Shown here: positions 1-64,000 of the stretch, in pieces | Layout of the letters: each line of letters begins with the position of its first letter | Numbering within the stretch: the stretch's first letter is position 1 | NCBI GenBank assembly: GCA_963713805.1 | Contig: CAVQNF010000002.1 | Coordinates: forward strand, 1-64,000 | DNA from: an uncultured Alphaproteobacteria bacterium | GTDB taxonomy: Bacteria > Pseudomonadota > Alphaproteobacteria > Rhizobiales > Beijerinckiaceae | DNA: 64,000 bases | Direction: 5' to 3' | Notes under the pieces: generated by a model | Told to the model about the DNA's origin: nothing | The model's input: the letters and a program-made list of their open reading frames with translations, nothing else | Databases searched by the model: none | Made by a program: the position numbers and the translations under genes

Positions 1-25
1 CCGCCGCTCGGCAGACTTCGCGCTG

Positions 26-1836
26 TTAGGGCTGCTTCTGCCACCAATTGTCGATTGTCACTCCGAACAACGGACTGTACTTCGGATGTTCGAGCTTGTC
101 GGAATAGGCGATCCATTGCTCGCGTGTATAGAACAGCGGAACGATATAGAAGCCCGACAACAGGACGCGGTCGTACGCTCTCACGGCATCGACGAATTCC
201 TCGGGGTCTTGGCTGCGACCATGGCCGCAATCATCGCGTCAATCGCGGGTGAGCGCGCGCCGGTGAGATTGTAGGACCCCTCCTGATCGGCGCTCTGCGA
301 ACCCCAGAGGAAGCGCTGCTCATAGCCCGGCGAGGGGCTGGCGATCCAGGCTGCGATCAGCATGTCGAAATCGAATTTCTGGCGGCGGCGCTGGTACTGC
401 ACCTCATCGACGAGGCGGACGGCAACGTCAACGCCGAGGCGACTGAGGCTGTCCGCATAGATCAGCGAAAGCCGTTCCTGCGTGTGGTCCTGTACCAGGA
501 TCTCGAAGGCGAACGGCCGGCCGCTCGCCCGCTCGACGAGCGCGCCGTCCTTGATGGCGTAGCCGGCTTCGCCAAGGAGCGCCAGCGCACGCCGCGCCAT
601 CGTCCGGTCGCGCCCCGAACCGTCGGTAACGGGCGGTTCCCAGCGTCCTTCGAGGATGTCGTCGCGCACCACGCCGGGAAAGGGCGCCAAGAGCGCCCGC
701 TGGCCGATATCCGCTGGGCGGCCGGCGGAGGCGAGCTCAGAATCATCGAAAAAGCTTCTCGATCGGCGATAGAGCCCGCCGTAGAAGTTGGCATTGATCC
801 ACTCGAAGTCGAACATCAGGCCCAGCGCTTCGCGCACTCGAATATCAGCAAATATCGACCGGCGCGTGTTGAAGGCGAAGCCCTCCATGCCCTTCGGTAA
901 GCCATAGGGCAGGCTTTCCTTGATGGTGCGGCCGTCGTGCACGGCAGGAAAATCATAGGAGCTTATCCAGCGCCCGGCGTCCGTTTCCTGGCGAAAATCG
1001 TAGAGTCCCGCCTTGAACGCCTCGAACGACGAATCGGCGTCACGATAATAGTCGATCTCGATTTCGTCGAAATTGAACAATCCGCGTTGGACGGGCAGAT
1101 CCTCCGCCCAATAGTCGGGATTGCGACGCAGGATCAGGCGCTCCCCCGGCTGCACGTCGGCAATGACGTAGGGACCCGTCCCGACCGGCGGCTTGAGCGT
1201 TGGAGCGTCGAAGTGCTCGACATCCGTTTGATGCTTCGGAAGCACGGGCATCATTGCAAGCGTCAGCGGCATTTCGCTGTCGAGCCCGCTAAGATCGAAG
1301 CGAACAGTCATGAGATCGAGCGCTTCCGCCCGTTTAACCCGGTCGAAGGCATCACGCTGCTGCGGCCGACCCTTCTTCTTGAGGAGATCGAAGGTGAACA
1401 GCACGTCCGCTGCGGTCACCGGTACGCCGTCCGAAAACCGCGCCCGCGGGTCGAGATGGAAGGCGACGTAGGAACGGGCGTCGTCGGTCTCGATCGATCG
1501 GGCGATCAGGCCATAGAGCGTGAACGGCTCATCGAGGGAGCGCAGCATCAGCGACTGGAATACATTGCCGATGAGACCCTGCGCTGTCGATCCGGCACTC
1601 AGGTTATAAGGATTGAGGCTGTCGAAGGTCCCCTGGTAGGCGAGCGCCAGGTGGCCTCCTTTCGCGGCCTGCGGGTCGGCGTAGGGAAGGCGCGAAAAAT
1701 CGGCGGGCAGCGCAGGCTGGCCATGCATAGCAATCGCGTAGGTCGTCAACCCCTTGTCCCCGGACGGCCCGCCCGCGCGGGCGGCACCCGCCGCAAGCAG
1801 CAGAAACAAGACTCCTGAAATCGGGGACACAGACAT
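26..1836 (-). pseudogene. ABC transporter substrate-binding protein, family 5 (YejA/OppA-like), with one frameshift near the C-terminus
   Basis: A 583-aa ORF (181..1932) with a signal peptide (MSVSPISGVLFLLLAAGAARA) and family-5 SBP motifs. After the apparent stop at 181 the -1 frame continues as ...PEEFVDAVRAYDRVLLSGFYIVPLFYTREQWIAYSDKLEHPKYSPLFGVTIDNWWQKQP* to a TAA at 26..28. The shift sits in a G4/C4 run at about 203-206. Confidence 0.7.
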
Positions 1837-2317
1837 GCTTGACCCAATCGTGAGGGCAACGGCGCCCTTACCGGACGATCCTCGATGCGTCGGCGCATCG
1901 GTACGCGCCGGGACCGAGGTGACCTTAACCACCCTGCGGAGGAACTCTCAGACCTCGCCGCTTGGAAGCAAGTAGCGCTTGCGGGTTTCCTCAACCAGCC
2001 TTCAGTGCAGCATCATTGACAGCGGCCGCCCTAAAGGCGCCGATGGTTGAGAGACGCTTCCGCGCTCCCGCCTTGCAAGGCAAGAGGAGCGCGTCAAGAT
2101 GCACGGCACCTTTCCAAAAAGAGTCCCTGAGCTCAGGTCTGAATCGGCAGGCGGCGGGATTTGGACCGCTCTCGGAGCACCGCCCCGACCGGTCCTCGTC
2201 GTGGTCTGGGAAAAGCCGCTCTGAGGGTCGAGACCCCGCCTCGTGAGATCGTAGACACGGCGCGGCGGCGGGCGTATTTCTGAGCGGGTCTCTTCGTCGT
2301 GCTGAAGGCCTGCCCGC

Positions 2318-2662
2318 ATGGCCGAGCGTTACGTCAATTACGCCGCAGTCGTCGCCAACATTCTTCGCGGCCCCGTGGACGAGGACGCGGCGGCGGAAGC
2401 CGAAGCCGGCGTCAATACGCTGGCTTTCCTGGAGATCCGCTGCGAGGAATTGGACTGCGATCCGGGCGAGGCGGCGCATTTCGCGGTGCTTGATCTCTCA
2501 GCCGCGGCGTTCGGCGGCGTGCGCGATGTCGAAGAACTGGTCTCGTGGCTGCGCGAGGAGCTGCCAGTCCGGGCCCACGAGCTGGCGAAGGTGGTGACGG
2601 CCAAGGACGAGCTGCCGCCGTGTTCGAGCCTTGGCACGCCCGCACCGGGCATGTGGCACTGA
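2318..2662 (+). CDS. Hypothetical acidic protein
   Basis: A 114-aa ORF with protein-like composition (no Arg/Pro bias), in the intergenic space between the SBP and the P450. No motif recognised. Confidence 0.25.
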   Translation: MAERYVNYAAVVANILRGPVDEDAAAEAEAGVNTLAFLEIRCEELDCDPGEAAHFAVLDLSAAAFGGVRDVEELVSWLREELPVRAHELAKVVTAKDELPPCSSLGTPAPGMWH

Positions 2663-3064
2663 GCTTCGCCGTTTCGCGCCAGGGGCAAACGTGAAACAGC
2701 GGATCAAGACTTCCCTGCTGGCGGTTTTCTTGCGCTCGCGCTGTTCCGCTCCGCGATGGGTGGGCCGCTTGAGGACGTCGAATCTCCTTTTCAGTGCGGC
2801 GACCGCGCAATGGCGTTGAGCTGATTGTTATTCATAAACGCGAGAGCCAAGTCCGGTTTCGGGGGTAAAGCGCACATCACCGTGACGAGCCGCGCTTCCG
2901 TCTTTGACCCCATTTCGGACATTCGGCATCTCGATCTAGCGACCGTAGCTGGCCGAAAGCTGACCGTCTGCTTTGGGCGATTGAAACGCTGAAGCGGACA
3001 TTCGCTTCCACACAGTCACGTGGCAGCTCTCGACCTATTCCGGTCGTTGCGATCGGGGCGCTGC

Positions 3065-4549
3065 ATGACGGGAATTGACCCTAAATCGACATGGTCTTGC
3101 AGGATGGGATTCAGCCACTCTCAACGGCAACGTATCTTCCGGCTTGGGCTCTTACTGGGACGGAATTCACAATTGAGGCGCTCGAACGTGCTGGACACAA
3201 CCAAGGTCTTGCCGCCGACTGTTGCGCCGCCAACGCGCCCTCTCTCCATCCTACAATCCATCCGGGCGGCCCGGCGCAACGTGCTGGAGATCATCCCGGA
3301 GCTGGCTTACCGCCAGCCAATGCTGTCGGGGCGTATGGGTTCGCGCTGGCATATGGTGCAGAATCCGGGCGCGCTTCGCCGCGTCCTCCTCGACAACGTC
3401 GAGAACTATCCAAAATCAGAGGTGATGCTGCGGATGCTGCGCCCGGCCGTTGGTGACAGCCTGTTCACTTCGGAGGGCGACTCGTGGCGCTGGCAACGCA
3501 GAGCGGTCGCGCCAGTGTTCGCACAGCGCAACGTGACGGCACTCGCGCCGGTGATGACGGCTACAGCCGAGCGAGCGGCAGAGCGGCTCATGCGTGGCAG
3601 CGAGCATCCTGAATTGGTCGGAGAGATGCTGTCAGCCACCTTTGACGTCATCTGCGAGGTGGCCTTGTCTGGCCGCGAGCACTTCGACGCCGACGCCTAT
3701 AGCCATGCCATCCTCAGGTATTTCGAGACCGCTGGGAAGGCGTCCCTGCTTGACTTTCTTCGGGTGCCGAACTGGATCCCTCGGCCCGGGGTGCTGCTCG
3801 GTCTCGGCGCGGTTCGAACCATGCACAGCATGGTCGCCCGAGCCATAGAAGCACGGCGACAGCAGGCAACTGGCGGCGCCGACGACCTCCTTGACCATAT
3901 GCTGAAGGCTCAGGACTCGGAGACGGGTAGGCGCATGTCACCGACGGATCTTCTGCACAACATGCAGTTCTTCATCGTGGCCGGCCACGAAACGACGGCG
4001 CTGGCGCTGTCTTGGTCGCTGCTCCTTTTGGCTCTGCATCCAGAGGCGCAGGAGCGGGCGCAGGCAGAAGCTCGCGCGGCCCTTGGCGATTCTCCAGCAG
4101 GCGCCAGTCACATGGAAGCGACGCCCTACGTGAAGCAGGTGATCGAAGAGGCCATGCGTCTTTACCCGCCGGTCGGCATGCTGGCGCGCAATGTCCGAAG
4201 AGCCGACACCCTCGGCGGCCGGGATATCCGGCCGAACGACGTGCTGTTCCTGCCAATCTACGCACTCCATCGGCATCAGATGTGGTGGGAACGCCCAAAC
4301 GAGTTTGACCCGGACCGGTTTTCACCGGAGGCCGTGCGCGCTCGCGATCGCTATCTTTATCTTCCATTCGGCGCGGGACCGCGCGTTTGCGTCGGCGCGA
4401 ACTTTGCGATGATGCAGGCACACATCATCCTGGCCACTCTTCTCGCGCGCTTCCGCTTCGAGTTGGGGCCCAATTCCTTGCCGATGCCGACCATGTCCAT
4501 GACTGTCCGCCCCGACACTGGCGTGCGGCTAGCAGTGAAGCGGATCTGA
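3065..4549 (+). CDS. Cytochrome P450
   Basis: Heme-binding loop FGAGPRVCVGANFA and I-helix AGHETTA. Uninterrupted ORF. The start is uncertain (GTG 3020, ATG 3065 or 3104). Confidence 0.85.
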   Translation: MTGIDPKSTWSCRMGFSHSQRQRIFRLGLLLGRNSQLRRSNVLDTTKVLPPTVAPPTRPLSILQSIRAARRNVLEIIPELAYRQPMLSGRMGSRWHMVQNPGALRRVLLDNVENYPKSEVMLRMLRPAVGDSLFTSEGDSWRWQRRAVAPVFAQRNVTALAPVMTATAERAAERLMRGSEHPELVGEMLSATFDVICEVALSGREHFDADAYSHAILRYFETAGKASLLDFLRVPNWIPRPGVLLGLGAVRTMHSMVARAIEARRQQATGGADDLLDHMLKAQDSETGRRMSPTDLLHNMQFFIVAGHETTALALSWSLLLLALHPEAQERAQAEARAALGDSPAGASHMEATPYVKQVIEEAMRLYPPVGMLARNVRRADTLGGRDIRPNDVLFLPIYALHRHQMWWERPNEFDPDRFSPEAVRARDRYLYLPFGAGPRVCVGANFAMMQAHIILATLLARFRFELGPNSLPMPTMSMTVRPDTGVRLAVKRI

Positions 4550-4617
4550 CGCGAAGGAACCCGCTCCCGCCAGACAGGCGATCGCGCCTCAATCTCGACC
4601 GTCCTCGACCAAGTAGG

Positions 4618-4781
4618 TAACCCTATGGTGAGCTGGGATAGTCGGACGATCGGAACGGTCCACCGCGAAAATCCCGTGGGCGGCGGCTTCTCCAGAAGCC
4701 CCAGAATGCGCTTGTTCGTGACCTGCCGTAGATCAGCTTCTTGCCAACCCGTGGACGTTCTTTAAGCCCACGCGTTGCGTC
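4618..4781 (-). pseudogene. IS630-family transposase N-terminal remnant
   Basis: The minus-strand translation ...KRILGLLEKPPPTGFSRWTVPIVRLS... resembles the N-terminal HTH region of rhizobial IS630-family transposases (..AAILGLLEKRPDIT..). It is short and bounded by a stop. Confidence 0.3.
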
Positions 4782-4940
4782 ATCGAGGCTCCGTCCCAGA
4801 CCGGATTCAACGACGAGTGAGACCCGGTTCGCCCTAGTGCCGGGTGCCAGATCTCGAGGAGTGGTGCTTTGACGCTCAGACGAATAAGCGGCCCGAAGGC
4901 CGCCGCTTGATCGAGCACGAAGCTCCGCGGCGGGCGGATG

Positions 4941-5180
4941 TCAGCTGACACCGAGCTTATGTTCCTGCGCGGCCCAAGCGTGCGGGAGCGCACGGGCAAG
5001 CATGGTCACCGTGAGATCGGCAGGTGCATTCCCATTCGCGATGGCTTCGACAATGCGCGGTGAAACGAACGCGAGCGCAGCGAGATGCCGGATGTGGCGC
5101 TCAACCTTGTTCTCGCTTTGGGCGATCTCCTCGAATGAGTTGACCCGGCCTTCGCGATCCTTGGCTTCGTCTGCACGGCC
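4941..5180 (-). pseudogene. Serine recombinase-family C-terminal remnant
   Basis: An 80-codon stop-to-stop minus-strand frame: DREGRVNSFEEIAQSENKVERHIRHLAALAFVSPRIVEAIANGNAPADLTVTMLARALPHAWAAQEHKLGVS*. This matches the conserved tail (LAFLAPDIVEAILDG..P..LT...L....P..W.EQ...LG) of alphaproteobacterial recombinase-family proteins. No intact upstream body is present. Confidence 0.35.
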
Positions 5181-5556
5181 TCAAACAATGATCTGTGACG
5201 CAGGCGAGAATTGCGTAACAGCGGCTTTCCGGCTGAGTTTGGGCGGCCAGTCTCTGTCGCACACTTTCCAATGTCCGGGCAGCGATGCTGGTCAGAAAGA
5301 TCGGGGGCGGCGGCAAGCTGCGCTGACGGTTGGTTTACACAAAGCAGGGGCAGTGCTAGGTCTTGCCGTGCCCATGGCGAGGGCGCCGGTCGGCTCATTG
5401 CGGGCTAATTTATTGCGGTGAGGCCGCGGCAGAGGGCTATCTTGAACTCGGCATTGCCGTAGAGCTGCGACTCGCCCGACCCGGCAAGCGGCGCGGGCTG
5501 GGAGTGCATATGAGCTTGGTCGCCCCGGTCGAGACTGCTGCTCCGCGACCGCTCCA

Positions 5557-6339
<783 letters not shown>

Positions 6340-6482
6340 TCGCGCGGCCCGCGCCGCGGGCCGCAATGAGGACGGAAGTTCCGGCCGTCGCGTGCCCCGA
6401 CGGCCGGCAGGAGCTGCGCTTCGAGGGCACGACAATGCCCGCTTCGAATGCCGGGCACATCTCGCCGACAGGAGGCACATCC

Positions 6483-7394
6483 ATGACCGATGACACCAAC
6501 CCGATCCGGCGCGTTAAAGGGCGTTTGTCACGACGCAACGTTCTGAAATCGGCCAGCGCGGCGGCGCTGGTCGGCGTGGCCGCACCCCATGTGGCGCGCG
6601 CCGCGGCGATGCCCGAGCTCGACAGCTCGTTCAAGGATTTCAGTCTGCCGAAGTCAAGCTGCGACGATTCGCTAGTCAAGATTCAGCAAAAGGGCGAGAT
6701 CGTCGTCGGCACCTCGGGTGACTGGCCCTATTCCTTCTTCCCGGCCAACACCACCGAATGGACGGGACTCGACGCCGACATCATCAGATATGTCGCGAAG
6801 ATGCTGAAGATCCCGAAGATCACGGTGCAGACGACGCCATTCTCGGGGCTCATTCCCGGCCTGCTCGACGGCCGCTTCGACATTGTCGGCGATTCGATCC
6901 ACTGGACGCTCGGACGCGCCAAGGTCGCCGATTTCTGCTTTCCAACCTACTATTACTCCGAGTGGCTGGCGGTGAAGAAGGGCAATCCCCTCAACATCCA
7001 TACCTTCGCCGACTTCAAGGGCCATACGATCTGCACCGAGCTCGGCACCAACTATGCCGAGTGGCTGGGCAAGATCGAGGGCATGAACTTCGTCACCGCC
7101 AAGGACTGGGAGGAGACCATCCAGGACTTGGTGATCGGGCGCGTCGACGGGATCGTCTACGACCAGCCGGTGCTCGCTGCCTCCTTCAAGGACCATCCGG
7201 AATGGCCGGTGGAGCTCGCATCCGGCTACGAGCCGCGCACCACCAAGAACCCGGTCGGCTACAGCCGCTACGCGCTGCGCCAGGGCGACGTGCAGCTCAA
7301 CGAGGGGATCTCGGCCGCGATCCAATGGATGCAGGATCAGCAGGAGATGTCGAAGATCCTGACCAAGTGGAACCTCACGGGCTATAACAACTAG
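6483..7394 (+). CDS. Amino-acid ABC transporter periplasmic substrate-binding protein (family 3), Tat signal
   Basis: Twin-arginine leader SRRNVLKSASAAALVGVAAPHVARAA with an AGGAGG RBS upstream of ATG 6483. The sequence is SBP_bac_3-like. Confidence 0.8.
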   Translation: MTDDTNPIRRVKGRLSRRNVLKSASAAALVGVAAPHVARAAAMPELDSSFKDFSLPKSSCDDSLVKIQQKGEIVVGTSGDWPYSFFPANTTEWTGLDADIIRYVAKMLKIPKITVQTTPFSGLIPGLLDGRFDIVGDSIHWTLGRAKVADFCFPTYYYSEWLAVKKGNPLNIHTFADFKGHTICTELGTNYAEWLGKIEGMNFVTAKDWEETIQDLVIGRVDGIVYDQPVLAASFKDHPEWPVELASGYEPRTTKNPVGYSRYALRQGDVQLNEGISAAIQWMQDQQEMSKILTKWNLTGYNN

Positions 7395-7494
7395 CTCAGC
7401 TCGGGATCCGGGCGTGGCAGGGCGGTGCTTCGCCCTGCCACGTTGCGCTTGGCGGCGTCCAGATTGCCGAGACCGCAACCATGGAAGGCGCAGC

Positions 7495-8181
7495 CGCATG
7501 TTTTCAATCGACGAGATGATCTCGTTTCTGCCGCCATTGCTGGGCGGCGCCTATCTCACCATCAGCGTCTCGCTCCTCTCCTTTGCGCTCGCCGCCATCA
7601 TCGGCCTCATGATGGGCATCGCGCGCATCTCTCGCTCGCTGCTGCTGCGCGCCATCGCCACGCCCTATGTCCAGTTCATCCGCGGCACGCCGCTGCTGCT
7701 CCAGCTCTTCTTCATCTATTACGTGTTGCCCTATAGCGGGATCGTGCTCTCGCCCTTCGTCTCGGGCGTCATGGGTCTGACGCTCAACTACAGCGCCTAT
7801 ATGGCCGAGGTGTTCCGCGGCGGCATCGTTGCCATTCCCAAGGGGCAGTGGGAGGCCGGGCTGTCGGTCGGCATGTCGCGCAAGCTCCTGATGCGGCGGA
7901 TCATTCTGCCGCAGGCACTGCGCATCGTCGTGCCCGCCATCGGCAATTTCTTCGTCTCGATCTTCAAGGATTCGGCGCTGGTGTCGGTGATCACCATGCG
8001 CGACCTCATGTTCAGCGGCCAGATCCTCGCCGCCGCCACCTTCAAGCATTTCGAGATCTTCGCGATGGTGGCCGCGATCTACTTCCTGATCAGTTACCCC
8101 TCGGCGAAGCTCGTCGAATATATCGAAGCTCGCCTCGACATCTCCCGCGCCCAAGCCGCGGCGGCACCTGCGCATACCTGA
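7495..8181 (+). CDS. Amino-acid ABC transporter permease (HisM/GlnP family)
   Basis: Multi-TM protein with the EAA-like region (RKLLMRRIILPQALRIVVPAIGN). GGAAGG RBS before ATG 7495. Confidence 0.8.
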   Translation, partial: RMFSIDEMISFLPPLLGGAYLTISVSLLSFALAAIIGLMMGIARISRSLLLRAIATPYVQFIRGTPLLLQLFFIYYVLPYSGIVLSPFVSGVMGLTLNYSAYMAEVFRGGIVAIPKGQWEAGLSVGMSRKLLMRRIILPQALRIVVPAIGNFFVSIFKDSALVSVITMRDLMFSGQILAAATFKHFEIFAMVAAIYFLISYPSAKLVEYIEARLDISRAQAAAAPAHT

Positions 8182-8273
8182 GCGACGTGCCGCGGGCAGC
8201 CTGCCAAAGTCACTCAACCGTCATGCGACTCACCTAACGCCGATCGAACGCAAACGAGGATGCGGGAGGTCCG

Positions 8274-9542
8274 GTGACGCAATCGGCAAGGGCTCTTCGA
8301 CGCGCAACTGCCGTCAACCTGAACAGTGCGGTTCACCGCAGCGGGGCGTTTTCGCGCGCCGGTCTTTTGGAACGCCTCTTCACCTTCGCGTTCCGCGGTC
8401 TCGTCTATCCTCAGATCTGGGAGGACCCGGTCGTCGACATGGCGGCGCTCGACATGCGCCCCGACGATCATCTGGTCGCGATCGCGTCGGGTAGCTGCAA
8501 CATCCTGTCGTATCTCACGGCGAACCCTGCCCGCATCAGCGCCGTCGACCTCAACGGCGCGCATGTCGCGCTCGGTCGATTGAAGCTCGCGGCGTTGCGC
8601 CATCTGCCCGATTACGAGTCGTTTTTGCGCTTCTTCGGCACCGCCCGATCGCGCGACAATGTGGCCGCCTATGATACCCGCATCAAGCCGCATCTCGATT
8701 CCGTCTCGCGCGCCTATTGGGAAGCGCGCGCGGCTGAATGGCCGGCGGCGCATCACGGCCTTCACGGATAATTTCTACCGCCATGGTCTTTTGGGAAATT
8801 TCATCGGCGCGGGGCATCTCCTGGCGCGCCTCTACGGTTGCGACCCCGGGCGCGGTGCTCGAAGCCGACGGGCTGGCGCAGCAACGCATCCTCTACGAAC
8901 GGCACATGGCGCCGATCTTCGACAAGGCCTTCCTGCGCTGGCTGATCCGGCAGCCCGCCTCGCTCTACGGGCTCGGCATCCCGCCCTCGCAATATCGCAG
9001 CCTGTCGCGGGACCTTCCCGACGGCATCGCGGCCGTGCTTGCGCCAACGGCTCGAGAGGCTCGCCTGCGGCTTCGACATCAAGACCAATTACTTCGCCTG
9101 GCAAGCCTTCGGGCGCCGCTATGCGACGACCGGCGACGCAGCGCTGCCGCCCTATCTGCAGCGGCAGCATTTCGACACCCTGCGCGCGCGCGCCGAGCGC
9201 GTGCGTCTCCAACAGGCTTCGCTGACCGAGATTTCTCGCGCAAAGCCCGGCCGAGAGCGTCGACTGCTATGTCCTCCTCGACGCGCAGGACTGGATGAAC
9301 GACGAGGACCTCACCGCGCTTTGGACCGAGATCACGCGCACCGCCCGCCCGGGCGCCCGCGTGATCTTCCGAACCGCGGCCGACGAGAGGCTGCTGCCGG
9401 GACGGCTGCCGGCCGCATCTCCTCGCGGCTTGGAGCTATGACCACGCGCGTTCGCGCGAGCTCGGGCGAACGCGATCGCTCCTCGATCTACGGCGCCTTC
9501 CATCTCTACCGGCTGGGGAAGGTTACGGTGACAGTGCCTTAA
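8274..9542 (+). pseudogene. btaA: Betaine-lipid synthase BtaA (DUF3419), multiply frameshifted
   Basis: BtaA-like segments are spread over at least 4 frames: LERLFTFAFRGLVYPQIWEDP...IASGSCNILSYL...AVDLN; RITAFTDNFYRHGLLGNFIGAGHLLARLYGCDP; ILYERHMAPIFDKAFLRWL..SLYGLGIPPSQY; RLACGFDIKTNYFAWQAFGRRY; VLLDAQDWMNDEDLTALWTEITRTARPGARVIFRTAA; DRSSIYGAFHLYRLG. Confidence 0.7.
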
Positions 9543-9626
9543 TTCCGTGTCACCCATAGGCGAAGGAAGTGCCTGGAATTAAGTGCACTGTCACCGAAAT
9601 TGCGGACGGGCGAATCCGGCGCCTTG

Positions 9627-10257
9627 ATGGATCGCATCTATCGTCACCAGCGCCATATCTATGATGCGAGCCGCAAGTTCTACCTGCTCGGCCGTGACAG
9701 CTTGATCGCCGGCTCTCGAGCCGCCCGAAGGCGCGAGCGTGCTCGAGATCGGCTGCGGCACCGGGCGCAACCTCATCAAGCTCGCGAGATTCTATCCCGG
9801 CGCTCTCTGCCATGGGCTGGATATATCCGCCGCGATGCTCGACACGGCGCGCCAGGCAACGATGCGCGCCGGCCTTTGCGACCGCATCTTGCTCGCGCAA
9901 GCCGATGCGGCATGTTTCGATCCCGATGGCGCTCTTCGGGCGCGCGAGCTTCGATCGCATCGTCATATCCTACGCGCTCTCGATGATCCCGCCCTGGCGC
10001 GAGGCGCTGGCGGGCGCGGTCGCCCGCCTCTCGCCCGGCGGTTCGCTCCACATCGTCGATTTCGGCGATCAGGCAGGCTTGCCGGCCCCGTTCCGCTTCG
10101 CGCTCGTCGCTGGCTCGCGCTCTTCCACGTGACGCCGCGCCGGACGCTTGCGGCCGAGCTCGCCGAGCTCGCGCGATCGAAGGGCCTCGGCTGGCGCTCG
10201 GTGAGCCGGTTTCGCGGTTATGCGCTTTATGCGGTGGTCGAGCGGCCAGTGGCGTAA
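9627..10257 (+). pseudogene. btaB: SAM-dependent N-methyltransferase BtaB, 3 frameshifts
   Basis: MDRIYRHQRHIYDASRKFYLLGRDSLIAG, then (shift) SVLEIGCGTGRNLIKLARFYPG...ACFDPDGAL, then (shift) FGRASFDRIVISYALSMIPPWREALAGAVARLSPGGSLHIVDFGDQAG, then (shift) WLALFHVTPRR...VERPVA*. Confidence 0.7.
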
Positions 10258-12203
10258 CCCGAGACCGGCGTCGCCTCGCGGTTCCTACCTTCGGTCTCAT
10301 CGAAACGCAGCAAGCGTCCCGCATTGGCGAGCACCGCGAAGGTGCCGAGATTATGCAGCACCGCGGCGACGAGCGCCCCGTTCGGCCCGAGCGCCCCGCT
10401 GGCCGCGGCGACGATCACGGAAAGCGTCCAGCCGAGGCCGAGCGCGACATTGACGGCGAGCGTCGAGCGGCAGCGCCGGCTGAGCCGGATGCAGGTCGGC
10501 ACCCGCCGCAGGTCGTCGGTGACGAGCACGATGTCCGCCGAGGCCGCCGCGATGTCGGTGCCCTGGGCGCCGAGCGCCATGCCCACCGCGCCGGCCTTGA
10601 GCGCGAGCGAATCGTTGATGCCGTCCCCGATCACCAGCGGACGGTTGCCCGCGCGAGATCTCGGCGAGAACGCGCGCCAGCTTGTCCTCGGGAAGCGCCT
10701 GCGCCTGGACATCGCCGATGCCGATGAGCGCGGCGACGCGATGCGCCACCGGCTCGCGATCGCCGGTGAGCAGGAGCTGGCGCGTCGACGCCGAGCGCGG
10801 CGAGCTCGGCGCAACGCCGAGGCCGCTTCAGGTCGCGGCTCGTCGGCGAGCAGGATCCAGCCGAGAAAGCGGCCTCCGAGCGCCACGCCGACCACCGGCC
10901 CGTCATGGGCGGGCGGCGCGGGAAAGGCGATGCCGAGCTCCGTCAAAAGTTGCGCCCGGCCGAGCGCCGCCTGGCGCCCATCGTCGAGCCCCGTCACGCC
11001 GAGACCATGCCGCTCGCGAAGCTCGCCGATGGGGCGGCGTCGGTCCGGCGAGACGGCGCCGGCAAGCGCGCGGCTCACCGGATGGGTGCTCGCCGCGCCG
11101 AGGCTGGCGGCGACCGTCATAAGCTCATCCGGCGAGGCTCCCGGCGCGGGCTCGCTCGCCACGACATGGAGACGGCCGAGCGTCAACGTGCCCGTCTTGT
11201 CGAAGATCGCCGAGGTGACGTCGGCAAGCTGCTCGAGAAAGCCCACGCCTTTGATGAGGATGCCGTGGCGCGCCGCCACCGCCACCGCCGCGACGGCGGT
11301 CGCGGGCGCGGCGAGCACGAGGGCGCAAGGGCAGGAGGCGACGAGCACGGCGAGCATCGCGTCGGTGTTGCCGGTCGCGAACCAGGTACCCGCCGAAAGG
11401 AGAAGCACGAACACGATGTAGCGGCCCGCGTAACGCTCGAGGAGGCGCGTCACCGGGGGCTTCGAGCGTTCGGCGGTCTGCATGAGCGCCACCACGCGCC
11501 CGAGCGTCGTGTCTTCGCCGGTACGCGTCACTTCGACGACGAGGCGGCCTTGCAAGTTGATGCTTCCGGCGAAGACGTTGCCGCCGGCTTCGACTTCGAC
11601 CGGCACTGATTCTCCCGTGATCGAGGCGAGATCGACGGAGGAATTCCCCTCCCGAACGATGCCGTCGGTCGGCACGCGATCGCCCGCCCATAGCTCGACG
11701 CGGTCGCCCGGGCGCAGATCCTCGGCGCCGACCTCCTCGAGCGCACCGTCCCTGGCGCGCCGGCGCGCCCCCACATGGGTCAACCGGTTCAGCGAGCGGA
11801 TCGCTTCTTGCGAACCGATGAGGCTTCTTTCCTCGAGCACATGGCCGATGATCATCACGATCGGCAGGATCGCCGCCGTCATCAGCTCTCCCGTGGCCCA
11901 GGCTGCCGCGAGCGCCATGGCGATCAGCTGATCCGTCACGCCATGCAGGCTCGGATGGCGCAGGCTGTGCCAGGCGGCGCTCAGGACCGGGACGGCCACG
12001 AGCGCCGCCGCGAGCCCCGCGACCAGGTTGGCGAGCGCGCTCTCGTCGGGGAACATTGCCTCCCAAAAAAGGGCGACGAGAAGAAGTCCACCCGCCAAAA
12101 GAGCGAGCGCGAGGCGCATCCCGAGCGACCATCGCTCGGCCCGGCTGAGAATGCTCTCCGCCGCGACGCTTTCCGGCATCGGCGCGAGGGTGGAGACGCT
12201 CAT
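10227..12203 (-). pseudogene. P1B-type (heavy-metal) P-type ATPase with no N-terminal HMA domain; at least 3 clustered frameshifts around 10.63-10.80 kb
   Basis: TGES, CPC and DKTGTLT motifs lie in the main frame. In the P-domain the main frame becomes R/S-rich junk, while the homologous sequence (AELAALGVD / QLLLTGDREPVAHRVAALIGIGDVQAQALPEDKLARVLAEISRGQ) sits in two other frames before returning to the main frame at RPLVIGDGINDSLALKAG. Confidence 0.7.
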
Positions 12204-13160
12204 TGCTCGGCTCCCGGAATGACGAGGCGCGTCGCATTGTGCGGGTCGACCGCGGTGACCTGGCCGACCTTCTTCAGGATCGAGCCGATACGCTCGTTGA
12301 ACACTTGCGTCAGCAGGGCCTCGCGCGAGGAGGTCTTCATCTCCTCGGCAAGCGCCGCGACTTCCGCCGTCTGGCTCGTGGCCTGGCTCACCCGCTCGGC
12401 GGCGGCCGCCTTCGCGCCCACGATGATCCGGTCATGGTGCTGGTTTGCGTCCTGACCCTTGCGCTCGGCGAAAGTGCGGGCCTCCGCGACGCGCTGATCG
12501 GCGCTTTGGATCGAGGTCAGCACATCCTCATAGGCTCGCTCCGCCCGCGAGCGCAGCGCGGCCGAGAGATCGACGCGGCTGATCTCGACGCCGAGGCCCT
12601 GCGTTTCGGTGTGCGAGCTCCGAAAGTCGCCGATTCATGGACGCCACCAGGTCAAGATGGAGCTGCTGGCGCTTGCCTGCCGCAAGGCTCGCCTCATCGG
12701 CCGGCCGCTCCGGCCGCGCCACCATGATGTCGTCGAGCTCGCGCGAGGCGACCAGCGACAGCGCGGAGGTTTCGTAGATGCGAAAGAGGGCTGGCTCCAC
12801 ATGGGTCGCGGAGAGCACGAAGGCCTCCGGATCGGTGATCTGGTAGTAGATATGCGCATCGAGATGCACCACGCCTCCATCTCCCGTGAGGAAGAAGTCG
12901 CCATTCGAGCGTGCGGCCGCGTCGTTTCTGAGGCCGAGGTAGTTGTTCTCGGGCGGGCGCGGGTCATTGGCGCTGCCGAGCCTGATCTGCGCGTCGCGCG
13001 CCGGGATGATCACGACCTGCTCGATCGGATGCGGCCAGGCGAGGAGGAGGCCCGCGTCCCTCACCCGGTTGAACTCGCCGAAACGGAGCACCACGGCGCG
13101 GCTCTGCGCCGGTATCTGACGGATGTTGCTCACCGACCAGAGCACGGCGAGAACGAGCAT
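12200..13160 (-). pseudogene. SPFH/band-7 protein, HflK-like, frameshift at about 12.55-12.6 kb
   Basis: N-terminal VVLRFGEFNRVRDAGLLLAWPHPIEQVVIIPARDAQI (SPFH). The C-terminus continues in another frame: ...ALLTQVFNERIGSILKKVGQVTAVDPHNATRLVIPGAEQ*. Confidence 0.6.
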
Positions 13161-13256
13161 GCCGAGGAAGACGAGGCGAAAGACGATCTGCAGGGATTGC
13201 GCCCAGGCGCCTTTCGGCTCGGGAGCTGCGATCGATGTGCGGAGCGTCGGGCGCGG

Positions 13257-14271
13257 TCATTGCGGGGGAGCCGGATTGAGCGACCAGCCTTGCGTCTGCG
13301 GCCCGTCGATCAGCACGCGGAAGGGCGCGGCGTCGGTGCGCAGGAAGATGCGCGTATTGGGGTTCGAGATGCGGTCGAGCGTGTCGAGCGAGCGCAAGAG
13401 CGTATAAAGCTTCGGATCGGTATTGAAGGCCTTGCTGTAGATGCCCGCGGCTTCCTCCCTGGACTTGGCTTCGATGCCGACCGCCTCCGCGCTCGCATTG
13501 GCGAGGAGGATGCGCGCGTCGCGCTCGGCGTCGGAGGTGATCTCGGCGGCCTTGCGCTGGCCTTCCGCCATTTGCGCGGCAGCCGCCGTCATCCGCTCCG
13601 CCGCCATGCGCGACACGGTGGCGTCGAGCGGACGGGTCGGAAGCGTCGAGCCGCTCGATGCCGAGCTGCTGGACGCTGATGCCGTAGGTATCGAGGAGTT
13701 GCTTGTCGAGCTGCGCCGCGAGCCGGTCCTCGAGCGCGGCGATCTCGACGCGGCCGGGATCCGTGTTCACGAGGCTCGCGAGCTCGAAGCTCGACACGGT
13801 GGTCTCGAGCGCCGAGCCGAGGAAGGTGCGGATCTGGCTCGCCGCTTCGTTCGGCTGGTTGCGCACGGCGCGCAGATATTGGCGCACATGGTCGGGATCC
13901 GCCTCCACGCGCCAGGCGACATAGGCCTCGACCAGAATGCGCAAGCCGTCCTTGGTGCCCACGTCCTGAAGCCCGCTCGAGGTCGTCTTGAGGCGAAGGT
14001 CGACGGGCAGGACGGTCTCGAAGGGCGGCGGCAGCTTCCATCTCAGCCCCGGCTCGATCAACACGCGCACCGGATCGCCGAAGCGGCTGACGACGAGCGC
14101 ATCGCCCGCCGTCACCAGCACCGACGAGGCGGCAAGAAGCGCCGCCACGCCGACGAGGCCGGCGATCGCGAAGCGCGCGGCCGAGGCGAAGGGCCTCGAT
14201 CCCGCGGGGCTCTCCTCGTCATGGTGGTGGTGATGATGCCCAGCCCCGTGGAGATGGTGATGATGCGTCAT
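13257..14271 (-). pseudogene. SPFH/band-7 protein, HflC-like, with a His-rich N-terminus; frameshift at about 13.65 kb
   Basis: MTHHHHLHGAGHHHHHHDEE..., then a TM segment, then SPFH (ALVVSRFGDPVRVLIEPGLRWKLP...). After LGIERL the homology moves to another frame (TLPTRPLDATVSRMAAERM...KAFNTDPKLYTLLRSLDTLDRI...). ATGA overlap with the upstream gene. Confidence 0.6.
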
Positions 14272-16136
14272 TTGTTCGGCTCCTTGTCGCCGATGTCCTC
14301 GTCCGGAACGGGGGGCGCGAGCGTGCGGAAGCTGCGCATGTCGATGATGGTCTCGCCGCCAGACCCGGCGATGCGGTGGTCGAGAAGCGTGATCGGCGCG
14401 GAAGCGAAGTCGCGCGTGATCGCGGAAAGATAGCGCTCGAAGAGATAGGGCGATCCCGCCGCGACGAAGGCACGCTCATCGGTCGCGAAGCGCAGGGCAT
14501 CGGATTGCGCGAGCGTGACGCGCTCGACCGCGGCGGCATTTGCGCTCGCGAGCTTCTCGGTCGCGCTTCGCCCCGCCTCGCTCAGCGACGTTATGGCGCG
14601 CCGCCGCGCCTCGGAGATCATGGCCTCCGACCTGATGCGCGCCGCCTGGACCTCATGATAGCTGTCGGCGGCCTTGGCCGGGGGATGGATCGCCTCGACG
14701 ATCACGGCGACGAGCTCGATCCCCGTGTCGGCGCGGTCGAGCGCCGTCTGAAGATCGTGGCGCAACTCTTCGGCCACGCCCTCACGCTTCTCGCCCAAGG
14801 CGCCGAGAAGCGTGCGCGTCGAGAAATAGCGGGCCAGCAGGCGGCCGGCGAAGGCGCGCAGAAAAGCTTGCGGGTCGCGCGCCCGATAGGCGCTCGCGAG
14901 CGCCGCCTCGTCGCTCAACCCGACACGCCAGATGAGCTCGACATCGACATCGACGACCTGAAAGGCGGAGCGGCCCGAAGCATCGCTCGCGATGAGATAG
15001 CTCGTCTCGGTGGGATGGCTTTGATCCCAGAGGCGGTCGGCGCCAGAAGGCGCCGCGTCCTCGACGCCGACCGCTTCCGCGCCCGCCATCCCCGCCTGGG
15101 CGTCGGGAGCGCCGAGCGACAAGGCGTGAACTTCGCCGAAATCGACGCGGCGGACGATGCCCAAGGGCCAGGGCAAGCCGATATGCAACCCCGGCTGCAA
15201 GACCGCGACGGGGCGCCCGAGACGCTCGTAAATGCCGCGCTGATCGGCGGCGAGAAGCGTCACGCCGGAAATTCCCCAGGCGAAGAGCAAAAGCAGGAGC
15301 GCCACCGGCATGATCGCGGATCGCACGAATCCGAGTGCCCAGCTCCGGGACAGATCGATGCCGATCTGATCTTGCAGCGACTGACGCCAGGCGCCTTGCG
15401 AGACAAGCTCGGGCGTGAGCAAACCCGCGGCCGCGCTCGAGACGCAGCCGAGCGCGCGCGTCGGGCCGGACGCCGGTTGAAAGAAGACCGCGAGCGAGCG
15501 CGCGGCAAGCTCCAGGGACACGAGGAACAGGAAAAGCCGCAGGATCGGCTCGACGAAACCCGCGAGGAGGAACCCATACCCCTCCATCAATGCGAGCACG
15601 GCTTCGATCGTGAAAGTCAGGAGGGCGAGGCGCAAGAGCCGCCGCAGCGCCAAAGCTTCCGGGAGCCGCAAGCCGATGGAGCCCGCATAGGCGCGCTCGG
15701 CGAGAAGCAGCGGAAAAGCCGCGGCCAGAAGAATGGCGCCGCGCATGAAGAGCATGCGGCTCAAAAGCCCGACCTCCGCCGGCACGGGCCAGCGCCAGGT
15801 CAGCGCCAGGATCGCCAAAGCCGCGCCCGCGAGCATCACCAGCGCTTGCGCGGTCCCCGCGAGGGAGGCTCGGAGATCGGCTGGCAGCGGACCGAAGGGC
15901 ACGATCCGGGCGAGCGGCGCCCGAAGCCATGTTGGGAGAAGGCCGCGCGCCGCCCGCGTCCTCGAAGCCTCGGCAGACGCAGGCGGGCCTTGCTCGCGCA
16001 AGGCCGAGGAACGCGCCCCGGCGACGAGCGCGCAGGCGATGAAGGCGCCCGACACGAGGGCGAGCGACGCGCCGGCCAAGCGCAGGAAGGATTGATCATA
16101 GGCGTATCTTGCAAGCAGCCCGCCCGTGGCGCGCAA
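14268..16136 (-). CDS. Large polytopic membrane protein with a C-terminal SPFH/band-7 domain
   Basis: Uninterrupted 622-aa ORF with an N-terminal multi-TM region and an SPFH-like core (GIYERLGRPVAVLQPGLHIGLPWPLGIVRRVDFGEVHALSLG). It is the first of three tandem SPFH genes upstream of the P-type ATPase. Confidence 0.55.
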   Translation of the reverse strand: MRATGGLLARYAYDQSFLRLAGASLALVSGAFIACALVAGARSSALREQGPPASAEASRTRAARGLLPTWLRAPLARIVPFGPLPADLRASLAGTAQALVMLAGAALAILALTWRWPVPAEVGLLSRMLFMRGAILLAAAFPLLLAERAYAGSIGLRLPEALALRRLLRLALLTFTIEAVLALMEGYGFLLAGFVEPILRLFLFLVSLELAARSLAVFFQPASGPTRALGCVSSAAAGLLTPELVSQGAWRQSLQDQIGIDLSRSWALGFVRSAIMPVALLLLLFAWGISGVTLLAADQRGIYERLGRPVAVLQPGLHIGLPWPLGIVRRVDFGEVHALSLGAPDAQAGMAGAEAVGVEDAAPSGADRLWDQSHPTETSYLIASDASGRSAFQVVDVDVELIWRVGLSDEAALASAYRARDPQAFLRAFAGRLLARYFSTRTLLGALGEKREGVAEELRHDLQTALDRADTGIELVAVIVEAIHPPAKAADSYHEVQAARIRSEAMISEARRRAITSLSEAGRSATEKLASANAAAVERVTLAQSDALRFATDERAFVAAGSPYLFERYLSAITRDFASAPITLLDHRIAGSGGETIIDMRSFRTLAPPVPDEDIGDKEPNK

Positions 16137-16384
16137 GCCTTCCCCGAGCAGGAGAAGACAGGCGAGGAAGCTCGAAGAGCCGATGAGATCAGCAGGCGAC
16201 GGCCACGCGCGACCTCCGCGAAGGCCGCCTCGCGCGGCAGCTCCGTCGTTTCCAACGCCGTCCGTTGATCGAGCAAACAGGCACCTCGCCGCATCCGCGA
16301 TGGTCGGGCTCTTGCGGACGCCGGGGGGAAATTAGCAAAGCGGCGTGCCGAGCGCCATGCGGCGGAAAAACGGGCTCCGAGAAG

Positions 16385-16830
16385 AACTGGTTCCCCGCCT
16401 GCGCGGGGATGAGCGGGAGAGGTTTGGCCCCCCCGCTCAGGCCCGCAGCCTCACCCCCGCTCATTCCCGCAGCCTCACCCCGCTCATTCCCGCAGCCTCA
16501 CCCTCGCTCATTCCCGCGAAGGCGGGAATCCAGGCTCGTAGGGCAGCTCCGAGAACAGCTGGTTCCCCGCCTGCACGGGGATGAGCGGAGAGGTTTGAGC
16601 CCTCGCTCATTCCCGCAGCCCCACCCCCGCTCATTCCCGCGAAAGCGGGAATCCAGGCTCGTAGGGCAGCTCCGAGAACAGCTGGTTCCCCGCCTGCGCG
16701 GGGATGAGCGGAGAGGTTTGAGCCCTCGCTCATTCCGGCAGCCCCACCCCCGCTCATTCCCGCGAAAGCGGGAATCCAGGCTCGTAGGGCAGCTCCGAGA
16801 ACAGCTGGTTCCCCGCCTGCGCGGGGATGA
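16385..16830. repeat. Tandem array (about 123-bp period, about 3.5 units) of double-hairpin palindromic elements
   Basis: Recurring modules are ggttccccgc-ctgc-gcggggatgagcgg and gctcattcccgc-gaaa-gcgggaatccagg, separated by a ctcgtagggcagctccgagaacagctgg spacer and gctcattcccgcagcc(c/t)cacccc linkers. Direct repeats are visible at 16506, 16629 and 16752. Confidence 0.8.
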
Positions 16831-16891
16831 GCGGAGGGGTGAAGGCGCCGGCCCCCTCACCTCTCCCGCAGGGTCCCGCAGGGAGAGGTGA

Positions 16892-18910
16892 TCAGCGGCA
16901 GAGGTTCACGCGCGTGCGGCAGACCTCGATGAAGCTCGAGTTGAAGCTGATGAGCGAACCAAGCGGGTTGCCGTTCTCGTCGAGCGTCGGGGCGCTGGAG
17001 TTCTTCTTCATCGTCGATCCGCCCGAATTCCCGGCTTGCGAGCCGCTTGTATCGGAGACTTGCACGATGAGGCTCGCGAGCACCGGATCGATGAAGGAGA
17101 AGACCGGCGTTCCGTTGCCCTGATCCATGCTGAAGGGCACGGGCGGGAGCGAGTTGTTCGCCGCCGTGACGAGAAGCGTGCCGGGCACGAAGGTGATGTC
17201 GAAATTCGGCGAGCTCACGCCGCCGGCGAAGATCTTGAAGCTTCCCGGCGAGCCCGTGGGCGCGTTCGTCGTGAAGCTGAGCATGCCGGTAAGCGCGCTC
17301 GGCCCGAGCCCCCCGGGGAACGGCCCGAAGCTCGCGCTGAACACGGGCTCCGGCGTGCCGACCACCTGCGTTTCGTTGCTCGCCGTGATGGTGAGCGGCG
17401 CCGGCGTGATCGTGCCCGTCGCGTTGACGACGGTGAGCGTGTAATTCCCGCCGCCATTGCCGTCGTTCACCGTGAGCGGGCCGAGCGCCATGGCGCGGCT
17501 TCCCGCATTCGCCGAAGCGAAGCTCTCGGCGAGCCCGCTCACGCTGTCGGTCCCCTTGAGGCCCGACACTTGCGCGCTCACGCTCGAGCCCGTGGTGCCG
17601 TCGAACACCTTGTTGTCCGACACTGCGCTCACCGTGAGCTGCGCCTTGTCGATCGTGCCCGTGGCGTTGACGAAGGTGATGGCGTAATTCCCGCCGCCAT
17701 TGCCGTCGCTCACCAAACCCGACGCCGACAGCGTGCTGCCATTCTGGCCGAGCACATTCTTCGAGCCGAAGGCTTGCGTGTAGCTCGCCGTGTCGTCGAC
17801 GTTGTGGCCCGTGACGATCACGGTTCCACCTGCCGCTCCGCTCATCCCCGCGAAAGCGGGGATCGAGTTCTTCGAGCCATTCCCGGCCGAGCCTGGGTTC
17901 CCGCCTGCGCGGGAACGAGCGGAGGGGGTGCCGCCGCTCACGTCGATGCGGCCCGTCACCTTCGCGAGCTTCGTCGCCTTGATGGTGACGCGCCCGCCCG
18001 AGCCGTCGCGGTTGCTCGCCGAAATGCGGCCCGCTCGCGAAGACGCTGCCGCCCGCCGTGAGCCACACATGGCCGCCGCGCATCGCGCTGCCCGTCGCGC
18101 GAATCATGCCGGTGTGATTGCCGGCGAGCGCATAGACATTGCCGCCCGCGGCCTTGAGCTCGGCTTGCGCCGCCGCGATCGCGCCCTTGTTCCTCACATC
18201 GCCCTTGCCGTAGCGCACCGCCATGCGGCCGCCGCCGACCGACATGTCCTTGAGGAGCACCTCTTGGCCGGCGCCCAGGCCCACCGTCCCGTTCGGCGCG
18301 TTGATCGAGCCCGAATTCACCACCGAGCGCGCGATGAGGAAGACATCCCCGCCGGAGGACGAGATCGAGCCGAGGTTCTTCACCATCCCGTCGCTTCGCG
18401 CCCTTGCCCTCGAAGCGCAAGGTCGAGCCCGCCATGAAGTTCTGGTTCGAGATGTCGAGCGAGGAGGCGACGAAGGAGCCGCCCGTCGTGATGACGCCGC
18501 TCTTGCCGACCACCACGCCTTGCGGGTTCACGAGATAGACCGAGCCCGTGGCGCGCGAGCGTGCCCATGATCTGCGAGAGCGATGCCGCCGGTGACGCGA
18601 TCGAGCGTCGCGCCCATGCCGTTGTTGATCTTGACCGTGCCGCTCTTGCCGATCGAGAAGCTGTTGAAATCGATGATGCCGCGCTGGCTCGATTGCGTGA
18701 TCGTCTCGGTGAGGCCTTGCGTGCCGATCGAGCCCGTGCCTGCGACAAAATGCCCGCCTTGCGGGAGCATGTTCGCCGGGACGGCGACGGGCGAGCCCGC
18801 CTGCGCCGCCGAGGCCGCAGCAAGGAGTGAAGTGCTTGCGAGCGCCGTGCTCGCCGCGAGGCTTGCGAGGAAGCGCCGATGGGCACCACGTCGGGCCGTG
18901 CCGGGAGCCA
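16892..18910 (-). pseudogene. Filamentous-hemagglutinin/TpsA-like exoprotein (TPS secretion domain plus MBG-like repeats), frameshifted; no TpsB partner in the window
   Basis: Signal peptide MAPGTARRGAHRRFLASLAASTALASTSLLAAASAAQA. TPS domain LPQGGHFVAGTGSIGTQGLTETITQSSQRGIIDFNSFSIGKSGTVKINNGMGATLDRVTGG. The sequence continues in other frames (NPQGVVVGKSGVITTGGSFVASSLDISNQNF...; ...ATGSAMRGGHVWLTAGG). The C-terminal part has GNGGGNYxxTxVNATGTI...LT(I/V) repeats. Confidence 0.65.
17841..17930. repeat. One copy of the double-hairpin element inserted in frame inside the FHA-like coding sequence
   Basis: ccgctcatccccgcgaaagcggggatcgag...gggttcccgcctgcgcgggaacgagcgg. It is translated as ...GNPGSAGNGSKNSIPAFAGMSGAAGG... 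inside the ORF. Confidence 0.7.
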
Positions 18911-19280
18911 TGCGCCCCCGCTCGCTCTCGAACACGCCCGCCTCGCGGCAGGCCCCATCAGAATGACGAATGGACATAGTGCCCCTCATTGCGTCAGCAA
19001 GGCCGAAATCGGCCTTGAGGCTTTGCCTCATCAGATCGCTTATGAAACTAGCCTCAACTCTAACTTCGACGTGAGCACGTGGAAGATTGAGCGCCCGTGA
19101 CGTTCGTAAGGCACGCCGAGCACTCTCATACAGCCTCTATTCCCTTTAACACAGCCGGGCCCCACAAGATATCGTGATCGTTGCGGCCCATTTCCCTGTG
19201 CAATTGTCCGGCTTATCTACTACGGATAAATTTGTAAATGGCCGTTCACATGTACCAACTTTTGTTAGCGATGGCCAACA

Positions 19281-19352
19281 AGCCTGGATTCCCGCTTGCG
19301 CGGGAATGAGCGGAGGTGAGGCTGCGGGAATGAGCGGGGGTGAGGCGCGGAA
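19281..19352. repeat. Double-hairpin element fragments (inverted orientation relative to the 16.4-16.8 kb array) abutting the GIY-YIG start
   Basis: cctggattcccgcttgcgcgggaatgagcgg aggtgaggctgcgggaatgagcgggggtgagg is the reverse complement of motifs in the 16.4-16.8 kb array. Confidence 0.7.
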
Positions 19353-19640
19353 ATGAGCTTCTACGTCTATATTCTGGCGAGCCGACGCAACGGCACGCTC
19401 TATATCGGCATGACGGACGATCTCAATCGGCGGGTTTTCCAGCATCAGGAAGGAGTGTTCCCGGGATTCACCAAAAAATACGGGGTCAAAATTTTGGTCT
19501 GGTTCGAGCAGCATGAAACCCGCGAGAGCGCCTTTCGTCGAGAGCGCGCTTTGAAGAAATGGAATCGAGCCTGGAAGCTGGCGCTCATCGAGCGCTCCAA
19601 TCCGACTTGGCGTGATTTAGCCTTGGAACTTGAACCGTGA
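19353..19640 (+). CDS. GIY-YIG nuclease family protein (small, UvrC-N-like)
   Basis: MSFYVYILASRRNGTLYIGMTDDLNRRVFQHQEG...: the GIY-YIG core (YVYIL..GTLYIG..DL.RR...H). 95 aa. The ATG lies inside a repeat motif variant (gcgcggaaATGAGCttc). Confidence 0.85.
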   Translation: MSFYVYILASRRNGTLYIGMTDDLNRRVFQHQEGVFPGFTKKYGVKILVWFEQHETRESAFRRERALKKWNRAWKLALIERSNPTWRDLALELEP

Positions 19641-19666
19641 GCCGTCATCTCATACCTCTCCGCCGT

Positions 19667-19808
19667 CCCCGCTATGCGCTACATTTCCGCTCATCCCCGC
19701 AATGCACTACATTTCCGCTCATCCCCGCAATGCACTACATTTCCGCTCATCCCCGCAATGCACTACATTTCCGCTCATCCCCGCAATGCACTACACATTT
19801 CCGCTCAT
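19667..19808. repeat. 28-bp direct tandem repeat, 5 copies (ccccgcaatgcactacatttccgctcat)
   Basis: Adjacent copies at 19667, 19695, 19723, 19751 and 19779 (the last carries a 2-bp insertion). No spacers, so not CRISPR. Confidence 0.8.
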
Positions 19809-19925
19809 CCCCGCGAAGGCGGGGATCCAGTTCTTGGAGCTGCCCTATAAGCCTGATTCCCGCTTGCGCGGGAATGAGCGGGGGTGAGGCTGCGGGAATG
19901 AGCGGGGTGAGGCTGCGGGCATGAT
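19801..19925. repeat. Complete double-hairpin element plus tail
   Basis: ccgctcat-ccccgc-gaag-gcgggg-atccag-ttcttggagctgccctataagcctg-attcccgc-ttgc-gcgggaat-gagcgg, then gggtgaggctgcgggaatgagcgg. Confidence 0.75.
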
Positions 19926-19945
19926 GGGTGGGCTCAAACCTCTCG

Positions 19946-20035
19946 GCTCATCCCCGCAATGCCCTACATTTCCGCTCGCCCCCGCAATGCACTACATTTC
20001 CGCTCGTCCCCGCAATGCGCTACATTTCCGCTCAT
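19946..20035. repeat. 28-bp tandem repeat, 3 degenerate copies
   Basis: ctcatccccgcaatgccctacatttccg / ctcgcccccgcaatgcactacatttccg / ctcgtccccgcaatgcgctacatttccg. Confidence 0.7.
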
Positions 20036-20145
20036 CCCCGCGAAGGCGGGGATCCAGTTCTTGGAGCTGCCTTATAAGCCTGGATTCCCGCTTGCGCGGG
20101 AATGAGCGGGGGTGAGGTTGCGGGAATAAGCTGGGGCGAGGCTGC
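20028..20145. repeat. Second complete double-hairpin element plus tail
   Basis: Near-identical to 19801..19925 (ccgctcatccccgcgaaggcggggatccagttcttggagctgccttataagcctggattcccgcttgcgcgggaatgagcgg...). Confidence 0.75.
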
Positions 20146-20177
20146 GGAATTCCGTAATTCTCCTAATTCAGAATGCG

Positions 20178-22445
20178 TCAGAAGCTCTTCGACAGCCCGG
20201 CGAGGATCGTGCGCCTTTGCCCGAATTGCGGCGCCGCGACCCCGATGCCGGTGCCGTTGCGAAGCTCGTATTTGCGGTCCGTGAGGTTGATCATGTCGAG
20301 GCGGGCCGTCATCTTGCCCATTCCGGGCGCCTCGAACTCATGCTTGATGCCGGCGTTGACCTGCACGTAATTCGGCTGGCGCTGGGTGTTGGCGAAGCCC
20401 GATCTCAGCCCCGAGCCGGAGATCAGATCGGTGGTGAGCAGCGTGTCGACCGAGCCGATAGGAGGCGCCGCCCGAGATCGTGAAGCGCTGGTCGTGATCG
20501 AGATAGACCCAATGGATTCGCGACGAAGGCGAGCTCGTCGGCGGCGAAGAAGAACTGGCTCGAGATGATGTTCTTTCCTTGCGCGCGCGAATAGGCGAAA
20601 TTTCCGTAGAGTGAAAGATTGTCGATCTGGTAGGAGGCCGTGACCTCCGTCCCGTAGACCTTCCCATGCTGATAATTGAAGGGCGCGAAGACGAGCGCCT
20701 GGCCGAATTGGCCTTCATCGATCAGATCATTGGCGCGTTTGTAATAGGCGTCGAGGCCGAGCTGGAAATCGGGTCCGAATTTCTGGATGACGCCGGCGTC
20801 GAAATAATTCGCGCGCTCGGGCTTCACGGGAGCTATCCGCGGTGACGCTCGGAGCCGCCGTCGTGTTGGCGAATTTGGAGATCGTCTCGGGTGCGATCAA
20901 TTCCAGGGGCGGGGGCGTGAAATAGCGCGCGTAGCCGAGATGGACGGTGGTGCCGTCGAGCGGCTTGTAGACGAGATTGACGCGTGGTGAGAGCTGGTTC
21001 TTGTCGATGAATTGGAAGCTCTCGTCGAAGCTCGCGCCGTAGTTGAGCGTCAGCTTGTCGGAGATCTTCCACTCGTCCTGCGCGTAGAGGCCCGCGAGAT
21101 AGCCGATCTTCCTGCTGTTGTCGGAGATGGCGAAGGGCTGATCGATCGGGTTCCCGTTCGCGTCGAGCGGCAGCACGGTCGACAGATTGCTCGAGCGCGC
21201 GCGTTCCACATCGGCGAAGAAGCCGGCGCGAAAGGTGTGCGACGGATCGATCTGGTAGCTCAGATCGCCTTGAAGGCCGTTGGCGAAATTCTCATGGCGC
21301 ACATTGGAGGCGACGCCATTGAACAGGACGATCGCCGACCGGATCGGGGAAGAAATGCGTCAAGGTGTATCGGCTGAAATAGGCGAGCTGCATGTTCAGG
21401 TCGCCGAGCGATTTCTGCAAGGCGAGGATGTTGAAATTCGAATTCCTCCAATTGCTGCTCGCGCAGGCCCGCCGAGTTGAAATCCGAAATGCCGAAGGCG
21501 GTGAAGGCGGGCATCTGCCCGGGATTGTTGGGAAGCCGGAATTGGCTCACCGCCGTTCCGGAGATGAAGCTCAAGCGCGTGCTCTCGTCGATGATGCCGG
21601 AAAGGTAGAGAAAGCCCCTGCCCTGCTCGGTGAAATCCTTCACCGGAACGAGCGAGTGGGTGGGATTTTCGATGCCGATGTTGTTCTGGAGGTAGCTTCC
21701 GGAAACGAAGTAGTCGAGCTTTCCGGTCGAGCCCCCATAAGAGAAGCTCGGCAGGAAGGTCTGGCGCTGCCCGCCGTAAATCGACACTTCGCCACCGGGC
21801 TCGAGCGTTCCGCTCTTCGTCTCGATGTCGACGACGCCGGCGGTTCGGTAGCCGTATTCGGCCGGCAGCGCTCCGGTGATCAGATCGATGCGGCGCGCGA
21901 AGCGGGTGTCGAACAATTGCGAGAAGCCGCTGATCGTCTCGGGGATGATGATGCCGTTGATCCGAAATTGCAGGTTCGCATGATCGCCGCGCACATGGAG
22001 CTGGCCGAAGGAGTCCTGGGCAACGCCGGGCGCCTGAAGCAAGGTCTGGCTGAGCGATGCATTGTTGCCGAGCGGCTGGGTATCGATCGCCTCGCGGTTG
22101 ATCTCGTAGCTCGAGGCGCCGACCGCGGTCGAGATCTGGTTGCGCGCCTGGTCGAGCCGTGCGGCCGTGACCGTGATGTCGAACCGGTCGCTTTGCCCGA
22201 CTTCGGTCACCACGCTTCTCGTCGGACCGGGCTGCACGGCCGGGCCGCTGGTCGCCGGCGCGGCGGGCTCCCCGGTGCCCGCTGTCGTCTGAGGCGGGGC
22301 GGTGCTCGCAGGGGCTTGAGCGAAGGTCTGGGCTTGAGCGAAGGAGGTGAAACGAAACCAAGGCCCAGGAGGAGACAGAGGAGGAGACAGAGGAAGAAAC
22401 GCCTGAAGGCAACGAAAAAAGCGAAAGGCACCGGGGACACTCCAT
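20178..22445 (-). pseudogene. TonB-dependent outer-membrane receptor, at least 6 frameshifts
   Basis: Plug and barrel segments are spread across frames (VTAARLDQARNQISTAVGASSYEINREAIDTQPLGN...; RHENFANGLQGDLSYQI...; ANYFDAGVIQKFGPDFQLGLDAYYK...). The C-terminal ...RRTILAGLSKSF* carries the TonB-box-end aromatic residue. Signal peptide FFLCLLLCLLLGLGFVS. Confidence 0.75.
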
Positions 22446-22450
22446 TAAAT

Positions 22451-22501
22451 GTTACAACGTAACACTACGGAAATTTTTTATTAATGCAATAACGTTGCAT
22501 T
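22451..22501. promoter_or_regulatory. Two palindromes in the AT-rich region upstream of the TonB-dependent receptor (candidate operator)
   Basis: gttacAACGTaac (22451-22463) and aatgcaaTAACGttgcatt (22483-22501), immediately 5' of the receptor start on the minus strand. Confidence 0.3.
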
Positions 22502-22860
22502 TCTGGGAAAATTTGGGGTTGACCGGCGCGAGAGGATCGACAGGAGATGGGCTCACGAGGTTCGCTCGCCGGGGCGATGCTCCGCGAGGCAAAAGCTCAG
22601 TGCGCGGCGCGATGGCGAAGGTGCCTTCGCTTCGGCGTGCCGCATGACGTCCCGATCACGGAAAGGAGCGGTCGTGAAGAATTGCAGCCGGTCGCTTCCA
22701 GCCTCGCGCGGCCAATCATATGGACTTCACAAGCAAGATCGTCTTGATGAAAGCGGTTTTTCACGGATGCGGCGCATGCGCCAAGCCCTGCTTGCTCCGC
22801 TGCCCAGCGATGGGCGAAGCCGGGCCGACATCGGGCAAGGCGAGGGAGGGATCAAGGCTC

Positions 22861-24097
22861 ATGGATGTCTACCAGCGTTTGTCCGTCGCGAAGCGGGTGA
22901 ACGGAGCGGGGCTGCTGACGCGCCTCGGCGGCAGCCTCATGGATGCGCAAACGCTCGACGCCATGCGGGAGGCCGCGGGCGCCTTCGTCGACATCGCCGA
23001 ATTGCAGACGCGAGCGGGCGAGATCATCGCCGCGCCATACGGGAGCCCAAGCGGGCATCGTCACCGGCGGCGCGGCCGCGGCACTCACCCTTGCGACGGC
23101 GGCCTGCATCGCGCGCAACGATGTGGCGAAGATGGAGCGCCTGCCGGATACCGAGGGGATGGCCGACGAGGTCATCATCCACCGCGCCCATCGCACCGGC
23201 TATGACCACGCCATCAGGGCGGCAGGCGCGCGCCTCGTGGAGATCGGCCTCAATGATCGCGGGGTGGGCGCCGGCGTGCGTGATCTCGAAGCTTGGGAGA
23301 TCGAAGCGGCGATCGGGCCGAAAACGGCGGCGATCGCCTATACGGCGACGCCCGATCTCGAGCCCGCGCTATCCCGCGTCGTCGCGGTGGCGGAGCGTTT
23401 CAAGCTCCCGGTCATCGTCGATGCCGCGGCGCAATTGCCTCCCAAGGAGAATCTTCGCCGCTTCATCGAGGAAGGCGCGGCCCTCGTCGCCTTCAGCGGC
23501 GGCAAGGCCATCCGGGGGCCCCAAGGAACAGGAATCCTGTGCGGCCGCGAGGAACTCGTCGCCTCGGCCTTGATCCAGATGCTCGATCTCGACATCCTTC
23601 CCGAAACCTGGACGCCGCCCGAAGGTTTGCTCGCCCGGCATTTCGCCGATCGCTTTCCCCATCATGGCCTCGGACGCGGCTTCAAGGTCGACAAGGAATC
23701 GATCGTCGGGCTCGTGGTGGCGCTCGAGCGTTTCGTCGCTTGCGACCTCGAAGCGGAGATCGAGGGACGCCGCGAGCTCCTCTCGCGCATCGTCCGGACG
23801 ATTTCCGAGCTTCCCCATTGCCGCGCACGCGAGATCAGGCAGACGAAGGGGAAATATCCGGCGCTCGACATCGCGATCGATGTGGCGGCGCTCGGCAGCG
23901 ACGCTTATGCGGTGAGCCGTGCGCTGCAGCGCCATGACCCGCCGGTGCATCTGGGAGAGCGCCACGCCCGGCAAGGCGTCCTCGTCGTCGAACTCCGCGG
24001 GACTTCGGCCGGGCGATGAGGAGATCATCGCCCGTGCCCTGCGCATCGTCCTCACCGGCGCGGCGAGGACCTGTGCGACAACGAAGGAAAAGCAGTG
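22861..24097 (+). pseudogene. SelA-like / DgaE-like fold-type-I PLP-dependent enzyme, 2 frameshifts
   Basis: MDVYQRLSVAKRVNGAGLLTRLGGSLMDAQTLDAMREAAGAFVDIAELQ...; shift at about 23040 to ...IVTGGAAAALTLATAA...AFSGGKAIRGPQGTGIL...; the C-terminus continues in a third frame (...GDEEIIARALRIVLTG...*). GAGGGAGGGA RBS. Confidence 0.6.
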
Positions 24098-24867
24098 ATG
24101 TCCACGCGGCTCTTCGATCTTTCCGGGCGCACCGCGCTCGTCACCGGCTCGTCGCGCGGCCTCGGGCGCGCCATGGCGGAGGGTCTCGCGGCAGCCGGCG
24201 CCCGCATCGTCCTGCACGGCCAGGATGAGGCACCGCCTCTCCGCGGCGGCCGAGGCGATGCGCGGCGAAGGCCATGATGTGCGAAGCGTCCGCTTCGACA
24301 TCGCCGACGAGGCGGCGATCCTTACCGCCTTCGCGCGCCTCGATGCCGACGGCGTCGCGATCGACATCCTCGTCAACAATGCCGGCATCCAGCTGCGCAA
24401 GCCGATGCTCGAGCTTGCGACGCAGGAATGGCGCAAGGTGATCGACGCCAATCTCACGGGCGCCTTCATCGTCGGCCGCGAGGCAGCGAAGCGGATGGTG
24501 CCGCGCGGACGCGGGAAGATCGTCAATATCGGCTCGCTCACGAGCGAAGTGGCGCGCGCCACCATCGCGCCTTACGCGGTGTCGAAGGGCGGCATCAAGC
24601 TGCTCACGCGGGCCATGGCGGCCGAATGGGCCGCGCATGGCATCCAGGCGAATGCGATCGGGCCGGGCTACATGCTCACCGACATGAACAAGGCTCTCAT
24701 CGAGGACGAGAAATTCGACGCCTGGGTGAAGGCGCGCACGCCGGCGAAGCGTTGGGGGCGCCCCGAGGAACTGGTCGGGGCCGTGATCTTCCTCGCCTCG
24801 CGAAGCTTCCGATTACGTCAACGGCCAGATCATCTATGTCGATGGCGGCATGCTTGCGGTTCTGTGA
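24095..24867 (+). pseudogene. Gluconate 5-dehydrogenase-like SDR, 2 frameshifts
   Basis: MSTRLFDLSGRTALVTGSSRGLGRAMAEGLAAAGARIVLHG; shift at about 24235; ...DILVNNAGIQLRKP...NIGSLTSEVARATIAPYAVSKGGIKLLTRAMAAEWA...; 1-nt insertion at about 24815; then ...SDYVNGQIIYVDGGMLAVL*. Confidence 0.65.
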
Positions 24868-24885
24868 GCGCGGCGCGGCCCTGCC

Positions 24886-25404
24886 ATGACCTCGCAAGAG
24901 CTCCCCTATCGCACCAATGTCGGGATCGCGCTCTTCAACAGGCAAGGGCGCGTGCTGATCGCGCATCGTTTGCGCAATGACGGGCCGGAGATCATCCTTC
25001 CCGGCCATGAATGGCAAATGCCGCAAGGCGGCGTCGACCCGAACGAAGAGGCGCTCTCGGCGGCGCGTCGCGAATTATGGGAGGAGACGGCGGTCTTGAG
25101 CGCCGATTACCTCGGCGAGGTTTCCGACCCGATGACCTATGAGTTTCCGCCCTATGCCGGGCCGTGGCATCGGCTCTGCGCCTTCCGCGGCCAGCGCCAG
25201 CGCTGGTATGCGTTCCGCTTCACGGGGGATGATGGCGAGATCGATGTCGGCCGCGGCGAAGGCGGCGCCGACCCGGAATTCTCGCACTGGCGCTGGGAGC
25301 GGCTCGACAGAGTGGCGGCTCTCGTCGTGCCCTTCAAGCGCGAAATCTACGAGCGCGTGGCTCTCGAGTTTCGTGCCTTCGCCGAACCGGCACAATCAAG
25401 TTGA
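24886..25404 (+). CDS. rppH: RNA pyrophosphohydrolase RppH (Nudix hydrolase)
   Basis: LPYRTNVGIALFNRQGRVLIAHRL...WQMPQGGVDPNEEALSAARRELWEETAV: Nudix box. Intact. Confidence 0.8.
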   Translation: MTSQELPYRTNVGIALFNRQGRVLIAHRLRNDGPEIILPGHEWQMPQGGVDPNEEALSAARRELWEETAVLSADYLGEVSDPMTYEFPPYAGPWHRLCAFRGQRQRWYAFRFTGDDGEIDVGRGEGGADPEFSHWRWERLDRVAALVVPFKREIYERVALEFRAFAEPAQSS

Positions 25405-26869
25405 ATCCAGCCTCACCCGAAAGGCATCGACCAGGTCCGCACATTGGTGAAGCTCTTCATCGCTTCCACCACGCCTTCCTTGTAGCCAAGGCCTGAATCC
25501 TTGATGCCGCCGAACGGCGACATCTCGATGCGGTAGCCGGGCACTTCCCAGATGTTGACCGTGCCGACCTCGAGCTCCTGGATGAACCGCGTGATGTAGT
25601 CCATGCGGTTGGTGCACACGCCCGACGACAAGCCGTAGGCGGTCGAGTTCGAGATGCGGATGACGCTCGTCGATCTCGTCCGGAACCCGGATGATCGGGA
25701 TGACCGGGCCGAAGGTCTCCTGATGCACCAGCTCGCAATCGTAAGGCACGCGATCGACCACGGTCGGCGGAAAGAGCGCGCCGTTCGCGGGGCGCTCCGT
25801 GGAGCAGCTCGGCGCCTTTTGCGACGCGCGTCGTCGACGCGTCGCTCGAAAAGCTTCGCCGCCTCTTCGTTGATGACCGTGCCGACGTCGACGGAAGGGT
25901 CCATCGGATCCCCGCATTTCAGCTTCTTGGCCTTGGCGAGGACGAGCTCGACGAAATCGTCGGCGACGCTCTCGACGACGAGAATGCGCTTCACCGCCGT
26001 GCAACGCTGGCCCGAATTCTTGGTCGCGCCCTGCACGGCGAGCTCGGCCGCCTTGTCGAGATCGGCGTCCTCCATGACGATCAGCGGGATCGTTGCCGCC
26101 GAGCTCGAGCACCAGGCGGCGATAGCCGGCCTTCTCGGCGATGTATTTGCCGACGCGCACCGAGCCGGTGAAGGTGATGAGGTCGCAGTCCTCATCGGTG
26201 ATCATGGCATCGCCCATGGTGCGCGGATTGCCGGTGACGACGGAAAGCATCTGCGGCGGCAGCCCGGCCTCGTAGAGCACGTCGGCGAGCGCGAGCGCGG
26301 TCAGCGGGCGTGAGCTCGGTCGGCTTCAGCACGACGCGGTTGTTGGTGGCGATCGCGGGGGCGAGCTTGTGGCTCACCATGTTGAGCGGGATGATTGAAC
26401 GGGGTGATCGCCGAGATGACGCCGAGCAGCGGCAGGCGCGTCGTGAAGATCTTGCGGTTCTTGCCGTTCGGGCTGATGTCGCAGGAATAGATCTCGCCGT
26501 CGTCCTTGATGGTGAGCTGCGCCGCGAAGGACCAGACGTCGAAGGCGCGGCTTGCTTCGTAAAGCGAATCCTTCCAGCACAACCCGGATTCGGCGGTGAT
26601 CAGCCGCGCGAACTCTTCCTTGCGGTCGCGCAAGATCTCGGCCGTCGTCTGCAGGATGCGCTGACGCTCGATAGCGCGTGAGCTTCGGCCTGAAAGGCGC
26701 GCGCCTGGCGAAGGCGTCCCGCACATGCTCGGGCCGTCCGGCCGGAACGGTGCCGATCACCTCGTTGGTGTAGGGATTGAGCACCTCGACGACGCTCGTC
26801 GGTCGTCGACGAGCGTGCCGGCGATCCGCATGCATTCCTTGCGGATGGCCGGCTTCGCTTCGATATTCA
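25396..26869 (-). pseudogene. phnY: Aldehyde dehydrogenase, probably phosphonoacetaldehyde dehydrogenase PhnY (by context), at least 6 frameshifts
   Basis: ALDH-family segments lie in three frames ([23 protein letters not shown]...[14 protein letters not shown]; ...[12 protein letters not shown]; [24 protein letters not shown]; [49 protein letters not shown]; [37 protein letters not shown]...; ...[32 protein letters not shown]). GAGAGG RBS. Adjacent to phnA and phnW. Confidence 0.65.
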
Positions 26870-26930
26870 TCGCATTCACCTCTCGGTGACGCGTAGCTCT
26901 CGCGCGAGCTGCCTCGCACCTGTCAACGGC

Positions 26931-28256
<1,326 letters not shown>

Positions 28257-29436
28257 TCAGACGCTCAGGCAGCCTTGCGCGGCGGGATCGCTCACGCCCA
28301 TCTCGTCGAGCACCTCGCGCACGGCCGCAAGACGCCCGCTGCATCTCCTTTTCGCCGATGCGCCCGATGCAGCCGATGCGGAAGCAATCCGCGACGGTCA
28401 GCTTGCCCGGATAGATCACATAGCCACGCTCCTTCAGCCCATCGTAGAAAGCGCTGGAAAACGAAGCGCGGATGGGTCGGCATGTGGAAGGTGACGATGA
28501 TCGGCGCCTGCAGATGATCGGGAAGCAAGGTGCGAAAGCCGAGCTCCCGCATGCCCGACACCAGGATGCGGCAATTTTCGCGGTAGCGACGGCCACGCCC
28601 CTCGACACCGCCCTCAGCCGCGAATTCCCGCAAGGCCTGGTGGAAGGCGACGATCACATGGATGGGGGGCGTGAAACGGTATTGCCCGGTCTTCTCGAGA
28701 TTCGCCCATTGGTCGTGCAGGTCGAGGACCAGCGTCGTCGCCTGACCCTTGGTCGCGACGAGCGCCTCGCGCCGGCAGATGACGAAGCCGAGGCCGGGCA
28801 CGCCCTCGATGCATTTGTTCGAGGAGGCGGCGACCGCATCGACATGGGCTCTTCGCACATCGAGCGGCAGCGCCCCGAAGGCGCTCATCGAATTGAGGAG
28901 AAAGCTCTTCCCATGTGGCGTCGGCGAGCGCGCCGATCTCGTCGATCGGGTTGAGGATGCCGGAGGTCGTCTCGCAATGGACCGCGAAGATATGGGTGAT
29001 CGAAGGCGTGCGCCTCAAGATGCGCTCCACCTTCTCGAGGTCGGGCAACGGTGTCCTCGGGCGTCTCGTGCACGAGCGTGCGGCGCCGCGCGATCTCGAG
29101 GATGCGCTTCGCCCGATGCCCGTAGGCGCCGTTGACGAGGAGGAGCACCCTCCCCTTCGGCGGCACGAAGCTCGTCAGCATGGCTTCGACCGCGAAGGTG
29201 CCGGAGCCTTGCACCGGCACCGTGACGTAGTCCTCGCCGCCTTTGGCGATTTCAGGCAGGCGTTGCAGCACCGCCTTGTTGATCGCGAGAAAGCCCGCAT
29301 CGCGCGAGCCCCAATCATGCACCATGGCCGCCTTCACGCTGCGTGACGTGGTGAGGGGGCCGGGCGTCAGGAGAAAAGGGTCGCCGGTCTCGGACGCGGC
29401 TCTTCGGAGAGGTTTGGAGGATGAGTTATCCGTCAT
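28257..29436 (-). pseudogene. phnW: 2-aminoethylphosphonate--pyruvate transaminase PhnW, at least 3 frameshifts
   Basis: MTDNSSSKPLRRAASETGDPFLLTPGPLTTSRSVKAAMVHDWGSRDAGFLAINKAVLQRLPEIAKGGEDYVTVPVQGSGTFAVEAM...; SSNKCIEGVPGLGFVICRREAL...LVLDLHDQWANLEKTGQYRFTPP; [40 protein letters not shown]; the C-terminus ...[21 protein letters not shown] is in another frame. GGGAGA RBS. Confidence 0.7.
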
Positions 29437-29574
29437 GCTTCTCCCGTGAGATTTCCAGATCGCTCTTGATTCCAGATCGCTGTTGGCGCGACGGCGCAAA
29501 CGCCCGCTCGCCGATCGCGCCATGGTTTCTAGCGGCCTCAACAAAATCAGTCAAGTTGCCACATAATGCCACTT

Positions 29575-30450
29575 TCATGTCAGGCGCGTGACAGTGCCTA
29601 GAACATCCGCATGCAGAAAAGGCCGCCGAGAATGAACGCTCCCGACACGGCTCGCACACGCGTCATCGGCTCCTTCAGGAAGACGACGGCGATCAAGCCT
29701 GCCGAAAAGCACGCTCGTCTCGCGGATCGCCGCCACGAGCGCGATGGGCGCGACCGTCATGGCCCAGATGGCGATCCAATAGGCGGCGAGCGACATCGCT
29801 CCGCCGGCGAAGCCGGGCGCGAGGAAGCCGAGCGCCGGCTTCACCCCTTTGAACCCTTTCCACAGGAGACAAATGATCAGCATCGGATAGGCATCGACCG
29901 CGAACAGGGCAGCGGCGTAGGCATTCGCATCCCCAGCCGCGCGCGCGCCCATGCCGTCGACGATCGTGTAGGAGGAGATGGTGATCGCGGTGAGCAGCGC
30001 GCAGCTCACGGCGACCTTGCTCGGTGCCATGAGATGGCGATGGCCGCGCAGCGAAATCAGGAGAACGCCTGCGCCCAGAAGCAGGATGCCGATCCCGTTT
30101 CCGGCGCTGATCGGATCGTGCACCAGGGCGAGCGAGGCCAGCGCCGTCATCAGCGGCGCGGCGCCTCTTGCGATGGGGTAGATCTGGCCCATGTCGGCGC
30201 GGCGATAGGCCTCGGCGAGGAAGAGGTAATAGCCGAGATGGATGACCACCGAGGCGATGATCCACGGCCAGGCCTCGGCCTTGGGCAGGCCGGTAACCAG
30301 GAGCGCCGGCAGCGCGATCACGCCGCAGGTGAAGCAGATCAGCGTCATCGCGAGAAAAGGATCGAGCCTGATCTTGATGAGCGCGTTCCAGCCCGCATGC
30401 AGCGCGGCCGCGATCAGCACCGCAAGGAAGACGAAGAGGCTGAGGTGCAT
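29575..30450 (-). CDS. EamA/DMT-family transporter (10 TM), C-terminal end possibly frameshifted
   Basis: MHLSLFVFLAVLIAAALHAGWNALIKIRLDPFLA...: an EamA-like duplicated 5-TM architecture. The last 40 or so residues (RLDRRRLPEGADDAC...) look out of frame. Confidence 0.6.
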   Translation of the reverse strand: MHLSLFVFLAVLIAAALHAGWNALIKIRLDPFLAMTLICFTCGVIALPALLVTGLPKAEAWPWIIASVVIHLGYYLFLAEAYRRADMGQIYPIARGAAPLMTALASLALVHDPISAGNGIGILLLGAGVLLISLRGHRHLMAPSKVAVSCALLTAITISSYTIVDGMGARAAGDANAYAAALFAVDAYPMLIICLLWKGFKGVKPALGFLAPGFAGGAMSLAAYWIAIWAMTVAPIALVAAIRETSVLFGRLDRRRLPEGADDACASRVGSVHSRRPFLHADVLGTVTRLT

Positions 30451-30465
30451 GGATCGGCCGCGGCT

Positions 30466-31239
30466 TCACGCCTGCGCCTGGATGACCGGCCAGCGCCGGG
30501 CCGCGAAGGCTTGCGCGATCCGCTTCGGCGGCGGCTTGTCGACGATGAGGCCCGCGATCCGCGGGACGGTCGCCATCTTCACGGGCGTGCGACGCTCGAA
30601 CTTGCCGTGGTCGGCGAGCACGAAGACCTTTTGGCCGGCCTTCATCATCAAGTGGCGTTGCTCGCAAGCAAGTCGCGAATAATCGGTGAGTTCGCCCTCC
30701 GGCGAGATGCCGCCCACTCCGATGAAGGCGAGATCGACACGGAAATGCACGAGCGCCGAGAGCGTGTCGATCCCGAACGCCGCCTCGTCATTGGGATCGA
30801 TCTCACCACCGAGCATGGTCACCTTCACACCCGATGAGCGGCACAAGAGAAGCGCGATCGGCAGGCTGTTGGTGAGGACGGTGAGGTCCTTGCGCTCCAC
30901 GAGCGCATAAGCGAGCGCGAGCGTCGTCGACCCCGAATTGAGGATGACCACCATGCCGTCCTCGATGAAGCTCGCGGCCTTCCGGCCGATCGCGGCCTTG
31001 CCCGGGCGCGTTCGCCGCCTGGCGCGCGGCGAGGGAAGGCTCGGCCGTCGCGCCCCGCGCCGCCCCACCGTGCACGAGATTGGCACGCCCCTGGTCGGCG
31101 AGCGCCTTGAGGTCTCGGCGTATGGTCTCGCGCGAGACACGCCAGCCGCTCGGCGAGGAGCGAGACGCTGACCGCCCCCGAGGCGTCGAGCGACGTTGAC
31201 GATATGATCCTGGCGACTGATGGCGAGCGGACGATTCAT
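30466..31239 (-). pseudogene. DeoR/GlpR-family transcriptional regulator, frameshifts in the N-terminal HTH region
   Basis: The C-terminal sugar-phosphate-binding domain is intact in the main frame (AASFIEDGMVVILNSGSTTLALAYAL...VFVLADHGKF). The HTH (LLAERLGVSRETIRRDLKALADQG) sits in another frame. MNRPLAISRQDHIVNVARRLG at the start. Confidence 0.6.
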
Positions 31240-31514
31240 GAAAGGCGAAGCCCGGTCGGAGCGCGATGCGAGTTGTGGCATTTTGTGGCAATTTCTGCAA
31301 GCGTCGGAGTTTGTCGTCGCGCGCGGATGGTCTTGCTCTTTGCTCGCGCAATTGCCATGGTTTGCGCGGTCATCCAGATATGAGGAACTCCTCCAGCGCC
31401 TTCGGCAACGGGCAACGCCCGAACCGAAAGCAGGGCGTGAAAGGATCGGGCGGCTACCCCGGACGGCCACATTGACGAATTGCGGCGACAGCCGTTTTTC
31501 AGGAGCCGTCCCCG

Positions 31515-32315
31515 ATGCCCGATTCCACGCGGCGAAGGCCGCGCCACCTGTTGCGCACCTTGGCCGAAGCGCCCGCCTGGAAGCTCGGCACCGGCGCCAT
31601 GGCTCTCCTTGGGGGCGCTTTCTTCATAGGGGTCCTGTTCCAGTCCGGAAGGGATGCCGACCGGGAGCGCACGAAAACCGGCGTCGTCGACATCATCGAG
31701 AACGAGCGCAATGCGAAGGCCGAGAAGGATCGCGCCTTTGCCGACCTGACGATCGAGAATACCGAGCTCCTCCGGCGCCTGCGTTCGCTCGACGCGCAAT
31801 TGAGCGCCTCGCGCGCCGAGAAGGATCGGCTCGTGGCGCAAGGGGATTTCCTCAGATGGTACACCGCCGACCTCAAGAGCCCGAGCGAGGCCGGCAATCA
31901 ACGGCTCGTCGATACGGTCTGCTCGCTTTGGAAAGACGGCAGGCAATGGATCAGGATCGAGCGCCAGCCTCTCCTTCTGTCCGTCGCCGACATCAAGGAA
32001 GGGCGCCTCACGCCCGCCCTGCAATTGCTGCTGGTGCAAAACTTCGTGCCGCTCGAGCCCCTCATGAAGATACGGCTCGGGGACGCCGCGTCAGGAAGCG
32101 CGACGCCGATATCCGCCTCGGGGCGGCCCGCCCCGCGCCCCTCTGCAAGCGCCACTATGGGGAGCGCCAATCCGCAGATCCCGGCCTCGATTGAAAAGCA
32201 GCTTCAGGACATCAGGGTCGCGAAGTTCATCGTCTTCCCCGATGGGTCGCGCTTCGAGCTTCCTCAAGCTGTCGCGGTCGCGGTCCAGATCCGCAGGGAA
32301 TGCGGCCTCTTCTGA
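31515..32315 (+). CDS. Hypothetical membrane-anchored coiled-coil protein
   Basis: 266-aa ORF with CAGGAG RBS, an N-terminal TM segment (LGTGAMALLGGAFFIGVLF) and a coiled-coil segment (ENTELLRRLRSLDAQLSASRAEKDRL). No known domain. Confidence 0.45.
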   Translation: MPDSTRRRPRHLLRTLAEAPAWKLGTGAMALLGGAFFIGVLFQSGRDADRERTKTGVVDIIENERNAKAEKDRAFADLTIENTELLRRLRSLDAQLSASRAEKDRLVAQGDFLRWYTADLKSPSEAGNQRLVDTVCSLWKDGRQWIRIERQPLLLSVADIKEGRLTPALQLLLVQNFVPLEPLMKIRLGDAASGSATPISASGRPAPRPSASATMGSANPQIPASIEKQLQDIRVAKFIVFPDGSRFELPQAVAVAVQIRRECGLF

Positions 32316-32390
32316 CAGGAAGGCCGTTCGAGCATCCGACCGAGCGCGGCCGCCGACGAGGCTCGCGAGCCATGACGGCGCCGATGATCC

Positions 32391-33866
32391 TCAGCCCCTG
32401 CGATGCGACGCGATCAAATGCTGATACTCGAAGAAACTGTCCTTGGGGACGCGCTGCTGCGTGTCGAAATCGACATGCACGATGCCGAGCCTGTGCGAAA
32501 ATCCCGTGGTCCATTCGAAGTTGTCGAGGAGGGACCATAAGAAATAGCCATGCAATCTGGCCCCATCGGCACGTGCCCTGAGCGCGGCTTCGACGTGTCG
32601 GCGAACGTAGAGGCTGCGAAGGCGGTCGCGCACCCTTCCCTCATCCACCTCCTCGTCTCCTGCCCCAAACCCCGCGCCGTTTTCGGTGATGTAGATGACA
32701 GGATCGCCATAATCGGTGTGCAGGCGCATCAGCAATCGGTAGAGCTCGTCGGGAACCACAGGACCGTTAAAGGCTTCGAGCGCGTCGGGATTGGCCGTCG
32801 CCCATTCGGCTCCGAGCGGCGCGGAAGCGTCAGCCTTGAAATAGGAAGGCGCGTAGTAGTTCACGCCGACGAAATCCGGCCGGTTCTCCGAGATGAAGCG
32901 CATGTCCGCCGGCGCCGGCCGGAAATCGGGGTTGAGCTTGCGGTGCAGCGCAGCGAGAGGCTCCGGGTAGCTGCCCTTGAAAATGGGGTCGAGAAACCAG
33001 CGGTTCTGAAGGGCGTCCATCGTCGCGGCGGCATCGATATCCTCCTGTCGATCAGGATCGGCGGGAACCGTCGGAGTGAAGTTGAGGGATATGCCGATCT
33101 CGCCCTTGAGGCCGAGCCGCCGATAGGCATGGATCGCTTGCGCGCTCGCCAACAGGATGTGATGCGCAGCGCTCGATTGCTGGGCATAGACCTGCGAGGC
33201 GCCCGATTTTTCGTCGGCCACGCCCTCGAGAATGCGGTGGATCGAGGGCTCGATCATGAAGAGCTCGACGAAGGGTTCGTTGACCGTGATGAAGCGCCTC
33301 ACCCGATCGCCGAAGGCACGAAAGATGACTTCGGCATATGCTTCGTACCAATCGACGGAGGCGGGATTGGCCCACCCTCCCCGCTCGGCGAGCTTCTCGG
33401 GCATATCCCAATGATAGATGGTCACCACGGGCTCGATCCCGTTCTCGATGAGATCGTCGATCAGTTGCCGATAATGCGCGAGCCCCGCCTGATTCACCTC
33501 TCCGGTGCCCTCCGGCAGGATGCGCGACCAGGCGATGGAAAAACGGTAGGAATTGATACCCAGGCGCTTCATGAGCGCAATATCGCGAAGGTATTGTTGC
33601 CTGTCATAAAGATTATCGGCGATATTCCCCGTTTCCTGCCGGCCGATGACCGGCTTCGTTACTTGGAGCTCATTGGTGTAGACGTCCCAATTCGACAGAC
33701 CCTTGCCGTCCACCTGGTATCCGCCTTCGACCTGGTACGCCGAAGTCGACACGCCCCAAAGGAACACGTCCCGATCCCGCTCCGGTGCGGGGACGGCAGC
33801 TCCGACACAAAAGCTCAACGCGAGTACCGGCAATGCGGTCGCGATTTTTCGCGAGATCGAACGCAA
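32391..33866 (-). CDS. GH1 beta-glucosidase with signal peptide
   Basis: FLWGVSTSAYQVEGG, TIYHWDMP, ITVNEPF and ITENGAGF motifs. Intact 491 aa. Confidence 0.85.
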   Translation of the reverse strand: MRSISRKIATALPVLALSFCVGAAVPAPERDRDVFLWGVSTSAYQVEGGYQVDGKGLSNWDVYTNELQVTKPVIGRQETGNIADNLYDRQQYLRDIALMKRLGINSYRFSIAWSRILPEGTGEVNQAGLAHYRQLIDDLIENGIEPVVTIYHWDMPEKLAERGGWANPASVDWYEAYAEVIFRAFGDRVRRFITVNEPFVELFMIEPSIHRILEGVADEKSGASQVYAQQSSAAHHILLASAQAIHAYRRLGLKGEIGISLNFTPTVPADPDRQEDIDAAATMDALQNRWFLDPIFKGSYPEPLAALHRKLNPDFRPAPADMRFISENRPDFVGVNYYAPSYFKADASAPLGAEWATANPDALEAFNGPVVPDELYRLLMRLHTDYGDPVIYITENGAGFGAGDEEVDEGRVRDRLRSLYVRRHVEAALRARADGARLHGYFLWSLLDNFEWTTGFSHRLGIVHVDFDTQQRVPKDSFFEYQHLIASHRRG

Positions 33867-34071
33867 TCGGGTCTCCCGTGTGTTGACGAATCAGCTTGCC
33901 GTATCGGGGAAGGCGCGATCGTAGCGGACGGCCGGCGGCCATGCCATCCACGCCACCCAAATCGTCGAGAAGCAGGCGAGAAGATCGCGAGTGGCGGCGC
34001 GTTTTGCGGAACGCGCGCGAGCGTTGCCGCGGCAGGCGGCGTCGCAATCAGCCAGGCGAAAGCCCGCGCAT

Positions 34072-35649
34072 CTACTTCCTGGGAACCGAAATGACGCCGC
34101 CGCCCAAAAAATTCATCCGGTTCATGTTCAGGGATTGGCGCAGTGAGATGGACCCATTGCCGCGTTGACCGTGGACGGCGAAAGCCTCGTGGTGATGCTT
34201 CGCAAGATCGGCGTCGACGTGACGGCCGGAAAGCTCGGAGCGATCATTCGCGATTTTCAATCGTCCCGGATCGGCCAGGGAATCGCGGTGATAGCTCGAG
34301 ACATTGAGCCGGCCACGCATCACGTACGGCTGGGCATCGGCCTTCGACCAATCTCCCCAGCGCAGATATTCGCCCTTCATCGGGTGGGATGGCACGGAGA
34401 TCTCATACTTCGGATGCGTCGGCGGCGCGATCTCCGACCCACGGACATGCCGGTTCTCTTCACTCCATTCATGCAAGCGGAAGTGATGAGATGAGGCGAT
34501 TGCCGCAAGGTGTGAATCATCGCGATCTCGCGGCGGATGAAAACGCCGCATATCGAAATCATCCCTGTCCAGCCGCGCATACGATCGTGATCGCGATCCC
34601 GGTCGTGGTCGTGATGCCGCACGTGGTGAGGCGGTGGGGGCGCGAGGAGGCGGTGGCGGAGGCGGCGGGGGTGGCGGCGGTGGAGGCAGGGGTGGAGGCG
34701 GTGGAGGCGGTGGAGGCGGTGGAGGCGGTGGCGGGGACGTGGCGACCACGATCTGGGACCGGGGCGGAATCTGACCCGTCTTCGCGAAGTTCTGGACGAT
34801 CTCGTTGAGGAAATTATCGAGGGCGAGCGAGGACCAATCCCATGATTGCAACAGGGCGGCGAATGAATTGGCCGTGCCGATGTTGTTGGCGGCGGCCTGC
34901 TGGTCGCTCGGCTTCACATTCGACCCGCCACTTTGCCCATTCTTGCTCGTCATGGAGGCGTTGTAGGCATTGATCAGCGCGGCGGACGCCTTGAAGGCCG
35001 GCGAGGGCGGCGTGAAGGCCGAGATCGCGCGGATGGCGAAGCCCGTGCGGGTGACCGTCTCCGTGACGCCGCCCGACGACATGGTCATCACGCCGTAACC
35101 CAGCAAGGCTTGCGTGCCTTCCTTATCGGATTGGCTGACCGTGAGGATGCCCCCGCGCAGGCCGATGGTGGCGAAAGGCGTGGTGACGGTCGCGCCGCCC
35201 GTATGTGTCGCTTGGCCGCCGACGACGCGCAGGACGCCTTTGCCGAGCGAGACGGCCATCTCTCCCTTGGCCGCGGCCGGATCGAACACGAATTTGTCGA
35301 TCACGATGGATGAATTCGGGCCGATATCGAGCGTCGTCTTGTCGATGAACACGAGTTGCACGCTGCCCGAAGGCGAGGTGTCGACCTTTTCGTTCGAGAC
35401 GACCCCCGAACCGACCTGAATCACCTTCATGTTGCCGCCCGGCGGCGTGCCGGAGGAGAGGACGTTCGCGGCCCCGGCGGTCCCCACGGGATCCGCGAGC
35501 GCGAGCTTCGGGGACATGAGGGAGAGCGCGGCGACGCCGGCCAGAAGGCAAAGGCGAAGCGGAGCCGCGGCGCCCGCTTCTCGCAAGGGCGCACGCAGCT
35601 GGGGTGGCGGCGGGGGAGTCCAGGACGCGTGCAGATTTCGTTTCGCCAT
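34072..35649 (-). CDS. FecR-domain protein with a roughly 30-residue polyproline linker and an uncharacterised C-terminal domain
   Basis: Signal peptide, FecR-like core (GSVQLVFIDKTTLDIGPNSSIVIDKFVF...VSLGKGVLRVVGG), then the linker, then a roughly 170-aa C-terminal domain. No cognate ECF sigma factor nearby. Confidence 0.55.
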   Translation of the reverse strand: MAKRNLHASWTPPPPPQLRAPLREAGAAAPLRLCLLAGVAALSLMSPKLALADPVGTAGAANVLSSGTPPGGNMKVIQVGSGVVSNEKVDTSPSGSVQLVFIDKTTLDIGPNSSIVIDKFVFDPAAAKGEMAVSLGKGVLRVVGGQATHTGGATVTTPFATIGLRGGILTVSQSDKEGTQALLGYGVMTMSSGGVTETVTRTGFAIRAISAFTPPSPAFKASAALINAYNASMTSKNGQSGGSNVKPSDQQAAANNIGTANSFAALLQSWDWSSLALDNFLNEIVQNFAKTGQIPPRSQIVVATSPPPPPPPPPPPPPPPLPPPPPPPPPPPPPPRAPTASPRAASRPRPGSRSRSYARLDRDDFDMRRFHPPRDRDDSHLAAIASSHHFRLHEWSEENRHVRGSEIAPPTHPKYEISVPSHPMKGEYLRWGDWSKADAQPYVMRGRLNVSSYHRDSLADPGRLKIANDRSELSGRHVDADLAKHHHEAFAVHGQRGNGSISLRQSLNMNRMNFLGGGVISVPRK

Positions 35650-36078
35650 ACGCGGGACAATCCAGCCGCCACAAATTCAGTATTCGCTCGCCTGTTTACC
35701 AGTCGAGACAAATGGCCACGGGGTAACCTGCGGCTCCACCGTGCATCTGTCAAATTTGACAAAGAATCATCTTTGGTTTTTTACCAGGTCAGCACAATTT
35801 TCACACTTTCATAAACGTAATTCACTTTATCGATGACTTTGAAATCGTTTCCAAAACTTGATTTTGTTTCGGTGTTTTTTAGCGCTTGAGTACCTCGTTC
35901 GTCTTAACTCCACGATCTTTCGACCAGAAACGCCCCGCCACAATGCGCGAAGCGCCGTCGTCGACGCTCGGCAACACCCCCGCGGGTTTCAATAGACGCC
36001 AAGGCGAGCGCTCTCACCTTCGCGAACTCGTCGCGCAAGCTCCGCAAGATCGGTCCGCTCTGCTTGCGAGCCCGAAGC

Positions 36079-36384
36079 TCAGGCCCCGCGCAGCTTGGCC
36101 TGGCAGAGATTGACCACCGTGCGAACCGCATCCTCTTCGTTCGCGCCCGTGCCGATCTCGCCCCTGACGAGGTGACGCAGCTCCTTGTTCGTGACGCCGC
36201 TATGGATGCAGTCGGGCCGCGCCATATCCACGAGACGCGCTTCTCGCTGCGCGGCTTTCGCCGTCATGCTGCACACCCAGAGCGCGGAGATCAGCGCGGC
36301 GGTGATGCTGACGAACCAGCGAAGCGCGTCGGACCTCGGCGCGGTGCGGAACAGTGGAGCTTCGGCCGAATAGTCGATTTGCAT
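36079..36384 (-). CDS. Hypothetical small membrane protein
   Basis: 101-aa ORF with one TM segment (LRWFVSITAALISALWVC). Weak RBS. Low confidence. Confidence 0.2.
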   Translation of the reverse strand: MQIDYSAEAPLFRTAPRSDALRWFVSITAALISALWVCSMTAKAAQREARLVDMARPDCIHSGVTNKELRHLVRGEIGTGANEEDAVRTVVNLCQAKLRGA

Positions 36385-36629
36385 GGCGAGACATCCATGG
36401 ATCGAACCACGAAGGCCAGCGCTAAGCCAAGTCCATATCCAAATTGTTCAAGGAATTATTATAATTCTCCTCGTCGCTCGCAGGACGCCGCTTCGCGAAC
36501 ATCGCCCTTTGTGGACCACCTCCCTTCACGACGCCGGCGCAGGGTGACCGAAATGTAACTTGAAGGCAGCGTTCAACTGACCCAATTTCCGGCGCAGTGG
36601 CGACCTTCGATCCGGTACGGAGTCACAAA

Positions 36630-37163
36630 ATGAACCGCTTGACCACGTTCATCGCCGCGGGGACGATGTCCCTTGCGTCTGTGGCGAATGCCTCAGCCCA
36701 AGGGCGCCCTCCCGAGGCCGGCGGCTTCCGCTCGATCGCGCGCCTTTGCGCCACCGATCAGCAATGGACAACCGAGCGCATGGGGGAGCGTCTTGCCCGG
36801 CGCCTCAATCTGACGGACCAGCAGAAGCCTGCCCTCAAGGAATTGCAGGATGCGATTGCCAAGGCAAAGGGAGATGCGAAGGCCGCGCTTTGCGCCAGCG
36901 CCCCCGACCTGTCCACCTTGCCTGCCCGCCTGGCATTCGCGGAGAAACGGCTTCAGGCCCGACTTGACGGCATGAGAGCCGTTCGGCCGAAGCTCGAAGC
37001 TTTTTATGCGGCATTGACGGGCGAGCAGCAGGTGGAATTCAACGAGCTGTGGCACCACCACGGCATGCGCCGGGGCGAGGGAGAGAGGCATTGGCGCGGG
37101 GACGGTGAATTCCGTGGCCCTGACGGCGCCGGCCGCCGCTTCGGCCCCGGCGACGACGACTAG
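36630..37163 (+). CDS. Spy/CpxP-family periplasmic protein (LTXXQ motif)
   Basis: Signal peptide MNRLTTFIAAGTMSLASVANASA, then LNLTDQQKPALKELQ (LTxxQ), and a second helical repeat. GGAG RBS. Confidence 0.7.
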   Translation: MNRLTTFIAAGTMSLASVANASAQGRPPEAGGFRSIARLCATDQQWTTERMGERLARRLNLTDQQKPALKELQDAIAKAKGDAKAALCASAPDLSTLPARLAFAEKRLQARLDGMRAVRPKLEAFYAALTGEQQVEFNELWHHHGMRRGEGERHWRGDGEFRGPDGAGRRFGPGDDD

Positions 37164-37604
37164 CTGCCTCGGCTGAGGCCCGCTTCCGGCCTTCTGACCG
37201 GGGCGAAAGGCGAAGCCGGCGAGCCGCCCGATCGATGTGAGGCCATGGCGGTCGGGCGTCATCGGCGCGGCTGTTCCGCGTGCCCGGGAAAAACTCAAAA
37301 ACGATCGCATTCGCATTTCTGGACGCCCGACCCTTGCCCTTTCTGCCAGGGGGCATTCGAGCATCACGCTCGCCGTTCGGATCATCCGCGGTCGCCCTTT
37401 CGGCGCCTATGATCGATGTCGGTTTCTCAACAGTTCTTTCAGTGCAATGCCTATGCCTTTGATATTGTGATGCAAGTCAGCCGAAAATCCGTCACAAAAA
37501 CGCGATGAGTTTTTGCGAATTCCACAAAAATGATGAGCACATCTCAATGGATCGGTGTCGGTATACTCCCGACAACATTGTAGATGGCGAGGAGACCACA
37601 GCTG

Positions 37605-37616
37605 AACGTTAACGTT
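37605..37616. promoter_or_regulatory. Perfect palindrome AACGTTAACGTT in the low-GC region upstream of the csu-type pilus operon
   Basis: ctgAACGTTAACGTTaatatt, about 150 bp upstream of the pilin start. It shares the AACGT core with the palindromes upstream of the TonB-dependent receptor. Confidence 0.3.
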
Positions 37617-37767
37617 AATATTTTGTTAGGAAATCATACTACTTATCGACTTGTGCTTCGCATTCGCGATTCGAGTTTGAGCAATGCTCCGCCCGAACTG
37701 TCAGCAGTCCCACGTCGCGTCCGCCTTCGCAAAAATTCGAAGAGCCGACTACGAAACGAGAACCACA

Positions 37768-38257
37768 ATGTGGTACAGATTCTTTGGCCGCCGCCTTGCT
37801 GTTCATCGGATTGGGCGGCAAAGCCGATGCGGCGACCGCGACCGGGACTTTTCAGGTCCAGATCACCATTCAGGCGACTTGCATCCTGGTGAGCGCGACC
37901 AATCTCAATTTCGGCACGAACGGCGTCCTCTCGTCAGCCGTCACGCAGACGAGCGCCATCTCCGTTCAGTGCACCAACACCACGCCCTATAATATCGGGC
38001 TCAACGCCGGCGTGAATGGAGGCTCCGTCACCACCCGTCAGATGAAGGGCGGCCCCACGAGCCAACTCATCAACTACTCGCTCTTCAGCAATCCGGGCAT
38101 GACCCAGAATTGGGGCGAAACCATCGGCACCGATACCGTCGCGGGCACCGGCACAGGGGCCACGCAGTCCTTCACGGTTTATGGGCAGGTTCCTGCCCAG
38201 ACGACGCCCTCCCCTGGCGCCTATACCGACACGATCACGGTGACGGTCACCTATTGA
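37768..38257 (+). CDS. Csu-type (archaic chaperone-usher) major pilin, spore-coat-U (SCPU) domain
   Basis: ...GLGGKADAATATGTFQVQITIQATC...TVTVTY*: a CsuA/B-like fold with the terminal TVTVTY donor strand. The N-terminus MWYRFFG then AAALLFIGLGG requires a 1-nt frameshift at about 37787, or else a TTG start at 37784. Confidence 0.7.
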
Positions 38258-38289
38258 TCAAACGGGCAATTCTGTCCTCGGAGGTGAAG

Positions 38290-39006
38290 ATGCGTTTCGC
38301 TCTCTGCCTCGTTCTCGCATTCACGGGCTCGACTCGCATGGCGAATGCGGCCTCGCTGCAAGTCTCGCCGGTGCTCGTCGAGGTGACCGCTCCCGGAGCG
38401 ACGGCGACCATCACGGTGCGCAATGACGGAAAGGCGACGCTCGCCACGCAGTTGCGCGTTTTCCGCTGGTCGCAAAGCGACGGCGAGGAGCGGCTCGAGC
38501 CGACCGAGGATGTCGTCGCCAGCCCGCCAGCGGTCGAATTGAGGCCGCAGCAGGATTATGTGGTGCGCATCGTGCGCACCACGAAGGCGCCTGTGGTCGG
38601 CGAGGAATCCTATCGCCTGTTCGTCGACGAGCTGCCCGACACGCAGCAGATTTCCGGGGTCAAGCTCGTCGTTCGCCACTCCTTGCCCGTGTTCTTCGAT
38701 GCGCCCGATGCCGCGCCGCCGGACCCGGCGTGGACGCTCGCGCGGACAGGGCGCGGCCTCGTATTGAATGTCGCCAACCACGGCGAGCGGCGCATCCGGC
38801 TTTCGGCCGTCAGAATTGGCGACGCCACCGGACGTACACTGGCGTTGAACGAAGGGCTCGTCGGTTACGCGCTCGGACGCTCGACCATGAGCTTCCCCAC
38901 GAGAATCGCGGGCTCGGCCCCCAGAAACGGCACCAGGATCTCGATCAGGGGGAACACCGAGCAAGGAAGCTTCAGTGCGACGGCGGTGGTCCAGGCCACG
39001 CGCTAG
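38290..39006 (+). CDS. Pilus assembly chaperone (PapD/CsuC-like)
   Basis: Signal peptide MRFALCLVLAFTGSTRMANAA. LQVSPVLVEV...TITVRNDG..A...QLRVFRW..............LRPQQDYVVRIV are PapD-like N-domain features. GGAGGTGA RBS. Confidence 0.8.
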   Translation: MRFALCLVLAFTGSTRMANAASLQVSPVLVEVTAPGATATITVRNDGKATLATQLRVFRWSQSDGEERLEPTEDVVASPPAVELRPQQDYVVRIVRTTKAPVVGEESYRLFVDELPDTQQISGVKLVVRHSLPVFFDAPDAAPPDPAWTLARTGRGLVLNVANHGERRIRLSAVRIGDATGRTLALNEGLVGYALGRSTMSFPTRIAGSAPRNGTRISIRGNTEQGSFSATAVVQATR

Positions 39007-41428
39007 CACGCTTATCATCACGGGATTCGTGTCCATCGCGGTCCTGCGCGTCACCTCACCGGCTTTTGCCGATCAGGAGCGCGGCTTGCAGCTGGAAGTG
39101 CTGATGAGTGGCCAAACCCTCCACCTCGTCGCCGCCTTTCAGCAGCATGAGGACGGCGCCCTCACGGCAACGCGCGCCGAGCTCGAGGAGATCGGGCTCA
39201 GGGTGCCGCCGAGCTTCGCTTCAAGCGACGAGGTGCCGCTGGCCGAGCTTCCGGGCGTTCGCTACCGCTACGATGTCGCCCTTCAGATCATCGATTTCGA
39301 AGCGCCGGAGACGCAGCGTCTGCCCAAGGATTACGACGCCGCGCGGTCGAATGCGGCAAGCGCCTCTGTCGACCGCTCGAGCAACGGCTTTGTGTTGAAC
39401 TACACGCTCTTCGGTTCGGGAGGTCGGGACCGTTTCGCCGACTGGCAGTACCAGGGCGCTTCCGCCATGCTCGACGCGCGCTTCTTCAGCACCTTCGGCG
39501 TCTTCTCCCAAACGGGAATCGTCGCATCGAAATCCTTCGACCCCAGCACCTCCGAAAGATTGCGCCTCGATAGCACCTGGAGCTATTCGGACCCCGACAC
39601 GCTCGTCACCTACAGGGTGGGCGACACCATCTCCAGCGGGCTTGCCTGGACACGGCCTATCCGGCTCGGCGGCTTCCAGGTCCAGCGGAACTTCGCCTTG
39701 CGTCCCGACCTCGTGACCCTGCCCTTGCCGAATGTCAGCGGCAGTGCGGCGGTGCCCTCGACGGTCGACGTCTATGTCAACGACGTGCGCACGATTTCGC
39801 AGGACGTGTCGAGCGGACCTTTCCGGATCAGCAACGTGCCGATCTTCAACGGCGACGGAGATGCGCGCGTGGTGGTGCGTGACGCATCCGGACGCGAAAT
39901 CGAAACGACGCTGCCCTTCATCGTGTCGAGCAAGCTCCTGCGTCAAGGATTGTTCGACTACTCCATCGAGGCCGGATTCCCGCGCCTCGATTACGGGAGC
40001 CGCTCGGATGACTATTCAAGAAAGCCGGCTGGCTCCGCCAGCGCCCGTTATGGATTGACCGATCGCGTCACTGTCGAGGCGCACGCCGAAGGAACGACCG
40101 GATTCGGCAATGCCGGCGTCGGCGCGGTTTATGGGGTGGAGAGCATCGGCCTCTTCAGCGCGGCGTTCAGCGGCAGCTGGCGCACCGGCTCGATGGGTGC
40201 GCAGGCCTACGCCGCCTTCGAAACGCAAATCTTCGGCATATCCTTCAACGCTTCCACGCAGCGGACCTTCGCGAACTACAATGATCTCGCTTCGGTCACG
40301 GCTCAACCCTTTCAGCTTCTCACGCCGCAAACCAATCAGCTCGCCTCCTTCCAATCCTATCTCAACCCAACGTTGCTTCCCGGCGTCCTCGGTCCCACGC
40401 CGACGGTCTCGCTCAAGCCATCGCGCGCGCTCGATCGCGTCTCGATCGGAATTCCTGCTCCCTACGTCGGCGGCTCCGTCAATCTGGGCTACGCCCATGT
40501 CGATGACGCGAGCGAGGGCCGCAGCCAGATCGTGAACGCCACCTACACACGCCAGATCGTGCACAACGGCTCGTTCTACGTCACCGCCTATGGCGATCTC
40601 GACCACCACAAGAATTTCGGCATCTTCGCCGGAATCTCAGTCCTGTTCGGCAACGACATCACGGCCTCGGTCGGGGCGAGCCACGACCACAACGGCTCCT
40701 ATGTGGCGGCCGACATATCGAAGCCGCTGGGCCAGGAACCGGGAAGCTATGGCTGGCGGCTGCGCGATATCGAGGGGAGCGGCGATCAGGCTCAGCGCTC
40801 CGCCAGCTTCGGCTACCGCGCCAACGAAGGCCAGATCCAGGTCACCGCGACGGACGGAAAGGGCAGCGCGAACGGCACCGCGCAGATCGACGGAGCCCTG
40901 GTGGCGGCGGGAGGAGGGGTGTTCATGACCAACCGGATCGACGACGCCTTCGCGGTGGTGGATGCCGGGGCACAAAATGTCGACGTCCTCTACGAAAACC
41001 GCGTCGTCGCCGCGACCAACTCCGCCGGCCTCGCCATCGTGCCGACGCTGCGCGCCTATCAAAGCAACAAGATTTCGATCGATCCGCGCAATCTTCCCGT
41101 CAACGCCGCGATCGACACGACCCAAGAGGTCCTGACGCCTTCCGATCGCGCGGGCGTGGTGGTCAATTTCGGCATCAAGACGGATACGCACTCGGCTATC
41201 GTGGTCCTGCACGATCGCGATGGCCATCCGCTACAGGCAGGTTTGCGCGGCTCGTCGGGAGAAGGAAAGGAGTTTTTCGTCGGCCATGAGGGGCGCGCCT
41301 ACATCATCGGCCTTGCCGCGAGCAACGTCGTGACCGTGCGTCGGCCCGACGGAGAATGCAAGGCCGCTTTCGATTACGCCCCGCGCGGCGATGCACAAGT
41401 CGTCATCGGCCCGGTGACCTGTCAATGA
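38975..41428 (+). CDS. Fimbrial usher (outer-membrane, PapC/CsuD-like)
   Basis: Intact 817-aa ORF. GTG start overlaps the chaperone end. Usher-like plug and barrel composition. C-terminal ...DGECKAAFDY...PVTCQ has the Cys pair typical of usher C-domains. Confidence 0.85.
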   Translation: MRRRWSRPRASTLIITGFVSIAVLRVTSPAFADQERGLQLEVLMSGQTLHLVAAFQQHEDGALTATRAELEEIGLRVPPSFASSDEVPLAELPGVRYRYDVALQIIDFEAPETQRLPKDYDAARSNAASASVDRSSNGFVLNYTLFGSGGRDRFADWQYQGASAMLDARFFSTFGVFSQTGIVASKSFDPSTSERLRLDSTWSYSDPDTLVTYRVGDTISSGLAWTRPIRLGGFQVQRNFALRPDLVTLPLPNVSGSAAVPSTVDVYVNDVRTISQDVSSGPFRISNVPIFNGDGDARVVVRDASGREIETTLPFIVSSKLLRQGLFDYSIEAGFPRLDYGSRSDDYSRKPAGSASARYGLTDRVTVEAHAEGTTGFGNAGVGAVYGVESIGLFSAAFSGSWRTGSMGAQAYAAFETQIFGISFNASTQRTFANYNDLASVTAQPFQLLTPQTNQLASFQSYLNPTLLPGVLGPTPTVSLKPSRALDRVSIGIPAPYVGGSVNLGYAHVDDASEGRSQIVNATYTRQIVHNGSFYVTAYGDLDHHKNFGIFAGISVLFGNDITASVGASHDHNGSYVAADISKPLGQEPGSYGWRLRDIEGSGDQAQRSASFGYRANEGQIQVTATDGKGSANGTAQIDGALVAAGGGVFMTNRIDDAFAVVDAGAQNVDVLYENRVVAATNSAGLAIVPTLRAYQSNKISIDPRNLPVNAAIDTTQEVLTPSDRAGVVVNFGIKTDTHSAIVVLHDRDGHPLQAGLRGSSGEGKEFFVGHEGRAYIIGLAASNVVTVRRPDGECKAAFDYAPRGDAQVVIGPVTCQ

Positions 41429-42387
41429 ACGGGTTTCACCGCCTCCTGACGGTGGTTCTTCTCGGGCTCAGCTTGTGGTGTTCTCCAGCGGGCATCGAGC
41501 GCGCCGGGGCGCAAAGCTGCACCTTGAGCGTGACGAACGTGGCCTTCGGTTCGGTGGACGTGACCGCCAATACGGGCTCGAGCACGACGGCGACACTGAC
41601 GGTCGCCTGCAGCGGCGTGATCTTGCTGCCCGTGCAGGTTTGCATCAGTCTCGGCCCGGGCTCGGCCGGCGCGAACAGCCCCTCCGACAGGCTGATGGCG
41701 AACGGGGCCAATCAGCTCCATTACGGCCTGTTCTCGGACGCGGCCCATTCCTCGCCATGGGGTTCGTATGTGACGGCGGGTTTCGGCACCGGCGTGACGA
41801 TCACCCTGCCGGCGGGTGGAGGAACGATGACCCGCACCGTTTTCGCCAATGTCCCTTCCGGCCAGCAAACGGTGGTGCCCGGAAGTTATCTGAGCACCTT
41901 TGCCGGGATCAATGCAGAGATCCAATATGGCTTGACCTCCGTGCTCCTCGGCTGCAACACGCTGGCGACCACGAGTTCCGCTTCGTTCACCGTCGGCGCG
42001 ACGGTGCCGACCACCTGCCGGATCACCACCAACAACCTCAATTTCGGCTCCGTCGGCGTGATCGGCGCCAATGTCGATGCAAGCACCAACCTCGGTCCGG
42101 TATGCACCAACGGCACACCCTACACGGTCGGCCTCGACGGCGGTCTTTCAGGCGCGACCAATCCGACGCAACGCAAGATGACGCAAGGGACGGCATTCGT
42201 CCTCTATGGGCTCTACCGCGATGCGGCGCGCAGCCAAGCCTTCGGAAACACGATCGGCACAAATACGGCCGCTGGCACCGGCACCGGGCTTTCGCAGACG
42301 CTCACGGTCTACGGGCGCGTCGCGCCGCAGGCGACGCCGGCGCCCGGCACCTACGCCGACACGATCACCGCGACGCTCACTTATTGA
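41425..42387 (+). CDS. Csu-type tip adhesin / minor pilin with two tandem SCPU domains
   Basis: ATGA overlap with the usher. Signal peptide MNGFHRLLTVVLLGLSLWCSPA. Two SCPU repeats, each ending ...TLTVYGRV...TYADTITATLTY. Confidence 0.75.
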   Translation: MNGFHRLLTVVLLGLSLWCSPAGIERAGAQSCTLSVTNVAFGSVDVTANTGSSTTATLTVACSGVILLPVQVCISLGPGSAGANSPSDRLMANGANQLHYGLFSDAAHSSPWGSYVTAGFGTGVTITLPAGGGTMTRTVFANVPSGQQTVVPGSYLSTFAGINAEIQYGLTSVLLGCNTLATTSSASFTVGATVPTTCRITTNNLNFGSVGVIGANVDASTNLGPVCTNGTPYTVGLDGGLSGATNPTQRKMTQGTAFVLYGLYRDAARSQAFGNTIGTNTAAGTGTGLSQTLTVYGRVAPQATPAPGTYADTITATLTY

Positions 42388-42432
42388 AGGATGGTGTGGA
42401 CTCGATCTGAACGCATCCGGCTCAGCTCAGCT

Positions 42433-42723
42433 CTATGCGAATTCGTGCGCTCGCGTCACCTCAAAGGGATGGTCGATCAACCGCTCCATCTTCTCCACGA
42501 AGCGCTGCGTGCGCGGCAGCTCCGCGTGGACTTCGAATGCCGCCTCGTCGATCCAGCGCGAGTGAATCCAGAAAAGACGAGGATCGCGGGTCGACCGAAA
42601 GGCCCCGATCGCCAGGCAACCGGGCTCTTCCCGGACCGGCGGCACCTGTTCGGCGAGCGCCGCCGCGACCGCGGCCTCCTCCCCTGCTCGGGCATGGAAG
42701 CGGGCGAAGATGAAGAGTTCCAT
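42433..42723 (-). CDS. Antibiotic-biosynthesis-monooxygenase (ABM) domain protein
   Basis: MELFIFARFHARAGEEAAVAAAL...EPGCLAIGAFRSTRDPRLFWIHSRWIDEAAFEVHAELPRTQRFVE: ABM/Dabb fold signature. 96 aa. Confidence 0.7.
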   Translation of the reverse strand: MELFIFARFHARAGEEAAVAAALAEQVPPVREEPGCLAIGAFRSTRDPRLFWIHSRWIDEAAFEVHAELPRTQRFVEKMERLIDHPFEVTRAHEFA

Positions 42724-43106
42724 CGGAAAGTTCCTTCTCTTACGTCGTTCAGGAGGCCGAGCGCGGGCATTTCCAGAATGCCGAGCTTACTGCTCGTCGT
42801 GACGCCTGAAAACGAAAGGGAGCTGCGACCGGTGGGTGGGAAAAACCGATCGCAATTCGGCAAAGCCGGTCGCGGCGGTTTCTTTGCCGAGCGTTCCCAT
42901 GATCTGCACCGGCTTGTCTGGGGCGCCCCTCTGCGCACGTCCGGATCCATCCGGTTTTCCCGCGAGTTTCGTGTATTTCCAATTCAAATTGAAATCTGTT
43001 TTATCAATTCTTCTTATGACTGATCAATCATAGTGAATATTTATTATGAATACTTAGGAAAAAAGATGATCCTGCGACGTTTTGCAAGTGTCGATAGGAG
43101 GTCACC

Positions 43107-43865
43107 ATGAAAGTTTCATTGAAGCGGGCGCAAGGCGTTCGACTGTCGTTGCTGTCCGTGACCGTCGCGGCCTTGCTGGGCGTAAGTCATGCGGCTCTGG
43201 CCGCGAGCGCAGGCGCAGGTGGCGGCGCGAGCGCCGGGGGCGCAGGCGGCGCCGGAGCCGGCGGGGGTGTCGGCGCGAGCGCCGGCGGCGGTGGAGGAGT
43301 CGGCGCCGGCGGGGGTGTCGGCGCGAGCGCCGGCGGCGGCGGAGGCGTCGGAGCCGGTGGGGGTGTCGGCGCGAGCGCCGGCGGCGGTGGGGGCGTCGGA
43401 GCCGGTGGAGGTGTAGGCGCGAGCGCCGGCGGCGGTGGGGGAGTCGGAGCCGGCGGAGGTGTCGGCGCAAGCGCCGGCGGCGGTGGGGGCGTCGGAGCGG
43501 GCGCTGGCGTGGGCGCTGGCGGCGGTGGGGGGGGCGTCGGAGCGGGAGCAGGCGTGGGCGCTGGCGCAGGCGGTGTCGGAGCGGGCGGAGGTGTCGGCAC
43601 GAGCGCGAGTGGCGGTGCCGGTGCCCAAGTCGGTGGGTCCGGAGCTTCCACGAGCGTGGGTTCCGTGAGTGGCGTGGGAAGCGCGCCATCCTCGGCGGGC
43701 ATCGGAGTGTCCTCACCGGGTGCGGCTCAAGCCAGCCTCGAGGGAGTGCAAGGATCCCAGCTCCGCTTGATGCTCAAGCGTCGTTGCCCGACGATCATGG
43801 CGAATGTCAGCGCCTTCGATGATGACCTCGTGCACCTATGCCAGCTCTCGGCAAGGCTCAGGTGA
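43107..43865 (+). CDS. Secreted glycine/alanine-rich repetitive protein
   Basis: AGGAGG RBS. Signal peptide MKVSLKRAQGVRLSLLSVTVAALLGVSHAALA. At least 5 copies of the 16-aa unit GVGASAGGGGGVGAGG. Non-repetitive C-terminus ...RCPTIMANVSAFDDDLVHLCQLSARLR. Confidence 0.6.
   Translation: MKVSLKRAQGVRLSLLSVTVAALLGVSHAALAASAGAGGGASAGGAGGAGAGGGVGASAGGGGGVGAGGGVGASAGGGGGVGAGGGVGASAGGGGGVGAGGGVGASAGGGGGVGAGGGVGASAGGGGGVGAGAGVGAGGGGGGVGAGAGVGAGAGGVGAGGGVGTSASGGAGAQVGGSGASTSVGSVSGVGSAPSSAGIGVSSPGAAQASLEGVQGSQLRLMLKRRCPTIMANVSAFDDDLVHLCQLSARLR
43262..43620. repeat. 48-bp in-frame tandem repeats (gggggtgtcggcgcgagcgccggcggcggtggaggagtcggcgccggc, 5 or more units) inside the Gly-rich gene
   Basis: Direct repeats visible at 43262, 43310, 43358, 43406 and 43454, with degenerate copies to about 43620. 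Confidence 0.75.
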
Positions 43866-44150
43866 TTTGATCGTCCTGATTCCCAAGCCGGGAAACCGCC
43901 AGCCGGCGGCTTCCCGGCAGCCGTCACCGAGCTCAAAGCGCGCGATCAACCCACATCGCATCCGGCGTCGATAGAAGAGCTTGCCGTGCGCTCGATGCAG
44001 CCTCCCCCCGATCTGACGAATAATCTCCTGTGCCCTCACCCGGTCTGAACCGGGACGCGGCGTTGAAGCGGCAAAGAGGTGAGAATATACTTTCAGGCGC
44101 GGTGGCGACGTGGGGGATGCCCCGGTTGGCTACGACAGTGGTGCCTCAGC

Positions 44151-45362
44151 ATGAAGCGAGACATCATCCTCATCGACGGCACGTGGAACAACGAAGGTAT
44201 CGGCTTCGACACGAATGTCGCGAAGCTCGATCCGGCGTATAGCCCTTCGAGGCCTTTGATCAAGGCGGTCGCGAGCGACAAGACCCCTCAGCGTTGTTTC
44301 TATCATGATGGCGTCGGAACGGAGGGTCCGTTTCTTCGCAAGCTGTTGGGCGGCGCCATCGGCCTTGGCCTCAAAGCCATCGTTCAAGACGCCTATTCCT
44401 GGCTCGGCCAGAACTATGAAAGCCAAGACGAGATCTACCTCATCGGTTTTTCGCGAGGATCTTACGCGGTGCGCGCGCTCGCCGGATTGATCGGCGCGTC
44501 GGGCATCCCGCGCGGTGCCGACAAGAAGGTCGTGGAGGCCGCGTGGCAATACTATCGCGTAAGCCCATCGGTGAGAGGCGGGAACGCCAACGCCGGATCG
44601 GGCGACCGGAAACGCATCGCCGATTACCGCTCGCTCGAGCGAGAGCAGGCGTTTCACGAGGATCGGAGGATCGTCTGCGTCGCCGTTTGGGACACGGTGG
44701 GCTCGTACGGCATTCCGGCCGGGTTCGGGCTGGCGCCGCTCGCCCGCTACCTGACGCTTGCGCTTTTGGGATTTCACGACACCTATTTCGGAGACCATAT
44801 CGATGTCGGCCTGCACGCCGTCGCGGTCGACGAGCATCGTCGCCCTTTCGTGCCGACGCTTTGGACCATTCCGAAAGGCAAATCCCCGAGGGGGCATGTG
44901 GAACAGACCTGGTTTGCCGGCGCGCATTGCAACATCGGCGGCGGCTATCCCGATGCCGGACTATCCGACGACGCATTCACCTGGATGGTCGCTCGCATCC
45001 AGGCACTGACGACGCTCGAATTCGACGAAAAGGCGTTCGAGGCGCGCGTCGCCCCCGATCTCGACGGAGAGGTCGTCGATTCGACGATAGGCTGGCCGAT
45101 CGACCATCGCTGGCCGCACGACCGGACGGTGCTTTCGCCCGATGCGATCGACCACCAGGCGCTCACCAATTGTTCCAACCCACACGACGAGAACATCAAT
45201 GAGCGGGTACATTGGAGCGTCGCTGCGAAGCTTGGAAGACCCTGCACCTATCTCGGCCGGGCGAACACGCCCTACGGGCCGCCGAATTTGCACCTCCCGG
45301 TGCCCTCGAATCGAATAGCAGGCGAGACGCCCGAGGAGCGGATGATCTGGTCACGGAAATGA
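44151..45362 (+). CDS. DUF2235 alpha/beta hydrolase (T6SS Tle1-like phospholipase fold)
   Basis: MKRDIILIDGTWNN...CFYHDGVGT...IYLIGFSRGSYAVRALAGLI (GxSxG nucleophile elbow). Intact. Confidence 0.7.
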   Translation: MKRDIILIDGTWNNEGIGFDTNVAKLDPAYSPSRPLIKAVASDKTPQRCFYHDGVGTEGPFLRKLLGGAIGLGLKAIVQDAYSWLGQNYESQDEIYLIGFSRGSYAVRALAGLIGASGIPRGADKKVVEAAWQYYRVSPSVRGGNANAGSGDRKRIADYRSLEREQAFHEDRRIVCVAVWDTVGSYGIPAGFGLAPLARYLTLALLGFHDTYFGDHIDVGLHAVAVDEHRRPFVPTLWTIPKGKSPRGHVEQTWFAGAHCNIGGGYPDAGLSDDAFTWMVARIQALTTLEFDEKAFEARVAPDLDGEVVDSTIGWPIDHRWPHDRTVLSPDAIDHQALTNCSNPHDENINERVHWSVAAKLGRPCTYLGRANTPYGPPNLHLPVPSNRIAGETPEERMIWSRK

Positions 45363-45521
45363 CGGGTTCACGAGCCTGATCGCATCACGTTCCCTCCGCC
45401 TTCCCCAAAGCCGCGCCTCGGCCGTCGCCCGGCCAGGCTCGGATTAACATGCAGTTAAGAGATTTCTGCAAATTCCTCGATCGGGATGTCTCTTTGCATG
45501 TGTCAGGTTTACGGAGGCACC

Positions 45522-45854
45522 GTGATGAAACTTCAGATGAAAACGCTCTGCCGGCGCGCCGCCCTTGTCTTGGCGCTGGGCGGGACATTGGCCGCGACCA
45601 CCTCGCCCGCCTCGGCCTGGTGGTGCCGATGGGGCTGCGGACCCGGTCCGGTGGCCGCCGGTCTCATCGGGGGGCTGGCCGTTGGCACGCTCGTGGGCGC
45701 TGCCGCCCATCCCTATTACTACGGCCCACCCCCAGCCTATTATTACGGTCCGCCGCCCTACGGCCCCCCGCCCTATGGCCCGCCGGGATCGGTCGCGAGG
45801 TGCGCTCCGGGCTATCATCTCGATCCGCAAGGCGGCGCCTGCTGGCCCAATTGA
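45522..45854 (+). CDS. Small secreted Gly/Pro/Tyr-rich protein, BA14K-like C-terminus
   Basis: GGAGG RBS. Signal peptide MKLQMKTLCRRAALVLALGGTLAATTSPASA. YYYGPPPAYYYGPPPYGPPPYGPP. C-terminal RCAPGYHLDPQGGACWPN resembles BA14K C-termini. Confidence 0.5.
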   Translation: MMKLQMKTLCRRAALVLALGGTLAATTSPASAWWCRWGCGPGPVAAGLIGGLAVGTLVGAAAHPYYYGPPPAYYYGPPPYGPPPYGPPGSVARCAPGYHLDPQGGACWPN

Positions 45855-45995
45855 TCCAAGCGCGGGCGCCGCGCCGGTCCACGGTCAGATCTCCGCAGGC
45901 TTGATCGCGGCTCGCGCCGGGCCCGTTTCGGGCGCCGCGGCCGCGTGACCAATCGGCCCGGCGCAAGGGCCGTCGGGCCCACGCCGCTCTCGCCC

Positions 45996-46466
45996 TCAGG
46001 AAGTTCCGCCGACCGTGGCCGCGGTGCTGATCGTCAACAGCAGGATGAACGCCGCCCAGGCGAGATAGGGGGCCATGAGACAGGCGGCGCGGCGATCGAT
46101 GCGCGCGGCAAGCCAGATGCTGGCGATGACGCAAAGAACGAAAGCCGTCATCACGATGAGTGCGGAAATGGGAGCGCGCACGCCGAAGAACAGCCAGGCC
46201 CAAACCGATTTGAGAATGAATTGCGCGACGAATGCCACAATGGCAGGGCTTCTCGCCCGGTTATCGGGTGAAGACCGCAAGACGAGGTAGAAAGACCCGG
46301 CGAGACAAAGCGTCAGCACCATCCAGATCGTCAGGAACCGATTGCCGGTCGGCACGAACCAAGCATAATCGATCGTCGGATCGAGGCCGGGCATGTCCGG
46401 CGAAATGAAGACATATCCCCAAACGCTCGTGAAGGCGACGCAGACGAACGCCGTCATGAGCGCCAT
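45996..46466 (-). CDS. tspO: TspO/MBR-family tryptophan-rich sensory protein
   Basis: Five-TM protein of about 157 aa with TspO-like motifs (AQFILKSVWAWLFFG; LMAPYLAWAAF). Confidence 0.65.
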   Translation of the reverse strand: MALMTAFVCVAFTSVWGYVFISPDMPGLDPTIDYAWFVPTGNRFLTIWMVLTLCLAGSFYLVLRSSPDNRARSPAIVAFVAQFILKSVWAWLFFGVRAPISALIVMTAFVLCVIASIWLAARIDRRAACLMAPYLAWAAFILLLTISTAATVGGTS

Positions 46467-46852
46467 AGGCCGGTTGGGAGCGCGTCCGGTCTCGTCGAGG
46501 CAGGAAGCGCCTTCGATGTCCTGATCGGCCCCGAATACGCGCGCTCGCACAATCGCGGGCGCGTTCACGAGGAGAGGATTGTTCGTCACGCGCGAAAGGT
46601 TAGGCGCGCTGCCCTGCGAAGGCAATCTGCTGGCCTGGATCAAGGCTGCATCAAGAAAGTTCGGCGGAACGGCGGAGGCAGCATCCACCGGCGGACAAGC
46701 TCTTGTTTCGCACGGTGCGATCCACGCCCGACTCTCGATTTCCCACCGATGTTGAAAGGATGCGGACCATCCCCTCGGTCTGGTCTTCCAATTTGGAGCT
46801 CGCCGACCTTACGAGGGAAGCACGTCAGTGTTTGCCAGACCTTCTGCGCCGA

Positions 46853-47086
46853 TCAGCGGCGGGACGTGGGCTTGGTTCGTCCCGCAACGGCTTCGGCCTC
46901 CCCCTCAGCCTCGTCGCGAGCCTTCCGAAGGCCACGAAGACGGGCCGTCTTGGCGGCCTGGAACGCGACCCGCTCCCTCTCGTCCTTGACGCGCCGTTCG
47001 GACATCCGCACGCGTTCCTCTTCGAGGCTCGCTCGCTTTTTCCTTCGGCGCATCAGTTCATCGGAAGAAAGGTGGTCCTGTGCCAT
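46853..47086 (-). CDS. Small basic protein (DUF4169-like)
   Basis: 77-aa K/R/E-rich ORF (MAQDHLSSDELMRRRKKRASLEEERVRMSERRVKDERERVAFQAAKTARLRGLRKA...). Confidence 0.35.
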   Translation of the reverse strand: MAQDHLSSDELMRRRKKRASLEEERVRMSERRVKDERERVAFQAAKTARLRGLRKARDEAEGEAEAVAGRTKPTSRR

Positions 47087-47179
47087 TCAGATTTTTCCTT
47101 GGCTCGGCGGTTCACCTATGGCCGGGTGTCGCCTGGTTTTCGGTCGCTGTTGCCAACGAGCACGGTCTCCCCTCCGTCG

Positions 47180-47545
47180 CTATTTCAGATGGAGCAGAAT
47201 GTCGGCGCATGCCTGAGGCACGCCGAGGTCTGCCGATTTGCTTCCCGGCATCACGGCCCAGCCCCCCTTCTCCACGAAAGTAGCTTGCCGCCAAATGCTG
47301 GCTTTCTTCAGGTCCGCCAGGTTCGTGGAAGCATCCAGGCTGCGCTGGAACTGGTTGACGCAAATGGGCGCGATCGCCTCGACCACGGCAGTGTTCGCGG
47401 CGGAATATGCCAATTCCCTCGCGGTGCTTTCGAGCATCCAGCCGCCCCATTTGAAGCCGATGATCATCGTCAGAAGGACACCGACAGCGGCCCCTTGAAG
47501 AAGCCGCTTCAGCGACTCTCCTTCCAACATCTCGGGTCGTTCCAT
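47180..47545 (-). CDS. Hypothetical membrane protein
   Basis: 121-aa ORF with one TM segment (AAVGVLLTMIIGF) and normal composition. Confidence 0.35.
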   Translation of the reverse strand: MERPEMLEGESLKRLLQGAAVGVLLTMIIGFKWGGWMLESTARELAYSAANTAVVEAIAPICVNQFQRSLDASTNLADLKKASIWRQATFVEKGGWAVMPGSKSADLGVPQACADILLHLK

Positions 47546-47881
47546 CTCGAATTCCTTATGCGTGAGATCGCCAACAGCGTCGATGATGTTCGCTTTCCGC
47601 CATGAGATTATGCGGACGAAACGACCCCTCGCGGATCACGTTCTTCCGCGAGCGCCTCGCTGGCCATGGCTTTACGTGACGCTCACGACAAAGGCCGTGG
47701 CGCTTTCCCCACCATGCACCCGATCAGAGATTTTGGATAGGACTATCTTGAGGCGTTGCTTTAGATCGACGGGCTCGTGCTTGAGTAAATTCTAGCATTT
47801 CTCCATGGCAGCCACGCGAAAAACGCTGGAACCAAGGATAAATGCACAGGTTGAACCTGCGAACCGTCCTCCTTTGGAGAG

Positions 47882-48100
47882 GTGGACATGGGCAAGGAAC
47901 GAGAGAACGAAGATGATCCGGCCGGCCTGCGCCGGTTGGCCAAGCGAATTGCCGAGCTCAAATGGTGGAGTGAGGAGCCGAAGCCTGGGTCGCCCGCACC
48001 GTCGGAGGAGCGGTCGGAGGAGCCGCCGTCGGAAGAACCGCAGGACCAGGGGGGAGACCAGCAGCAGCAAACGCCCGAGACGGATAGAGGAGAAAGCTAG
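47882..48100 (+). CDS. Hypothetical small acidic protein
   Basis: GGAGAGGTGG RBS and a 72-aa E/P/S-rich ORF. Confidence 0.3.
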   Translation: MDMGKERENEDDPAGLRRLAKRIAELKWWSEEPKPGSPAPSEERSEEPPSEEPQDQGGDQQQQTPETDRGES

Positions 48101-48111
48101 CCCCAGCCTCG

Positions 48112-48312
48112 TCACGCGGTGCGATCTGTTGCCTCATAGCGAGTTGTGCCATCGTTCACCTTCCCGGCTGGCTGCAGGGTTGGAGAGCAAGGTTTTTTCA
48201 CCCCGGCGGTTTTGTTCTTGCCGGCGGGTTGACCTTCGTCGGGTGCGCCTGCCTCGACTTCCTTGATCCATTCGGCAAGAGACCCGTCGGAGACACGTTT
48301 CTGACCGTCCAT
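48112..48312 (-). CDS. Hypothetical small protein
   Basis: Strong GAGGTGAGGAG RBS immediately upstream of the ATG (MDGQKRVSDGSLAEWIKEVEAG...). 66 aa. Confidence 0.3.
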   Translation of the reverse strand: MDGQKRVSDGSLAEWIKEVEAGAPDEGQPAGKNKTAGVKKPCSPTLQPAGKVNDGTTRYEATDRTA

Positions 48313-48888
48313 GGCTTGGCTCCTCACCTCGAGAAGCGCTTGCAAACCTTTCATCAAGCGCGTTCCCCAAACCGACCACCAATATCTAGGTTGCTCTGTT
48401 TTCGGTTGCAACGAAGTGGATAAGCTGTGGGAAATGCGTGCGAAACCGCTTCGCAAGCGGGAGTGTGACGAGGGCCAAAACGTCACCGGTTTGGGTGGAC
48501 GGATGGAGTCGGAGCCGACGCTGTTTTCAACCCCAGCCAAACCTGCGCAAGGGACCTTGATGGCTTCGGACGCCTTGCCACGAGCAAAAAGCAGCCGGGG
48601 CGCGTCTTTTCTCCATGGTCTCGCTAAAAAAATGGCCCAGCCGGCATTCAGGCGCGCCGGTGAGGGCCAAGGGAGGTTGGTGCCATGGGCCTTCGGGGAA
48701 TATCAACCCTCCCCATGGCGGATGAACCTTATTACGTCGTCAAGTACAAGTAAAACAGGGGTGCGGCCGCGGGAATGAGGACGCCCTCGCCTGCGTAATC
48801 TCCCTTGCTCATGGATGTCGGTGGAAGCCTCACTCAGCCGCGGCCAGCGAAAAGCCTGCGGGAAAGCACGTCCCGCGGAGTGGTATTC

Positions 48889-49947
48889 TCACAGAGGACC
48901 TGCGGAGACCGCCTTGCTCAACCGAAGAAAGAAAGGATGTTCGGGGCATGCCGACGGGCATGTTTCTCCAGCGGCGCAGGGGAGGCACCCAAAGCTCGCC
49001 GCCGCGCCCGTGCTCTCTTTGGCATCCGCTTGCGGCAGGGACGGACCCGTCAAGCGCAGGCCTCCGCCGATGACGCTCTGCTTGCTCGTGAGAAGAAGCT
49101 CCATTTGCAGGAGCGCCTGGCCCATTCCCGCCGAGGTGCTTTCCGAAGCGTCGACGGCGACGCGATCCTTGAAGAGCAGATCATCGAGAACGGCCGGATT
49201 GGCGGAGAGGGCCGCTTGCGCGGGTGGCGCGACGGGAGCGCCGGACGGCTGGCAAGCGCTCACGCCCTTGCGGCCGAGAAATCCGACCGCTTCGCCTGTC
49301 TTCGTGTCGATCCAGCTCTTCTGCCGACGATCCCAGACCAGGATTTGCCCGCTGTCGGGGTCGAAGGCCCGCCCGGGATTGCCGGCGTCCTGCTTGGCTT
49401 GCGTGATCCTCGCCATCAGCCCTTCGCTGGTGACGCGCTCCGAATCCGCCAGTTCGAGCTTCGGCGGGGGCGGAATGACTTCGCCGTCGCTCGCCTTGGC
49501 TCCCTGGTATCCCACGGCCGTGTCGGTCTTGGAATCCACCCAGGTTTTGCGCGTGCAATCCCAATAAAGGCTCTGGCCCGTGTTGGGGTCATAGGCCCGT
49601 TCCGGGTTGACGAATTGCTGCTTGGCCTGGGTCAATCGGGCGGGCTGTCCGCTTGCGCCGGCGCGTTTCGCTTGCGCAAGTTCACGCACTGGCGGAGGGG
49701 GGATGATGGTGATGCCGCCGCCTTGAGCATGCGGGACCGGTGCCCCGATCAATTGTGCGGGAGGGTTTGGCCCAGGGTTCGGTACCTGGGTCATCTGGGC
49801 GTGCGCATTTTGGGCGACGCCGGCGGCCGCATAGAGGAGCAGCGAGCACAAGGCGATGGTTGTTCCTCGTCCCGGCGCGCATCTGGCAGGGCCGCGAAGG
49901 GCTCGCAGGAAGGCGCTGTCGAGAAACGCCGTAATCGGCATGATCAC
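48889..49947 (-). CDS. Secreted protein with two roughly 45-aa internal repeats
   Basis: Repeats LTQAKQQFVNPERAYDPNTGQSLYWDCTRKTWVDSKTDTAVGY and ITQAKQDAGNPGRAFDPDSGQILVWDRRQKSWIDTKTGEAVGF. N-terminal hydrophobic leader. The Cys-rich C-terminus may be out of frame. Confidence 0.45.
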   Translation of the reverse strand: MIMPITAFLDSAFLRALRGPARCAPGRGTTIALCSLLLYAAAGVAQNAHAQMTQVPNPGPNPPAQLIGAPVPHAQGGGITIIPPPPVRELAQAKRAGASGQPARLTQAKQQFVNPERAYDPNTGQSLYWDCTRKTWVDSKTDTAVGYQGAKASDGEVIPPPPKLELADSERVTSEGLMARITQAKQDAGNPGRAFDPDSGQILVWDRRQKSWIDTKTGEAVGFLGRKGVSACQPSGAPVAPPAQAALSANPAVLDDLLFKDRVAVDASESTSAGMGQALLQMELLLTSKQSVIGGGLRLTGPSLPQADAKESTGAAASFGCLPCAAGETCPSACPEHPFFLRLSKAVSAGPL

Positions 49948-50401
49948 AAGACCCTTTTCCGGACGCCTCGATCAGCAAAGAGGCGGCATGCGTGCCCATT
50001 CAGGGGAACAACACCGCAATTTCCACCTATGAAACAGGCTTCGGAAACAACATAAGGCTCTATCTTGCCCATGTTTATCCTGCCCGGCAAGCGATGTCAG
50101 GCGTGCACTACAAGACGGTTACATCGCCCATCTTATCCTCCATATCGGGAGAACCCTCGCAACTCCTTTCAACGAATCATCAAAACGGCCTGCGGCAAAA
50201 CGACTGTTTCTGCGCGAAGAAGGCGAGCGCGAACATGAGGAGGGGGCAAGCTCTCCGGCGCGATGACGACGCAGATTTTTGGACGTGCCGGTCTGGAACC
50301 ATCCTTGGATCCCGCTGTTCTCCCGGTGAGATTCCCGAAGCGGCATGGCGCCACTCAAGAACTCCCCTGGGGGGTGGCTCGAGGCAGGACGGACGAGCGC
50401 C

Positions 50402-50899
50402 ATGAGCAGCACGTCGGAAATTGGAAACAGAGGCTCCGCATCGGCGAGGCAGCGCAGCTTTGGCGATTTTTGCGCCGAGCCACCGCCGGTGCTCGCTGGA
50501 TTGGACCTCGCGCGCGGGGCGGCTCCAGGCGCCGCTTTCCGCTCGACCGCGTCCGAGAGCTGGCTCATGGGTGAGAGCGGCGACGAACTCAAGGAGAAGG
50601 CCAAAGACCTCGCTTCGAGCACGAGCCCGACGAGCACTGCGGAGGCGAGTGTTGAGAGAAAAGAAGAGGAAATCCGTAAGCGGGGGCACCCGAAAACTTC
50701 AAGGGAGTGCCGCTCGGCGGAAGCGATGAGGCAGGCACCATTGCGCCAACGCCCGATCCCGGCGCTGACGCTCCGAGATGATGGCGGCCGCGTGGACCGC
50801 CCGCTTGGCCGGCGCCGCGAACGATCCCCTCTCACGCCAGCCGCCGCAATGGGCGCGCTCCTGTTCCTCGGGTTCACGCGCCGGAAAACGATCTCATGA
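50402..50899 (+). CDS. Hypothetical protein with a C-terminal hydrophobic anchor, translationally coupled to yihY
   Basis: ATGA overlap with the yihY start. C-terminal ...PLTPAAAMGALLFLGFTRRKTIS* is a hydrophobic segment followed by basic residues. The start is uncertain (50402 or 50565). Confidence 0.3.
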   Translation: MSSTSEIGNRGSASARQRSFGDFCAEPPPVLAGLDLARGAAPGAAFRSTASESWLMGESGDELKEKAKDLASSTSPTSTAEASVERKEEEIRKRGHPKTSRECRSAEAMRQAPLRQRPIPALTLRDDGGRVDRPLGRRRERSPLTPAAAMGALLFLGFTRRKTIS

Positions 50900-51873
50900 G
50901 CGGGGGCGATGCCGCTGGCGAGCTCGAACATGGGCGTGGCCGCAGGGCCGTGACGCCCTCCGAAATTCCGAAGGCTGGATGGAAGGATATTCTTTGGCGC
51001 GTCTACCGCAATGTGCCGGAGCACCGCATCGTCTCGATCGCCGCGGGGGTGAGCTTCTACGTCCTCCTCGCGATCTTCCCCGGCATCGCGGCCTTGGTGG
51101 CGCTCTACGGGCTGTTCTCCGATCCCTCGATGATCGGCCGGCATCTCGATAGTCTTTCAGGGCTGCTCCCCGCAGGCGCGACCGAGGTCATCGGTGAACA
51201 ACTCGGCCGGCTCACGGCGCAGCCGAACAGCACGCTTGGATTTGCCTTCCTCATCGGGCTCGCAGTGTCGCTGTGGAGCGCCAACGCCGGGATGAAGGCG
51301 CTCATGGATGCGCTGAATATCGTCTATGGCGAGAAGGAAAAGCGCGGTTTCATCAAGCTCAATGCCGTGTCGCTCCTGTTCACCGTCGGCGCGTTGCTGT
51401 TCATGCTGCTCGCGCTCGGAGCGATCGCCGTCTTGCCGCTCGTCATGAGCCACCTCGGGCTCGCGTCCGCGACCGAATGGCTGGTGATGATCGGCAAATG
51501 GCCGGTGCTGCTCATAGGGATCGCGCTCATCGTCGCCCTGATCTACCGCCATGGTCCGAGCCGCGAGGAGGCGCAGTGGCGCTGGATCAGCTGGGGGAGC
51601 GCGCTCGCGGCGATCGCCTGGCTGGTCATGTCGCTGCTGTTCTCCTGGTACGCGGCGAGATTTGGGAGCTTCAACAAGACCTACGGCTCGCTTGGCGCGG
51701 TCATCGGCTTCATGACCTGGATCTGGCTCTCCTCGATCATCGTCCTCCTCGGCGCCGAACTCGATGCCGAGATGGAGCATCAAACGGCGCACGACACCAC
51801 CACGGGCCCGCCGGAGCCGATGGGCCAACGCGGAGCCTGGGTGGCCGACACGATCGGAAAATCAAGCGAGTGA
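50896..51873 (+). CDS. yihY: YihY/BrkB-family inner-membrane protein
   Basis: ...GWKDILWRVYRNVPEHRIVSIAAGVSFYVLLAIFP... with 6 TM segments. Intact 325 aa. Confidence 0.8.
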   Translation: MSGGDAAGELEHGRGRRAVTPSEIPKAGWKDILWRVYRNVPEHRIVSIAAGVSFYVLLAIFPGIAALVALYGLFSDPSMIGRHLDSLSGLLPAGATEVIGEQLGRLTAQPNSTLGFAFLIGLAVSLWSANAGMKALMDALNIVYGEKEKRGFIKLNAVSLLFTVGALLFMLLALGAIAVLPLVMSHLGLASATEWLVMIGKWPVLLIGIALIVALIYRHGPSREEAQWRWISWGSALAAIAWLVMSLLFSWYAARFGSFNKTYGSLGAVIGFMTWIWLSSIIVLLGAELDAEMEHQTAHDTTTGPPEPMGQRGAWVADTIGKSSE

Positions 51874-52309
51874 GCGCGGCGGCATCCACGCCGTGCGCCC
51901 CCGCATCCGTTCCGGAGATCGCGCGGTCGCATCGTAAATGAAATCCCCTTGATGCTCGTTGCGCTCGCGAGAAATCTATGTGGAAGATTCACCCAGTTCC
52001 GATGTGCGCATGGCGCTGCACATATGGCGCAGCGGTCTCGCCGTCAGATCGGCGATGAGGGTACTGGAACAAAAGTGTTCGGGAAATCCGGGGATTGCTC
52101 CTGAAGTAACTCTCGTTATCGCGTCTGTATAGGCTCGCCTGCCCCTTCGGATTTAAAATTACGGGCGGTGTAATTTCAATAATCCGTCCGGTTCAATTTT
52201 ACAAAAAACAGCAACCATTGGCTCGACCCCTGCAACGGAGCCGGTATCGCGGCGCTGATGTTCCGCTCTGGACCATGCATGCGGCCGCAACTCGGTTTTG
52301 TGGGTCAAA

Positions 52310-53300
52310 ATGGGAAAAACGAACGTGTACATCAGGACAAATTTGCTGGCGGCAGTTGCAGTCGCGGCATTGGCGATTGCCGGCCCCGGCTCAGCCTGGG
52401 CGCACGGGCACGGCGAGGGTGGTGGCCATGGCGACGGCGGTGGCCATGAGGGCGGCGGTCACGACGGCGGTGGCCATGAGGGCGGCGGCCATGAGGGCGG
52501 CGGTCACGACGGTGGTGGCCATGAGGGCGGCGGCCATGAGGGCGGCGGCCATGAGGGTGGTGGTCACGAAGGCGGTGGTCACGAAGGCGGCGGCCAGTGG
52601 CGGTCACGAAGGCGGTGGTCACGAAGGCGGTGGCCATGGCGGCCATGAGGGTGGCGGTCACGACGGTGGCGGTCATGGCCACGATGGTGGAGGTCATGGC
52701 CACGATGGTGGCGGTCATGGCCACGATGGTGGTGGTCACGGTCACGATGGTGGTCACGGTCACGATGGTGGTCACGGCCACGACGGTGGCAAGGGCCACG
52801 ACGGCGGCAAGGGCCACGACGGCGGCAAGGGCCACGACGGCGGCAAGGGCCACGACGGCGGCAAGGGCCACGACGGCGGCAAGGGCCACGACGGCGGCAA
52901 GGGCCATGAGCACGGCCACGATGGGAAGGGCCACGAGCACGGTCACGAGCACGGCCATGGCGGCGGCAACAACGGAAACGGGAACACAGGCTCCGGCGGC
53001 ACGAACGGGACAGGCGGCAACAATGGCTCCAACAATGGCGCCGGCGGAACAAGCCCGGGCAACGGGAGCAATGGCACCAGCGGAAACAACGGGACGAACG
53101 GTTCCGCCGGCAACAGCGCCAGCGGCAATAACGGCGCGAATGGATCCAGCGGGGCCGCTGCTTCCTCGAGCGGATCGAGTGGCAGCAGCGACCCTTCGGG
53201 CGCAGGCGCGGGGAGTGGCGAAGGAAGCTCGAAGAGCTCTTCCGGCCTGAACTGCAGCTACACGACGAAGCACGTCTGGAGGTGCAAGGCGAGCTACTGA
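52310..53300 (+). pseudogene. Secreted His/Gly-rich repeat protein (candidate metal-binding), frameshifted by an intra-repeat deletion
   Basis: Signal peptide MGKTNVYIRTNLLAAVAVAALAIAGPGSAWA. About 12 HEGGG/HDGGG units, then a roughly 5-nt deletion at about 52598 shifts the frame. The homologous continuation is in the 52218 ORF frame: HGHDGGG x4, KGHDGG x7, HEHGHDGKGHEHGHEHGHGGG, an N/G/S/T-rich tail, and ...LNCSYTTKHVWRCKASY*. Confidence 0.6.
52420..52940. repeat. 15-bp (HEGGG/HDGGG), 21-bp (HGHDGGG) and 18-bp (KGHDGG) coding tandem repeats
   Basis: Direct repeats such as catgagggcggcggtcacgacggcggtggc and ggccacgacggcggcaag x7. Confidence 0.75.
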
Positions 53301-53770
53301 ATTCGTCTCGGTATTGCCCTCGAGCCGATAGGTCGCGCGAGCGGGGAGGACATTTTGATCGGCGGGCTCGTCCGCGGCCCGCCGTCAGCCTTGCTCCGGG
53401 GCGCCTTCTATCGCCCGCGTGTCGGAGGCGTGGACGTGCTGGCGGGGCTCGCGCTCGCAAGTTTGCGCGACAACCGCGAAGAGGGTGATCCGTCGACGAA
53501 GCGACGGCGCTCGCCCGCCGAATGCGGCGCGATGCTTTGCGCGGCGTCTTTCACTTCATACGCGGCGCCGAGTTCACGAGGTCGATGCCGCATCCCATAG
53601 TCTAACCATTGGGCCACGGACCACCTGAGCCTGCACGAAGTTTTGACAAGGCTCCCGAATGGGCCCAAAAATCTCCTGATGAAAAACCGCGTGATTTTCG
53701 GCCACGCCACGGGCATCCCATGTTTGCGTCAGGCCACGGGTTTTGGGCTAAGACACTTAGTTCAAGGGAG

Positions 53771-54205
53771 ATGACGATGCTCAAGCTTGCTTTTGTCACG
53801 TCTTCCGTTCTCGCTCTTGCCGCGCCGGCTTTCGGCCAGGACAGCGCGCAGATCCAGGTGCTCAACGATCGTTTTTCCGAGGCCTTCAATCGGGGCGACG
53901 CAGGGGCCGTGGCGGCCATGTACGCGGATGATGCGGTGGTATTGCCCGCCGGCTCGCCACTGCTCAGGGGGCGGGAGGCCATTCAATCTTACTGGAAGAA
54001 GGGAGCCGAGCAGCTCGAGGGAATGCGGCTGACGACCGTCGACGTCGAGCCGCTTGGAGATCGTGCGGCGCGCGAGATCGGGACATTCGTCCTTAAGACC
54101 AAGGCCCAACCCCCGCAGGAACTCGTCGGCAAATACGTGGTCGTTTGGAAGAAGGAGGGGAACGACTGGAAACTCGCGACCGACATCTGGAACGCCAACA
54201 AATAG
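53771..54205 (+). CDS. SnoaL-like / NTF2-fold (DUF4440-like) periplasmic protein
   Basis: Signal peptide MTMLKLAFVTSSVLALAAPAFG. ...LNDRFSEAFNRGDAGAVAAMYADDAVVLPAG...GREAIQSYW... is an NTF2-like fold. Confidence 0.6.
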   Translation: MTMLKLAFVTSSVLALAAPAFGQDSAQIQVLNDRFSEAFNRGDAGAVAAMYADDAVVLPAGSPLLRGREAIQSYWKKGAEQLEGMRLTTVDVEPLGDRAAREIGTFVLKTKAQPPQELVGKYVVVWKKEGNDWKLATDIWNANK

Positions 54206-54364
54206 CGAAAGCGATGGTCGCGCGGGCGGGCTCGGTCGAGAGGATAAAAATAATCGCTTCATCGCTGACCGCCGCCTTGCCCTTGCCGAAGACAAATCGC
54301 ATAGATGCGATCAGCCTTCCAAGAAAGCGACTGGTTGTAACTCCTACCGGAAACTCGGCCTCCA

Positions 54365-54514
54365 TTAGTGGCGTTTGAAGAATTGAACCTCACGTTCATG
54401 CTTTTCCGCTGCCGCTCGCGACTTGAACGTTCCAAGGTTACGTCGTTTGCCGGTTTTCGGATCAGGCTTGCGTGAATAAAGGCGGTATTCGCCGGATTTA
54501 AGTTTGCGGATCAT
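54365..54514 (-). CDS. Small conserved protein (MIRKLKSGEYRLYSRK...KTGKRRNLGTF family)
   Basis: GGAGA RBS. 49 aa: MIRKLKSGEYRLYSRKPDPKTGKRRNLGTFKSRAAAEKHEREVQFFKRH, matching a widespread small rhizobial protein family. Confidence 0.45.
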   Translation of the reverse strand: MIRKLKSGEYRLYSRKPDPKTGKRRNLGTFKSRAAAEKHEREVQFFKRH

Positions 54515-55123
54515 ATGTTCTTCTCCGTGAGGGGCTTCGTCGGAATGGTCCCGCCTCATGGACCTTAAGCAGTGCGCATCCGTAAGCCATCCACGCAACG
54601 AACGCGCTCGTCAGGAGCTGACCATCCGCCTGACTCTCGGTTCTAGGCCATCAATCAGAACCCCGCGCGACCAGGGACTTCGTGCAGACCTCTTGTCCGT
54701 CCCAGCGCAGGTAGCAGCAGACTATGTGGATCGGATTTACGTGGCGAGAAGGCCTGCGATTTGCCCGTTCAGCAGCCGACCAAGTTCGAGCTCATCTTCA
54801 ATATATGAAGACCGCCAAGACACTGCGTCTGACCGTTCCGCTGTCGATCCTTGCCCGCGCCGACGAGGTGGTCCGAATGACCCCTGAAATGACCTAGTCT
54901 GGCACTCTCGTTTGGGTTTGAGGACGCCTGAGCGATCGCCATGGTCGACGGCTTTGTTATGCTTCGATCGTCCGCACGGTCGAAAGCGTATTGAGACGAG
55001 CGAGGTCATCCGCACTTTCGTGACGATCGCGCTCGAGCAAATCGGGCTTTCCCGAATTCGCTGAACCCACGCCGTGCGATATGCTGACTTTGTTCGGGCG
55101 CAAAGCGCGGTCCGGCTTGGAGA

Positions 55124-56113
55124 ATGCAGATGAGGCGACGCGAATTGATCAAGCTCGCCAGCACCGCGGCGGTCCTGTGGCCGCATGCGGGTCTCGCGCA
55201 AGCTTTGCCCAGGCGGCTCCTTATTGCGTGGCTTTCGGGAGGCACGCGGACTGCATCCGAGCCGTTCACGGGCAGCTTCCTGCAAGGCATGTGGGATCTT
55301 GGCTATGTCGAAGGTCGCGACTTCGACATGGCTTATCGCTTCTCCGATGGCCTGCAGGAACGGTTGCCCACTCTTGCGGACGAGGTGGTTCGGCTCAAGC
55401 CCGACATCATCTTAGCGGCTGCCGTCGGCCAGGCAGTGGTGGCAAGGAACGCGACAACGACCATCCCGATCGTGTGCCCGGCACTCGCGGACGCAGTTCA
55501 CCTGGGCTTGATCGCGGGCGAAGCGCGGCCGGGGGGCAATGTCACGGGGATCGAGCCCTACGTGGCGGGCCTACCCGCGAAACAGATGGAACTCGCACGC
55601 GAAATCGTGCCTGGCGCGAGCAGAGTCGCGCTGCTCACCGACCTGGAAGATCCAAAAGCCTCGCCCCAAGCGCGGGAGCTTGAGTTCGCGGCTCGAACCC
55701 TCGAAGTCAAGATCGTGACCGCCGATGCCAGCCGACCCGACAAGATCGATGGCGCATTGCAGACGCTGGCGAACGATCGAGCTGACGTTGTCATCGTGCT
55801 TCAAACCTCGATGCTGTTGAGCCAGAGCCGGCGAATCGCCGAGTTGGCGTTGGCGAAGCGGCTGCCGACCGTCTACGGTTATCGCGAGCATGTCGTCGCT
55901 GGCGGACTGATCAGCTACGGCGTGGATTTGCGCTGGTGCTTTCACCGAGGCGCCTACTTCGTGGACAAAATCCTGCACGGCACCCCGCCGGGCAATTTGC
56001 CGGTGGAGTTCCCGACCGAGCTGATGCTGACGATCAACCTCAAGACGGCGAGCGCGCTTGGCATGGCGGTGCCGCCCACGCTGCTCGCCCGCGCTGACGA
56101 AGTGATCGAATAG
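55124..56113 (+). CDS. ABC-transporter substrate-binding protein (PF04392 'ABC_sub_bind' family), Tat signal
   Basis: MRRRELIKLASTAAVLWP is a Tat-like leader. The 329-aa intact ORF is typical of the expanded Bradyrhizobiaceae/Rhizobiales SBP family. Confidence 0.75.
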   Translation: MQMRRRELIKLASTAAVLWPHAGLAQALPRRLLIAWLSGGTRTASEPFTGSFLQGMWDLGYVEGRDFDMAYRFSDGLQERLPTLADEVVRLKPDIILAAAVGQAVVARNATTTIPIVCPALADAVHLGLIAGEARPGGNVTGIEPYVAGLPAKQMELAREIVPGASRVALLTDLEDPKASPQARELEFAARTLEVKIVTADASRPDKIDGALQTLANDRADVVIVLQTSMLLSQSRRIAELALAKRLPTVYGYREHVVAGGLISYGVDLRWCFHRGAYFVDKILHGTPPGNLPVEFPTELMLTINLKTASALGMAVPPTLLARADEVIE

Positions 56114-56378
56114 GCAAGCCCTCATCGAAATTAGGCGAGCCGTTGCTCCTCGCCAGCGCCGTCAGGTGATGTTCATCGTCACGATCGGCGCTGGCCTTGG
56201 GAGCGCTAGACAGCGAGGGCGAGGTTCTCATCGGCACCCGGAAGCTGCGCGGTCACTTGGATACTCGGGCGAATCGACGTCTGGCAGAGCGCTGTTGCAA
56301 GAGCTCGTGATGGAAGCGTTCACATCACATGAGAAAGGGCCGCGCGAGCGGCCCTCTCGCCGAACTGAGAAGAGGACT

Positions 56379-56720
56379 CTACATCCCCGGTATCTGCACG
56401 ACCTCGATGATTTCTATCCATGCGCCGGGCATTTGCAGATGCGGTTGGTCCTTGCCGAAAATCTTCGTTGCCGCATCGGCCGATTCGGCTTGTATAATTG
56501 AATAGCCACCGACCCCGTTCTTCGTGTCTGAGGCTCCTTTCGAGTCAACCCGCTTGGTCTTCCCCAAAGGCGCTCCACCGTCAACGAGGGACGCCTTGTG
56601 GTCACCCATCCACTTCATCCACGCGTCCATCCCCTTCTTTTGTTGCTCAGGCGTGGAGCTTTTCATCATCTTCTCAAACTCGGCCTGGTTGGCCATGTAC
56701 AAGACCAAGAATTTTTTCAT
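56379..56720 (-). CDS. YciI-like / Dabb-fold small protein
   Basis: MKKFLVLYMANQAEFEKMMKSSTPEQQKKGMDAWMKWMGDHKASLVDGGAPLG... Lies in a lower-GC segment. Confidence 0.5.
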   Translation of the reverse strand: MKKFLVLYMANQAEFEKMMKSSTPEQQKKGMDAWMKWMGDHKASLVDGGAPLGKTKRVDSKGASDTKNGVGGYSIIQAESADAATKIFGKDQPHLQMPGAWIEIIEVVQIPGM

Positions 56721-57040
56721 GAGACGATCCTCCGTACTACAAGAAAAAGATAAAAGCTTGTTGCGGCATACCCATGATCTTCCGCGGTCACAGGCGGCAG
56801 CCATTCAAGTCTCCTCGACGCTACTAACTCCTTGTCCGAGCATCAAGTCACCTCTGCGCTCCAGCGGGAAACGCGGGAGAATCCCGATCAGTAGAGCGAA
56901 TGGAAAGGTTGCCATTCGCCATCATAGTCGAGCCTTTAGCCCAGCGCACCAGCATCCGCGTCACATTGCCCCTCCAGGAACTTCCCACGCACCTCGTGCC
57001 GCCTGCTGCATGACACCCGACACGGTGTTGTTTGAAAATC

Positions 57041-57331
57041 TCAGTTGGGGCGCCGCGAGTCGGGAGATTGGAACCGGTGCGCCGCTCTGGCACGTGCCCT
57101 CGCAGCCTCCGCGTCACGATCGCGCGGCGCTCCATTCGTGACGAGGGACTCGAGCAACTCGCTGGCTGCTCCAGCCACTTGATCGACCGCGCGGTTGAAC
57201 GCGATCTCGTTGATCTTGGATGGCCGCGTGAACCCGCTCAGCTTGCGCACGAACTGTAATGCAGACGCGCGGATCTCTTCCTCCGTCGCCGGTGGTTTGA
57301 AATTATAAAGGGTCTTGATATTTCGACACAT
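57041..57331 (-). CDS. DUF2277 family protein
   Basis: MCRNIKTLYNFKPPATEEEIRASALQFVRKLSGFTRPSKINEIAFNRAVDQVAGAASELL... Confidence 0.55.
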   Translation of the reverse strand: MCRNIKTLYNFKPPATEEEIRASALQFVRKLSGFTRPSKINEIAFNRAVDQVAGAASELLESLVTNGAPRDRDAEAARARARAAHRFQSPDSRRPN

Positions 57332-58247
57332 GAGAAGCCTCACGGTGAGCGCGTATGAGCACGATGAGAAGGGCGTGCCGCACGGTCGCACATGATTGAC
57401 GCCACGATCAAGCCGTTCTCACGGACCTTGTGACATTCTCGCTGACGCGTTTGTCTTCTGTCGGAAATTAAGTCCGAACGTATTGATTGTGCAAACCACC
57501 GAGAATTGGGGTCGGCAGAGCGCGTCCGACGACATGAACGACTTGAGCGGTAGCAGCGCGACGAAGGTAAATTCATCGCCTTAATCGCAACACAATGGCC
57601 GCGCTCGATTGCCCGGTTGCAACCGAGACCCTGGGAGGGGTTCATGCGCAGAATCTTGGCTCTCACGCTTCTTGCTTTCGCGCTCCTTGGAGGCGTCGCA
57701 GTCTTCACGAGTGTTGACGCATCCCGAGCGGTTGCCTGCGACTATCACGGTTCTTGAGGCACGTCCTTCGCACGATCGTCCCGGAACGGGGCGGACGGTC
57801 TCTCCGTGGGCTTCCACTGAGAAAGGTTTCGGGCACAACCGCTTCACCGCATCTGGCGCGTGACACACGCCTTCGATCCGATGGCCGTCCGGATCGAGCA
57901 CGATGCGGCGCAATGGCTCGGATGATGTTTCGGCCCTAGCCAGGGCGGGCCTTGCCGCGCGCTGGATCGCCGGCCCGATGACCTTGCGCTTCCAATGTGG
58001 TCCAACCATACTCGTCACATTTTGTGACAGGATAGATTGTCACCGTCTCGGGAAGGGCTCAACTCGCGCAGGGTTCAGAACGCGTAAATTTCGGGCGAGA
58101 CGAAAACGCAAAGCAGGCACCTGGGTCCCGGAAACCCCATTCGGGCCGCGGCTGGCAAGGGGAGCGACCGTTCCCATTGGCCCTCGCGTATCGGTGGAGA
58201 ACGCGGGTCGACGGTGGGTTTACCGCTTCCGGGTGGTCCAGCTTTTG

Positions 58248-58808
58248 CATATGATGTCGTTCAACTCGGAGGGGTTCCGATTGCGACATCTTGTTTCCCG
58301 GCGCTGCTTCCTGGCGGCATTCATCGCTCTGTCTTGCGCCGGAATGAAATCGGCTTTCGCCGCCAGCCTGAAAGCGGCTGATTTCGATGATCCGTTTCTC
58401 GGGCAAACCACGCAAGGGGATCTGATTCTGGCCCCGCAAAAAACGCTTGCGGCAGGCATGTTCCCCGCCAGATCCGAATTTTTCGGGATCGTCAGAAAGA
58501 CCAATGTCGTCCCCAATGATCAGGACTTGGGCAAGATCAATCTGCTGGCCCTTTACGCCGCGTTCAGCGACGGTGAGTGCCGCGTGAGCCTTTGCACTCT
58601 GGAAACGCTCGCCGGCAGCAGCGCAATCACCGCGCGAAGGGCGTACGACGCGCTCACCGCGGTCGCGGAAAGGCTGAAAGATCGGCCGGATGCGGTTTAC
58701 GCGATTCAGGACGTCGACGAGCTGGCGCGCGTCAGCTGCGCAAAGAGTGGATCGCGCTCGGTCATCGTATTGCAGAAACCGCGGGTGAGCGCGCTGCTCG
58801 CCGGTTGA
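58248..58808 (+). CDS. Hypothetical secreted protein
   Basis: Signal peptide MMSFNSEGFRLRHLVSRRCFLAAFIALSCAGMKSAFAAS. No recognised domain. Confidence 0.35.
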   Translation, partial: HMMSFNSEGFRLRHLVSRRCFLAAFIALSCAGMKSAFAASLKAADFDDPFLGQTTQGDLILAPQKTLAAGMFPARSEFFGIVRKTNVVPNDQDLGKINLLALYAAFSDGECRVSLCTLETLAGSSAITARRAYDALTAVAERLKDRPDAVYAIQDVDELARVSCAKSGSRSVIVLQKPRVSALLAG

Positions 58809-58823
58809 TGGGACAAGTCCCTT

Positions 58824-59177
58824 TCAGGAACGTCGGGCGGTCGACGCGATGCAACGCCGCGGTCGATCGATGCCCGCCAATCTGTCGGGAAAATGCTCAG
58901 CTCGACCGATCACGTCGCCGACGCCGCGCGCGGCGAGCTCGGCTTCGTCGGCCTGAGCGATCGCGAGCCTTGCATGTTCGTAGAAGATCTGGCCCGCCTC
59001 GGTCGCGCTGAAGCTGCGCGACGAGCGCAGCAGCAGCGACAGGCCGAGCCGCTCCTCGAGCTGCGCCACCGCCTTGGAAACGGCAGGTTGGCCGACGCGC
59101 AGCTGGCGCGCGGCCGCTGAGAACGAACCGGTCTCGATCACCTTGACGAAAGTCTGCATCGCGGTGAGCCGGTCCAT
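58824..59177 (-). pseudogene. LysR-family regulator, N-terminal HTH fragment only
   Basis: MDRLTAMQTFVKVIETGSFSAAARQLRVGQPAVSKAVAQLEERLGLSLLLRSSRSFSATEAGQIFYEHARLAIAQADEAE, then a stop after 117 aa. No substrate-binding domain in any frame downstream. Confidence 0.55.
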
Positions 59178-59277
59178 CTCTATTCCTTTTGGGAATGGAA
59201 ACTATTACCATACCCTGTCTACACGAATTGCTCCGGCATGGGTACCTGTCTCGCACCAAGCAACAGGAGCGTTTCCC

Positions 59278-59436
59278 ATGTCGCTGCAGGACAATCTCGA
59301 CGCCTTCCGCGCCTTCGCGATCGGCCGGGACGGCATCATTCATTATGCCGAGGTCAGCCCGGATTATACGCGACGCCCGGATCCGTCCGAGTTGTTTCCG
59401 ATCCTCGACGGAATGAGAGCGCGCGAAGCGGCCTGA
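59278..59436 (+). CDS. Small ORF, possibly a remnant of a redoxin/peroxiredoxin C-terminus
   Basis: CAGGAG RBS. 52 aa: MSLQDNLDAFRAFAIGRDGIIHYAEVSPDYTRRPDPSELFPILDGMRAREAA, reminiscent of the ..DGIIRYAEVSPD..RRPDP.E.L tails of AhpC/TSA-family proteins. Divergent from the LysR fragment. Confidence 0.25.
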   Translation: MSLQDNLDAFRAFAIGRDGIIHYAEVSPDYTRRPDPSELFPILDGMRAREAA

Positions 59437-59493
59437 ACAAGCGCCGGTGCCCGGGTTGGCATCGGCGTCGCACTCAGCAAATGGAGGCAACCC

Positions 59494-60246
59494 ATGAATC
59501 ATCTCAATGGCAAGGTCGCCATCGTCACCGGTGCATCCAAGGGGATCGGTGCCGCCATCGCCAAGGGCTTGGCCGCCGCCGGGGCGGCGGTCGTCGTGAA
59601 TTATGCATCCGATAAGAAGGGCGCCGACCGGGCGGTCGCGGACATCGCCGCCAATGGCGGCAGGGCGGTCGCGATCCGGGCCGACATGTCCAAGGCAGCC
59701 GAAGTGAAAAGGCTGTTCGAGGAGACGCAGAAGGCCTTGGGGCCGCCGAATGTGCTCGTGAACAACGCGGGCATCTTCGAGTTCGGGCCCGTCGAGGAAA
59801 TCACCGAGGCGCAATTCCATCGCCACTTCGACATTAATGTGCTGGGCACGATGCTGGCCATCCAGGAGGCGGTCAAGCATTTCCCGGCCGAGGGGGGCAG
59901 CATCGTCAATATCAGCTCGATCGCGAGCGAGAGCCCGGTGCCGAATTCGAGCCTCTATGCGGCAACGAAGGGCGCGGTGGACACTCTGACGCTCGCCCTC
60001 GCCAAGGAACTCGGACCGCGGAAGATCCGCGTGAACGCTGTCGCTCCCGGCTATACCGATACCGAGGGCAACCAGCGGATCGGCTTCGTCGGCAGCGCCG
60101 CGGCGGAAGCGATGGTGGCGGCGACGCCGCTCGGCGGCCGCTTCGGCCGGCCTGAAGAGATTGCTCCGGCGGTCGTGTTCCTGGCTTCCGATGACGCGGC
60201 CTGGCTGACCGGAGAGCGCATCAACGCGTCCGGCGGCGTGCATTGA
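59494..60246 (+). CDS. SDR-family oxidoreductase
   Basis: TGASKGIGAAIA (Rossmann), NNAG, and catalytic S..Y...K (SSIASESP..., YAATKGAV). Intact 250 aa. Confidence 0.85.
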   Translation: MNHLNGKVAIVTGASKGIGAAIAKGLAAAGAAVVVNYASDKKGADRAVADIAANGGRAVAIRADMSKAAEVKRLFEETQKALGPPNVLVNNAGIFEFGPVEEITEAQFHRHFDINVLGTMLAIQEAVKHFPAEGGSIVNISSIASESPVPNSSLYAATKGAVDTLTLALAKELGPRKIRVNAVAPGYTDTEGNQRIGFVGSAAAEAMVAATPLGGRFGRPEEIAPAVVFLASDDAAWLTGERINASGGVH

Positions 60247-60361
60247 GGCCCCTTACGTCCCGAGAAGGTCAGGCGCTGGAGCGTGCAGTGAAACCATCAA
60301 CTGCTTGGAGCCAGGAGAAGTCAGCGTCTGCCTATTCACTCTGAGCACATGGAGGAAGATC

Positions 60362-61762
60362 ATGCCTCAACCCGAACATTATGAGGCGCTGATTCTCGGA
60401 AGCGGAACGGGAGGCAAATTGCTGGCGTGGCATTTGGCGCGCTCCGGTCGACGGACGGCTGTCGTGGAGCGCCGATGGATCGGCGGCTCCTGTCCGAATA
60501 TCGCATGCCTACCAAGCAAGAACGAGATCTGGAGCGCGAGGGTCGCGGATTTCACGCATCACGCAGCACGGTTCGGCACGATGACCGGCACCGTCGCGAC
60601 TGACATGGAGAAGGTTCGCCGACGCAAGCGCGACATGGTCGACCGCGAAATCGCGGCGCATTTGCGAAATTACAAGACGAGCGGCGCCGAATTGATCATG
60701 GGGACCGGGTGTTTCGTGGCACCGAAAACGCTCGAGGTGCAACTGAATGACGGCGGCACGCGCGTGCTGGCGGGAGACCAAGTTTTTCTCAATACCGGAA
60801 CGCACGCAGCAATTCCAAAGGTGCCAGGCCTCGAGGCTGCCCGGCCGCTCACGCATATCGAGATTTTGGAGATTGATTACCTGCCGTCACATCTGATCGT
60901 GCTCGGGGGCGGTTATGTCGGTCTCGAAATGGCGCAGGCCTATCGTCGCTTCGGTAGCCAGGTGACGGTCATCGAGCCGGGGCCCCGGCCCATGGGCCGG
61001 GAAGATCCCGATGTCGCGGACGAGGTGCAGCGGCTTCTCGGTGAGGAAGGTATTCAATTCCAATCGGTGGCCGAGCCGCTCGAGGTGGACGGTCGCTCCG
61101 GAGAGGGAGTGGGAATTAAGGTTCGCACGCCGCTCGGCGAGAAGAAGATCGAAGGCAGCGACATCCTCGTCGCGGTGGGGCGCGTTCCGAATACCGCCGG
61201 GATCGGCCTCGAGAAGACCGGTGTCAGGCTGGACGATCGCGGTTACATTCAAGTCAATGAGCGACTGGAGACGAGTGCCTCCGCGGTCTGGGCTTTGGGT
61301 GAATGCGCCGGCAGCCCGCAATTCACCCACGTATCTGCCGACGATTTTCGGATCATCAAAGACAATCTGGCCGGAGGCAACCGCAGCACGCGTGACCGGC
61401 TTGTCCCATACTGCATGTTCACGGAACCTCCGCTCGCCCATGTTGGAATGAGCGAGCGCGAGGCGCAACGCCAGGGCATGGCCGTGCGCGTCGCGAGGCT
61501 ACCAATGAACGCCGTGCTGCGGACAGAGGCGACGGACGAAACGCGAGGCTTCATGAAGGTTCTTGTCGACGCGAGCGACGAGCGCATTCTGGGCTTTACG
61601 ATGATTGGTGCGGAGGCCGGCGAGGTCATGGCCGTGGTCCAAACGGCGATGCTGGCAAATCTGCCATATTCGACGCTCCGCGATGCCATTCTCGCTCATC
61701 CGACGATAGCGGAAGGACTGGGCCCCCTCTTCGACAACGTGACGGCTCCGGTCGAGCGATAG
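60362..61762 (+). CDS. Class-I pyridine-nucleotide-disulfide oxidoreductase (MerA / dihydrolipoamide-dehydrogenase-like flavoprotein)
   Basis: GSGTGG FAD site, redox-active GGSCPNIACLPSK, NAD site GGGYVGLE, and a C-terminal dimerisation domain. GGAGG RBS. Confidence 0.8.
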   Translation: MPQPEHYEALILGSGTGGKLLAWHLARSGRRTAVVERRWIGGSCPNIACLPSKNEIWSARVADFTHHAARFGTMTGTVATDMEKVRRRKRDMVDREIAAHLRNYKTSGAELIMGTGCFVAPKTLEVQLNDGGTRVLAGDQVFLNTGTHAAIPKVPGLEAARPLTHIEILEIDYLPSHLIVLGGGYVGLEMAQAYRRFGSQVTVIEPGPRPMGREDPDVADEVQRLLGEEGIQFQSVAEPLEVDGRSGEGVGIKVRTPLGEKKIEGSDILVAVGRVPNTAGIGLEKTGVRLDDRGYIQVNERLETSASAVWALGECAGSPQFTHVSADDFRIIKDNLAGGNRSTRDRLVPYCMFTEPPLAHVGMSEREAQRQGMAVRVARLPMNAVLRTEATDETRGFMKVLVDASDERILGFTMIGAEAGEVMAVVQTAMLANLPYSTLRDAILAHPTIAEGLGPLFDNVTAPVER

Positions 61763-61988
61763 CTTACGCCCGAACTTACGTTCGCTGCCGGGGTTGTCGC
61801 TGAGGCGGCACGATCCCGTCGTCACGGCAGGCGTTCGGTGGCCGTGTCGAAGCTCGATCGGCTGAGCCGTGACGTGCCCCGCGGAACTGATATTATATCA
61901 ACCGCACACCTTTGCTTGGCGCCGAAACAATCCACGCTTAAAGATCCTGCATGTCGTAGGGCACTTTTTTCATCAAGAGAGCAAACGC

Positions 61989-62945
61989 ATGTCCCGCCAT
62001 CCGAATTTCGAGCCGAAGGGCGTGATTCCTGCGTGCATTCTGCCGTTCCACGACGACCTGAGCATCGATGAGTCGTCATATCGCGATCACCTGCGTCATA
62101 CCGCCGGCATTCAAGGCGTCACCGCGATTACCGTAAATGCGCACGCGACCGAGATCGCCTCCTGCAGCTTCGAGGAGCAGCGGCGCATTCTCGACATGAC
62201 CATGGATGAAATCGGCGACCGGATGCCGGTCGTGAATGGTGTATATGCCGATGGCAGCGGCGAGGCCGCGCGCATTGCGGGCATGGCGGACGAAGGCGGC
62301 GCCTCCGCCTTGTTGGTCTTCCCGCCCAACCCGTTCGTCCTTGGACAAACGCCGGAGATGGTGTTGGCGCATTTCAAAGCGATCGCGGACGCGACCAACT
62401 TGCCGCTGATCGCCTTCCAGTATCCCCTTGCGGGCGGCCAAGGATATCCGATGGCGACACTGCTGCGGCTGGTGGAGGCCGTGCCGACCGTGCGGGCGAT
62501 CAAGGATTGGTGCAACGTCGTTCCGCAGCACGAACATCACATCCGCGTTTTGCAAAGCCTTCCGCGCCGCGTGAACGTGCTGTCCACGCACAGCTCCTGG
62601 CTGTTCAGCTCATTGGTGCTGGGGTGCCGCGGGCTGTTATCCGGAATGGGCAGCGTCGTCGCTGATCTTCAAAGTGCGCTATTCGCGGCAATACAGACCA
62701 ACGATCTCGTGCGCGCCCGCATGATCAACGACCGGCTGCGTCCGCTGGCCGCGGCATTCTATGCCGATCCGTTCGTCGACATGCACAACCGCATGAAGGC
62801 GTCACTGGTTCTGCTCGGCAGGATTCCCTGTGCGGCCGTGCGCCCACCGCTGGTCAGGGTTGGCGTTACGGAGATCGAGCGCATTCGCGTCGCGCTCGAG
62901 AAAGCGCAAGTGTCACGCGATGGAGCGATGCTGGAAGCGGCGTAA
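61989..62945 (+). CDS. Dihydrodipicolinate-synthase family (DapA-like) lyase
   Basis: ...KGVIPACILPFHDDLSIDESSYRDHLRHTAGIQGVTAITVNAHATE... in TIM-barrel DHDPS/NAL family order. Intact. Confidence 0.75.
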   Translation: MSRHPNFEPKGVIPACILPFHDDLSIDESSYRDHLRHTAGIQGVTAITVNAHATEIASCSFEEQRRILDMTMDEIGDRMPVVNGVYADGSGEAARIAGMADEGGASALLVFPPNPFVLGQTPEMVLAHFKAIADATNLPLIAFQYPLAGGQGYPMATLLRLVEAVPTVRAIKDWCNVVPQHEHHIRVLQSLPRRVNVLSTHSSWLFSSLVLGCRGLLSGMGSVVADLQSALFAAIQTNDLVRARMINDRLRPLAAAFYADPFVDMHNRMKASLVLLGRIPCAAVRPPLVRVGVTEIERIRVALEKAQVSRDGAMLEAA

Positions 62946-63099
62946 CCTGCACGTGTTGGTTGGTTCAAACATAAGTGTAAACTGTGTAGGTGCACGATGA
63001 GTATCATCAGCACGTCAACGTTCGGTTGGCGGACCGGCCATGGGTCACGATGCAATGATATCGAGAACGATATCGCCTTGCAGCTTTTCCGGCGGGAAT

Positions 63100-63339
63100 G
63101 GTCACTAAGCCCAAGGCGGATTTGGAAATCCATTCTCGTGCCGCCTCGGATGCTCGTACTGCCTCCGCCTTGTTTTCCCAGAAGCTGATCGACATCGCCT
63201 CACGACCACCGCAATCCACCACATGATAGGCTTTGAAGCCTGGCAAAGCCGTAACGATCGGAACAAATTCTTCTTTGATCCGCCGAAGAAGTTCTTCGCC
63301 GCTGCCCGCGAGCGTGTATCTGCGAACCGTGACATACAT
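63100..63339 (-). CDS. ABM-like small protein (C-terminus uncertain)
   Basis: MYVTVRRYTLAGSGEELLRRIKEEFVPIVTALPGFKAYHVVDCGGREAMSISFWENKAEA... Confidence 0.35.
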
Positions 63340-63516
63340 TTCCGCCTCCCAATCTGCCCGTGTGTGTTCAGCAGTTCAGGTTCGGTCGACGAACCGAGCT
63401 ATGTCAATCGCGTCTCAGATCGCCCATGGATCGCCCTTGCCGCTCATCGCTTATTCAGCCGTACTGCCTGCCGTAGAGCGTCCGTCATTTTCTCCTGGAA
63501 GGGAGCTGCACACAAT

Positions 63517-63912
63517 ATGAAAAAGAGCGCAACGACCAAGGGCGAATCCCCTTCTCGGCTGATCGACGCGAGGATCAAGGAACTGGACGACTGGAGGGGC
63601 AAGACGCTCTCTCATGTCCGCGCTCTCATCAAGCAGGCGGACCCCGAAGTGGTCGAGGAGTGGAAGTGGAGAGGCGTTCCGGTGTGGTCTCACGATGGAA
63701 TCATCTGCACCGGCGAGACGTATAAGAGCGTCGTGAAGCTGACTTTCGCCAAGGGCGCCTCGCTCGAGGATCCTTCAGGCCTGTTCAACTCCAGCCTCGA
63801 AGGCAACACCAGGCGCGCTATCGATTTCCATGAAGATGATGAAATAGATGAGGATGCCTTCAAGACGCTCATACGTGCTGCTGTGGCCCTGAACAGGTCT
63901 AAAGCCCGATAA
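63517..63912 (+). CDS. DUF1801 (YdhG-like) domain protein
   Basis: GGAAGGGAG RBS. MKKSATTKGESPSRLIDARIKELDDWRGKTLSHVRALIKQADPEVVEEWKWRGVPVWSHDGIICTGETYKSVVKLTFAKGASL... Confidence 0.6.
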   Translation: MKKSATTKGESPSRLIDARIKELDDWRGKTLSHVRALIKQADPEVVEEWKWRGVPVWSHDGIICTGETYKSVVKLTFAKGASLEDPSGLFNSSLEGNTRRAIDFHEDDEIDEDAFKTLIRAAVALNRSKAR

Positions 63913-64000
63913 TCGAATGCGGCTCCTCAAGGTTTGACGCCTATCGTAACCTTGACGCCCCGACCGCGCCCTTGCTGCCATACCAACCGACACGGGCGCT

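Follow-up and report, generated by a model that had tools for sequence, protein, structure and literature searches.

Does a stretch of about 23 kb in which nearly every gene is frameshifted record the decay of a genomic region, or an error in its assembly? The question arises in the window analyzed here, a stretch of 64,000 nucleotides from an uncultured Alphaproteobacteria bacterium, for which a first-pass annotation made from the sequence alone had leaned slightly towards real pseudogenes. The evidence contradicts that leaning on four counts: the near-exclusive occurrence of +1 insertions, the lack of nonsense codons, purifying selection, and intact genes in the same species. The frameshifts are almost certainly a consensus error rather than gene decay, and the frameshifted stretch is not a biological feature.

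Extent and spectrum of the frame disruptions

Frameshift-aware alignment served to compare the window with intact orthologues from syntenic relatives, and the window was aligned at the nucleotide level to two contigs of the same species (L007 and L089). Around 56 reading-frame changes are found over 14 genes between ~8.7 and 31.3 kb, with 8731 as the first firm event and ~31270 as the last (Table 1), and the flanks on both sides read through. Both types of alignment thus bear out the earlier description of ~23 kb of frameshifted genes between largely intact flanks. The event load amounts to ~56 per 23 kb in the stretch versus ~2 candidate events per 41 kb outside, a regional contrast that is far beyond chance. 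All genes listed as disrupted in the first-pass annotation are indeed shifted; the EamA transporter, with one shift, was missing from that list. Its shift counts hold in part. The three shifts of btaB are confirmed and those of the ATPase (three or more, at 10.63-10.80 kb) become three within 10657-10811, while btaA carries seven instead of a minimum of four, and the six or more of the receptor resolve into five plus an 11-bp duplication. The GIY-YIG, RppH/NUDIX and SPFH genes are uninterrupted, as had been noted.

Table 1. Features of the frameshifted stretch and its neighbouring genes. Coordinates are those of the window; listed events are one-base insertions unless stated otherwise.
Feature	Position	Strand	Events	Basis
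ABC permease, last clean gene at left	7414..8181	+	intact	Pfam BPD_transp_1 3-182/184; indel-free vs L019, L089
Frameshifted stretch	8192..31303	.	~56 single-base insertions	alignments to orthologues and L007/L089
btaA (DUF3419, betaine-lipid synthesis)	8274..9531	+	7: 8731, 8844, 9037, 9226, 9411, 9469, 9515	alignment to L089
btaB methyltransferase	9627..10257	+	9713, 9921; one-base deletion 10107	
P1B-type ATPase	10227..12203	-	10657, 10787, 10811; ORF still open, ~50 codons between events out of frame	
HflK-like Band_7 gene	12200..13300	-	~12599	
HflC-like Band_7 gene	13260..14271	-	~13647	
SPFH/Band_7 membrane protein	14268..16136	-	intact, 0 events over 1.9 kb	
FHA-like TpsA gene (TPS, YDG, MBG domains)	16892..19031	-	four +1 shifts: ~18585, 18555, 18400, 18035-18070; TPS profile divided among separate ORFs	split TPS profile; frame reading
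GIY-YIG gene	19353..19640	+	intact	
TonB-dependent receptor (TBDR)	20178..22431	-	20449, 20516, 20832, 21329, 21441; additional partial duplication, 11 bp, at 22335-22345	alignment to L007
SelA-like/aminotransferase gene	22861..24098	+	23034, 23991	
Short-chain dehydrogenase (SDR)	24098..24867	+	24231, 24800	
NUDIX (RppH-like) gene	24886..25404	+	intact	
phnY aldehyde dehydrogenase	25416..26890	-	10: exact 25665, 25787, 25825, 26089; approximate 26308, 26390, 26670, 26791, 26807, 26874	
phnA phosphonoacetate hydrolase	26931..28230	-	6: ~27237, 27520, 27752, 27894, 28027, 28130	
phnW aminotransferase	28272..29467	-	4: ~28338, 28450, 28919, 29049	
EamA/DMT transporter	29598..30450	-	~29700; C-terminus scrambled	
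DeoR regulator	30466..31320	-	4: ~31006, 31139, 31194, 31270	
GH1 glycosidase	32391..33866	-	intact	frameshift-aware alignment, 0 shifts; Pfam 7-451/453

The spectrum of the events is narrow. Coding events comprise ~52 one-base insertions versus a single one-base deletion, plus the partial duplication in the receptor gene, and the frames advance one way only (+1) across the disrupted genes. Four one-base insertions are non-coding, at 19052 and, upstream of the SelA-like gene, at 22710, 22822 and 22848. In the comparison with L007, the event density of coding DNA (~2.4 per kb) equals that of non-coding DNA (~2.5 per kb). The spread is uneven: 13.7-18.0 kb is devoid of events and the phn genes reach ~7 per kb. 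No in-frame stop occurs among the ~5,200 reconstructed codons of 13 genes, and the stretch contains neither multi-base frameshifting deletions nor IS elements. The mixed disruption spectrum expected of a pseudogene island, with a nonsense component and deletion-biased indels of varied sizes, is therefore not what the stretch displays. GC-dependent coverage loss was also considered and rejected, as the receptor gene (58-62% GC) is hit as much as genes of 70% GC.

Codon-usage Viterbi segmentation performed well inside the stretch but confused the strands in the lower-GC right flank, and the flanks were therefore checked by Pfam coverage instead. In 17 flank genes, the Pfam profiles are covered essentially end to end, and GH1, the first right-flank gene that can be checked against an orthologue, is free of shifts, in line with the earlier statement that the right-flank ORFs are intact.

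Edges, same-species copies and selection

The left edge is marked by a contig (L019) that is 98% identical to the window over 7149-8191 and unrelated from 8192 onward. No indels occur in 7149-8191 and 7587-8730 relative to contigs of 96-98% identity, and the first event lies 540 bp inward of this breakpoint. In L089, colinearity with the window continues past 8192, implying that the left junction is natural in at least one strain. At the right edge, window positions 31303-32399 are absent from L018 and L013. The stretch thus appears to end at or near structural breakpoints of relatives. A query with DeoR and EamA returned no contig of the same species for the right edge, which leaves this edge without a close reference. 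In a search of the metagenome collection with a chimeric query, relatives of phnA dominated, while L011, L013, L018 and L019 were still recovered. The stretch does not bear the marks of a mobile genomic island, which would have an integrase, a target tRNA gene, direct repeats on either side and an unusual gene order: no tRNA gene is found at the edges, Rfam gives no match, no repeats of at least 12 nt are common to both edges, and the gene order across the stretch is common to L001, L003, L008, L013 and L018. L008 itself has split genes typical of long-read assemblies.

The first-pass annotation had proposed a comparison with the same loci in relatives and dN/dS values for the reconstructed ORFs, and both are informative. 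In L007 and L089, which share 96-97% nucleotide identity with the window, the corresponding genes are unbroken. L007 carries intact NUDIX, SDR, SelA-like, TBDR and GIY-YIG genes, its TBDR being 99% identical to the reconstruction at the protein level (the reconstructed receptor is 99% identical to intact P0001), and L089 carries intact BtaA (416 aa, 97% identical to the reconstruction), BtaB and ATPase. With the extra bases removed, dN/dS is 0.11 versus L007 and 0.18 versus L089. The underlying coding sequence is under strongly purifying selection, and the relaxed selection expected of a pseudogene island (dN/dS towards 1) is not observed.

Genuine pseudogenes, whether in a decaying accessory island or in a genome in reductive evolution, are thus very improbable. 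The disruptions are dense and regional, many lie outside homopolymers, and the edges coincide with, or lie close to, sites where relatives differ in structure. Moreover, many neighbouring genes are disrupted while the gene order is kept, as in the pseudogene-rich regions of reducing genomes, among them that of Mycobacterium leprae and those of symbionts that recently became host-restricted. Real decay of the M. leprae type, however, leaves nonsense codons, deletions that vary widely in size, IS activity and weakened selection; the stretch shows no such traces. Gene decay in bacteria is deletion-biased, whereas nearly all events in the stretch are insertions. The low dN/dS, a GC3 of the gene fragments that is still 0.8-0.9, the intact copies in the same species, the shared gene order and the edges without a tRNA gene or repeat argue in the same direction. 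Finally, the extra bases duplicate known alleles (see below), and we know of no mutational process that inserts such bases.

Probable merging of two alleles in one consensus

What distinguishes the extra bases is their resemblance to natural variation. A two-allele signature was defined as an extra base that is unlike both neighbours and equal to the allele of more distant relatives at an adjacent position. Of the 25 sites with exact placement, 16 show it, where chance predicts a fraction of 0.13-0.14 (binomial p ~1e-8). For instance, GA[T]C in the window corresponds to GAC in L007 and GAT in other relatives, and C[G]TC corresponds to CTC in L007 and GTC in L003. The other nine events lack the signature; six of these adjoin a base of the same kind and may simply be indel noise. 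Simulated random insertions, run through the identical pipeline, served as the null. Adjacency to an identical base is less frequent in the real events than in the simulated ones (0.32 versus 0.50), while T|C and A|G wobble pairs are more frequent (0.23 versus 0.10). Because frameshift-aware alignment may mistake which of two bases was inserted and so inflate the null of the allele test, this test was changed to require both alleles in relatives, and the exact-placement tests were added. In the frameshift-alignment test, both alleles are present in relatives for 18 of 47 real events versus a simulated fraction of 0.22. The extra bases are not homopolymer slips. The earlier observation that not all shifts lie in homopolymers was correct, but it speaks for two mixed alleles and not for genuine mutation.

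If two haplotypes were collapsed into one consensus, the extra bases should be the other natural variants of neighbouring polymorphic sites, which is the pattern found. We consider it likely that the consensus was built here from two non-identical haplotypes, either of co-assembled strains or of merged contigs. The sequence at ~8.2-31.3 kb would then derive from two non-identical copies of one locus, most likely two strains that co-occurred and differ by a few percent, or two overlapping contigs joined into one. Certain consensus programs convert mismatches into gap pairs. If a SNP between the copies was sometimes aligned in this way instead of as a mismatch, both bases would be retained in the consensus, adding one nucleotide and shifting the frame. 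The flanks would be clean because only one copy contributed to them, and the uneven event density may reflect an assumed uneven divergence between the two copies. What is observed is the pattern of events, the unbroken genes of the same species and the allelic identity of the extra bases. The second haplotype is inferred; it may stem from another strain, from a separate contig or from a paralogous duplicate, and some step of the software would be responsible. It is highly implausible, even more so than gene decay, that the genome itself contains the tandem allele pairs. Recombination between two diverged copies of the 23-kb segment, followed by aberrant heteroduplex processing in which neither mismatched base was lost, could be imagined as a route by which 14 genes were inactivated at once.

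Ordinary long-read indel noise in a thin-coverage or unpolished stretch, without a second haplotype, is an unlikely source of the shifts, albeit less so than gene decay. Polishing repairs residual errors of this type, and errors limited to one contiguous stretch would fit, as would the signature-less events, most of which adjoin an identical base, and the split genes of L008. Nonetheless, the errors that persist in long-read assemblies mostly fall in homopolymers and comprise deletions as well, while the stretch has a ratio of ~52 to 1 in favour of insertions instead of a mixture, same-base adjacency under the random expectation instead of homopolymer enrichment, and extra bases that agree with naturally occurring alternative alleles far more often than chance allows. 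The first-pass alternative, in which indel errors are limited to a single part of the assembly, came close to the truth; low coverage is at most a conjectured cause of them. Least credible of all is that the cell contains the extra bases and tolerates them via programmed +1 frameshifting or transcript editing. The single shift direction and the well-conserved underlying coding sequence would suit such a system, yet the sites have no slippery or stimulatory motif in common, insertions are equally dense in non-coding DNA, they are absent from the same-species contigs, and we know of no bacterial frameshifting or editing system of such density.

A merged consensus has a described counterpart in Trypanosoma brucei Lister 427, where alleles collapsed into one assembly led to INDEL errors and false frameshifts (PMC8445201). 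Nearby allelic variants shifted the alignment, the consensus gained indels and ORFs were truncated, and separation of the haplotypes restored them (PMC8445201). This agrees with the two-alleles-in-tandem signature of the stretch, but the T. brucei case involves a diploid eukaryote whose reads are known, whereas the present one concerns what are presumed to be bacterial strains or merged contigs, and a single 23-kb stretch. Residual indel errors of long-read assemblies also cause frameshifted genes (discussed in PMC8445201). As in the stretch, single-base indels then break ORFs without nonsense substitution; such errors are mainly homopolymer-length and assembly-wide, whereas those in the window are non-homopolymer, almost only insertions, allele-matched and regional.

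Implications for annotation and events outside the stretch

The stretch is of little biological interest, and its practical value lies in annotation. For this organism, annotators should assume function, not pseudogenization, for the btaAB, P-type ATPase, SPFH/HflKC, TonB-dependent receptor and phnWAY genes, and the sequence record should not serve to illustrate the decay of a whole region. The combination of all-+1 frameshifts, stop-free reconstructed frames and extra bases matching the alleles of relatives can be used to screen for a strain-collapsed or merged consensus elsewhere.

Outside the stretch, a possible pilin shift at ~37787 suggested in the first-pass annotation is not borne out, as the pilin gene (SCPU domain, 37784-38257) is full length. 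The shift that it had indicated at ~205 is present but of a different kind, namely a candidate one-base deletion in a G4/C4 run. A further candidate shift lies at ~52.6 kb.

Frame changes and intact copies of the same genes

The window has a GC content of ~63%; long spurious ORFs are therefore common and ORF lists alone uninformative. A GC3 frame plot reveals many same-strand frame switches across 8.3-31.3 kb. The intact SPFH protein, used as a query, matched six syntenic loci from metagenome-assembled genomes of Hyphomicrobiales and Beijerinckiaceae, to which further loci were added from later searches. Their gene order from btaA to GH1 is that of the window. Frame changes were counted by a frameshift-aware dynamic program aligning intact orthologues to the window, while the frames of the TpsA gene were read directly. 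All genes that the first-pass annotation had listed as disrupted between 8.2 and 31.3 kb (hereafter the main stretch) are affected, as is EamA, which it had missed. GIY-YIG, NUDIX (RppH) and SPFH carry no events (single frame-changing indels), as that annotation had stated.

Frame changes by gene, and positions of other features in the window
Feature	Position (strand)	Frame changes or content
btaA		7
btaB		2 insertions, 1 deletion
P1B-ATPase		3
HflK-like		1
HflC-like		1
FHA-like TpsA		4
TonB-dependent receptor		5 + 11-bp partial duplication
SelA-like		2
SDR		2
phnY		10
phnA		6
phnW		4
EamA		1
DeoR		4
Family-5 solute-binding protein gene	181-1932 (-)	frame lost ~60 codons from the end, near 205
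Short-repeat arrays	16430-16840 and 19298-20147	123 bp x 2.9, 28 bp x 5.5, 229 bp x 1.9
Repeated 13-mer, receptor signal-peptide region	22314-22345	two copies, 18 bp apart
Segment between DeoR and GH1	31303-32399	~1.1 kb
Sole ORF of that segment	31515-32315	266 aa
Paired shift in FecR-like gene	34579-34641 (-)	+1/-1, 62 nt apart
His/Gly-rich gene	52298-53250 (+)	+1 near 52.6 kb

Nearly all events add one base to the window. Coding events comprise ~52 insertions versus one deletion (at 10107), and the tblastn frames of the receptor gene step one way only (-1, -2, -3, -1, -2, -3). Event density is uneven, with 0 in 13.7-18.0 kb and ~7 per kb in the phn genes. Across ~5,200 codons reconstructed by taking out the extra bases, no in-frame stops are present. 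In the receptor gene, the 13-mer GCTTGAGCGAAGG is doubled, resulting in an 11-bp insertion relative to L007, a 7-kb contig of the same species; this may be a natural indel or may reflect an indel polymorphism that was mis-joined.

Comparison with close relatives, a check that had been proposed, recovered the same genes intact. The de-frameshifted receptor query matched an intact 745-aa receptor (99% identical) encoded by L007, which also carries intact NUDIX, SDR, SelA-like and GIY-YIG genes and aligns to window 19002-26155 with ~97% nucleotide identity. Similarly, the de-frameshifted BtaA query matched an intact 416-aa BtaA (97% identity), encoded by a second same-species contig, L089, which is 96% identical to window 7588-12152. 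In the L007 comparison, insertions occur at ~2.4 per kb inside genes and ~2.5 per kb outside. Divergence of the ATPase gene from L089 rises from ~0-0.4% (10250-11250) to 7-15% (11250-12152), a pattern suggestive of a tract of inter-strain recombination.

Extra bases and the alleles of neighbouring SNPs

Alignment to L007 and L089 placed 25 coding insertions exactly. Homopolymer extensions are a minority among them, in line with the remark in the first-pass annotation that not all shifts lie in homopolymers. Repeatedly, both alleles of a natural SNP stand side by side in the window: GA[T]C corresponds to GAC in L007 and GAT in four other relatives, CG[C]G to CGG in L007 and CGC in the others, and C[G]TC (two occurrences) to CTC in L007 and GTC or GTG in L003, a more distant contig. 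Allele pairs also occur in btaB (GG[C]T, GA[T]C), and at one ATPase site the window is the union of two alleles offset by a short local shift. An event was considered supported if the extra base is unlike either neighbour and is the one found in a more distant relative at an adjacent position. This holds for 9/13 events (L007) and 7/12 (L089), against chance rates of 0.13 and 0.14, respectively, by exhaustive enumeration (combined p ~1e-8); the two-allele signature is absent at 9/25. Compared with simulated random insertions run through the same alignment pipeline, real events less often have an identical-base neighbour (0.32 vs 0.50), more often form T|C and A|G wobble pairs (0.23 vs 0.10) and more often have both alleles present in relatives (18/47 vs 0.22).

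Given bacterial mutation spectra, an accumulation of some 50 neutral indels should bring with it some stop codons and neutral substitutions in the hundreds, many of which would be non-synonymous. Such signs are absent from the main stretch. The slight initial preference for real pseudogenes is rejected on the ~52:1 excess of insertions, the lack of stops, the intact same-species copies and the dN/dS of the reconstructed ORFs (0.11 vs L007 and 0.18 vs L089), a proposed check that speaks against decay. The alternative of an assembly error is adopted, but narrowed down: judging from the alignments, the frame changes of the main stretch are quite likely an artefact of a two-copy consensus. The consensus over 8.2-31.3 kb would derive from two non-identical copies of the locus, with both alleles retained at a minority of the SNPs, ~7% of those in the L007 region should the second copy be similar to L007. 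Candidate routes are a strain-collapsed long-read consensus, cross-strain polishing or the merging of two overlapping contigs. In a published collapsed assembly, allelic variants led to misaligned reads, INDEL errors and truncated ORFs, which phasing repaired (PMC8445201); the errors in the main stretch would be of the same kind.

Edges of the main stretch

Contig L019 aligns gap-free with window 7149-8191 (98% identity) and is unrelated from 8192 onwards. Its unrelated sequence (L019 1044-1368) directly follows the ABC permease gene, itself 98% identical, and strains therefore differ structurally exactly at the left edge. L089 is colinear through 8192 and shows its first indel at 8731. On the right, the final insertion lies at ~31270. 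The relatives L018 and L013 lack the segment between DeoR and GH1, which lie directly next to each other there, and the segment's ORF has no Pfam match. Searches for tRNA genes, Rfam families and repeats at the edges were all negative. Because of these edge differences and the lack of such elements, the main stretch is, as far as sequence comparison goes, a segment with structural polymorphism at its bounds, and not a mobile island. The short-repeat arrays flank the TpsA/GIY-YIG block (16.3-20.2 kb); in L003, L008 and L011 that block is missing from the interval between the SPFH and receptor genes.

Flanks and isolated events

That frame changes are regional and the flanks largely clean, as first described, is confirmed by the orthologue alignments, by 17 flank genes covering their Pfam profiles end to end and by a left flank with zero indels against two contigs of 96-98% identity. 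GH1 aligns without any shift, as had been claimed, and the pilin gene, for which a possible shift had been suggested, is intact. The frame event suspected near 205 does exist; it consists of a single base lost from a G4/C4 run, unlike the insertions of the main stretch, and the true C-terminus of the solute-binding protein runs on in another frame to about 32. In the His/Gly-rich gene, the apparent frame change falls within GGGHEGGG and GHDGGK repeats. Aligning the FecR-like gene with its L018 orthologue (67% identity) calls for the paired shift, although the 525-aa ORF is open; the pair probably reflects misalignment where the two sequences diverge. Assemblies of this group seem often to contain frameshift errors: in the related contig L008 (ENA ERZ25039537 contig_49708), the aldehyde dehydrogenase, MFS and ATPase genes are split.

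Follow-up and report, generated by a model that had tools for sequence, protein, structure and literature searches.

An HMA-less P1B ATPase gene coupled to three SPFH genes in an alphaproteobacterial contig, a probable ortholog of the Pseudomonas aeruginosa hmtA locus

Gene content and reading frames

The window, as we call the whole 64-kb stretch of DNA analysed, carries on its minus strand four consecutive genes, in the order polytopic SPFH protein, His-tailed HflC-like protein, HflK-like protein and HMA-less P1B ATPase. The first of them, SPFH1 (PA2439-like; 14268..16294), codes for about 675 residues in intact relatives. The HflC-like gene (PA2438-like; 13257..14271; one TM helix; 337 residues in intact relatives) has its ORF start at 14271, opening with MTHHHHLHGAGHHHHHHDEE, and the histidine tract HHHHLHGAGHHHHHH, encoded at 14221..14265 on the same strand, forms residues 3-17 of its product. 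The HflK-like gene (PA2437-like; 12200..13260; 352 residues in contig L088, see below) and the gene for an HmtA-type P1B ATPase (PA2435-like; 10227..12203; 657 residues in relatives) complete the set, the CPC codons of the latter (residues 291-293) lying at 11325..11333. An earlier note on this DNA had listed three SPFH genes and an HMA-less metal ATPase on the minus strand, and each of these elements was found again. The tight junctions that it described, with an ATGA overlap at 14268-14271, were likewise confirmed; the remaining two, at 13257-13260 and 12200-12203, are also ATGA overlaps, through which the four genes are evidently coupled in translation, to judge from the sequence.

All four genes are damaged in the sequence as read. 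Comparison with L088, a 98.8%-identical contig in which all four are intact (675, 337, 352 and 657 residues), reveals a total of seven 1-bp indels. A deletion at around 16187 explains why the listed SPFH1 ORF begins at 16136; the correct start codon is the ATG at 16294, so that the earlier note was right about the presence of a polytopic SPFH gene but not about its length, which is around 675 residues rather than 622. The HflC-like gene is shifted out of frame by an insertion at around 13652, and the HflK-like gene has insertions at around 13227 and 12596. Three insertions specific to the window in the ATPase gene (10811, 10787 and 10657) jointly leave a 658-residue ORF open, with the segment containing the TGD motif out of frame.

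Were they real, the seven frameshifts would leave the locus inactive, and the cluster would then be a set of pseudogenes without a function to explain. Their concentration within 6 kb, the sharing of those at around 13652 and 12596 with a second assembly (L001) and the insertion of some 4 kb of repeats and gene fragments upstream all speak for such decay. We nevertheless regard it as highly improbable, given the intact genes in L088. In L001 the three ATPase insertions are absent, and other indels, peculiar to that assembly, occur; the coding sequence is otherwise conserved, with few substitutions (125 per 9.8 kb); and the changes are single-base indels, mostly insertions, at about one per 500 bp, which affect unrelated neighbouring genes equally (around 20 per 9.8 kb, again mostly insertions). 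This equal density indicates sequence error rather than selective decay and, since a near-identical contig has the four genes intact, the frameshifts are probably assembly errors. Gene calls in this indel-ridden window consequently need correction.

The SPFH proteins and the ATPase

In a structure model, SPFH1 consists of an N-terminal membrane domain of about 345 residues, made up of six long helices and an anchor helix, followed by the SPFH domain and a coiled coil; Pfam places Band_7 at residues 298-513. The model matches the cage subunits of HflK/HflC, stomatin, prohibitin and erlin, and the HflC-like protein matches E. coli HflC (7vhp_G) with an e-value of 3e-20. An SPFH fold with coiled-coil cage architecture is therefore present, as seen in models of monomers only. 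The best structural matches are to the E. coli HflK/HflC-FtsH cage (PDB 7VHP, 7WI3, 9CZ2), with which the cluster shares the SPFH domain, the long coiled coil, the single N-terminal TM helix and the adjoining genes for HflC-like and HflK-like paralogs. However, none of the three proteins reaches the NCBIfam equivalog cut-offs for canonical HflK or HflC: SPFH1 and the HflK-like protein score 64 and 95 bits against TIGR01933 (cut-off 159) and the HflC-like protein 99 bits against TIGR01932 (cut-off 134). The cluster differs from the E. coli system also in its third, polytopic subunit, in the poly-His tail of the HflC-like subunit and in being coupled to a P1B pump rather than lying near ftsH, hfq or hflX.

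No counterpart of the polytopic N-domain was found in HflK. In Foldseek comparisons it bears a weak resemblance to the CDF (SLC30/YiiP) fold, with TM-scores of about 0.3, while a model of the domain alone gave no significant match. There is no sequence signal for CDF in the domain, and the CDF metal-site residues DxxxD and HxxxD were not found there.

Relatives of the cluster are numerous, with at least 583 genome hits among Alpha- and Gammaproteobacteria, and 80 genome loci were fetched. Two features on which the earlier note had staked its reading, conservation of the arrangement in relatives and a His-rich N-terminus among orthologous HflC proteins, both proved to be widespread. The order SPFH1, HflC-like, HflK-like, ATPase is kept in every one of the 80 loci whose contig extends far enough, and a His-rich tail, with 6-19 His within the first 45 residues, is present in 117 of 120 HflC-like homologs (median 14 His across 79 genome loci). 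The tail is predicted to be cytoplasmic because it is N-terminal to the single TM helix and because of the homology to HflC.

The ATPase has SCPC and DKTGT motifs and, in Pfam, only the E1-E2_ATPase and Hydrolase domains. Pfam detects no HMA domain, nor is there a Cys among the first 90 residues, and the domain is absent from all 79 pumps of the clade. The signature reads (A/S)CPC in TM4 (C291 and P292 in 80/80, C293 in 78/80), N..W-T in TM5 (N585..W592-T593) and H-N-x-(S/G)-T in TM6 (H617-N618). Specific to the clade are the invariant H-N in TM6 and, close to the cytoplasmic face of the membrane, the residues H87 and H121. By these sequence criteria the pump represents a distinct, HMA-less P1B clade with a CPC and His-Asn signature. 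It clears the NCBIfam heavy-metal and Cd-family subfamily cut-offs, and its closest solved relatives are ZntA (P1B-2; 4UMV) and sCoaT (P1B-4; 7QBZ), at e-values of about 1e-69. Assignment to the ZntA-type P1B-2 exporters was rejected: the CPC is shared, but the TM5 Lys (NX7K), the TM6 DxG and the N-terminal HMA domain (CxxC) are missing. The same applies to the CoaT/CzcP-type P1B-4 group, where the TM6 His aligns with that of HEGST in sCoaT, but the pump has CPC rather than SPC and its HNx(S/G)T shares only His and Thr with HEGxT. Among the solved P1B structures matched by the pump none is described as that of an importer, all being named efflux or exporting proteins or simply metal-transporting.

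Relationship to the hmtA locus and zinc context

The earlier note knew of no described system with this arrangement. It has in fact been described, as the hmtA locus of P. aeruginosa (PA2434-PA2439). The window proteins are 41, 63, 39 and 61% identical to the PA2439-, PA2438-, PA2437- and PA2435-like proteins of the P. aeruginosa-group locus L087, respectively, and within that locus none of the four aligned better to another gene. Sequence comparison hence indicates a one-to-one correspondence with the Pseudomonas genes. The L087 cluster is flanked by gcvT/sdaA-type genes and a gene for a LysR-family regulator. Common to both systems are the four proteins (39-63% identity), their order and their orientation, as well as the His-rich tail on the PA2438-like protein and an HMA-less pump with CPC. 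Unlike the hmtA locus, the window clade lacks the small PA2436-like gene and the DUF4946 (PA2434-like) gene, its pump is without a His-rich N-tail and its palindrome precedes an adjacent TonB receptor gene rather than standing directly ahead of the first SPFH gene; in most of the Pseudomonas species fetched, the hmtA locus is preceded by a Zur-type palindrome.

PA2435 is HmtA (UniProt Q9I147), a reported Zn/Cu importer. Overexpression of HmtA raises cellular Zn and Cu; the case for import depends on such overexpression, and a review asks for its confirmation. Elsewhere HmtA is taken as an established Cu importer and used as a control (PMC11923076). In a znuA mutant, PA2435 and PA2437-PA2439 are raised 5.6- to 14-fold, and the Zur site is weak (PMC4542158), the PA2439 promoter is shifted by Zur in EMSA (PMC8531726), zinc depletion enriches the proteins of the locus (PMC11761036) and the zinc chelator NAC induces PA2437-PA2439 (PMC9431628). 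In one study hmtA mRNA was not repressed by zinc.

A Zur-box-like palindrome, GTTACAACGTAAC, is also found in the window (22451..22463; TGTTAC-GTT-GTAACA on the minus strand), as a single match in 64 kb where 0.01 would be expected. It lies just upstream of the start of a TonB-dependent receptor gene (20178..22431, minus strand), which is co-oriented with the cluster and spread over several frames. The palindrome is present at the same position ahead of the TonB receptor in five further loci (L001, L002, L003, L008 and L009). No box was found directly upstream of SPFH1 in the window, the palindrome being about 6 kb from the cluster, and some 4 kb of repeats and haemagglutinin-gene fragments separate the receptor gene from the cluster; in Rhizobiales bacterium GAS191 the TonB receptor gene is only 176 bp upstream of the SPFH1 gene. 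The box GTTAYNNNRTAAC occurs 73 times in the 1.67 Mb of fetched loci, and in 42 loci, whose labels are without exception Pseudomonas or close relatives, it is located 38-110 bp upstream of SPFH1. The exact box was not found in most of the non-Pseudomonas loci fetched. More than half of 86 loci have, at a distance of up to 10 kb, genes for Znu-type ABC transporters (ZnuA in 25), COG0523 proteins (23) or TonB receptors (10). An association of the cluster with Zur-type palindromes and zinc-uptake genes is hence apparent from gene context across many loci.

The palindromes, ZnuABC, COG0523 and TonB receptors, along with the published data, point to a response to zinc starvation. They give little support to the detoxification that the earlier note's framing of a heavy-metal pump suggests. 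The context points to zinc acquisition. The cluster is probably the Hyphomicrobiales ortholog of PA2439-PA2438-PA2437-(PA2436)-PA2435, a module of the zinc-limitation response.

Possible roles of the SPFH proteins at the pump

For most bacterial SPFH assemblies client and purpose are unknown, and metal import by P1B ATPases is disputed. The locus joins both questions within a single operon whose genes are tightly linked and widely conserved, and whose response to zinc starvation is known from a pathogen that lends itself to experiments. That nearly every HflC-like protein has a His tail, that trio and pump are strictly linked, that the pump clade has its own CPC and His-Asn signature and that most Pseudomonas species fetched have Zur-type boxes turns what was a line in transcriptome tables into specific hypotheses open to testing.

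The idea of a metal-handling SPFH platform, put forward in the earlier note, seems plausible. The HflC-like, HflK-like and polytopic subunits would assemble in the inner membrane as a ring of HflK/C type, their N-termini cytoplasmic and the pump in or at the ring. The ring of His tails, each with 10-17 His per subunit, could then act as a local collar binding Zn(II) or Cu(II) at the cytoplasmic mouth of the pump, where the tract might functionally stand in for an HMA domain. Should the pump import, as reported for HmtA, the tails would take the released ion and hand it on, for example to the COG0523 chaperones frequently encoded nearby; should it export, they would supply the pump. A more specific version, in which the trio is a dedicated cage around an HmtA-type pump, the collar both buffers Zn/Cu and hands it over at the cytoplasmic face and the polytopic subunit adds a CDF-like six-helix membrane domain that itself binds or conducts metal, is a tentative and rather doubtful proposal. 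If it is true, a bacterial SPFH microdomain would for the first time be tied to a defined transporter client and to a direct part in metal trafficking.

The trio might instead be a zinc-starvation-specific HflK/C set that regulates the zinc-dependent FtsH, or shields membrane proteins from it, with the pump merely co-expressed and the His tail serving as a zinc sensor for that regulation. The trio is homologous to HflK/HflC, FtsH is a zinc metalloprotease and the P. aeruginosa papers adopt this reading, treating the SPFH proteins only as FtsH modulators, by name (PMC11761036, PMC9431628). However, all three proteins fall under the equivalog cut-offs and the polytopic N-domain lacks an HflK counterpart. 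Stop and start codons overlap where the trio adjoins the pump gene, a trio without the pump was seen in none of 80 loci, and no ftsH, hfq or hflX was present among the called genes beside the cluster in loci with gene calls, all of which makes a purely FtsH-directed role unlikely.

There is similarly little likelihood, in our judgement, of a detoxification platform, the direction in which the earlier note's reading leans, with a conventional Zn/Cd/Cu exporter in an SPFH efflux microdomain and cytoplasmic His tails that would take the part of an HMA domain, gathering surplus metal and passing it to the pump, by analogy with the mycobacterial PacL-Ctp effluxosomes. In its favour are the names of the matched solved structures and the subfamily cut-offs described above, source annotations of the orthologs as Cd2+/Zn2+-exporting and the predicted position of the tails on an exporter's loading side. 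PacL1 is an earlier example of a membrane scaffold that carries a His-rich motif (PMC13460109). Yet the context is of uptake type, no MerR/ArsR/CzcRS-type gene was noticed beside the cluster among the few loci with called genes and the transmembrane signature is unlike that of ZntA. Furthermore, the P. aeruginosa genes rise, rather than fall, under zinc scarcity (PMC4542158, PMC11761036, PMC9431628), and HmtA overexpression increases cellular Zn and Cu. Like the SPFH trio, the PacL proteins, which are small membrane scaffolds, are encoded in operon with P1B ATPases; some have a His-rich metal-binding motif, and PacL clusters the pump in membrane domains (PMC13460109). Membership of that system was rejected, however, the window partners being Band_7/SPFH and not DUF1490/PacL proteins, so that the resemblance is functional only. 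PacL also binds the metal-binding domain of its pump, which the window pump lacks, and PacL-Ctp is induced by metal excess and serves efflux, in contrast to the zinc-starvation context here.

Finally, 19 of 79 pumps carry a short His-rich N-tail of their own, a finding that would fit with action of the HflC-like tail at that same face of the membrane, the cytoplasmic one. Uncorrected for phylogeny, His counts in the HflC-like and pump tails show a weak negative correlation (rho -0.25).

Gene content and sequence quality of the cluster

Four co-oriented genes lie on the minus strand, as seen both in the ORF listing and in a three-frame translation. They encode the polytopic SPFH protein SPFH1 (listed ORF 16136-14268), an HflC-like protein starting at 14271 with the N-terminus MTHHHHLHGAGHHHHHHDEE, an HflK-like protein, located between the HflC-like gene and the ATPase, and a P1B ATPase (12203-10227). 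Pfam assigns a Band_7 domain to each of the first three, and only E1-E2_ATPase and Hydrolase domains to the ATPase, in which the scan found no HMA domain; NCBIfam places this pump in the heavy-metal P1B subfamily. Scores against the NCBIfam HflK/HflC equivalogs all fall below the cut-off (64 bits against 159 for SPFH1, 99 against 134 for the HflC-like and 95 against 159 for the HflK-like protein), so that the three proteins are paralogs of the canonical pair. ATGA stop/start overlaps are found at all three gene junctions, and a generic promoter and terminator scan gave no signal exceeding the shuffled expectation. Since ORFs, domains and junctions agree, the earlier note was right to describe four minus-strand genes with tight junctions and an ATPase devoid of an HMA domain. 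Its 622-residue polytopic SPFH protein is indeed polytopic and of the SPFH type, but the length must be revised: the gene actually begins with the ATG at 16294, and its protein has 675 residues in P0269/L088, a JGI contig.

The reading frames in the window are not intact. The C-terminal halves of the HflC-like and HflK-like genes run on in different frames, and in the ATPase a stretch of around 60 residues that contains the TGD motif is read in the wrong frame within an ORF that stays open. The window was aligned with strain GAS191 (L002), to which it is around 80% identical at the nucleotide level, and with two contigs, one from ENA (L001, 98.3%) and the JGI contig (98.8%), revealing seven 1-bp indels in the cluster: one each in SPFH1 and the HflC-like gene, two in the HflK-like gene and three in the ATPase (positions 16187, 13652, 13227, 12596, 10811, 10787 and 10657). 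All four genes are intact in the JGI contig, at 675, 337, 352 and 657 residues. The ENA contig has two indels in common with the window and further ones of its own, and is without the three in the ATPase. True decay of the cluster into pseudogenes would explain the broken frames, but is improbable: the window differs from the JGI contig by around 20 single-base indels per 9.8 kb, with insertions predominating, and the adjacent methyltransferase, DUF3419 and TonB-receptor genes are affected too, so that the indels are probably assembly errors.

Compared with the 98.8%-identical contig, the window has a single-base indel roughly every 500 bp across 8200-22400, and most of these are again insertions; the same density probably holds over the entire window, and gene calls throughout it should be treated as unreliable. 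The indels break the TonB receptor into at least five frames and, at 8274-10257, also fragment the methyltransferase and DUF3419 genes (BtaB/BtaA-like).

The hmtA locus and its relatives

The window cluster is orthologous to the hmtA locus of Pseudomonas aeruginosa, where PA2439 (HflK family), PA2438 (HflC), PA2437 (HflC family) and PA2435 (HmtA) make up a single cluster. The arrangement, which the earlier note did not know as a described system, therefore matches a zinc-responsive cluster already on record. Loss of znuA raises expression of PA2435 and PA2437-PA2439 by 5.6- to 14-fold, and the Zur site of the cluster is weak (PMC4542158); EMSA shows a shift of the PA2439 promoter by Zur (PMC8531726), zinc depletion raises the levels of the hmtA-cluster proteins (PMC11761036) and the zinc chelator NAC induces PA2437-PA2439 (PMC9431628). 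A P. aeruginosa-group contig (L087), retrieved via the ATPase, encodes proteins of 665, 343, 346, 144, 660 and 181 residues, flanked by gcvT- and sdaA-type genes upstream and by a LysR-family regulator gene on the opposite strand downstream. The window's SPFH1, HflC-like, HflK-like and ATPase proteins are 41, 63, 39 and 61% identical to their positional counterparts there, and the PA2438-like protein has the N-terminus MSPGHSHSHGHPDHHHDHDHDHDHDHDHDH.

The two loci differ in that the small genes beside the pump, a PA2436-like gene of 144 residues (L087:8538-8972) and a PA2434-like DUF4946 gene of 181 residues (L087:10980-11525), are confined to the P. aeruginosa group, and the window's clade has neither. 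NCBIfam gave no match for either protein. P. delhiensis, P. citronellolis and Pseudomonas sp. 30_B likewise have a gap of around 600 bp where PA2436 would lie.

The arrangement is widely conserved. Scanning a single genome for each species gave at least 583 confirmed relatives, of which the best 80 loci were fetched; they come from Hyphomicrobiales, Xanthobacteraceae, Bradyrhizobium, Rhizomicrobium, Acetobacteraceae, Steroidobacteraceae, Marinomonas and many Pseudomonas species. By tblastn, the order SPFH1, HflC-like, HflK-like, ATPase is kept on one strand in every one of these 80 whose contig is long enough. The His-rich N-terminus is similarly general: among 2150 homologs of the repaired HflC-like protein (E ≤ 1e-10), 117 of the best 120 carry 6-19 His within the N-terminal 45 residues, and the three His-poor exceptions include truncated or mis-started calls. 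The two outcomes that the earlier note named as refuting it, an arrangement conserved in no relative and orthologous HflC proteins not characterised by a His-rich N-terminus, were thus not encountered. The locus and its regulation were already known in P. aeruginosa, and what is added here is a representative of an uncultured lineage of Hyphomicrobiales. In the literature searched, the SPFH trio appears in omics tables only, with no functional treatment, and PA2436-PA2439 are named in just seven of the papers listed. No account was found there of the generality of the His tail or of how the locus is conserved in two classes of Proteobacteria.

The pump has a distinct transmembrane signature. 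Across 80 pump-clade members, TM4 bears (A/S)CPC, TM5 bears N585, W592 and T593, and in TM6 H617-N618 and T621 are invariant, as are H87 and H121, close to the membrane's cytoplasmic face. Among solved structures, sCoaT (7QBZ) and ZntA (4UMV) are nearest to the pump. Unlike ZntA, the clade lacks the TM5 Lys and the TM6 DxG; it has CPC where the P1B-4 group has SPC, and its TM6 His aligns with the His of the sCoaT HEGST motif. No member has an HMA domain. An N-terminal His-rich stretch of the pump itself is present in 19 of 79 cases, among them the P. aeruginosa and P. putida groups and Marinomonas, and absent in 47, the window's included. A test for mutual compensation between the His tails of pump and HflC-like protein gave a weak correlation over the 79 loci (rho -0.25, uncorrected for phylogeny).

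Zinc-related neighbours and putative Zur boxes

Gene calls near the homologs suggest a link to zinc. ExbB/ExbD and a TonB receptor lie upstream of the cluster in GAS191, ZnuABC and two CobW/COG0523 genes adjoin it in Bradyrhizobium commune, and a TonB receptor and a Znu-type ABC transporter lie downstream in Metapseudomonas otitidis. Within 10 kb, a ZnuA-type gene occurs at 25 of 86 loci, COG0523 at 23 and a similar TonB receptor at 10.

An unbiased k-mer count of the regions upstream of SPFH1 recovered the palindrome cGTTATAtcGTAACg, the form of which fits the 17-bp Zur motif on record for P. aeruginosa. The pattern GTTAYNNNRTAAC has 73 matches in the 1.67 Mb of fetched loci. Forty-two lie 38-110 bp upstream of SPFH1, all at loci labelled Pseudomonas or close relatives, and most others are found 10-13 kb downstream from where SPFH1 begins; CobW- or ZnuA-type genes occur there in many of the same loci. 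Outside Pseudomonas, a scan for GTTAT-Nx-ATAAC gave few sites and only the relaxed palindrome GTTAYNNNRTAAC gave useful matches, though it is absent from most fetched Bradyrhizobium and Xanthobacteraceae loci. Five loci of the window's clade (L001, L002, L003, L008 and L009) have a single match directly upstream of the TonB receptor. The window likewise has exactly one (22451-22463, 0.01 expected). Since this palindrome is around 6 kb from the cluster, with some 4 kb of repeats and haemagglutinin-gene fragments between receptor and SPFH1, Zur control of the window cluster is a candidate only.

Two further loci show the near-palindrome GTTATACTATTAC: in a Xanthobacteraceae locus (L011, ~6601) it lies in the intergenic region between the SPFH cluster and a divergent znuA-like gene, and in an alphaproteobacterial MAG (L020) it precedes SPFH1 by around 780 bp, with a divergent znuA-like gene nearby. 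This suggests a variant Zur box in these lineages.

The insertion of around 4 kb between receptor and cluster corresponds to only 176 bp in GAS191. Part of it is occupied by arrays of 23-28 bp, 123-bp and 229-bp units of GCGGGAATGAGCGG-type repeats (16430-16840 and 19298-20147). Frameshifted fragments of a filamentous-haemagglutinin/TPS-type gene lie on the minus strand at 16857-19031, among them an ORF at 18528-19031 (minus strand) whose product starts with MRQSLKADFG and includes GIIDFNSFSIG; the counterpart in the JGI contig has a called MBG_2 domain, and the length of the gene varies among the window, L001 and L088. A plus-strand ORF of 95 residues amid the repeats (19353-19640, MSFYVYILASRRNGTLYIGMTDDL) resembles a small GIY-YIG-type protein.

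The SPFH proteins and a possible assembly with the pump

The locus combines strict linkage and translational coupling with a zinc-uptake context and a near-universal His tail. A lone TM helix, close to the N-terminus, is found in both the HflC-like and the HflK-like protein; from this single helix and the homology to HflC, the His tract is predicted to be cytoplasmic, on the same side as the pump N-terminus. We infer that the SPFH proteins may form an HflK/C-like ring housing or flanking the pump, in which the cytoplasmic poly-His collar would act as a local acceptor or donor of Zn/Cu. By analogy with PacL-Ctp effluxosomes, the cluster might instead be an efflux platform, which seems unlikely; published HmtA overexpression data indicate import, a direction for which a review asks for confirmation. 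Equally doubtful is that the trio are starvation-specific modulators of FtsH, the reading adopted in the P. aeruginosa papers (PMC11761036, PMC9431628). The mechanism can now be put to the test.

A structure model of SPFH1 (63-sequence alignment, mean pLDDT 75) has six long confident helices, an amphipathic segment and an anchor helix, followed by the SPFH domain and a coiled coil of around 90 residues; the C-terminal part resembles the cage subunits of HflK/HflC, stomatin, prohibitin, erlin and flotillin. The N-domain found no match in a profile search of PDB sequences or in the Pfam scan. Modelled alone, from a window fragment without helix 1 because of the frameshift, it gave no significant Foldseek match. 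With the SPFH1 model Foldseek also lists YiiP, ZnT1 and ZnT8, at TM-scores of around 0.3, and the CDF site residues were not found in the N-domain; the weak modelled likeness to CDF proteins may serve as a lead. Conserved buried charges are present in SPFH1 (E200-R201, E249, E262 and R266). The HflC-like protein has no conserved periplasmic His or Cys; one such His is found in the HflK-like protein and six in SPFH1.

Follow-up and report, generated by a model that had tools for sequence, protein, structure and literature searches.

A repeat cluster of 3.8 kb in the 64-kb window (the whole stretch of DNA analysed here) is very probably an Ssn/SRM locus, and the small GIY-YIG protein encoded within it a homologue of SsnA whose activity can be predicted from that of its relatives. 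The system itself is already known: SsnA, a site-specific endonuclease restricted to single-stranded DNA and guided by hairpins, has been described together with the hairpin repeats that it targets (Chenal et al., 2025, Nat Commun 16:2388, PMC11893778); in the window the recognition tag differs slightly. The reference enzyme is SsnA of Neisseria meningitidis (NMV_0044); proteins of this family have about 94 aa, and NTS/SRM hairpin repeats flank 71% of the homologues (PMC11893778). Repeats of this kind had been listed earlier under the name CGTC-tagged REPs (Di Nocera et al., 2013, PMC3733652). Thus, the initial annotation of this DNA, which took the repeat family to be new-looking and its link with GIY-YIG proteins to be undescribed, no longer holds in either respect. 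Our results go modestly beyond the Ssn paper in that an alphaproteobacterial subclade has a tag one base longer (CCG-Y-TC), missed by the published search string, and in that the number of repeat copies at the locus of the window varies among related strains.

In total, 14 hairpin modules were revealed at 16385–20147, forming six double-hairpin units and two solo modules and accompanied by 24-bp and 28-bp half-module arrays. This cluster surrounds the intact gene for the 95-aa GIY-YIG protein (19353–19640), and the remaining 60 kb of the window contain nothing resembling hairpin modules. The sequence CCGCTCATYCCCGC, comprising the tag and half of the stem, has 30 matches in the window at up to two mismatches against 4.6 expected, and 29 of them fall within 16403–20133; the repeats are therefore located where they had been reported, far above chance. 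The double-hairpin anatomy was also described correctly: CCGCTCAT, a stem of 8 bp closed by a loop of 4 nt, and ATCCAG are followed by a spacer of about 26 bp and the mirror image with terminal ATGAGCGG. Each module of about 30 nt is composed of the unpaired tag CCGCTC, the 8-bp stem (A/G)T(T/C)CCCGC, a purine-rich loop of 4 nt and the tail CCAG, and what had been taken for 8-bp terminal inverted repeats is the pair of orientation tags carried by two modules arranged tail to tail. Folding, a check suggested from the start, gave, for single-stranded DNA, z = -3.8 to -6.5 for the doublets and -9.7 kcal/mol (z = -3.0) for one module. The 24-bp and 28-bp repeats are half-modules (the tag and the 5' half of the stem) and not hairpins; the 28-bp array does not fold as single-stranded DNA (z = -0.26).

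The left part of the cluster begins with a solo SRM/NTS-like module with a C-type stem and the tag at its right end (16387–16416, minus strand), followed by 3.7 copies of 24-bp tandem half-modules made of the tag CCGCTCAT and the 5' half of the stem (16430–16517, plus strand; TRF, repeat families D6 and D7). The previously noted 123-bp array is real (16481–16840; 2.9 copies, 97%, called like the other tandem arrays by TRF and a repeat finder) and includes double-hairpin units at 16504–16588 (modules 16504–16533, plus, and 16559–16588, minus, the latter with one stem mismatch), 16627–16711 (fold of 16620–16716, z = -4.0) and 16750–16834 (TRF, repeat families and motif matches). An isolated unit at 17838–17922 (about 87 bp with its edges; fold z = -3.8) is a sixth complete doublet, absent from the original list of copies. 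A minus-strand haemagglutinin-like ORF (16892–18070) with Pfam MBG_2 and YDG domains runs in frame through this doublet (peptide ...SARSRAGGNPGSAGNGSKNSIPAFAGMSG...). The haemagglutinin-like surface-protein gene of the two-partner-secretion type (16857–19031, minus strand) is context lying outside the nuclease module; it is bracketed by SRM clusters. In the window it is split over several frames, and in related strains it carries deletions of 0.8–1.2 kb.

Just 5' of the GIY-YIG gene there is a solo right-hand module (19284–19313, minus strand) that matches the NTS core exactly, together with 2.6 copies of a 24-bp repeat (GCGGGAATGAGCGG plus GGTGAGGCT; 19298–19358, plus strand; TRF), the last of which contains both a Shine-Dalgarno-like GGTGAGG and the start of the gene, ATGAGC. 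Of the element originally drawn at 19281–19352 only this module is retained, the rest being 24-bp repeats. The ssnA homologue (19353–19640, plus strand) is followed by a 28-bp half-module minisatellite (CCGCTCAT-CCCCGC plus AATGCACTACATTT; 5.5 copies, 19659–19814, plus strand; TRF), a double-hairpin unit (19801–19881; modules 19801–19830, plus, and 19852–19881, minus) and 23/24-bp half-module repeats (19868–19924, plus strand; TRF). The gene-less junction GCGGGCATGATGGGTGGGCTCAAACCTCTC after these repeats (19910–19945) resembles both flanks of the gene, as found by comparison with locus L002. Further on, a second 28-bp minisatellite of half-modules (3.4 copies, 19946–20041, plus strand; TRF), likewise reported before, adjoins a double-hairpin unit at 20028–20109 (modules 20028–20057, plus, and 20080–20109, minus; fold of 20024–20112, z = -6.3 on the plus and -6.5 on the minus strand), and the cluster ends with 2.2 copies of 24-bp half-module repeats (20096–20147, plus strand; TRF). 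A 229-bp unit was also called at 19717–20147 by TRF and the repeat finder. The array at 16.4–16.8 kb is inverted relative to the copies at 19.3–20.1 kb (inverted pairs I1–I25), as had been stated, but it lies 2.5 kb off, and the elements directly bordering the gene share one orientation. It should be mentioned that the known Ssn activity does not account for the 24-bp and 28-bp half-module arrays.

The enclosed 95-aa protein, correctly recognized as an intact GIY-YIG nuclease, matches Pfam PF01541 over residues 3–75 (E = 7.7e-16), and an identical protein is encoded on independent JGI contigs. Among solved structures, a PDB profile search placed two small stand-alone GIY-YIG proteins of bacteria nearest, 1zg2 (E = 7.8e-08) and 1ywl (E = 4.2e-06). 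Tyr6, Tyr17, Arg27 and Glu64 are conserved in an alignment of 20 sequences, Tyr6, Tyr17 and Glu64 being invariant; mutation of these three residues abolishes cleavage by SsnA (PMC11893778). Size, single-domain structure and these three residues identify the protein as a predicted SsnA homologue.

The published NTS core TCATTCCCGCGMAVGCGGGAATCYRG has 13 matches in the window at up to three mismatches, including five exact ones, where 0 are expected. With the degenerate SRM string of the literature there are no strict matches in the window because the tag contains one extra pyrimidine, so that membership at the level of the repeats rests on the core palindrome, the tail and the shifted tag. On the side of the protein tree with the canonical CGTCAT tag 21 of 25 loci match the SRM string; on the side of the window only 2 of 56 do, and 50 of 56 match the tag with the additional pyrimidine. 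The tag variant follows the protein tree, marking a Hyphomicrobiales/Caulobacterales branch.

To assess the association in other species, we analyzed 81 loci of 20 kb with about 20 genes each. Up to 250 bp from the homologous gene, hairpins occur at a density of 3.6–4.4 per kb, and beyond 500 bp at about 0.05 per kb, a local enrichment of 70–80-fold; 68 of the 81 loci have a hairpin at most 500 bp from the gene, and in 53 the gene is bracketed by inverted repeats of about 20–51 bp. These figures accord with the 71% and 42% of the Ssn paper (PMC11893778) and bear out the proposal of a repeat-associated nuclease module akin to REP/RAYT. Dispersal of the repeats with no link to GIY-YIG genes had been named as evidence to the contrary, and here the outcome is mixed: none of 79 random modules is followed by such a gene, most copies in nature being far from any, but the gene itself is almost always flanked by copies, which parallels REP/RAYT. 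Compensatory stem variants (ATTCCCGC/GCGGGAAT, GTCCCCGC/GCGGGGAC, CCCGGC/GCCGGG, CCCAGC/GCTGGG), together with the folding of the modules as single-stranded DNA, show that the hairpin is under selection.

These data bear on the view that ordinary REP-type intergenic repeats, RAYT-mobilised or IS110-family-targeted, stand by coincidence beside an unrelated small repair nuclease, or that the hairpins are only terminators or stabilisers at the RNA level. The repeats do fall in the catalogued CGTC-tagged REP superfamily (PMC3733652), GIY-YIG genes are far from most copies, and small COG2827 nucleases were once regarded as repair proteins. Nevertheless, this view is close to refuted and we give it hardly any credence: among the roughly 20 genes per locus the enrichment is specific to the GIY-YIG gene, tag and protein clade vary together, CGTC REPs show no association with RAYT genes (PMC3733652), and binding and cleavage by homologues have been directly demonstrated (PMC11893778). 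Moreover, no T-run follows the hairpins in the window, so they are not intrinsic terminators.

The commonest layout is left module, gene, right module, found in 32 of 81 loci by strict motif with tight spacing: 15–33 bp separate the end of the left hairpin from the start codon, and 7–16 bp separate the stop codon from the right hairpin. Whereas the double hairpin encloses the gene in most species, in the lineage of the window the layout is rearranged, with the gene between complete doublets and half-module arrays alongside. Replacement of the doublet's spacer of about 26 bp by a gene with the classic homing-endonuclease fold, along with numerous empty doublets, would fit a homing-type invasion, in which a free-standing GIY-YIG endonuclease gene cuts the spacer of empty doublets and is copied in by repair from a filled one, the hairpin repeats pre-existing and spreading otherwise. 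We consider this improbable, since characterised family members never cut duplex DNA and cut outside the module, not in the spacer. Recombinational repair would also have to work with homology arms of about 30 bp, which is short, loci usually contain a single copy of the gene (a tandem pair only in L004), and synteny is kept across species.

The same compact unit could be an active selfish element, module-ssnA-module (about 370–400 bp) being an autonomous IS-like transposon mobilised by the GIY-YIG protein and the 85-bp gene-less doublets its MITE-/REPIN-like non-autonomous derivatives. This possibility, also raised by the authors of the Ssn paper (PMC11893778), is consistent with the inverted repeats set close around the ORF in 53 of the 81 loci, with the variety of genomic contexts (at least 57), with the presence of homologues accompanied by modules in Chloroflexota, Elusimicrobia, Lentisphaeria and gamma/delta MAGs, with the gene-less doublets (32 of 79 random modules), with the doublet lying within an ORF (17838–17922) and with the likeness of the window's gene-less junctions to the two gene flanks. 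It partly overlaps the Ssn/SRM explanation, to which it would add mobility. We nevertheless find it rather unlikely. The gene keeps its chromosomal position across species (7 syntenic groups, 31 loci) and in all 16 strain-level contigs of the window's lineage, it follows none of the random modules, and GIY-YIG enzymes have no known joining activity; SsnA cuts in one strand orientation only, so the two modules of the unit would be cut on opposite strands, unlike in IS200/IS605. Related strains do differ at the locus in repeat copy number (the 28-bp minisatellite at 19659–19814), the gap between the gene and the receptor gene being 374, 402 or 510 bp versus 538 bp in the window, but neither a target-site duplication nor a clean empty site was found.

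Under the Ssn/SRM explanation, which we prefer, function can be proposed from four homologues that cut the module on its tag-bearing strand and ignore duplex DNA, RNA and the complementary strand (PMC11893778). By analogy, the module would be the recognition element of the 95-aa protein, folding into a hairpin once the DNA becomes single-stranded; the enzyme would bind this hairpin on the tag-bearing strand only and cut a few nucleotides 5' of the tag, leaving the other substrates alone. The dispersed gene-less solo modules and doublets may represent the target population, as REPs do around RAYT. Experiments in Neisseria, the only genus with a reported transformation-modulating role (PMC11893778), suggest that the enzyme may cut single strands carrying modules, such as transforming or conjugating DNA entering the cell, which would reduce recombination near genes flanked by modules or alter its pattern. 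In the window these genes encode a haemagglutinin-like adhesin and a TonB-dependent receptor; the module clusters bracket strain-variable surface-protein genes, in parallel with Neisseria.

Comparison with known systems revealed several partial likenesses. MITEs (Correia elements) and GIY-YIG homing endonucleases (I-TevI, Seg proteins) share short inverted-repeat-bounded elements with and without a gene, and the GIY-YIG catalytic fold, respectively; unlike them, the window family shows no target-site duplication, and its protein has no DNA-binding domain and belongs to a family whose characterised members spare duplex DNA. UPF0213 or bacterial Slx1-like proteins (1zg2, 1ywl; E. coli YhbQ) consist of the same minimal GIY-YIG domain of about 95 aa, but are only about 30% identical and have not been reported with flanking repeats. 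To our knowledge, PGFTxKYGV and KKWNRxWK...NPxWxDL, motifs of the window protein's family, are missing from them.

REP/REPIN-RAYT (TnpA-REP) and IS200/IS605 systems are similar in having a single, mostly vertically inherited nuclease gene beside two hairpin repeats in inverted orientation, dispersed copies of these repeats that occur singly or as inverted doublets, and recognition of single-stranded-DNA hairpins with cleavage at the unpaired tag by the stem (on the Ssn side, from homologues). They differ in using a Y1 HUH transposase instead of a GIY-YIG hydrolytic nuclease, which has neither a covalent intermediate nor known strand-joining, and the RAYT tag is GTAG instead of CGTC-like. The comparison with REP/RAYT and IS was already drawn by Chenal et al. 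(2025, PMC11893778). The CGTC-tagged REPs (families CGTC-1 to CGTC-4, including Neisseria dRS3 and Rickettsia RPE-4 and RPE-6; PMC3733652) have the same 8-bp stem beginning with AT, 4-nt loop and CCA tail, are mostly inverted dimers, occur mainly in Alphaproteobacteria and occasionally lie in frame in genes (RPEs; 17838–17922 in the window). Their catalogue, which notes tag variants such as CCTC, names no dedicated enzyme (PMC3733652), whereas the partner here and in PMC11893778 is a GIY-YIG gene; the window adds one more tag variant, with GCTC or GTTC ahead of the stem.

The closest counterpart is Ssn with its NTS/SRM repeats. The window differs from it in the unpaired 5' tag (CCG-C/T-TC versus CGTC, with one extra pyrimidine) and in the position of the gene between whole doublets with 24-bp/28-bp half-module minisatellites, which are absent from the published description (PMC11893778); activity has been shown for the homologues, and the system of the window is known from its sequence. 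In common are the single-domain GIY-YIG protein of 94–95 aa with Tyr6/Tyr17/Glu64, the oriented hairpin repeats on both sides of the gene, whose palindrome and tail (ATTCCCGCG-loop-CGCGGGAAT-CCAG) equal the NTS core exactly in five copies of the window, the clustering of repeats around surface-protein genes, and the wide occurrence of homologues and repeats among Alphaproteobacteria.

A family of hairpin repeats is densely clustered at 16385–20147 of the window. The basic module of about 30 nt starts with an unpaired tag, CCGCTC, and in the window reads ATTCCCGC-GAAA-GCGGGAAT followed by CCAG; on the F-module strand the repeats read …ACATTTCCGCTCATCCCCGCGAAGGCGGGGATCCAG…. The tag with the 5' half of the stem (half-module, CCGCTCATYCCCGC) gave 30 matches in the window with no more than two mismatches against 4.6 expected, and 29 of them lie within 16403–20133. 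In total, sequence reading and repeat tools revealed 14 complete modules in the cluster. They form six inverted dimers, or doublets, in which two modules are joined tail to tail (16504–16588, 16627–16711, 16750–16834, 17838–17922, 19801–19881 and 20028–20109), and two solo modules (16387–16416 and 19284–19313). Half-modules are arranged in arrays of 24 bp (16430–16517, 19298–19358, 19868–19924 and 20096–20147) and of 28 bp (19659–19814 and 19946–20041). A probable ssnA homologue (19353–19640, plus strand), on a contig of 405 kb, has the module 19284–19313 upstream and the doublets 19801–19881 and 20028–20109 downstream. The array at 16.4–16.8 kb lies in the opposite orientation to the copies at 19.3–20.1 kb; both had been recognized in the initial annotation, made from the sequence alone, which missed the doublet at 17838–17922. 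This doublet is read through in frame by a haemagglutinin-like ORF (16892–18070, minus strand).

As single-stranded DNA, a single module folds with −9.7 kcal/mol (z = −3.0) and the doublets with z-scores from −3.8 to −6.5; the 28-bp array showed no folding in this form. A search of 15.5–21 kb against Rfam gave only sub-threshold chance matches to microRNA models. The Neisseria Transformation Sequence (NTS), CGTCATTCCCGCGMAVGCGGGAATCYRG, belongs to the dRS3 repeats, of which it is a subset (Chenal et al., 2025; PMC11893778). Its 26-nt core has 13 matches in the window with no more than three mismatches, five of them exact and 0 expected. The GAATC/GATTC sites beside the T-type stems had suggested Caulobacter CIR repeats, which are described with GANTC in a terminal loop and two long arms with a linker and so do not match. 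Coxiella QMITE2, a GTAG-type REP targeted by IS1111, is another family. The window also contains unrelated long, GC-rich tandem repeats of coding type, listed in the tandem-repeat table at 52412–52906 (periods of 15–60 bp), 43202–43597 (24–48 bp) and 34628–34734 (9–21 bp).

The enclosed gene encodes a protein of 95 aa with a GIY-YIG domain at residues 3–75 (Pfam PF01541, E = 7.7e-16) and no other domains. Thus, repeat counts, folds and domain assignment show that the repeat structure around a GIY-YIG gene described initially is real, with minor corrections. SsnA of Neisseria is a 94-aa protein with a single GIY-YIG domain (CDD cd10448), and its cleavage activity in N. meningitidis is abolished by each of the substitutions Y6A, Y17A and E64A (PMC11893778). 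In an alignment of 20 sequences, Y6, Y17 and E64 are invariant columns with the same numbering as in SsnA. More than 5,600 relatives of the window protein were found, the best 120 of which are 74–100% identical to it and mostly encoded on short metagenome contigs (about 1 kb). NTS repeats with the canonical tag CGTCAT flank the homologues from Sphingomonadaceae, which are 65–69% identical to the window protein. The closest species-level relative (L004, 82% identical) carries two tandem GIY-YIG copies (9493–9771 and 10001–10279) with hairpin modules between them, and is the sole locus with more than one copy among the 83 loci L001–L083.

Flanking of ssnA homologues by NTS-like repeats has been reported across bacteria: with homologues defined by tblastn E < 1e-10, at least one flanking repeat was present in 71% and repeats on both sides in 42% (PMC11893778). 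We scanned one genome per species and obtained 80 loci with 62–82% identity to the window protein, or 81 with one further locus. Most belong to Hyphomicrobiales, Caulobacterales and Sphingomonadales, and a few are MAGs labelled Chloroflexota, Elusimicrobia, Lentisphaeria and gamma- or deltaproteobacteria. In these 81 loci the hairpin motif YCCCGC-N3-5-GCGGGR reaches a density of 3.6 per kb over the first 250 bp upstream of the gene and 4.4 per kb over the first 250 bp downstream, and falls to about 0.05 per kb beyond 500 bp. At least one hairpin lies less than 500 bp from the gene in 68 of the 81 loci; the repeat-associated nuclease module proposed initially by analogy with REP/RAYT was therefore rightly inferred in its nature. 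Stems vary in a compensatory manner (ATTCCCGC/GCGGGAAT, GTCCCCGC/GCGGGGAC, CCCGGC/GCCGGG and CCCAGC/GCTGGG).

Inverted repeats of about 20–51 bp bracket the gene in 53 of the 81 loci. In the dominant layout, a tag-left module ends 15–33 bp short of the start codon, with a tag-right module starting 7–16 bp past the stop codon. Hence the spacer of the doublet is the position that the gene occupies in most species. The inverse pairing, with tails outward, was dropped as the true unit after the flanks of 45 loci had been listed, where the tag-outward pairing encloses the gene. In an unbiased metagenome sample we found 88 modules, 79 of them assessable. None of the 79 was directly followed by the gene and two had it within 1 kb; 32 belonged to gene-less doublets and 47 were solo. 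Many scattered repeats together with one flanked gene is the REP/RAYT pattern.

Some loci depart from the common layout. In the Brevundimonas group (L037, L041, L044, L049, L046 and L055) the left module alone is kept, the stop codon of the gene leads directly into a conserved gene downstream, and the six species share this position in synteny; the gene has the look of a copy that is fixed and perhaps domesticated. Upstream of the gene in a Lysobacter MAG (L042) and a deltaproteobacterial MAG (L062), modules carry about 30 nt (GAAGCTTGCCCCCGAACGCCTGAATCGGGGGG or a similar sequence) in place of the 4-nt loop, an insert that could pair with itself. Just outside the left tag of bracketed genes (e.g., L009, L010, L014, L015, L018, L029 and L077), AT-rich sequence that looks like a −10 box (TATAAT, TACTAT, TATTAT, CATAAT, TAAAAT) is frequent in genomes otherwise of about 65% GC; independent cases are few, since several of these loci are orthologous.

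The published degenerate string for SRM, the hairpin repeat motif of the Ssn study (HGTCWYN(0-2)YYVSBRHN(0-5)WNVSBRGN(0-2)RNCYNB; PMC11893778), has no strict match in the window. When one extra tag base was allowed (CGCTCAT vs CGTCAT), 11 matches appeared. The same difference divides the protein tree: the published string is matched by 21 of 25 loci in the canonical-tag branch and strictly by two of 56 in the branch of the window, where 50 of 56 match G-Y-TC-R-Y. We read the failed match as a tag variant and not as exclusion, because the variant tracks the protein tree and because the string serves for searching and not as a definition. These counts are evidence that a large alphaproteobacterial Ssn branch uses a tag with one additional base, which escapes the published search string, and censuses of Ssn-type repeats probably under-count copies with the variant tag. 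Cleavage by SsnA is governed by three bases just upstream of the palindrome (PMC11893778), and the branch of the window may therefore have a shifted specificity.

Mobility of the module–ssnA–module unit would be consistent with its compact bracketed form, found in at least 57 distinct genomic contexts and across phyla with its modules attached, and with doublets that lack the gene or lie inside an ORF. Against it, no target-site duplications were seen: the flanks of 45 bracketed genes, some of them AT-rich, contain no consistent direct repeat. Nor did the cross-species comparison give readable empty sites. An all-against-all comparison of flanks pointed to three candidate pairs (L052/L047, L018/L024 and L056/L053) without clean boundaries, whose alignments are too diverged or show a solo module instead of a doublet. 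The position of the gene is also kept across species in seven syntenic groups (31 loci) and is the same in all 16 strain-level contigs of the window lineage, which likewise speaks against movement.

Strains of this lineage do differ in their repeats. The distance from the gene to the neighbouring receptor gene is 374, 402, 510 or 538 bp, and the 123-bp array differs by plus or minus one unit. Comparison of the window with L086, L087, L090, L095 and L091 revealed deletions in the haemagglutinin-like adhesin gene of the two-partner-secretion type (16857–19031), extending from 17978 to 18792 (about 0.8 kb) and from 17407 to 18618 (about 1.2 kb). The initial annotation had suggested comparing related strains for presence/absence polymorphism; the differences between these strains are copy-number changes and deletions, not insertions. 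Such a pattern suggests that the repeats recombined or slipped, and not that they transposed.

It should be noted that genes at 20145–29828 and 16857–19031 are split over several frames in the window and uninterrupted in near-identical short-read contigs; for example, the TonB-dependent receptor (20178–22237, minus strand) is a single ORF of 745 aa in L084, L085 and L088–L090. Alignments with the short-read contigs show about one gap per 100 bp (92 gaps in 9.7 kb). The window probably stems from a long-read assembly with indel errors, so that little weight should be given to repeat copies differing by a single base.

SsnA binds the hairpin solely in single-stranded DNA and solely on the strand with the tag, and its cut lies a few nucleotides 5' of the motif; binding and cutting restricted in this way were shown for the homologues of N. 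meningitidis, N. elongata, N. wadsworthii and Wolbachia pipientis (PMC11893778). If the window protein acts like these four, each module would fold when the region becomes single-stranded, and the nuclease would dock on the tagged-strand hairpin and cut just 5' of CCGCTC. A doublet or a bracketed gene would have two cut sites on opposite strands just outside the unit, and the arrays one site per unit on each strand. SsnA also reduces transformation by repeat-bearing DNA, and the Neisseria repeats cluster around surface-protein genes (PMC11893778). The repeat clusters of the window bracket the haemagglutinin-like adhesin gene and adjoin the TonB-dependent receptor gene, which matches the Neisseria picture.

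A bolder proposal is that the module–ssnA–module unit is a present or recent self-mobilizing element whose movement depends on a hydrolytic GIY-YIG nuclease specific for single-stranded DNA, with the 85-bp doublets as its non-autonomous copies. This would be an element of a kind not yet demonstrated, and we consider the proposal doubtful, as we do the separate one that the CCG-Y-TC subclade has a distinct cleavage specificity overlooked by SRM searches. If true, self-mobilization would account for the doublet within the ORF and the copy-number changes between strains, and the half-module minisatellites would be traces of successive rounds of cleavage and repair at the tag.

The initial annotation regarded the repeat family and its link to a GIY-YIG gene as new, which does not hold: the system was published in 2025 (PMC11893778) and the repeats were catalogued in 2013 (PMC3733652). 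Since the Ssn partnership was already known, the window opens no new field. Here 81 loci at species level confirm the partnership independently and give both the enrichment as a function of distance and the exact nesting geometry, and the tag-variant subclade, half-module minisatellites and strain polymorphism go modestly beyond the published work. The variant-tag branch is a ready source of enzymes, possibly with other cleavage specificities for single-stranded DNA, relevant to the proposed biotechnological uses. The 16 metagenome contigs represent a natural population in which repeat arrays vary around the gene and the adjoining adhesin gene, and which could show if the system influences recombination in bacteria other than Neisseria and if its elements are mobile.

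Among known repeats, the CGTC-tagged REPs are short palindromes whose 8-bp stem (8–9 bp across the superfamily) starts with AT and encloses a loop of 4 nt (4–5 nt); they end in a CCA tail and often form inverted dimers. Found chiefly in Alphaproteobacteria, they correspond to dRS3 and to RPE-4 and RPE-6 of Rickettsia, and in 2013 were apparently without a dedicated transposase (PMC3733652). The window repeats agree with them in the palindrome, unpaired tag, CCA tail and inverted dimers, but their tag is GCTC or GTTC, not CGTC; the catalogue already lists the tag variants TGTC and CCTC (PMC3733652). In the way it works the window locus resembles a REP/RAYT pair, but it falls outside that group: its gene encodes a GIY-YIG nuclease, not a Y1 (HUH) transposase, and its tag is not GTAG. 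The arrangement repeat–ssnA–repeat was itself likened by its discoverers to an insertion sequence and to REP/RAYT (PMC11893778). The locus differs from the Ssn system in one extra tag base, which leaves the published SRM string unmatched, and shares with it the protein size, the single domain, Y6/Y17/E64, the oriented flanking hairpins and the folding as single-stranded DNA. Judged by its sequence, the window locus is most probably an instance of the Ssn nuclease/hairpin-repeat system published in 2025.

Follow-up and report, generated by a model that had tools for sequence, protein, structure and literature searches.

The window, that is, the whole stretch of 64,000 nucleotides analysed here from an uncultured alphaproteobacterium of the Beijerinckiaceae, contains a TpsA/FHA-like exoprotein gene in which a palindromic segment is read through in frame. 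This locus raises the question of what the segment is, whether it was inserted into the gene or has always belonged to it, and what has kept it there. An earlier note had proposed a MITE-like insertion that contributes to antigen variation. The analysis described below makes it probable that a doublet of hairpins of the Ssn-related motif (SRM) type was inserted into an ancestral exoprotein gene and has been retained as a translated in-frame loop, as tolerated selfish DNA.

The exoprotein gene contains a doublet of inverted hairpins

The exoprotein gene (16892-19031, minus strand) encodes a signal peptide and a TPS secretion domain, after which come the inserted loop, the YDG and MBG_2 domains, and finally a C-terminus that is conserved. 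Its stop-free ORF at 16892-18070 contains the element in the frame of the gene. The uncorrected N-terminal fragments reached only 17.6-18 bits against the profile of the TPS secretion domain (PF05860), whereas the frame-corrected N-terminus reached 78.3 bits (cut-off 33.5) over profile positions 3-239 of 252, and the assignment of the surrounding sequence to an FHA/TpsA-like coding region was thereby confirmed. Alignment with 13 other copies revealed sharp borders (CCGCTCAT...GAGCGG), which delimit a conserved core at 17838-17922 and a codon-aligned unit at 17837-17923. The element is accordingly at about the place where it had been reported, but its borders had been drawn at 17841-17930. The complete repeat comprises 87 nt, reads SARSRAGGNPGSAGNGSKNSIPAFAGMSG in the minus-strand gene and adds 29 codons, in agreement with the roughly 30 extra residues, free of stops, and with the peptide that had been quoted. 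Since this copy is open in 5 of 6 reading frames (3-5 of 6 being typical among 121 metagenomic copies), the lack of a stop in the element is unremarkable.

The element is built from two hairpin modules of 26 nt each, which converge on a spacer of 33 nt. Module 1, which is 5' in the orientation of the gene (17897-17922, minus strand; CCGCTCGTTCCCGCGCAGGCGGGAAC), encodes SARSRAGGN; the variable spacer (17864-17896, minus strand) encodes roughly PGSAGNGSKNS; and module 2 (17838-17863, on the opposite, plus strand; CCGCTCATCCCCGCGAAAGCGGGGAT) gives IPAFAGMSG in the frame of the gene. The modules are inverted copies of each other and form terminal inverted repeats that extend to (CT)CCGCTC...GAGCGG(AG). 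Each hairpin has asymmetric conserved flanks with a C right after the palindrome, as in CCGCTCAT-CCCCGC-GAAA-GCGGGG-AT-C and CCGCTCGT-TCCCGC-GCAG-GCGGGA-AC-C. The predicted folding energy of a 99-nt stretch was -60.7 kcal/mol as RNA (z = -4.5 versus shuffles) and -34.6 kcal/mol as DNA (z = -4.9). An Rfam scan returned only sub-threshold matches to miRNA-precursor models, which reflect the shape of a long hairpin and were rejected.

The element belongs to a dispersed repeat family

The module pattern CCGCTCRTYCCCGCGNNNGCGGGRAY, searched with up to two mismatches, matched 14 times in the window, all between 16391 and 20109, whereas 0 matches were expected from 100 shuffles. At least 120 doublets with sharp borders were found in metagenome contigs, in unrelated flanks and contexts, which bears out the membership in a dispersed repeat family that the earlier note had claimed. 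Repeat-family comparison and pattern search resolved two clusters on either side of the embedded copy. One is an array directly after the exoprotein stop codon (16387-16846; families D7, D8, D9, and D11), which consists of one solo module and three tandem 123-bp units. The other surrounds an ssnA-like gene (19284-20121; families D4 and D10); here a solo module (19288-19313) and two doublets (19801-19881, 20028-20109) are accompanied by half-modules of 28 nt and 24 nt in arrays. None of 121 sampled metagenomic copies outside the exoprotein gene was intragenic. Long ORFs spanned 19 of these 121 copies; these candidates for further in-frame copies were rejected, as inspection and Pfam found only one side ever protein-like.

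It may be asked whether the doublet arrived as one unit or whether two single modules inserted independently and flanked a loop that was already there. Solo modules do exist (16391 and 19288 in the window, 9806 in locus L008, and 1951 in locus L014), one relative (L009) has half an element, the spacers of doublets vary greatly in sequence and length, and the short loops of some relatives faintly resemble the spacer (G-S-x-x-N-G-(S)-K). However, the embedded spacer shares homology with those of the intergenic doublets at 19801 and 20028 over its first ~15 nt and its last ~8 nt; positions 17837-17877 are 93% identical to 19800-19840 and 20027-20067 (family D9). Throughout the family, moreover, spacers begin with CCAG and end with CTGG, which extends the palindrome. 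Independent insertion of the two modules is thus improbable, and the doublet would have come as one unit, spacer included.

This arrival would have left no detectable target-site duplication. No direct repeat flanks the gene-borne copy, and among 116 metagenomic copies identical flanks were not enriched (k = 2-8, offsets 0-4), apart from a marginal signal for 3-mers (10 versus ~3 expected); the target-site duplication for which a check had been suggested was therefore not seen. No transposase-like ORF recurred within 1.5 kb of 120 copies, and the units that have the ends of the element and bear an ORF encode only a 95-aa GIY-YIG protein.

The hairpins are a probable variant of the motifs that accompany SsnA

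The SsnA/SRM system, in which SsnA is a small GIY-YIG nuclease acting on single-stranded DNA, was described by Chenal et al. (Nat Commun 2025, PMC11893778). The ssnA-like gene in the window (19353-19640, plus strand) encodes a 95-aa single-domain GIY-YIG nuclease (Pfam GIY-YIG, E = 7.7e-16) and is located 1.4 kb from the gene-borne element. Its product is 59-61% identical to that of an ORF of N. gonorrhoeae which is flanked by NTS repeats. The gene is bracketed by the modules at 19288 and 19801, and an equivalent layout was found at L006, L007, L042, L087, L109, and L141; modules bracket ssnA-like ORFs in nine loci. At L141, perfect 30-nt inverted repeats are situated 14 nt and 5 nt from the ends of the ORF. 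Motif-flanked GIY-YIG genes with lineage-specific motifs also occur in Azospirillum, Sinorhizobium, Shinella, Novosphingobium, and Neisseria. The flanking of a GIY-YIG gene by hairpins is already published (PMC11893778) and was dropped as a new finding; a literature search for GIY-YIG together with REP, REPIN, or MITE found no report under those names.

We compared the module CGCTCATYCCCGCGAARGCGGGRATCCAG with the published NTS CGTCATTCCCGCGMAVGCGGGAATCYRG. Both are hairpins of ~28 nt with the frame CGTCAT-YCCCGC-loop-GCGGGRAT-CYRG, both occur in many copies clustered around particular genes, and both accompany a single-domain GIY-YIG gene of 94-95 aa that has the motif on either side. As hairpin-forming inverted repeats within the range of 20-50 nt, with the asymmetric flanks described above, the modules agree with the SRM type. 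The published degenerate search sequence for SRMs, HGTCWYN(0-2)YYVSBRHN(0-5)WNVSBRGN(0-2)RNCYNB (PMC11893778), gave 0 strict matches in the window because the modules have one extra base in the 5' hexamer (GCTCAT versus GTCAT; CGCTCAT). When the pattern was relaxed by one base, 11 matches were obtained, all in 16387-20108; the two gene-borne modules each differ at one further degenerate position. Judged by these comparisons, the element is a doublet of two inverted NTS-like hairpins, probably a one-base variant of the SRMs that accompany SsnA. In all gene copies CAT next to the palindrome is changed to CGT. We rejected the idea that this change disables Ssn cleavage, since the modules flanking ssnA in L141 share the CGT variant with one of the gene-borne modules.

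The segment is an insertion shared among relatives

Alignment with orthologues, which had been proposed as a check, confirmed an insertion. At the site, outgroup TPS proteins read IDxSG-xx-GGxI, and the turn in distant homologues comprises 2-4 residues. L003, L008 (the syntenic orthologue), L011, and L012 have loops of 7-9 residues without hairpins. At the same site and in the same frame, L009 has the half element (33 nt), L010 has 75 nt inside an intact ORF of 2618 aa that contains SARSRESGNPGHSKNSIPAFAGMSG, L004 has 84 nt plus a 24-nt half-module, L005 has 87 nt, and L001 has two tandem copies. A repeat copy that lies wholly within a coding sequence and in frame is thus found together with empty-site homologues and with retention in an intact gene. 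The relatives are soil and peat MAGs of Beijerinckiaceae/Hyphomicrobiales.

That several relatives have the segment at the same site, always in frame, would also be expected if it were a native low-complexity Gly/Ser loop whose likeness to the intergenic repeats is secondary. This explanation is scarcely tenable: each arm agrees with the repeat family along 26 nt, the ends of the spacer match as well, family members are found in at least 120 unrelated metagenomic contexts, the outgroup turn is only 2-4 residues long, and silent sites differ less in the arms than in the surrounding gene. The sharp repeat borders, the copies elsewhere, and the empty-site homologues likewise speak against orthologues carrying the segment as native sequence. 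From the aligned loci we judge that the segment is an insertion relative to its homologues which is old and shared and not recent in this genome.

In a tree of the TPS region, both deep clusters include filled loci, and short-loop and filled alleles are intermixed. The site may have been filled anciently and emptied again in some lineages, or gene conversion may have carried the element from one paralogue to another. We suggest that the doublet entered a two-partner-secretion exoprotein gene in the ancestry of a group of Beijerinckiaceae-like soil bacteria, at a short turn which lies between two β-helix rungs and directly follows the TPS secretion domain. The doublet may have survived because its length was a multiple of three and its frame free of stops, and was consequently translated as a loop. 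The product would be a loop rich in Gly, Ser, Ala, and Arg, probably disordered and tolerated by the β-helix. Consistent with this, the AF2 model of a homologue (P0127) has a β-helix with pLDDT > 90, in which the element-encoded residues 322-358 are modelled as coil with pLDDT 44-54; the fold matches the right-handed β-helix of the EtpA, HMW1, HxuA, and FHA secretion domains (E = 2.6e-20 to 2e-4).

During long inheritance, and possibly exchange among paralogues, the doublet would have undergone only in-frame deletions, an in-frame duplication, and the addition of a 24-nt half-module. All five indel events within gene copies are multiples of 3, whereas only 36% of the 121 intergenic copies have a length of 3n. 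The restriction to in-frame changes suggests that the host gene stayed under selection in those lineages. The role in antigen variation proposed earlier found no support: the relatives are soil and peat MAGs, and the length change at the site is a slow polymorphism between lineages, with no switching seen. A benefit of the loop to the host is most likely absent; the element would be selfish DNA that makes one protein loop variable in length.

The arms are conserved at silent sites

Hairpin module 1 is nearly invariant in all gene-borne copies, silent sites included. Silent-site differences amounted to 9% in the hairpin codons (22/245) and to 32% in the flanking codons (335/1048), as counted over non-independent pairs from only five loci. 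Arms that are nearly unchanged at silent sites indicate that something acting on the DNA maintains them; other copies may correct them by gene conversion, or Ssn may still recognise them.

The embedded hairpins might, alternatively, be kept for the benefit of the host, as Ssn target sites that modulate recombination, transformation, or the formation of deletions in the exoprotein gene. Besides the conservation of the arms, motif clusters before and after the gene, the adjacent ssnA-like gene, and different internal deletions in the exoprotein at many loci are in line with such a function, as are the published role of NTS and SsnA in transformation and the proposal made for NTS clusters around variable Neisseria genes (PMC11893778). 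On the other hand, gene conversion with other copies explains the conservation of the arms equally well, and the filled loci L001 and L010 have neither ssnA nor further modules in the available sequence, which extends 5.5 kb and 10 kb on either side. The frequency of deletion variants is biased because the searches favour short proteins that keep the N- or C-terminus, and no breakpoint lies at the element itself. We therefore give a host-serving function little weight. An equally small chance is left for a version in which the coding-embedded arms are selected as working Ssn sites, govern single-strand cleavage together with the flanking clusters, and have left the short loops as excision footprints. 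If it were true, part of an Ssn/SRM genome-dynamics system would be embedded in the coding sequence of a giant adhesin-like gene, in a soil alphaproteobacterium that is free-living, where arms and clusters would govern recombination, DNA uptake, or deletion formation in the exoprotein gene. The ssnA-like gene (19353-19640) and the gene-borne modules (17838-17922) form a concrete substrate pair for the question whether Ssn nucleases act on motifs inside genes.

State of the host gene in the window

As written, the exoprotein gene is split over four frames by single-base insertions found only in the window, near 18581, 18554, 18397, and 18030. It also lacks ~2100 central codons relative to L010 (junction ...TVIVTGHNV / DDTASYTQAFGSKNV...), and the deletion at the syntenic locus L015 is even larger. 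No TpsB (Omp85/POTRA) partner was found among ten ORFs of the window that were scanned, in which fragmented ORFs were only partly covered, and the called genes around the relatives L001-L005, several of which have no Pfam record, included no Omp85/POTRA family. The four frame changes needed between 18581 and 18030, the missing codons, and the lack of a TpsB gene among those ten ORFs would fit a gene that is a dead remnant here; the element would then be open merely as a relic, and no product with the segment would be made.

To judge the frame changes, we used alignments of orthologous loci in place of a GC3 frame plot, which was too noisy for frameshifts at 64% GC. It was revealed that window-only single-base insertions number 32 over the ~13.5 kb compared (~2.4 per kb) and occur in every region compared with orthologues, among them 6 at 10.3-16.4 kb (5 of them inside genes), 5 in a TonB-dependent receptor gene, and 17 elsewhere in the stretches at 22.9-27.4 kb. 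Such insertions are all but absent from the comparison loci. Because these private insertions are present in every region compared, they look like a flaw of the sequence record, and pseudogenisation specific to the exoprotein gene was dropped as an explanation of the four frameshifts; ORF-based readings of the window need care for the same reason. The internal deletion, moreover, is in frame, and the C-terminal ORF of 392 aa is intact. A dead remnant is thus possible but rather unlikely. Owing to the four interruptions and the heavy shortening, the element peptide is only predicted as a product of the window's own gene copy.

Comparison with known repeats

Palindromic repeats inserted in frame are already known from Rickettsia (the Rickettsia palindromic elements, RPEs) and Bordetella (the beta-proteobacterial repeat element, BRE); what is unusual here is the long retention and the silent-site conservation of the arms. 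RPEs, described by Ogata et al. (2000, 2002), are palindromic repeats of ~100-150 bp that are inserted into coding genes without a change of frame; R. conorii has 44 copies, of which nearly half lie in ORFs (summarised in PMC10969869). Like RPEs, the element lies in frame in a coding gene, encodes a peptide compatible with the fold, and is kept in orthologues; unlike RPEs, its family had no intragenic copy among the 121 sampled outside the exoprotein gene, and its host is a free-living soil lineage. Rickettsia is among the SRM-rich genera listed by Chenal et al. (PMC11893778). Hot et al. (2011, PMC3110155) describe BREs as GC-rich, 75-91 bp long, and found chiefly between genes, frequently as tandem repeats whose copy number varies. 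The element shares with them its short length, high GC content, mostly intergenic and often tandem arrangement, and the occurrence of some copies wholly inside coding sequences, but neither an inverted-doublet architecture nor a nuclease association is reported for BREs. Identity with BREs was rejected, the BRE sequence (TTTTGGCCGCGGGCCGCCCAAGGCAAAAAAGCCCCC...) being unrelated.

Classical MITEs (Correia/NEMIS, Nezha, ERIC) are small and non-autonomous, have terminal inverted repeats, and sometimes form in-frame fusions with ORFs, features in which the element agrees with them. It differs in that both a target-site duplication and a parent IS encoding a DDE transposase are missing, and its ORF-bearing relatives are only ssnA cassettes. 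The description as MITE-like therefore stands for the terminal inverted repeats but fails for target-site duplication, transposase, and autonomous IS. With REP/REPIN/BIME the element shares two inverted short palindromes and a variable spacer, which form a long hairpin, and the occurrence of singlets, doublets, and tandem arrays; as with REPs and RAYT, there is no target-site duplication and the enzyme gene itself is flanked by repeats. The enzyme, however, is a GIY-YIG nuclease and not a Y1 (HUH) transposase, a GTAG-type head is missing, and the mobility of SRMs is conjectural. Because there is no transposase and the arms are GIY-YIG-associated SRMs, the element resembles REP/REPIN more than a classical MITE.

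In contrast to the published SRMs, the modules here have the extra base (CGCTCAT), and the copy is a translated doublet inside a coding sequence; the terms 'intragenic' and 'within genes' are absent from the main text of Chenal et al. (PMC11893778). The insertion is tied to the Ssn/SRM system, the description of which dates from 2025. One site is seen in empty, half, short, full, and doubled states, which shows that an NTS-like doublet can enter a coding gene and persist there as a translated loop despite considerable sequence divergence. No mention of the element's peptide strings (IPAFAGM type) was found in the literature. For annotation, peptides of the IPAFAGMSG or SARSR type may occasionally be real parts of proteins.

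An in-frame hairpin doublet in the exoprotein gene

A two-hairpin element lies at 17837-17923 on the minus strand of the window, inside the TpsA/FHA-like exoprotein gene. The earlier note had located it at 17841-17930; the element stood, and its borders were a few bases off. It comprises two convergent 26-nt modules separated by a 33-nt spacer (17838-17922; CCGCTCATCCCCGCGAAAGCGGGGAT on the plus strand and CCGCTCGTTCCCGCGCAGGCGGGAAC on the minus strand). When 14 copies taken from the window and related loci were aligned, sharp borders appeared at CCGCTCAT...GAGCGG, with unrelated flanks. In the window, which has a G+C content of 63.7%, a degenerate module pattern gave 14 matches in 64 kb against 0 expected (100 shuffles), all confined to 16391-20109: one solo module plus three 123-bp units in tandem directly past the gene's stop codon, the doublet inside the gene, and, surrounding the small ORF 19353-19640, one further solo module plus two doublets. 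Half-modules in tandem arrays flank the doublets (16431-16517, 19625-19840, 19910-20069, 19313-19346, 19881-19914), one array with a 28-nt period (CATCCCCGCAATGCACTACATTTCCGCT) and one with a 24-nt period (GGAATGAGCGGGGGTGAGGCTGCG). The element stretch was predicted to fold as RNA into a single long hairpin (-60.7 kcal/mol, z = -4.5) and as DNA into two small hairpins with a closing stem (-34.6 kcal/mol, z = -4.9). An Rfam search with the element returned no family.

Read on the minus strand, 17923-17837 supplies 29 codons (SARSRAGGNPGSAGNGSKNSIPAFAGMSG) within the stop-free ORF 16892-18070, which confirms that a complete double-hairpin element is in frame in this ORF. The open frame alone is uninformative, because this copy is open in five of the six frames and the 121 family copies listed are usually open in three to five.

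The nuclease SsnA, a 94-aa GIY-YIG protein, binds and cuts ssDNA at the Neisseria hairpin repeat NTS (CGTCATTCCCGCGMAVGCGGGAATCYRG; Chenal et al. 2025, PMC11893778), and Ssn-related motifs (SRMs), which are generalised NTS, flank ssnA genes in many phyla (PMC11893778). The flanking of GIY-YIG/ssnA genes by such motifs is thus already published. The present modules (CGCTCATYCCCGCGAARGCGGGRATCCAG) differ from NTS by essentially one extra base, so that the published degenerate SRM pattern misses them; it had 0 matches in the window, and the pattern allowing one extra base had 11, all within the cluster. From this likeness the element was filed as a putative variant SRM doublet, with an architecture similar to that of REPINs; it is not a classical MITE, and the MITE-like framing of the earlier note was not supported. 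A target-site duplication, which that note had considered for the borders, was visible neither at the gene copy nor among 116 metagenomic copies of the matches listed.

Palindromic repeats that lie in frame have been described before, as Rickettsia RPEs and other MITE-like repeats (PMC10969869, PMC3184786) and as the Bordetella BRE (PMC3110155), the sequence of which is unrelated to the element here. The words "intragenic" and "within genes" are absent from the main text of the Ssn paper (PMC11893778). With the element described here, an SRM-type repeat joins the in-frame palindromes; its host is a free-living soil lineage, and the states recorded for its one site form an unusually complete series.

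States of the insertion site among relatives

Relatives were found by protein searches with the C-terminal ORF and the corrected N-terminus, and by a scan of species-representative genomes. They are Beijerinckiaceae and Hyphomicrobiales MAGs from soil and peat, with 80-95% identity. The insertion site lies between KVTGRID(V/A)S and GG(T/R)VI(V/I)T. It holds a hairpin-free loop of 7-9 residues in L003, L011, L012 and L008 and in proteins P0121, P0123 and P0124; of these, L008 shares synteny with the window over 20.2-27.4 kb. A single hairpin (33 nt) was present in L009, a 75-nt doublet in L010, an 87-nt doublet in the window and L005, an 84-nt doublet plus one in-frame 24-nt half-module unit in L004, and two tandem copies with a 105-nt period in L001. 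Site, orientation and frame are common to all gene-borne copies. Distant TPS proteins (37-59% identity) have a turn of 2-4 residues at the site (IDxSG-xx-GGxI), which indicates that the ancestral state was a short turn and that the 29-codon segment, judged by these alignments, is an insertion, as had been claimed for a 90-bp segment.

A distance tree built on the TPS region placed filled loci in both deep clusters (14-21% nucleotide divergence), with short-loop loci nested among the filled ones, and hence the insertion event is old. Either hairpins were lost later in some lineages or paralogues exchanged the insertion-site stretch. The short loops ASGTHSKS and GSDTNGKA (L003 8805-8879, L008 10826-10900) faintly resemble the spacer-encoded GSAGNGSKNS (window 17864-17896), with GGCTCGG...AAYGG...AAG in common at the DNA level. 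This likeness may be what hairpin loss left behind, or may have arisen by chance among Gly/Ser codons.

Retention of the insert and conservation of its arms

Several features suggest that the host gene remained functional after gaining the insert. The L010 ORF, from a short-read MAG assembly, runs uninterrupted through 2618 codons including SARSRESGNPGHSKNSIPAFAGMSG. Differences among the gene copies require at least five indel events, each a multiple of three (deletions of 12 and 3 nt, an addition of 24 nt, a duplication of 105 nt and a loss of about 54 nt); length was divisible by three in only 36% of 121 intergenic family copies among the matches listed. In the model of the homologous protein P0127, the segment that the element encodes (residues 322-358) is a coil with pLDDT 44-54, and the rungs on either side of it are modelled with confidence, which fits a tolerated surface loop. 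The antigen variation suggested in the earlier note found no support in anything observed.

Both arms are almost invariant among gene-borne copies and the spacer is freely divergent. Codons for the same amino acid differed in 9% of pairwise comparisons in the hairpin arms (22/245) and in 32% in the flanking TPS/beta-helix codons of the same loci (335/1048), a descriptive comparison since the pairs are non-independent. Even so, it is clearly not the protein that keeps the arms constant; candidate causes are gene conversion with copies elsewhere, ongoing interaction with Ssn and a structural role. This leaves room for a low-probability reading in which the hairpins would be kept at the DNA level as Ssn targets.

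The host gene and window-only insertions

The TpsA-like gene (19031 to 16892, minus strand) encodes a signal peptide, a TPS secretion domain, the inserted loop, YDG and MBG_2 domains, and a conserved C-terminus ending in FNSSFIEVCRTRVNLCR. As written, its N-terminal 1 kb changes frame four times and uses each of the three reading frames. When five related loci were aligned with it, the window alone proved to have extra single bases, exactly four of them (near 18030, 18397, 18554 and 18581), and the five other loci had no private indels. The frame-corrected N-terminus scored 78.3 bits against Pfam TPS (cut-off 33.5). AlphaFold models the close homologue P0127 as a beta-helix (pLDDT above 90), which matches the solved secretion domains of EtpA, HMW1, HxuA and FHA. 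The window's host ORF is compromised, probably by sequence errors.

Decay of the gene as the cause of the frameshifts was dropped, since the same signature was detected in all window regions comparable with orthologous DNA: five window-only single-base insertions in a TonB-dependent receptor gene (20178-22204), four in 22867-25390, 13 in 25410-27400, six in 10294-16378 and four in the TpsA-like gene (17931-18818). These 32 events over about 13.5 kb compared (about 2.4 per kb; span 10294-27400) are almost all insertions, with deletions rare, lie mostly outside homopolymers and break many genes; examples are at 10654, 10785, 10815, 12600, 13647, 16302, 20455, 20517, 20833, 21331, 21439, 23030, 23991, 24228, 24802 and 25665-27238. 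The comparison loci L008 (a short-read MAG) and L015 have zero to two private indels. The insertions therefore look like a property of the sequence record rather than of the TpsA-like gene, and like a quality artefact rather than biology.

Compared with the 2618-aa ORF of L010, about 2100 central codons are missing from the window gene by an in-frame deletion (junction between TVIVTGHNV and DDTASYTQAFGSKNV), and the gene is a short derivative. Large internal deletions, all different, were observed in six loci (window junction 17795-17800; L001 ~6820; L002 ~3160; L008 near its end; L011 ~11040; L015 10183-10215), a frequency biased by searches that favoured short proteins. In each, the TPS domain is retained together with 100-300 residues of the C-terminus, in contrast to L010 with its full 2618 codons. 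Genuine 'mini' variants, decay and assembly collapse are all possible causes.

The repeat family and the ssnA-like gene

A metagenome scan with the doublet pattern hit at least 120 contigs. Among the matches listed, spacers are variable (26-45 nt, starting with CCAG and ending with CTGG), and flanks are unrelated with many different neighbour genes. None of the 121 copies listed is demonstrably intragenic; long spanning ORFs are protein-like on one side only. An ABC-F (EttA-like) ATPase gene adjoins 13 of 120 listed doublets (loci within L021-L140, e.g. L125), presumably because many related strains contributed the same conserved intergenic site; independent insertions are therefore fewer than the 120 matches suggest.

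The ORF 19353-19640 encodes a single-domain GIY-YIG protein, and homologues bracketed by the same modules were found in L006, L007, L042, L087 and L109. The cleanest case is the unit of about 363 bp in L141 (1461-1823), in which perfect 30-nt terminal inverted repeats enclose one 288-nt ORF, with 14 nt between the first repeat and the start codon and 5 nt between the stop codon and the second; further hairpin-bracketed units are L152 278-787 and L157 321-741. The 75-94 bp doublets look like an ORF-less derivative of such an ssnA-like cassette. Lineage-specific hairpins also bracket GIY-YIG homologues in finished replicons of Azospirillum, Sinorhizobium, Shinella, Novosphingobium and Neisseria; in Azospirillum lipoferum 4B the cassette lies between sufB and sufC.

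Upstream of the ssnA-like gene, the window (19271-19346) is shorter by about 160 bp than the orthologous metagenome contigs L006 (780-1012) and L007 (467-699), in which the additional sequence consists of a second copy of the 3' end of the gene, a 28-nt repeat and the left hairpin. This region is thus structurally polymorphic.

Elsewhere in the window, an 817-aa ORF (38975-41428) with outer-membrane usher and PapC C-terminal domains (chaperone-usher pilus assembly) marks another surface-structure locus. Long GC-rich runs of short tandem repeats with periods of 9-24 nt were observed at 52381-52930, 43161-43628 and 34636-34737, and translation of the run at 52.4-52.9 kb would give Gly/His-rich repeats (GGHEGGGHDGG...).
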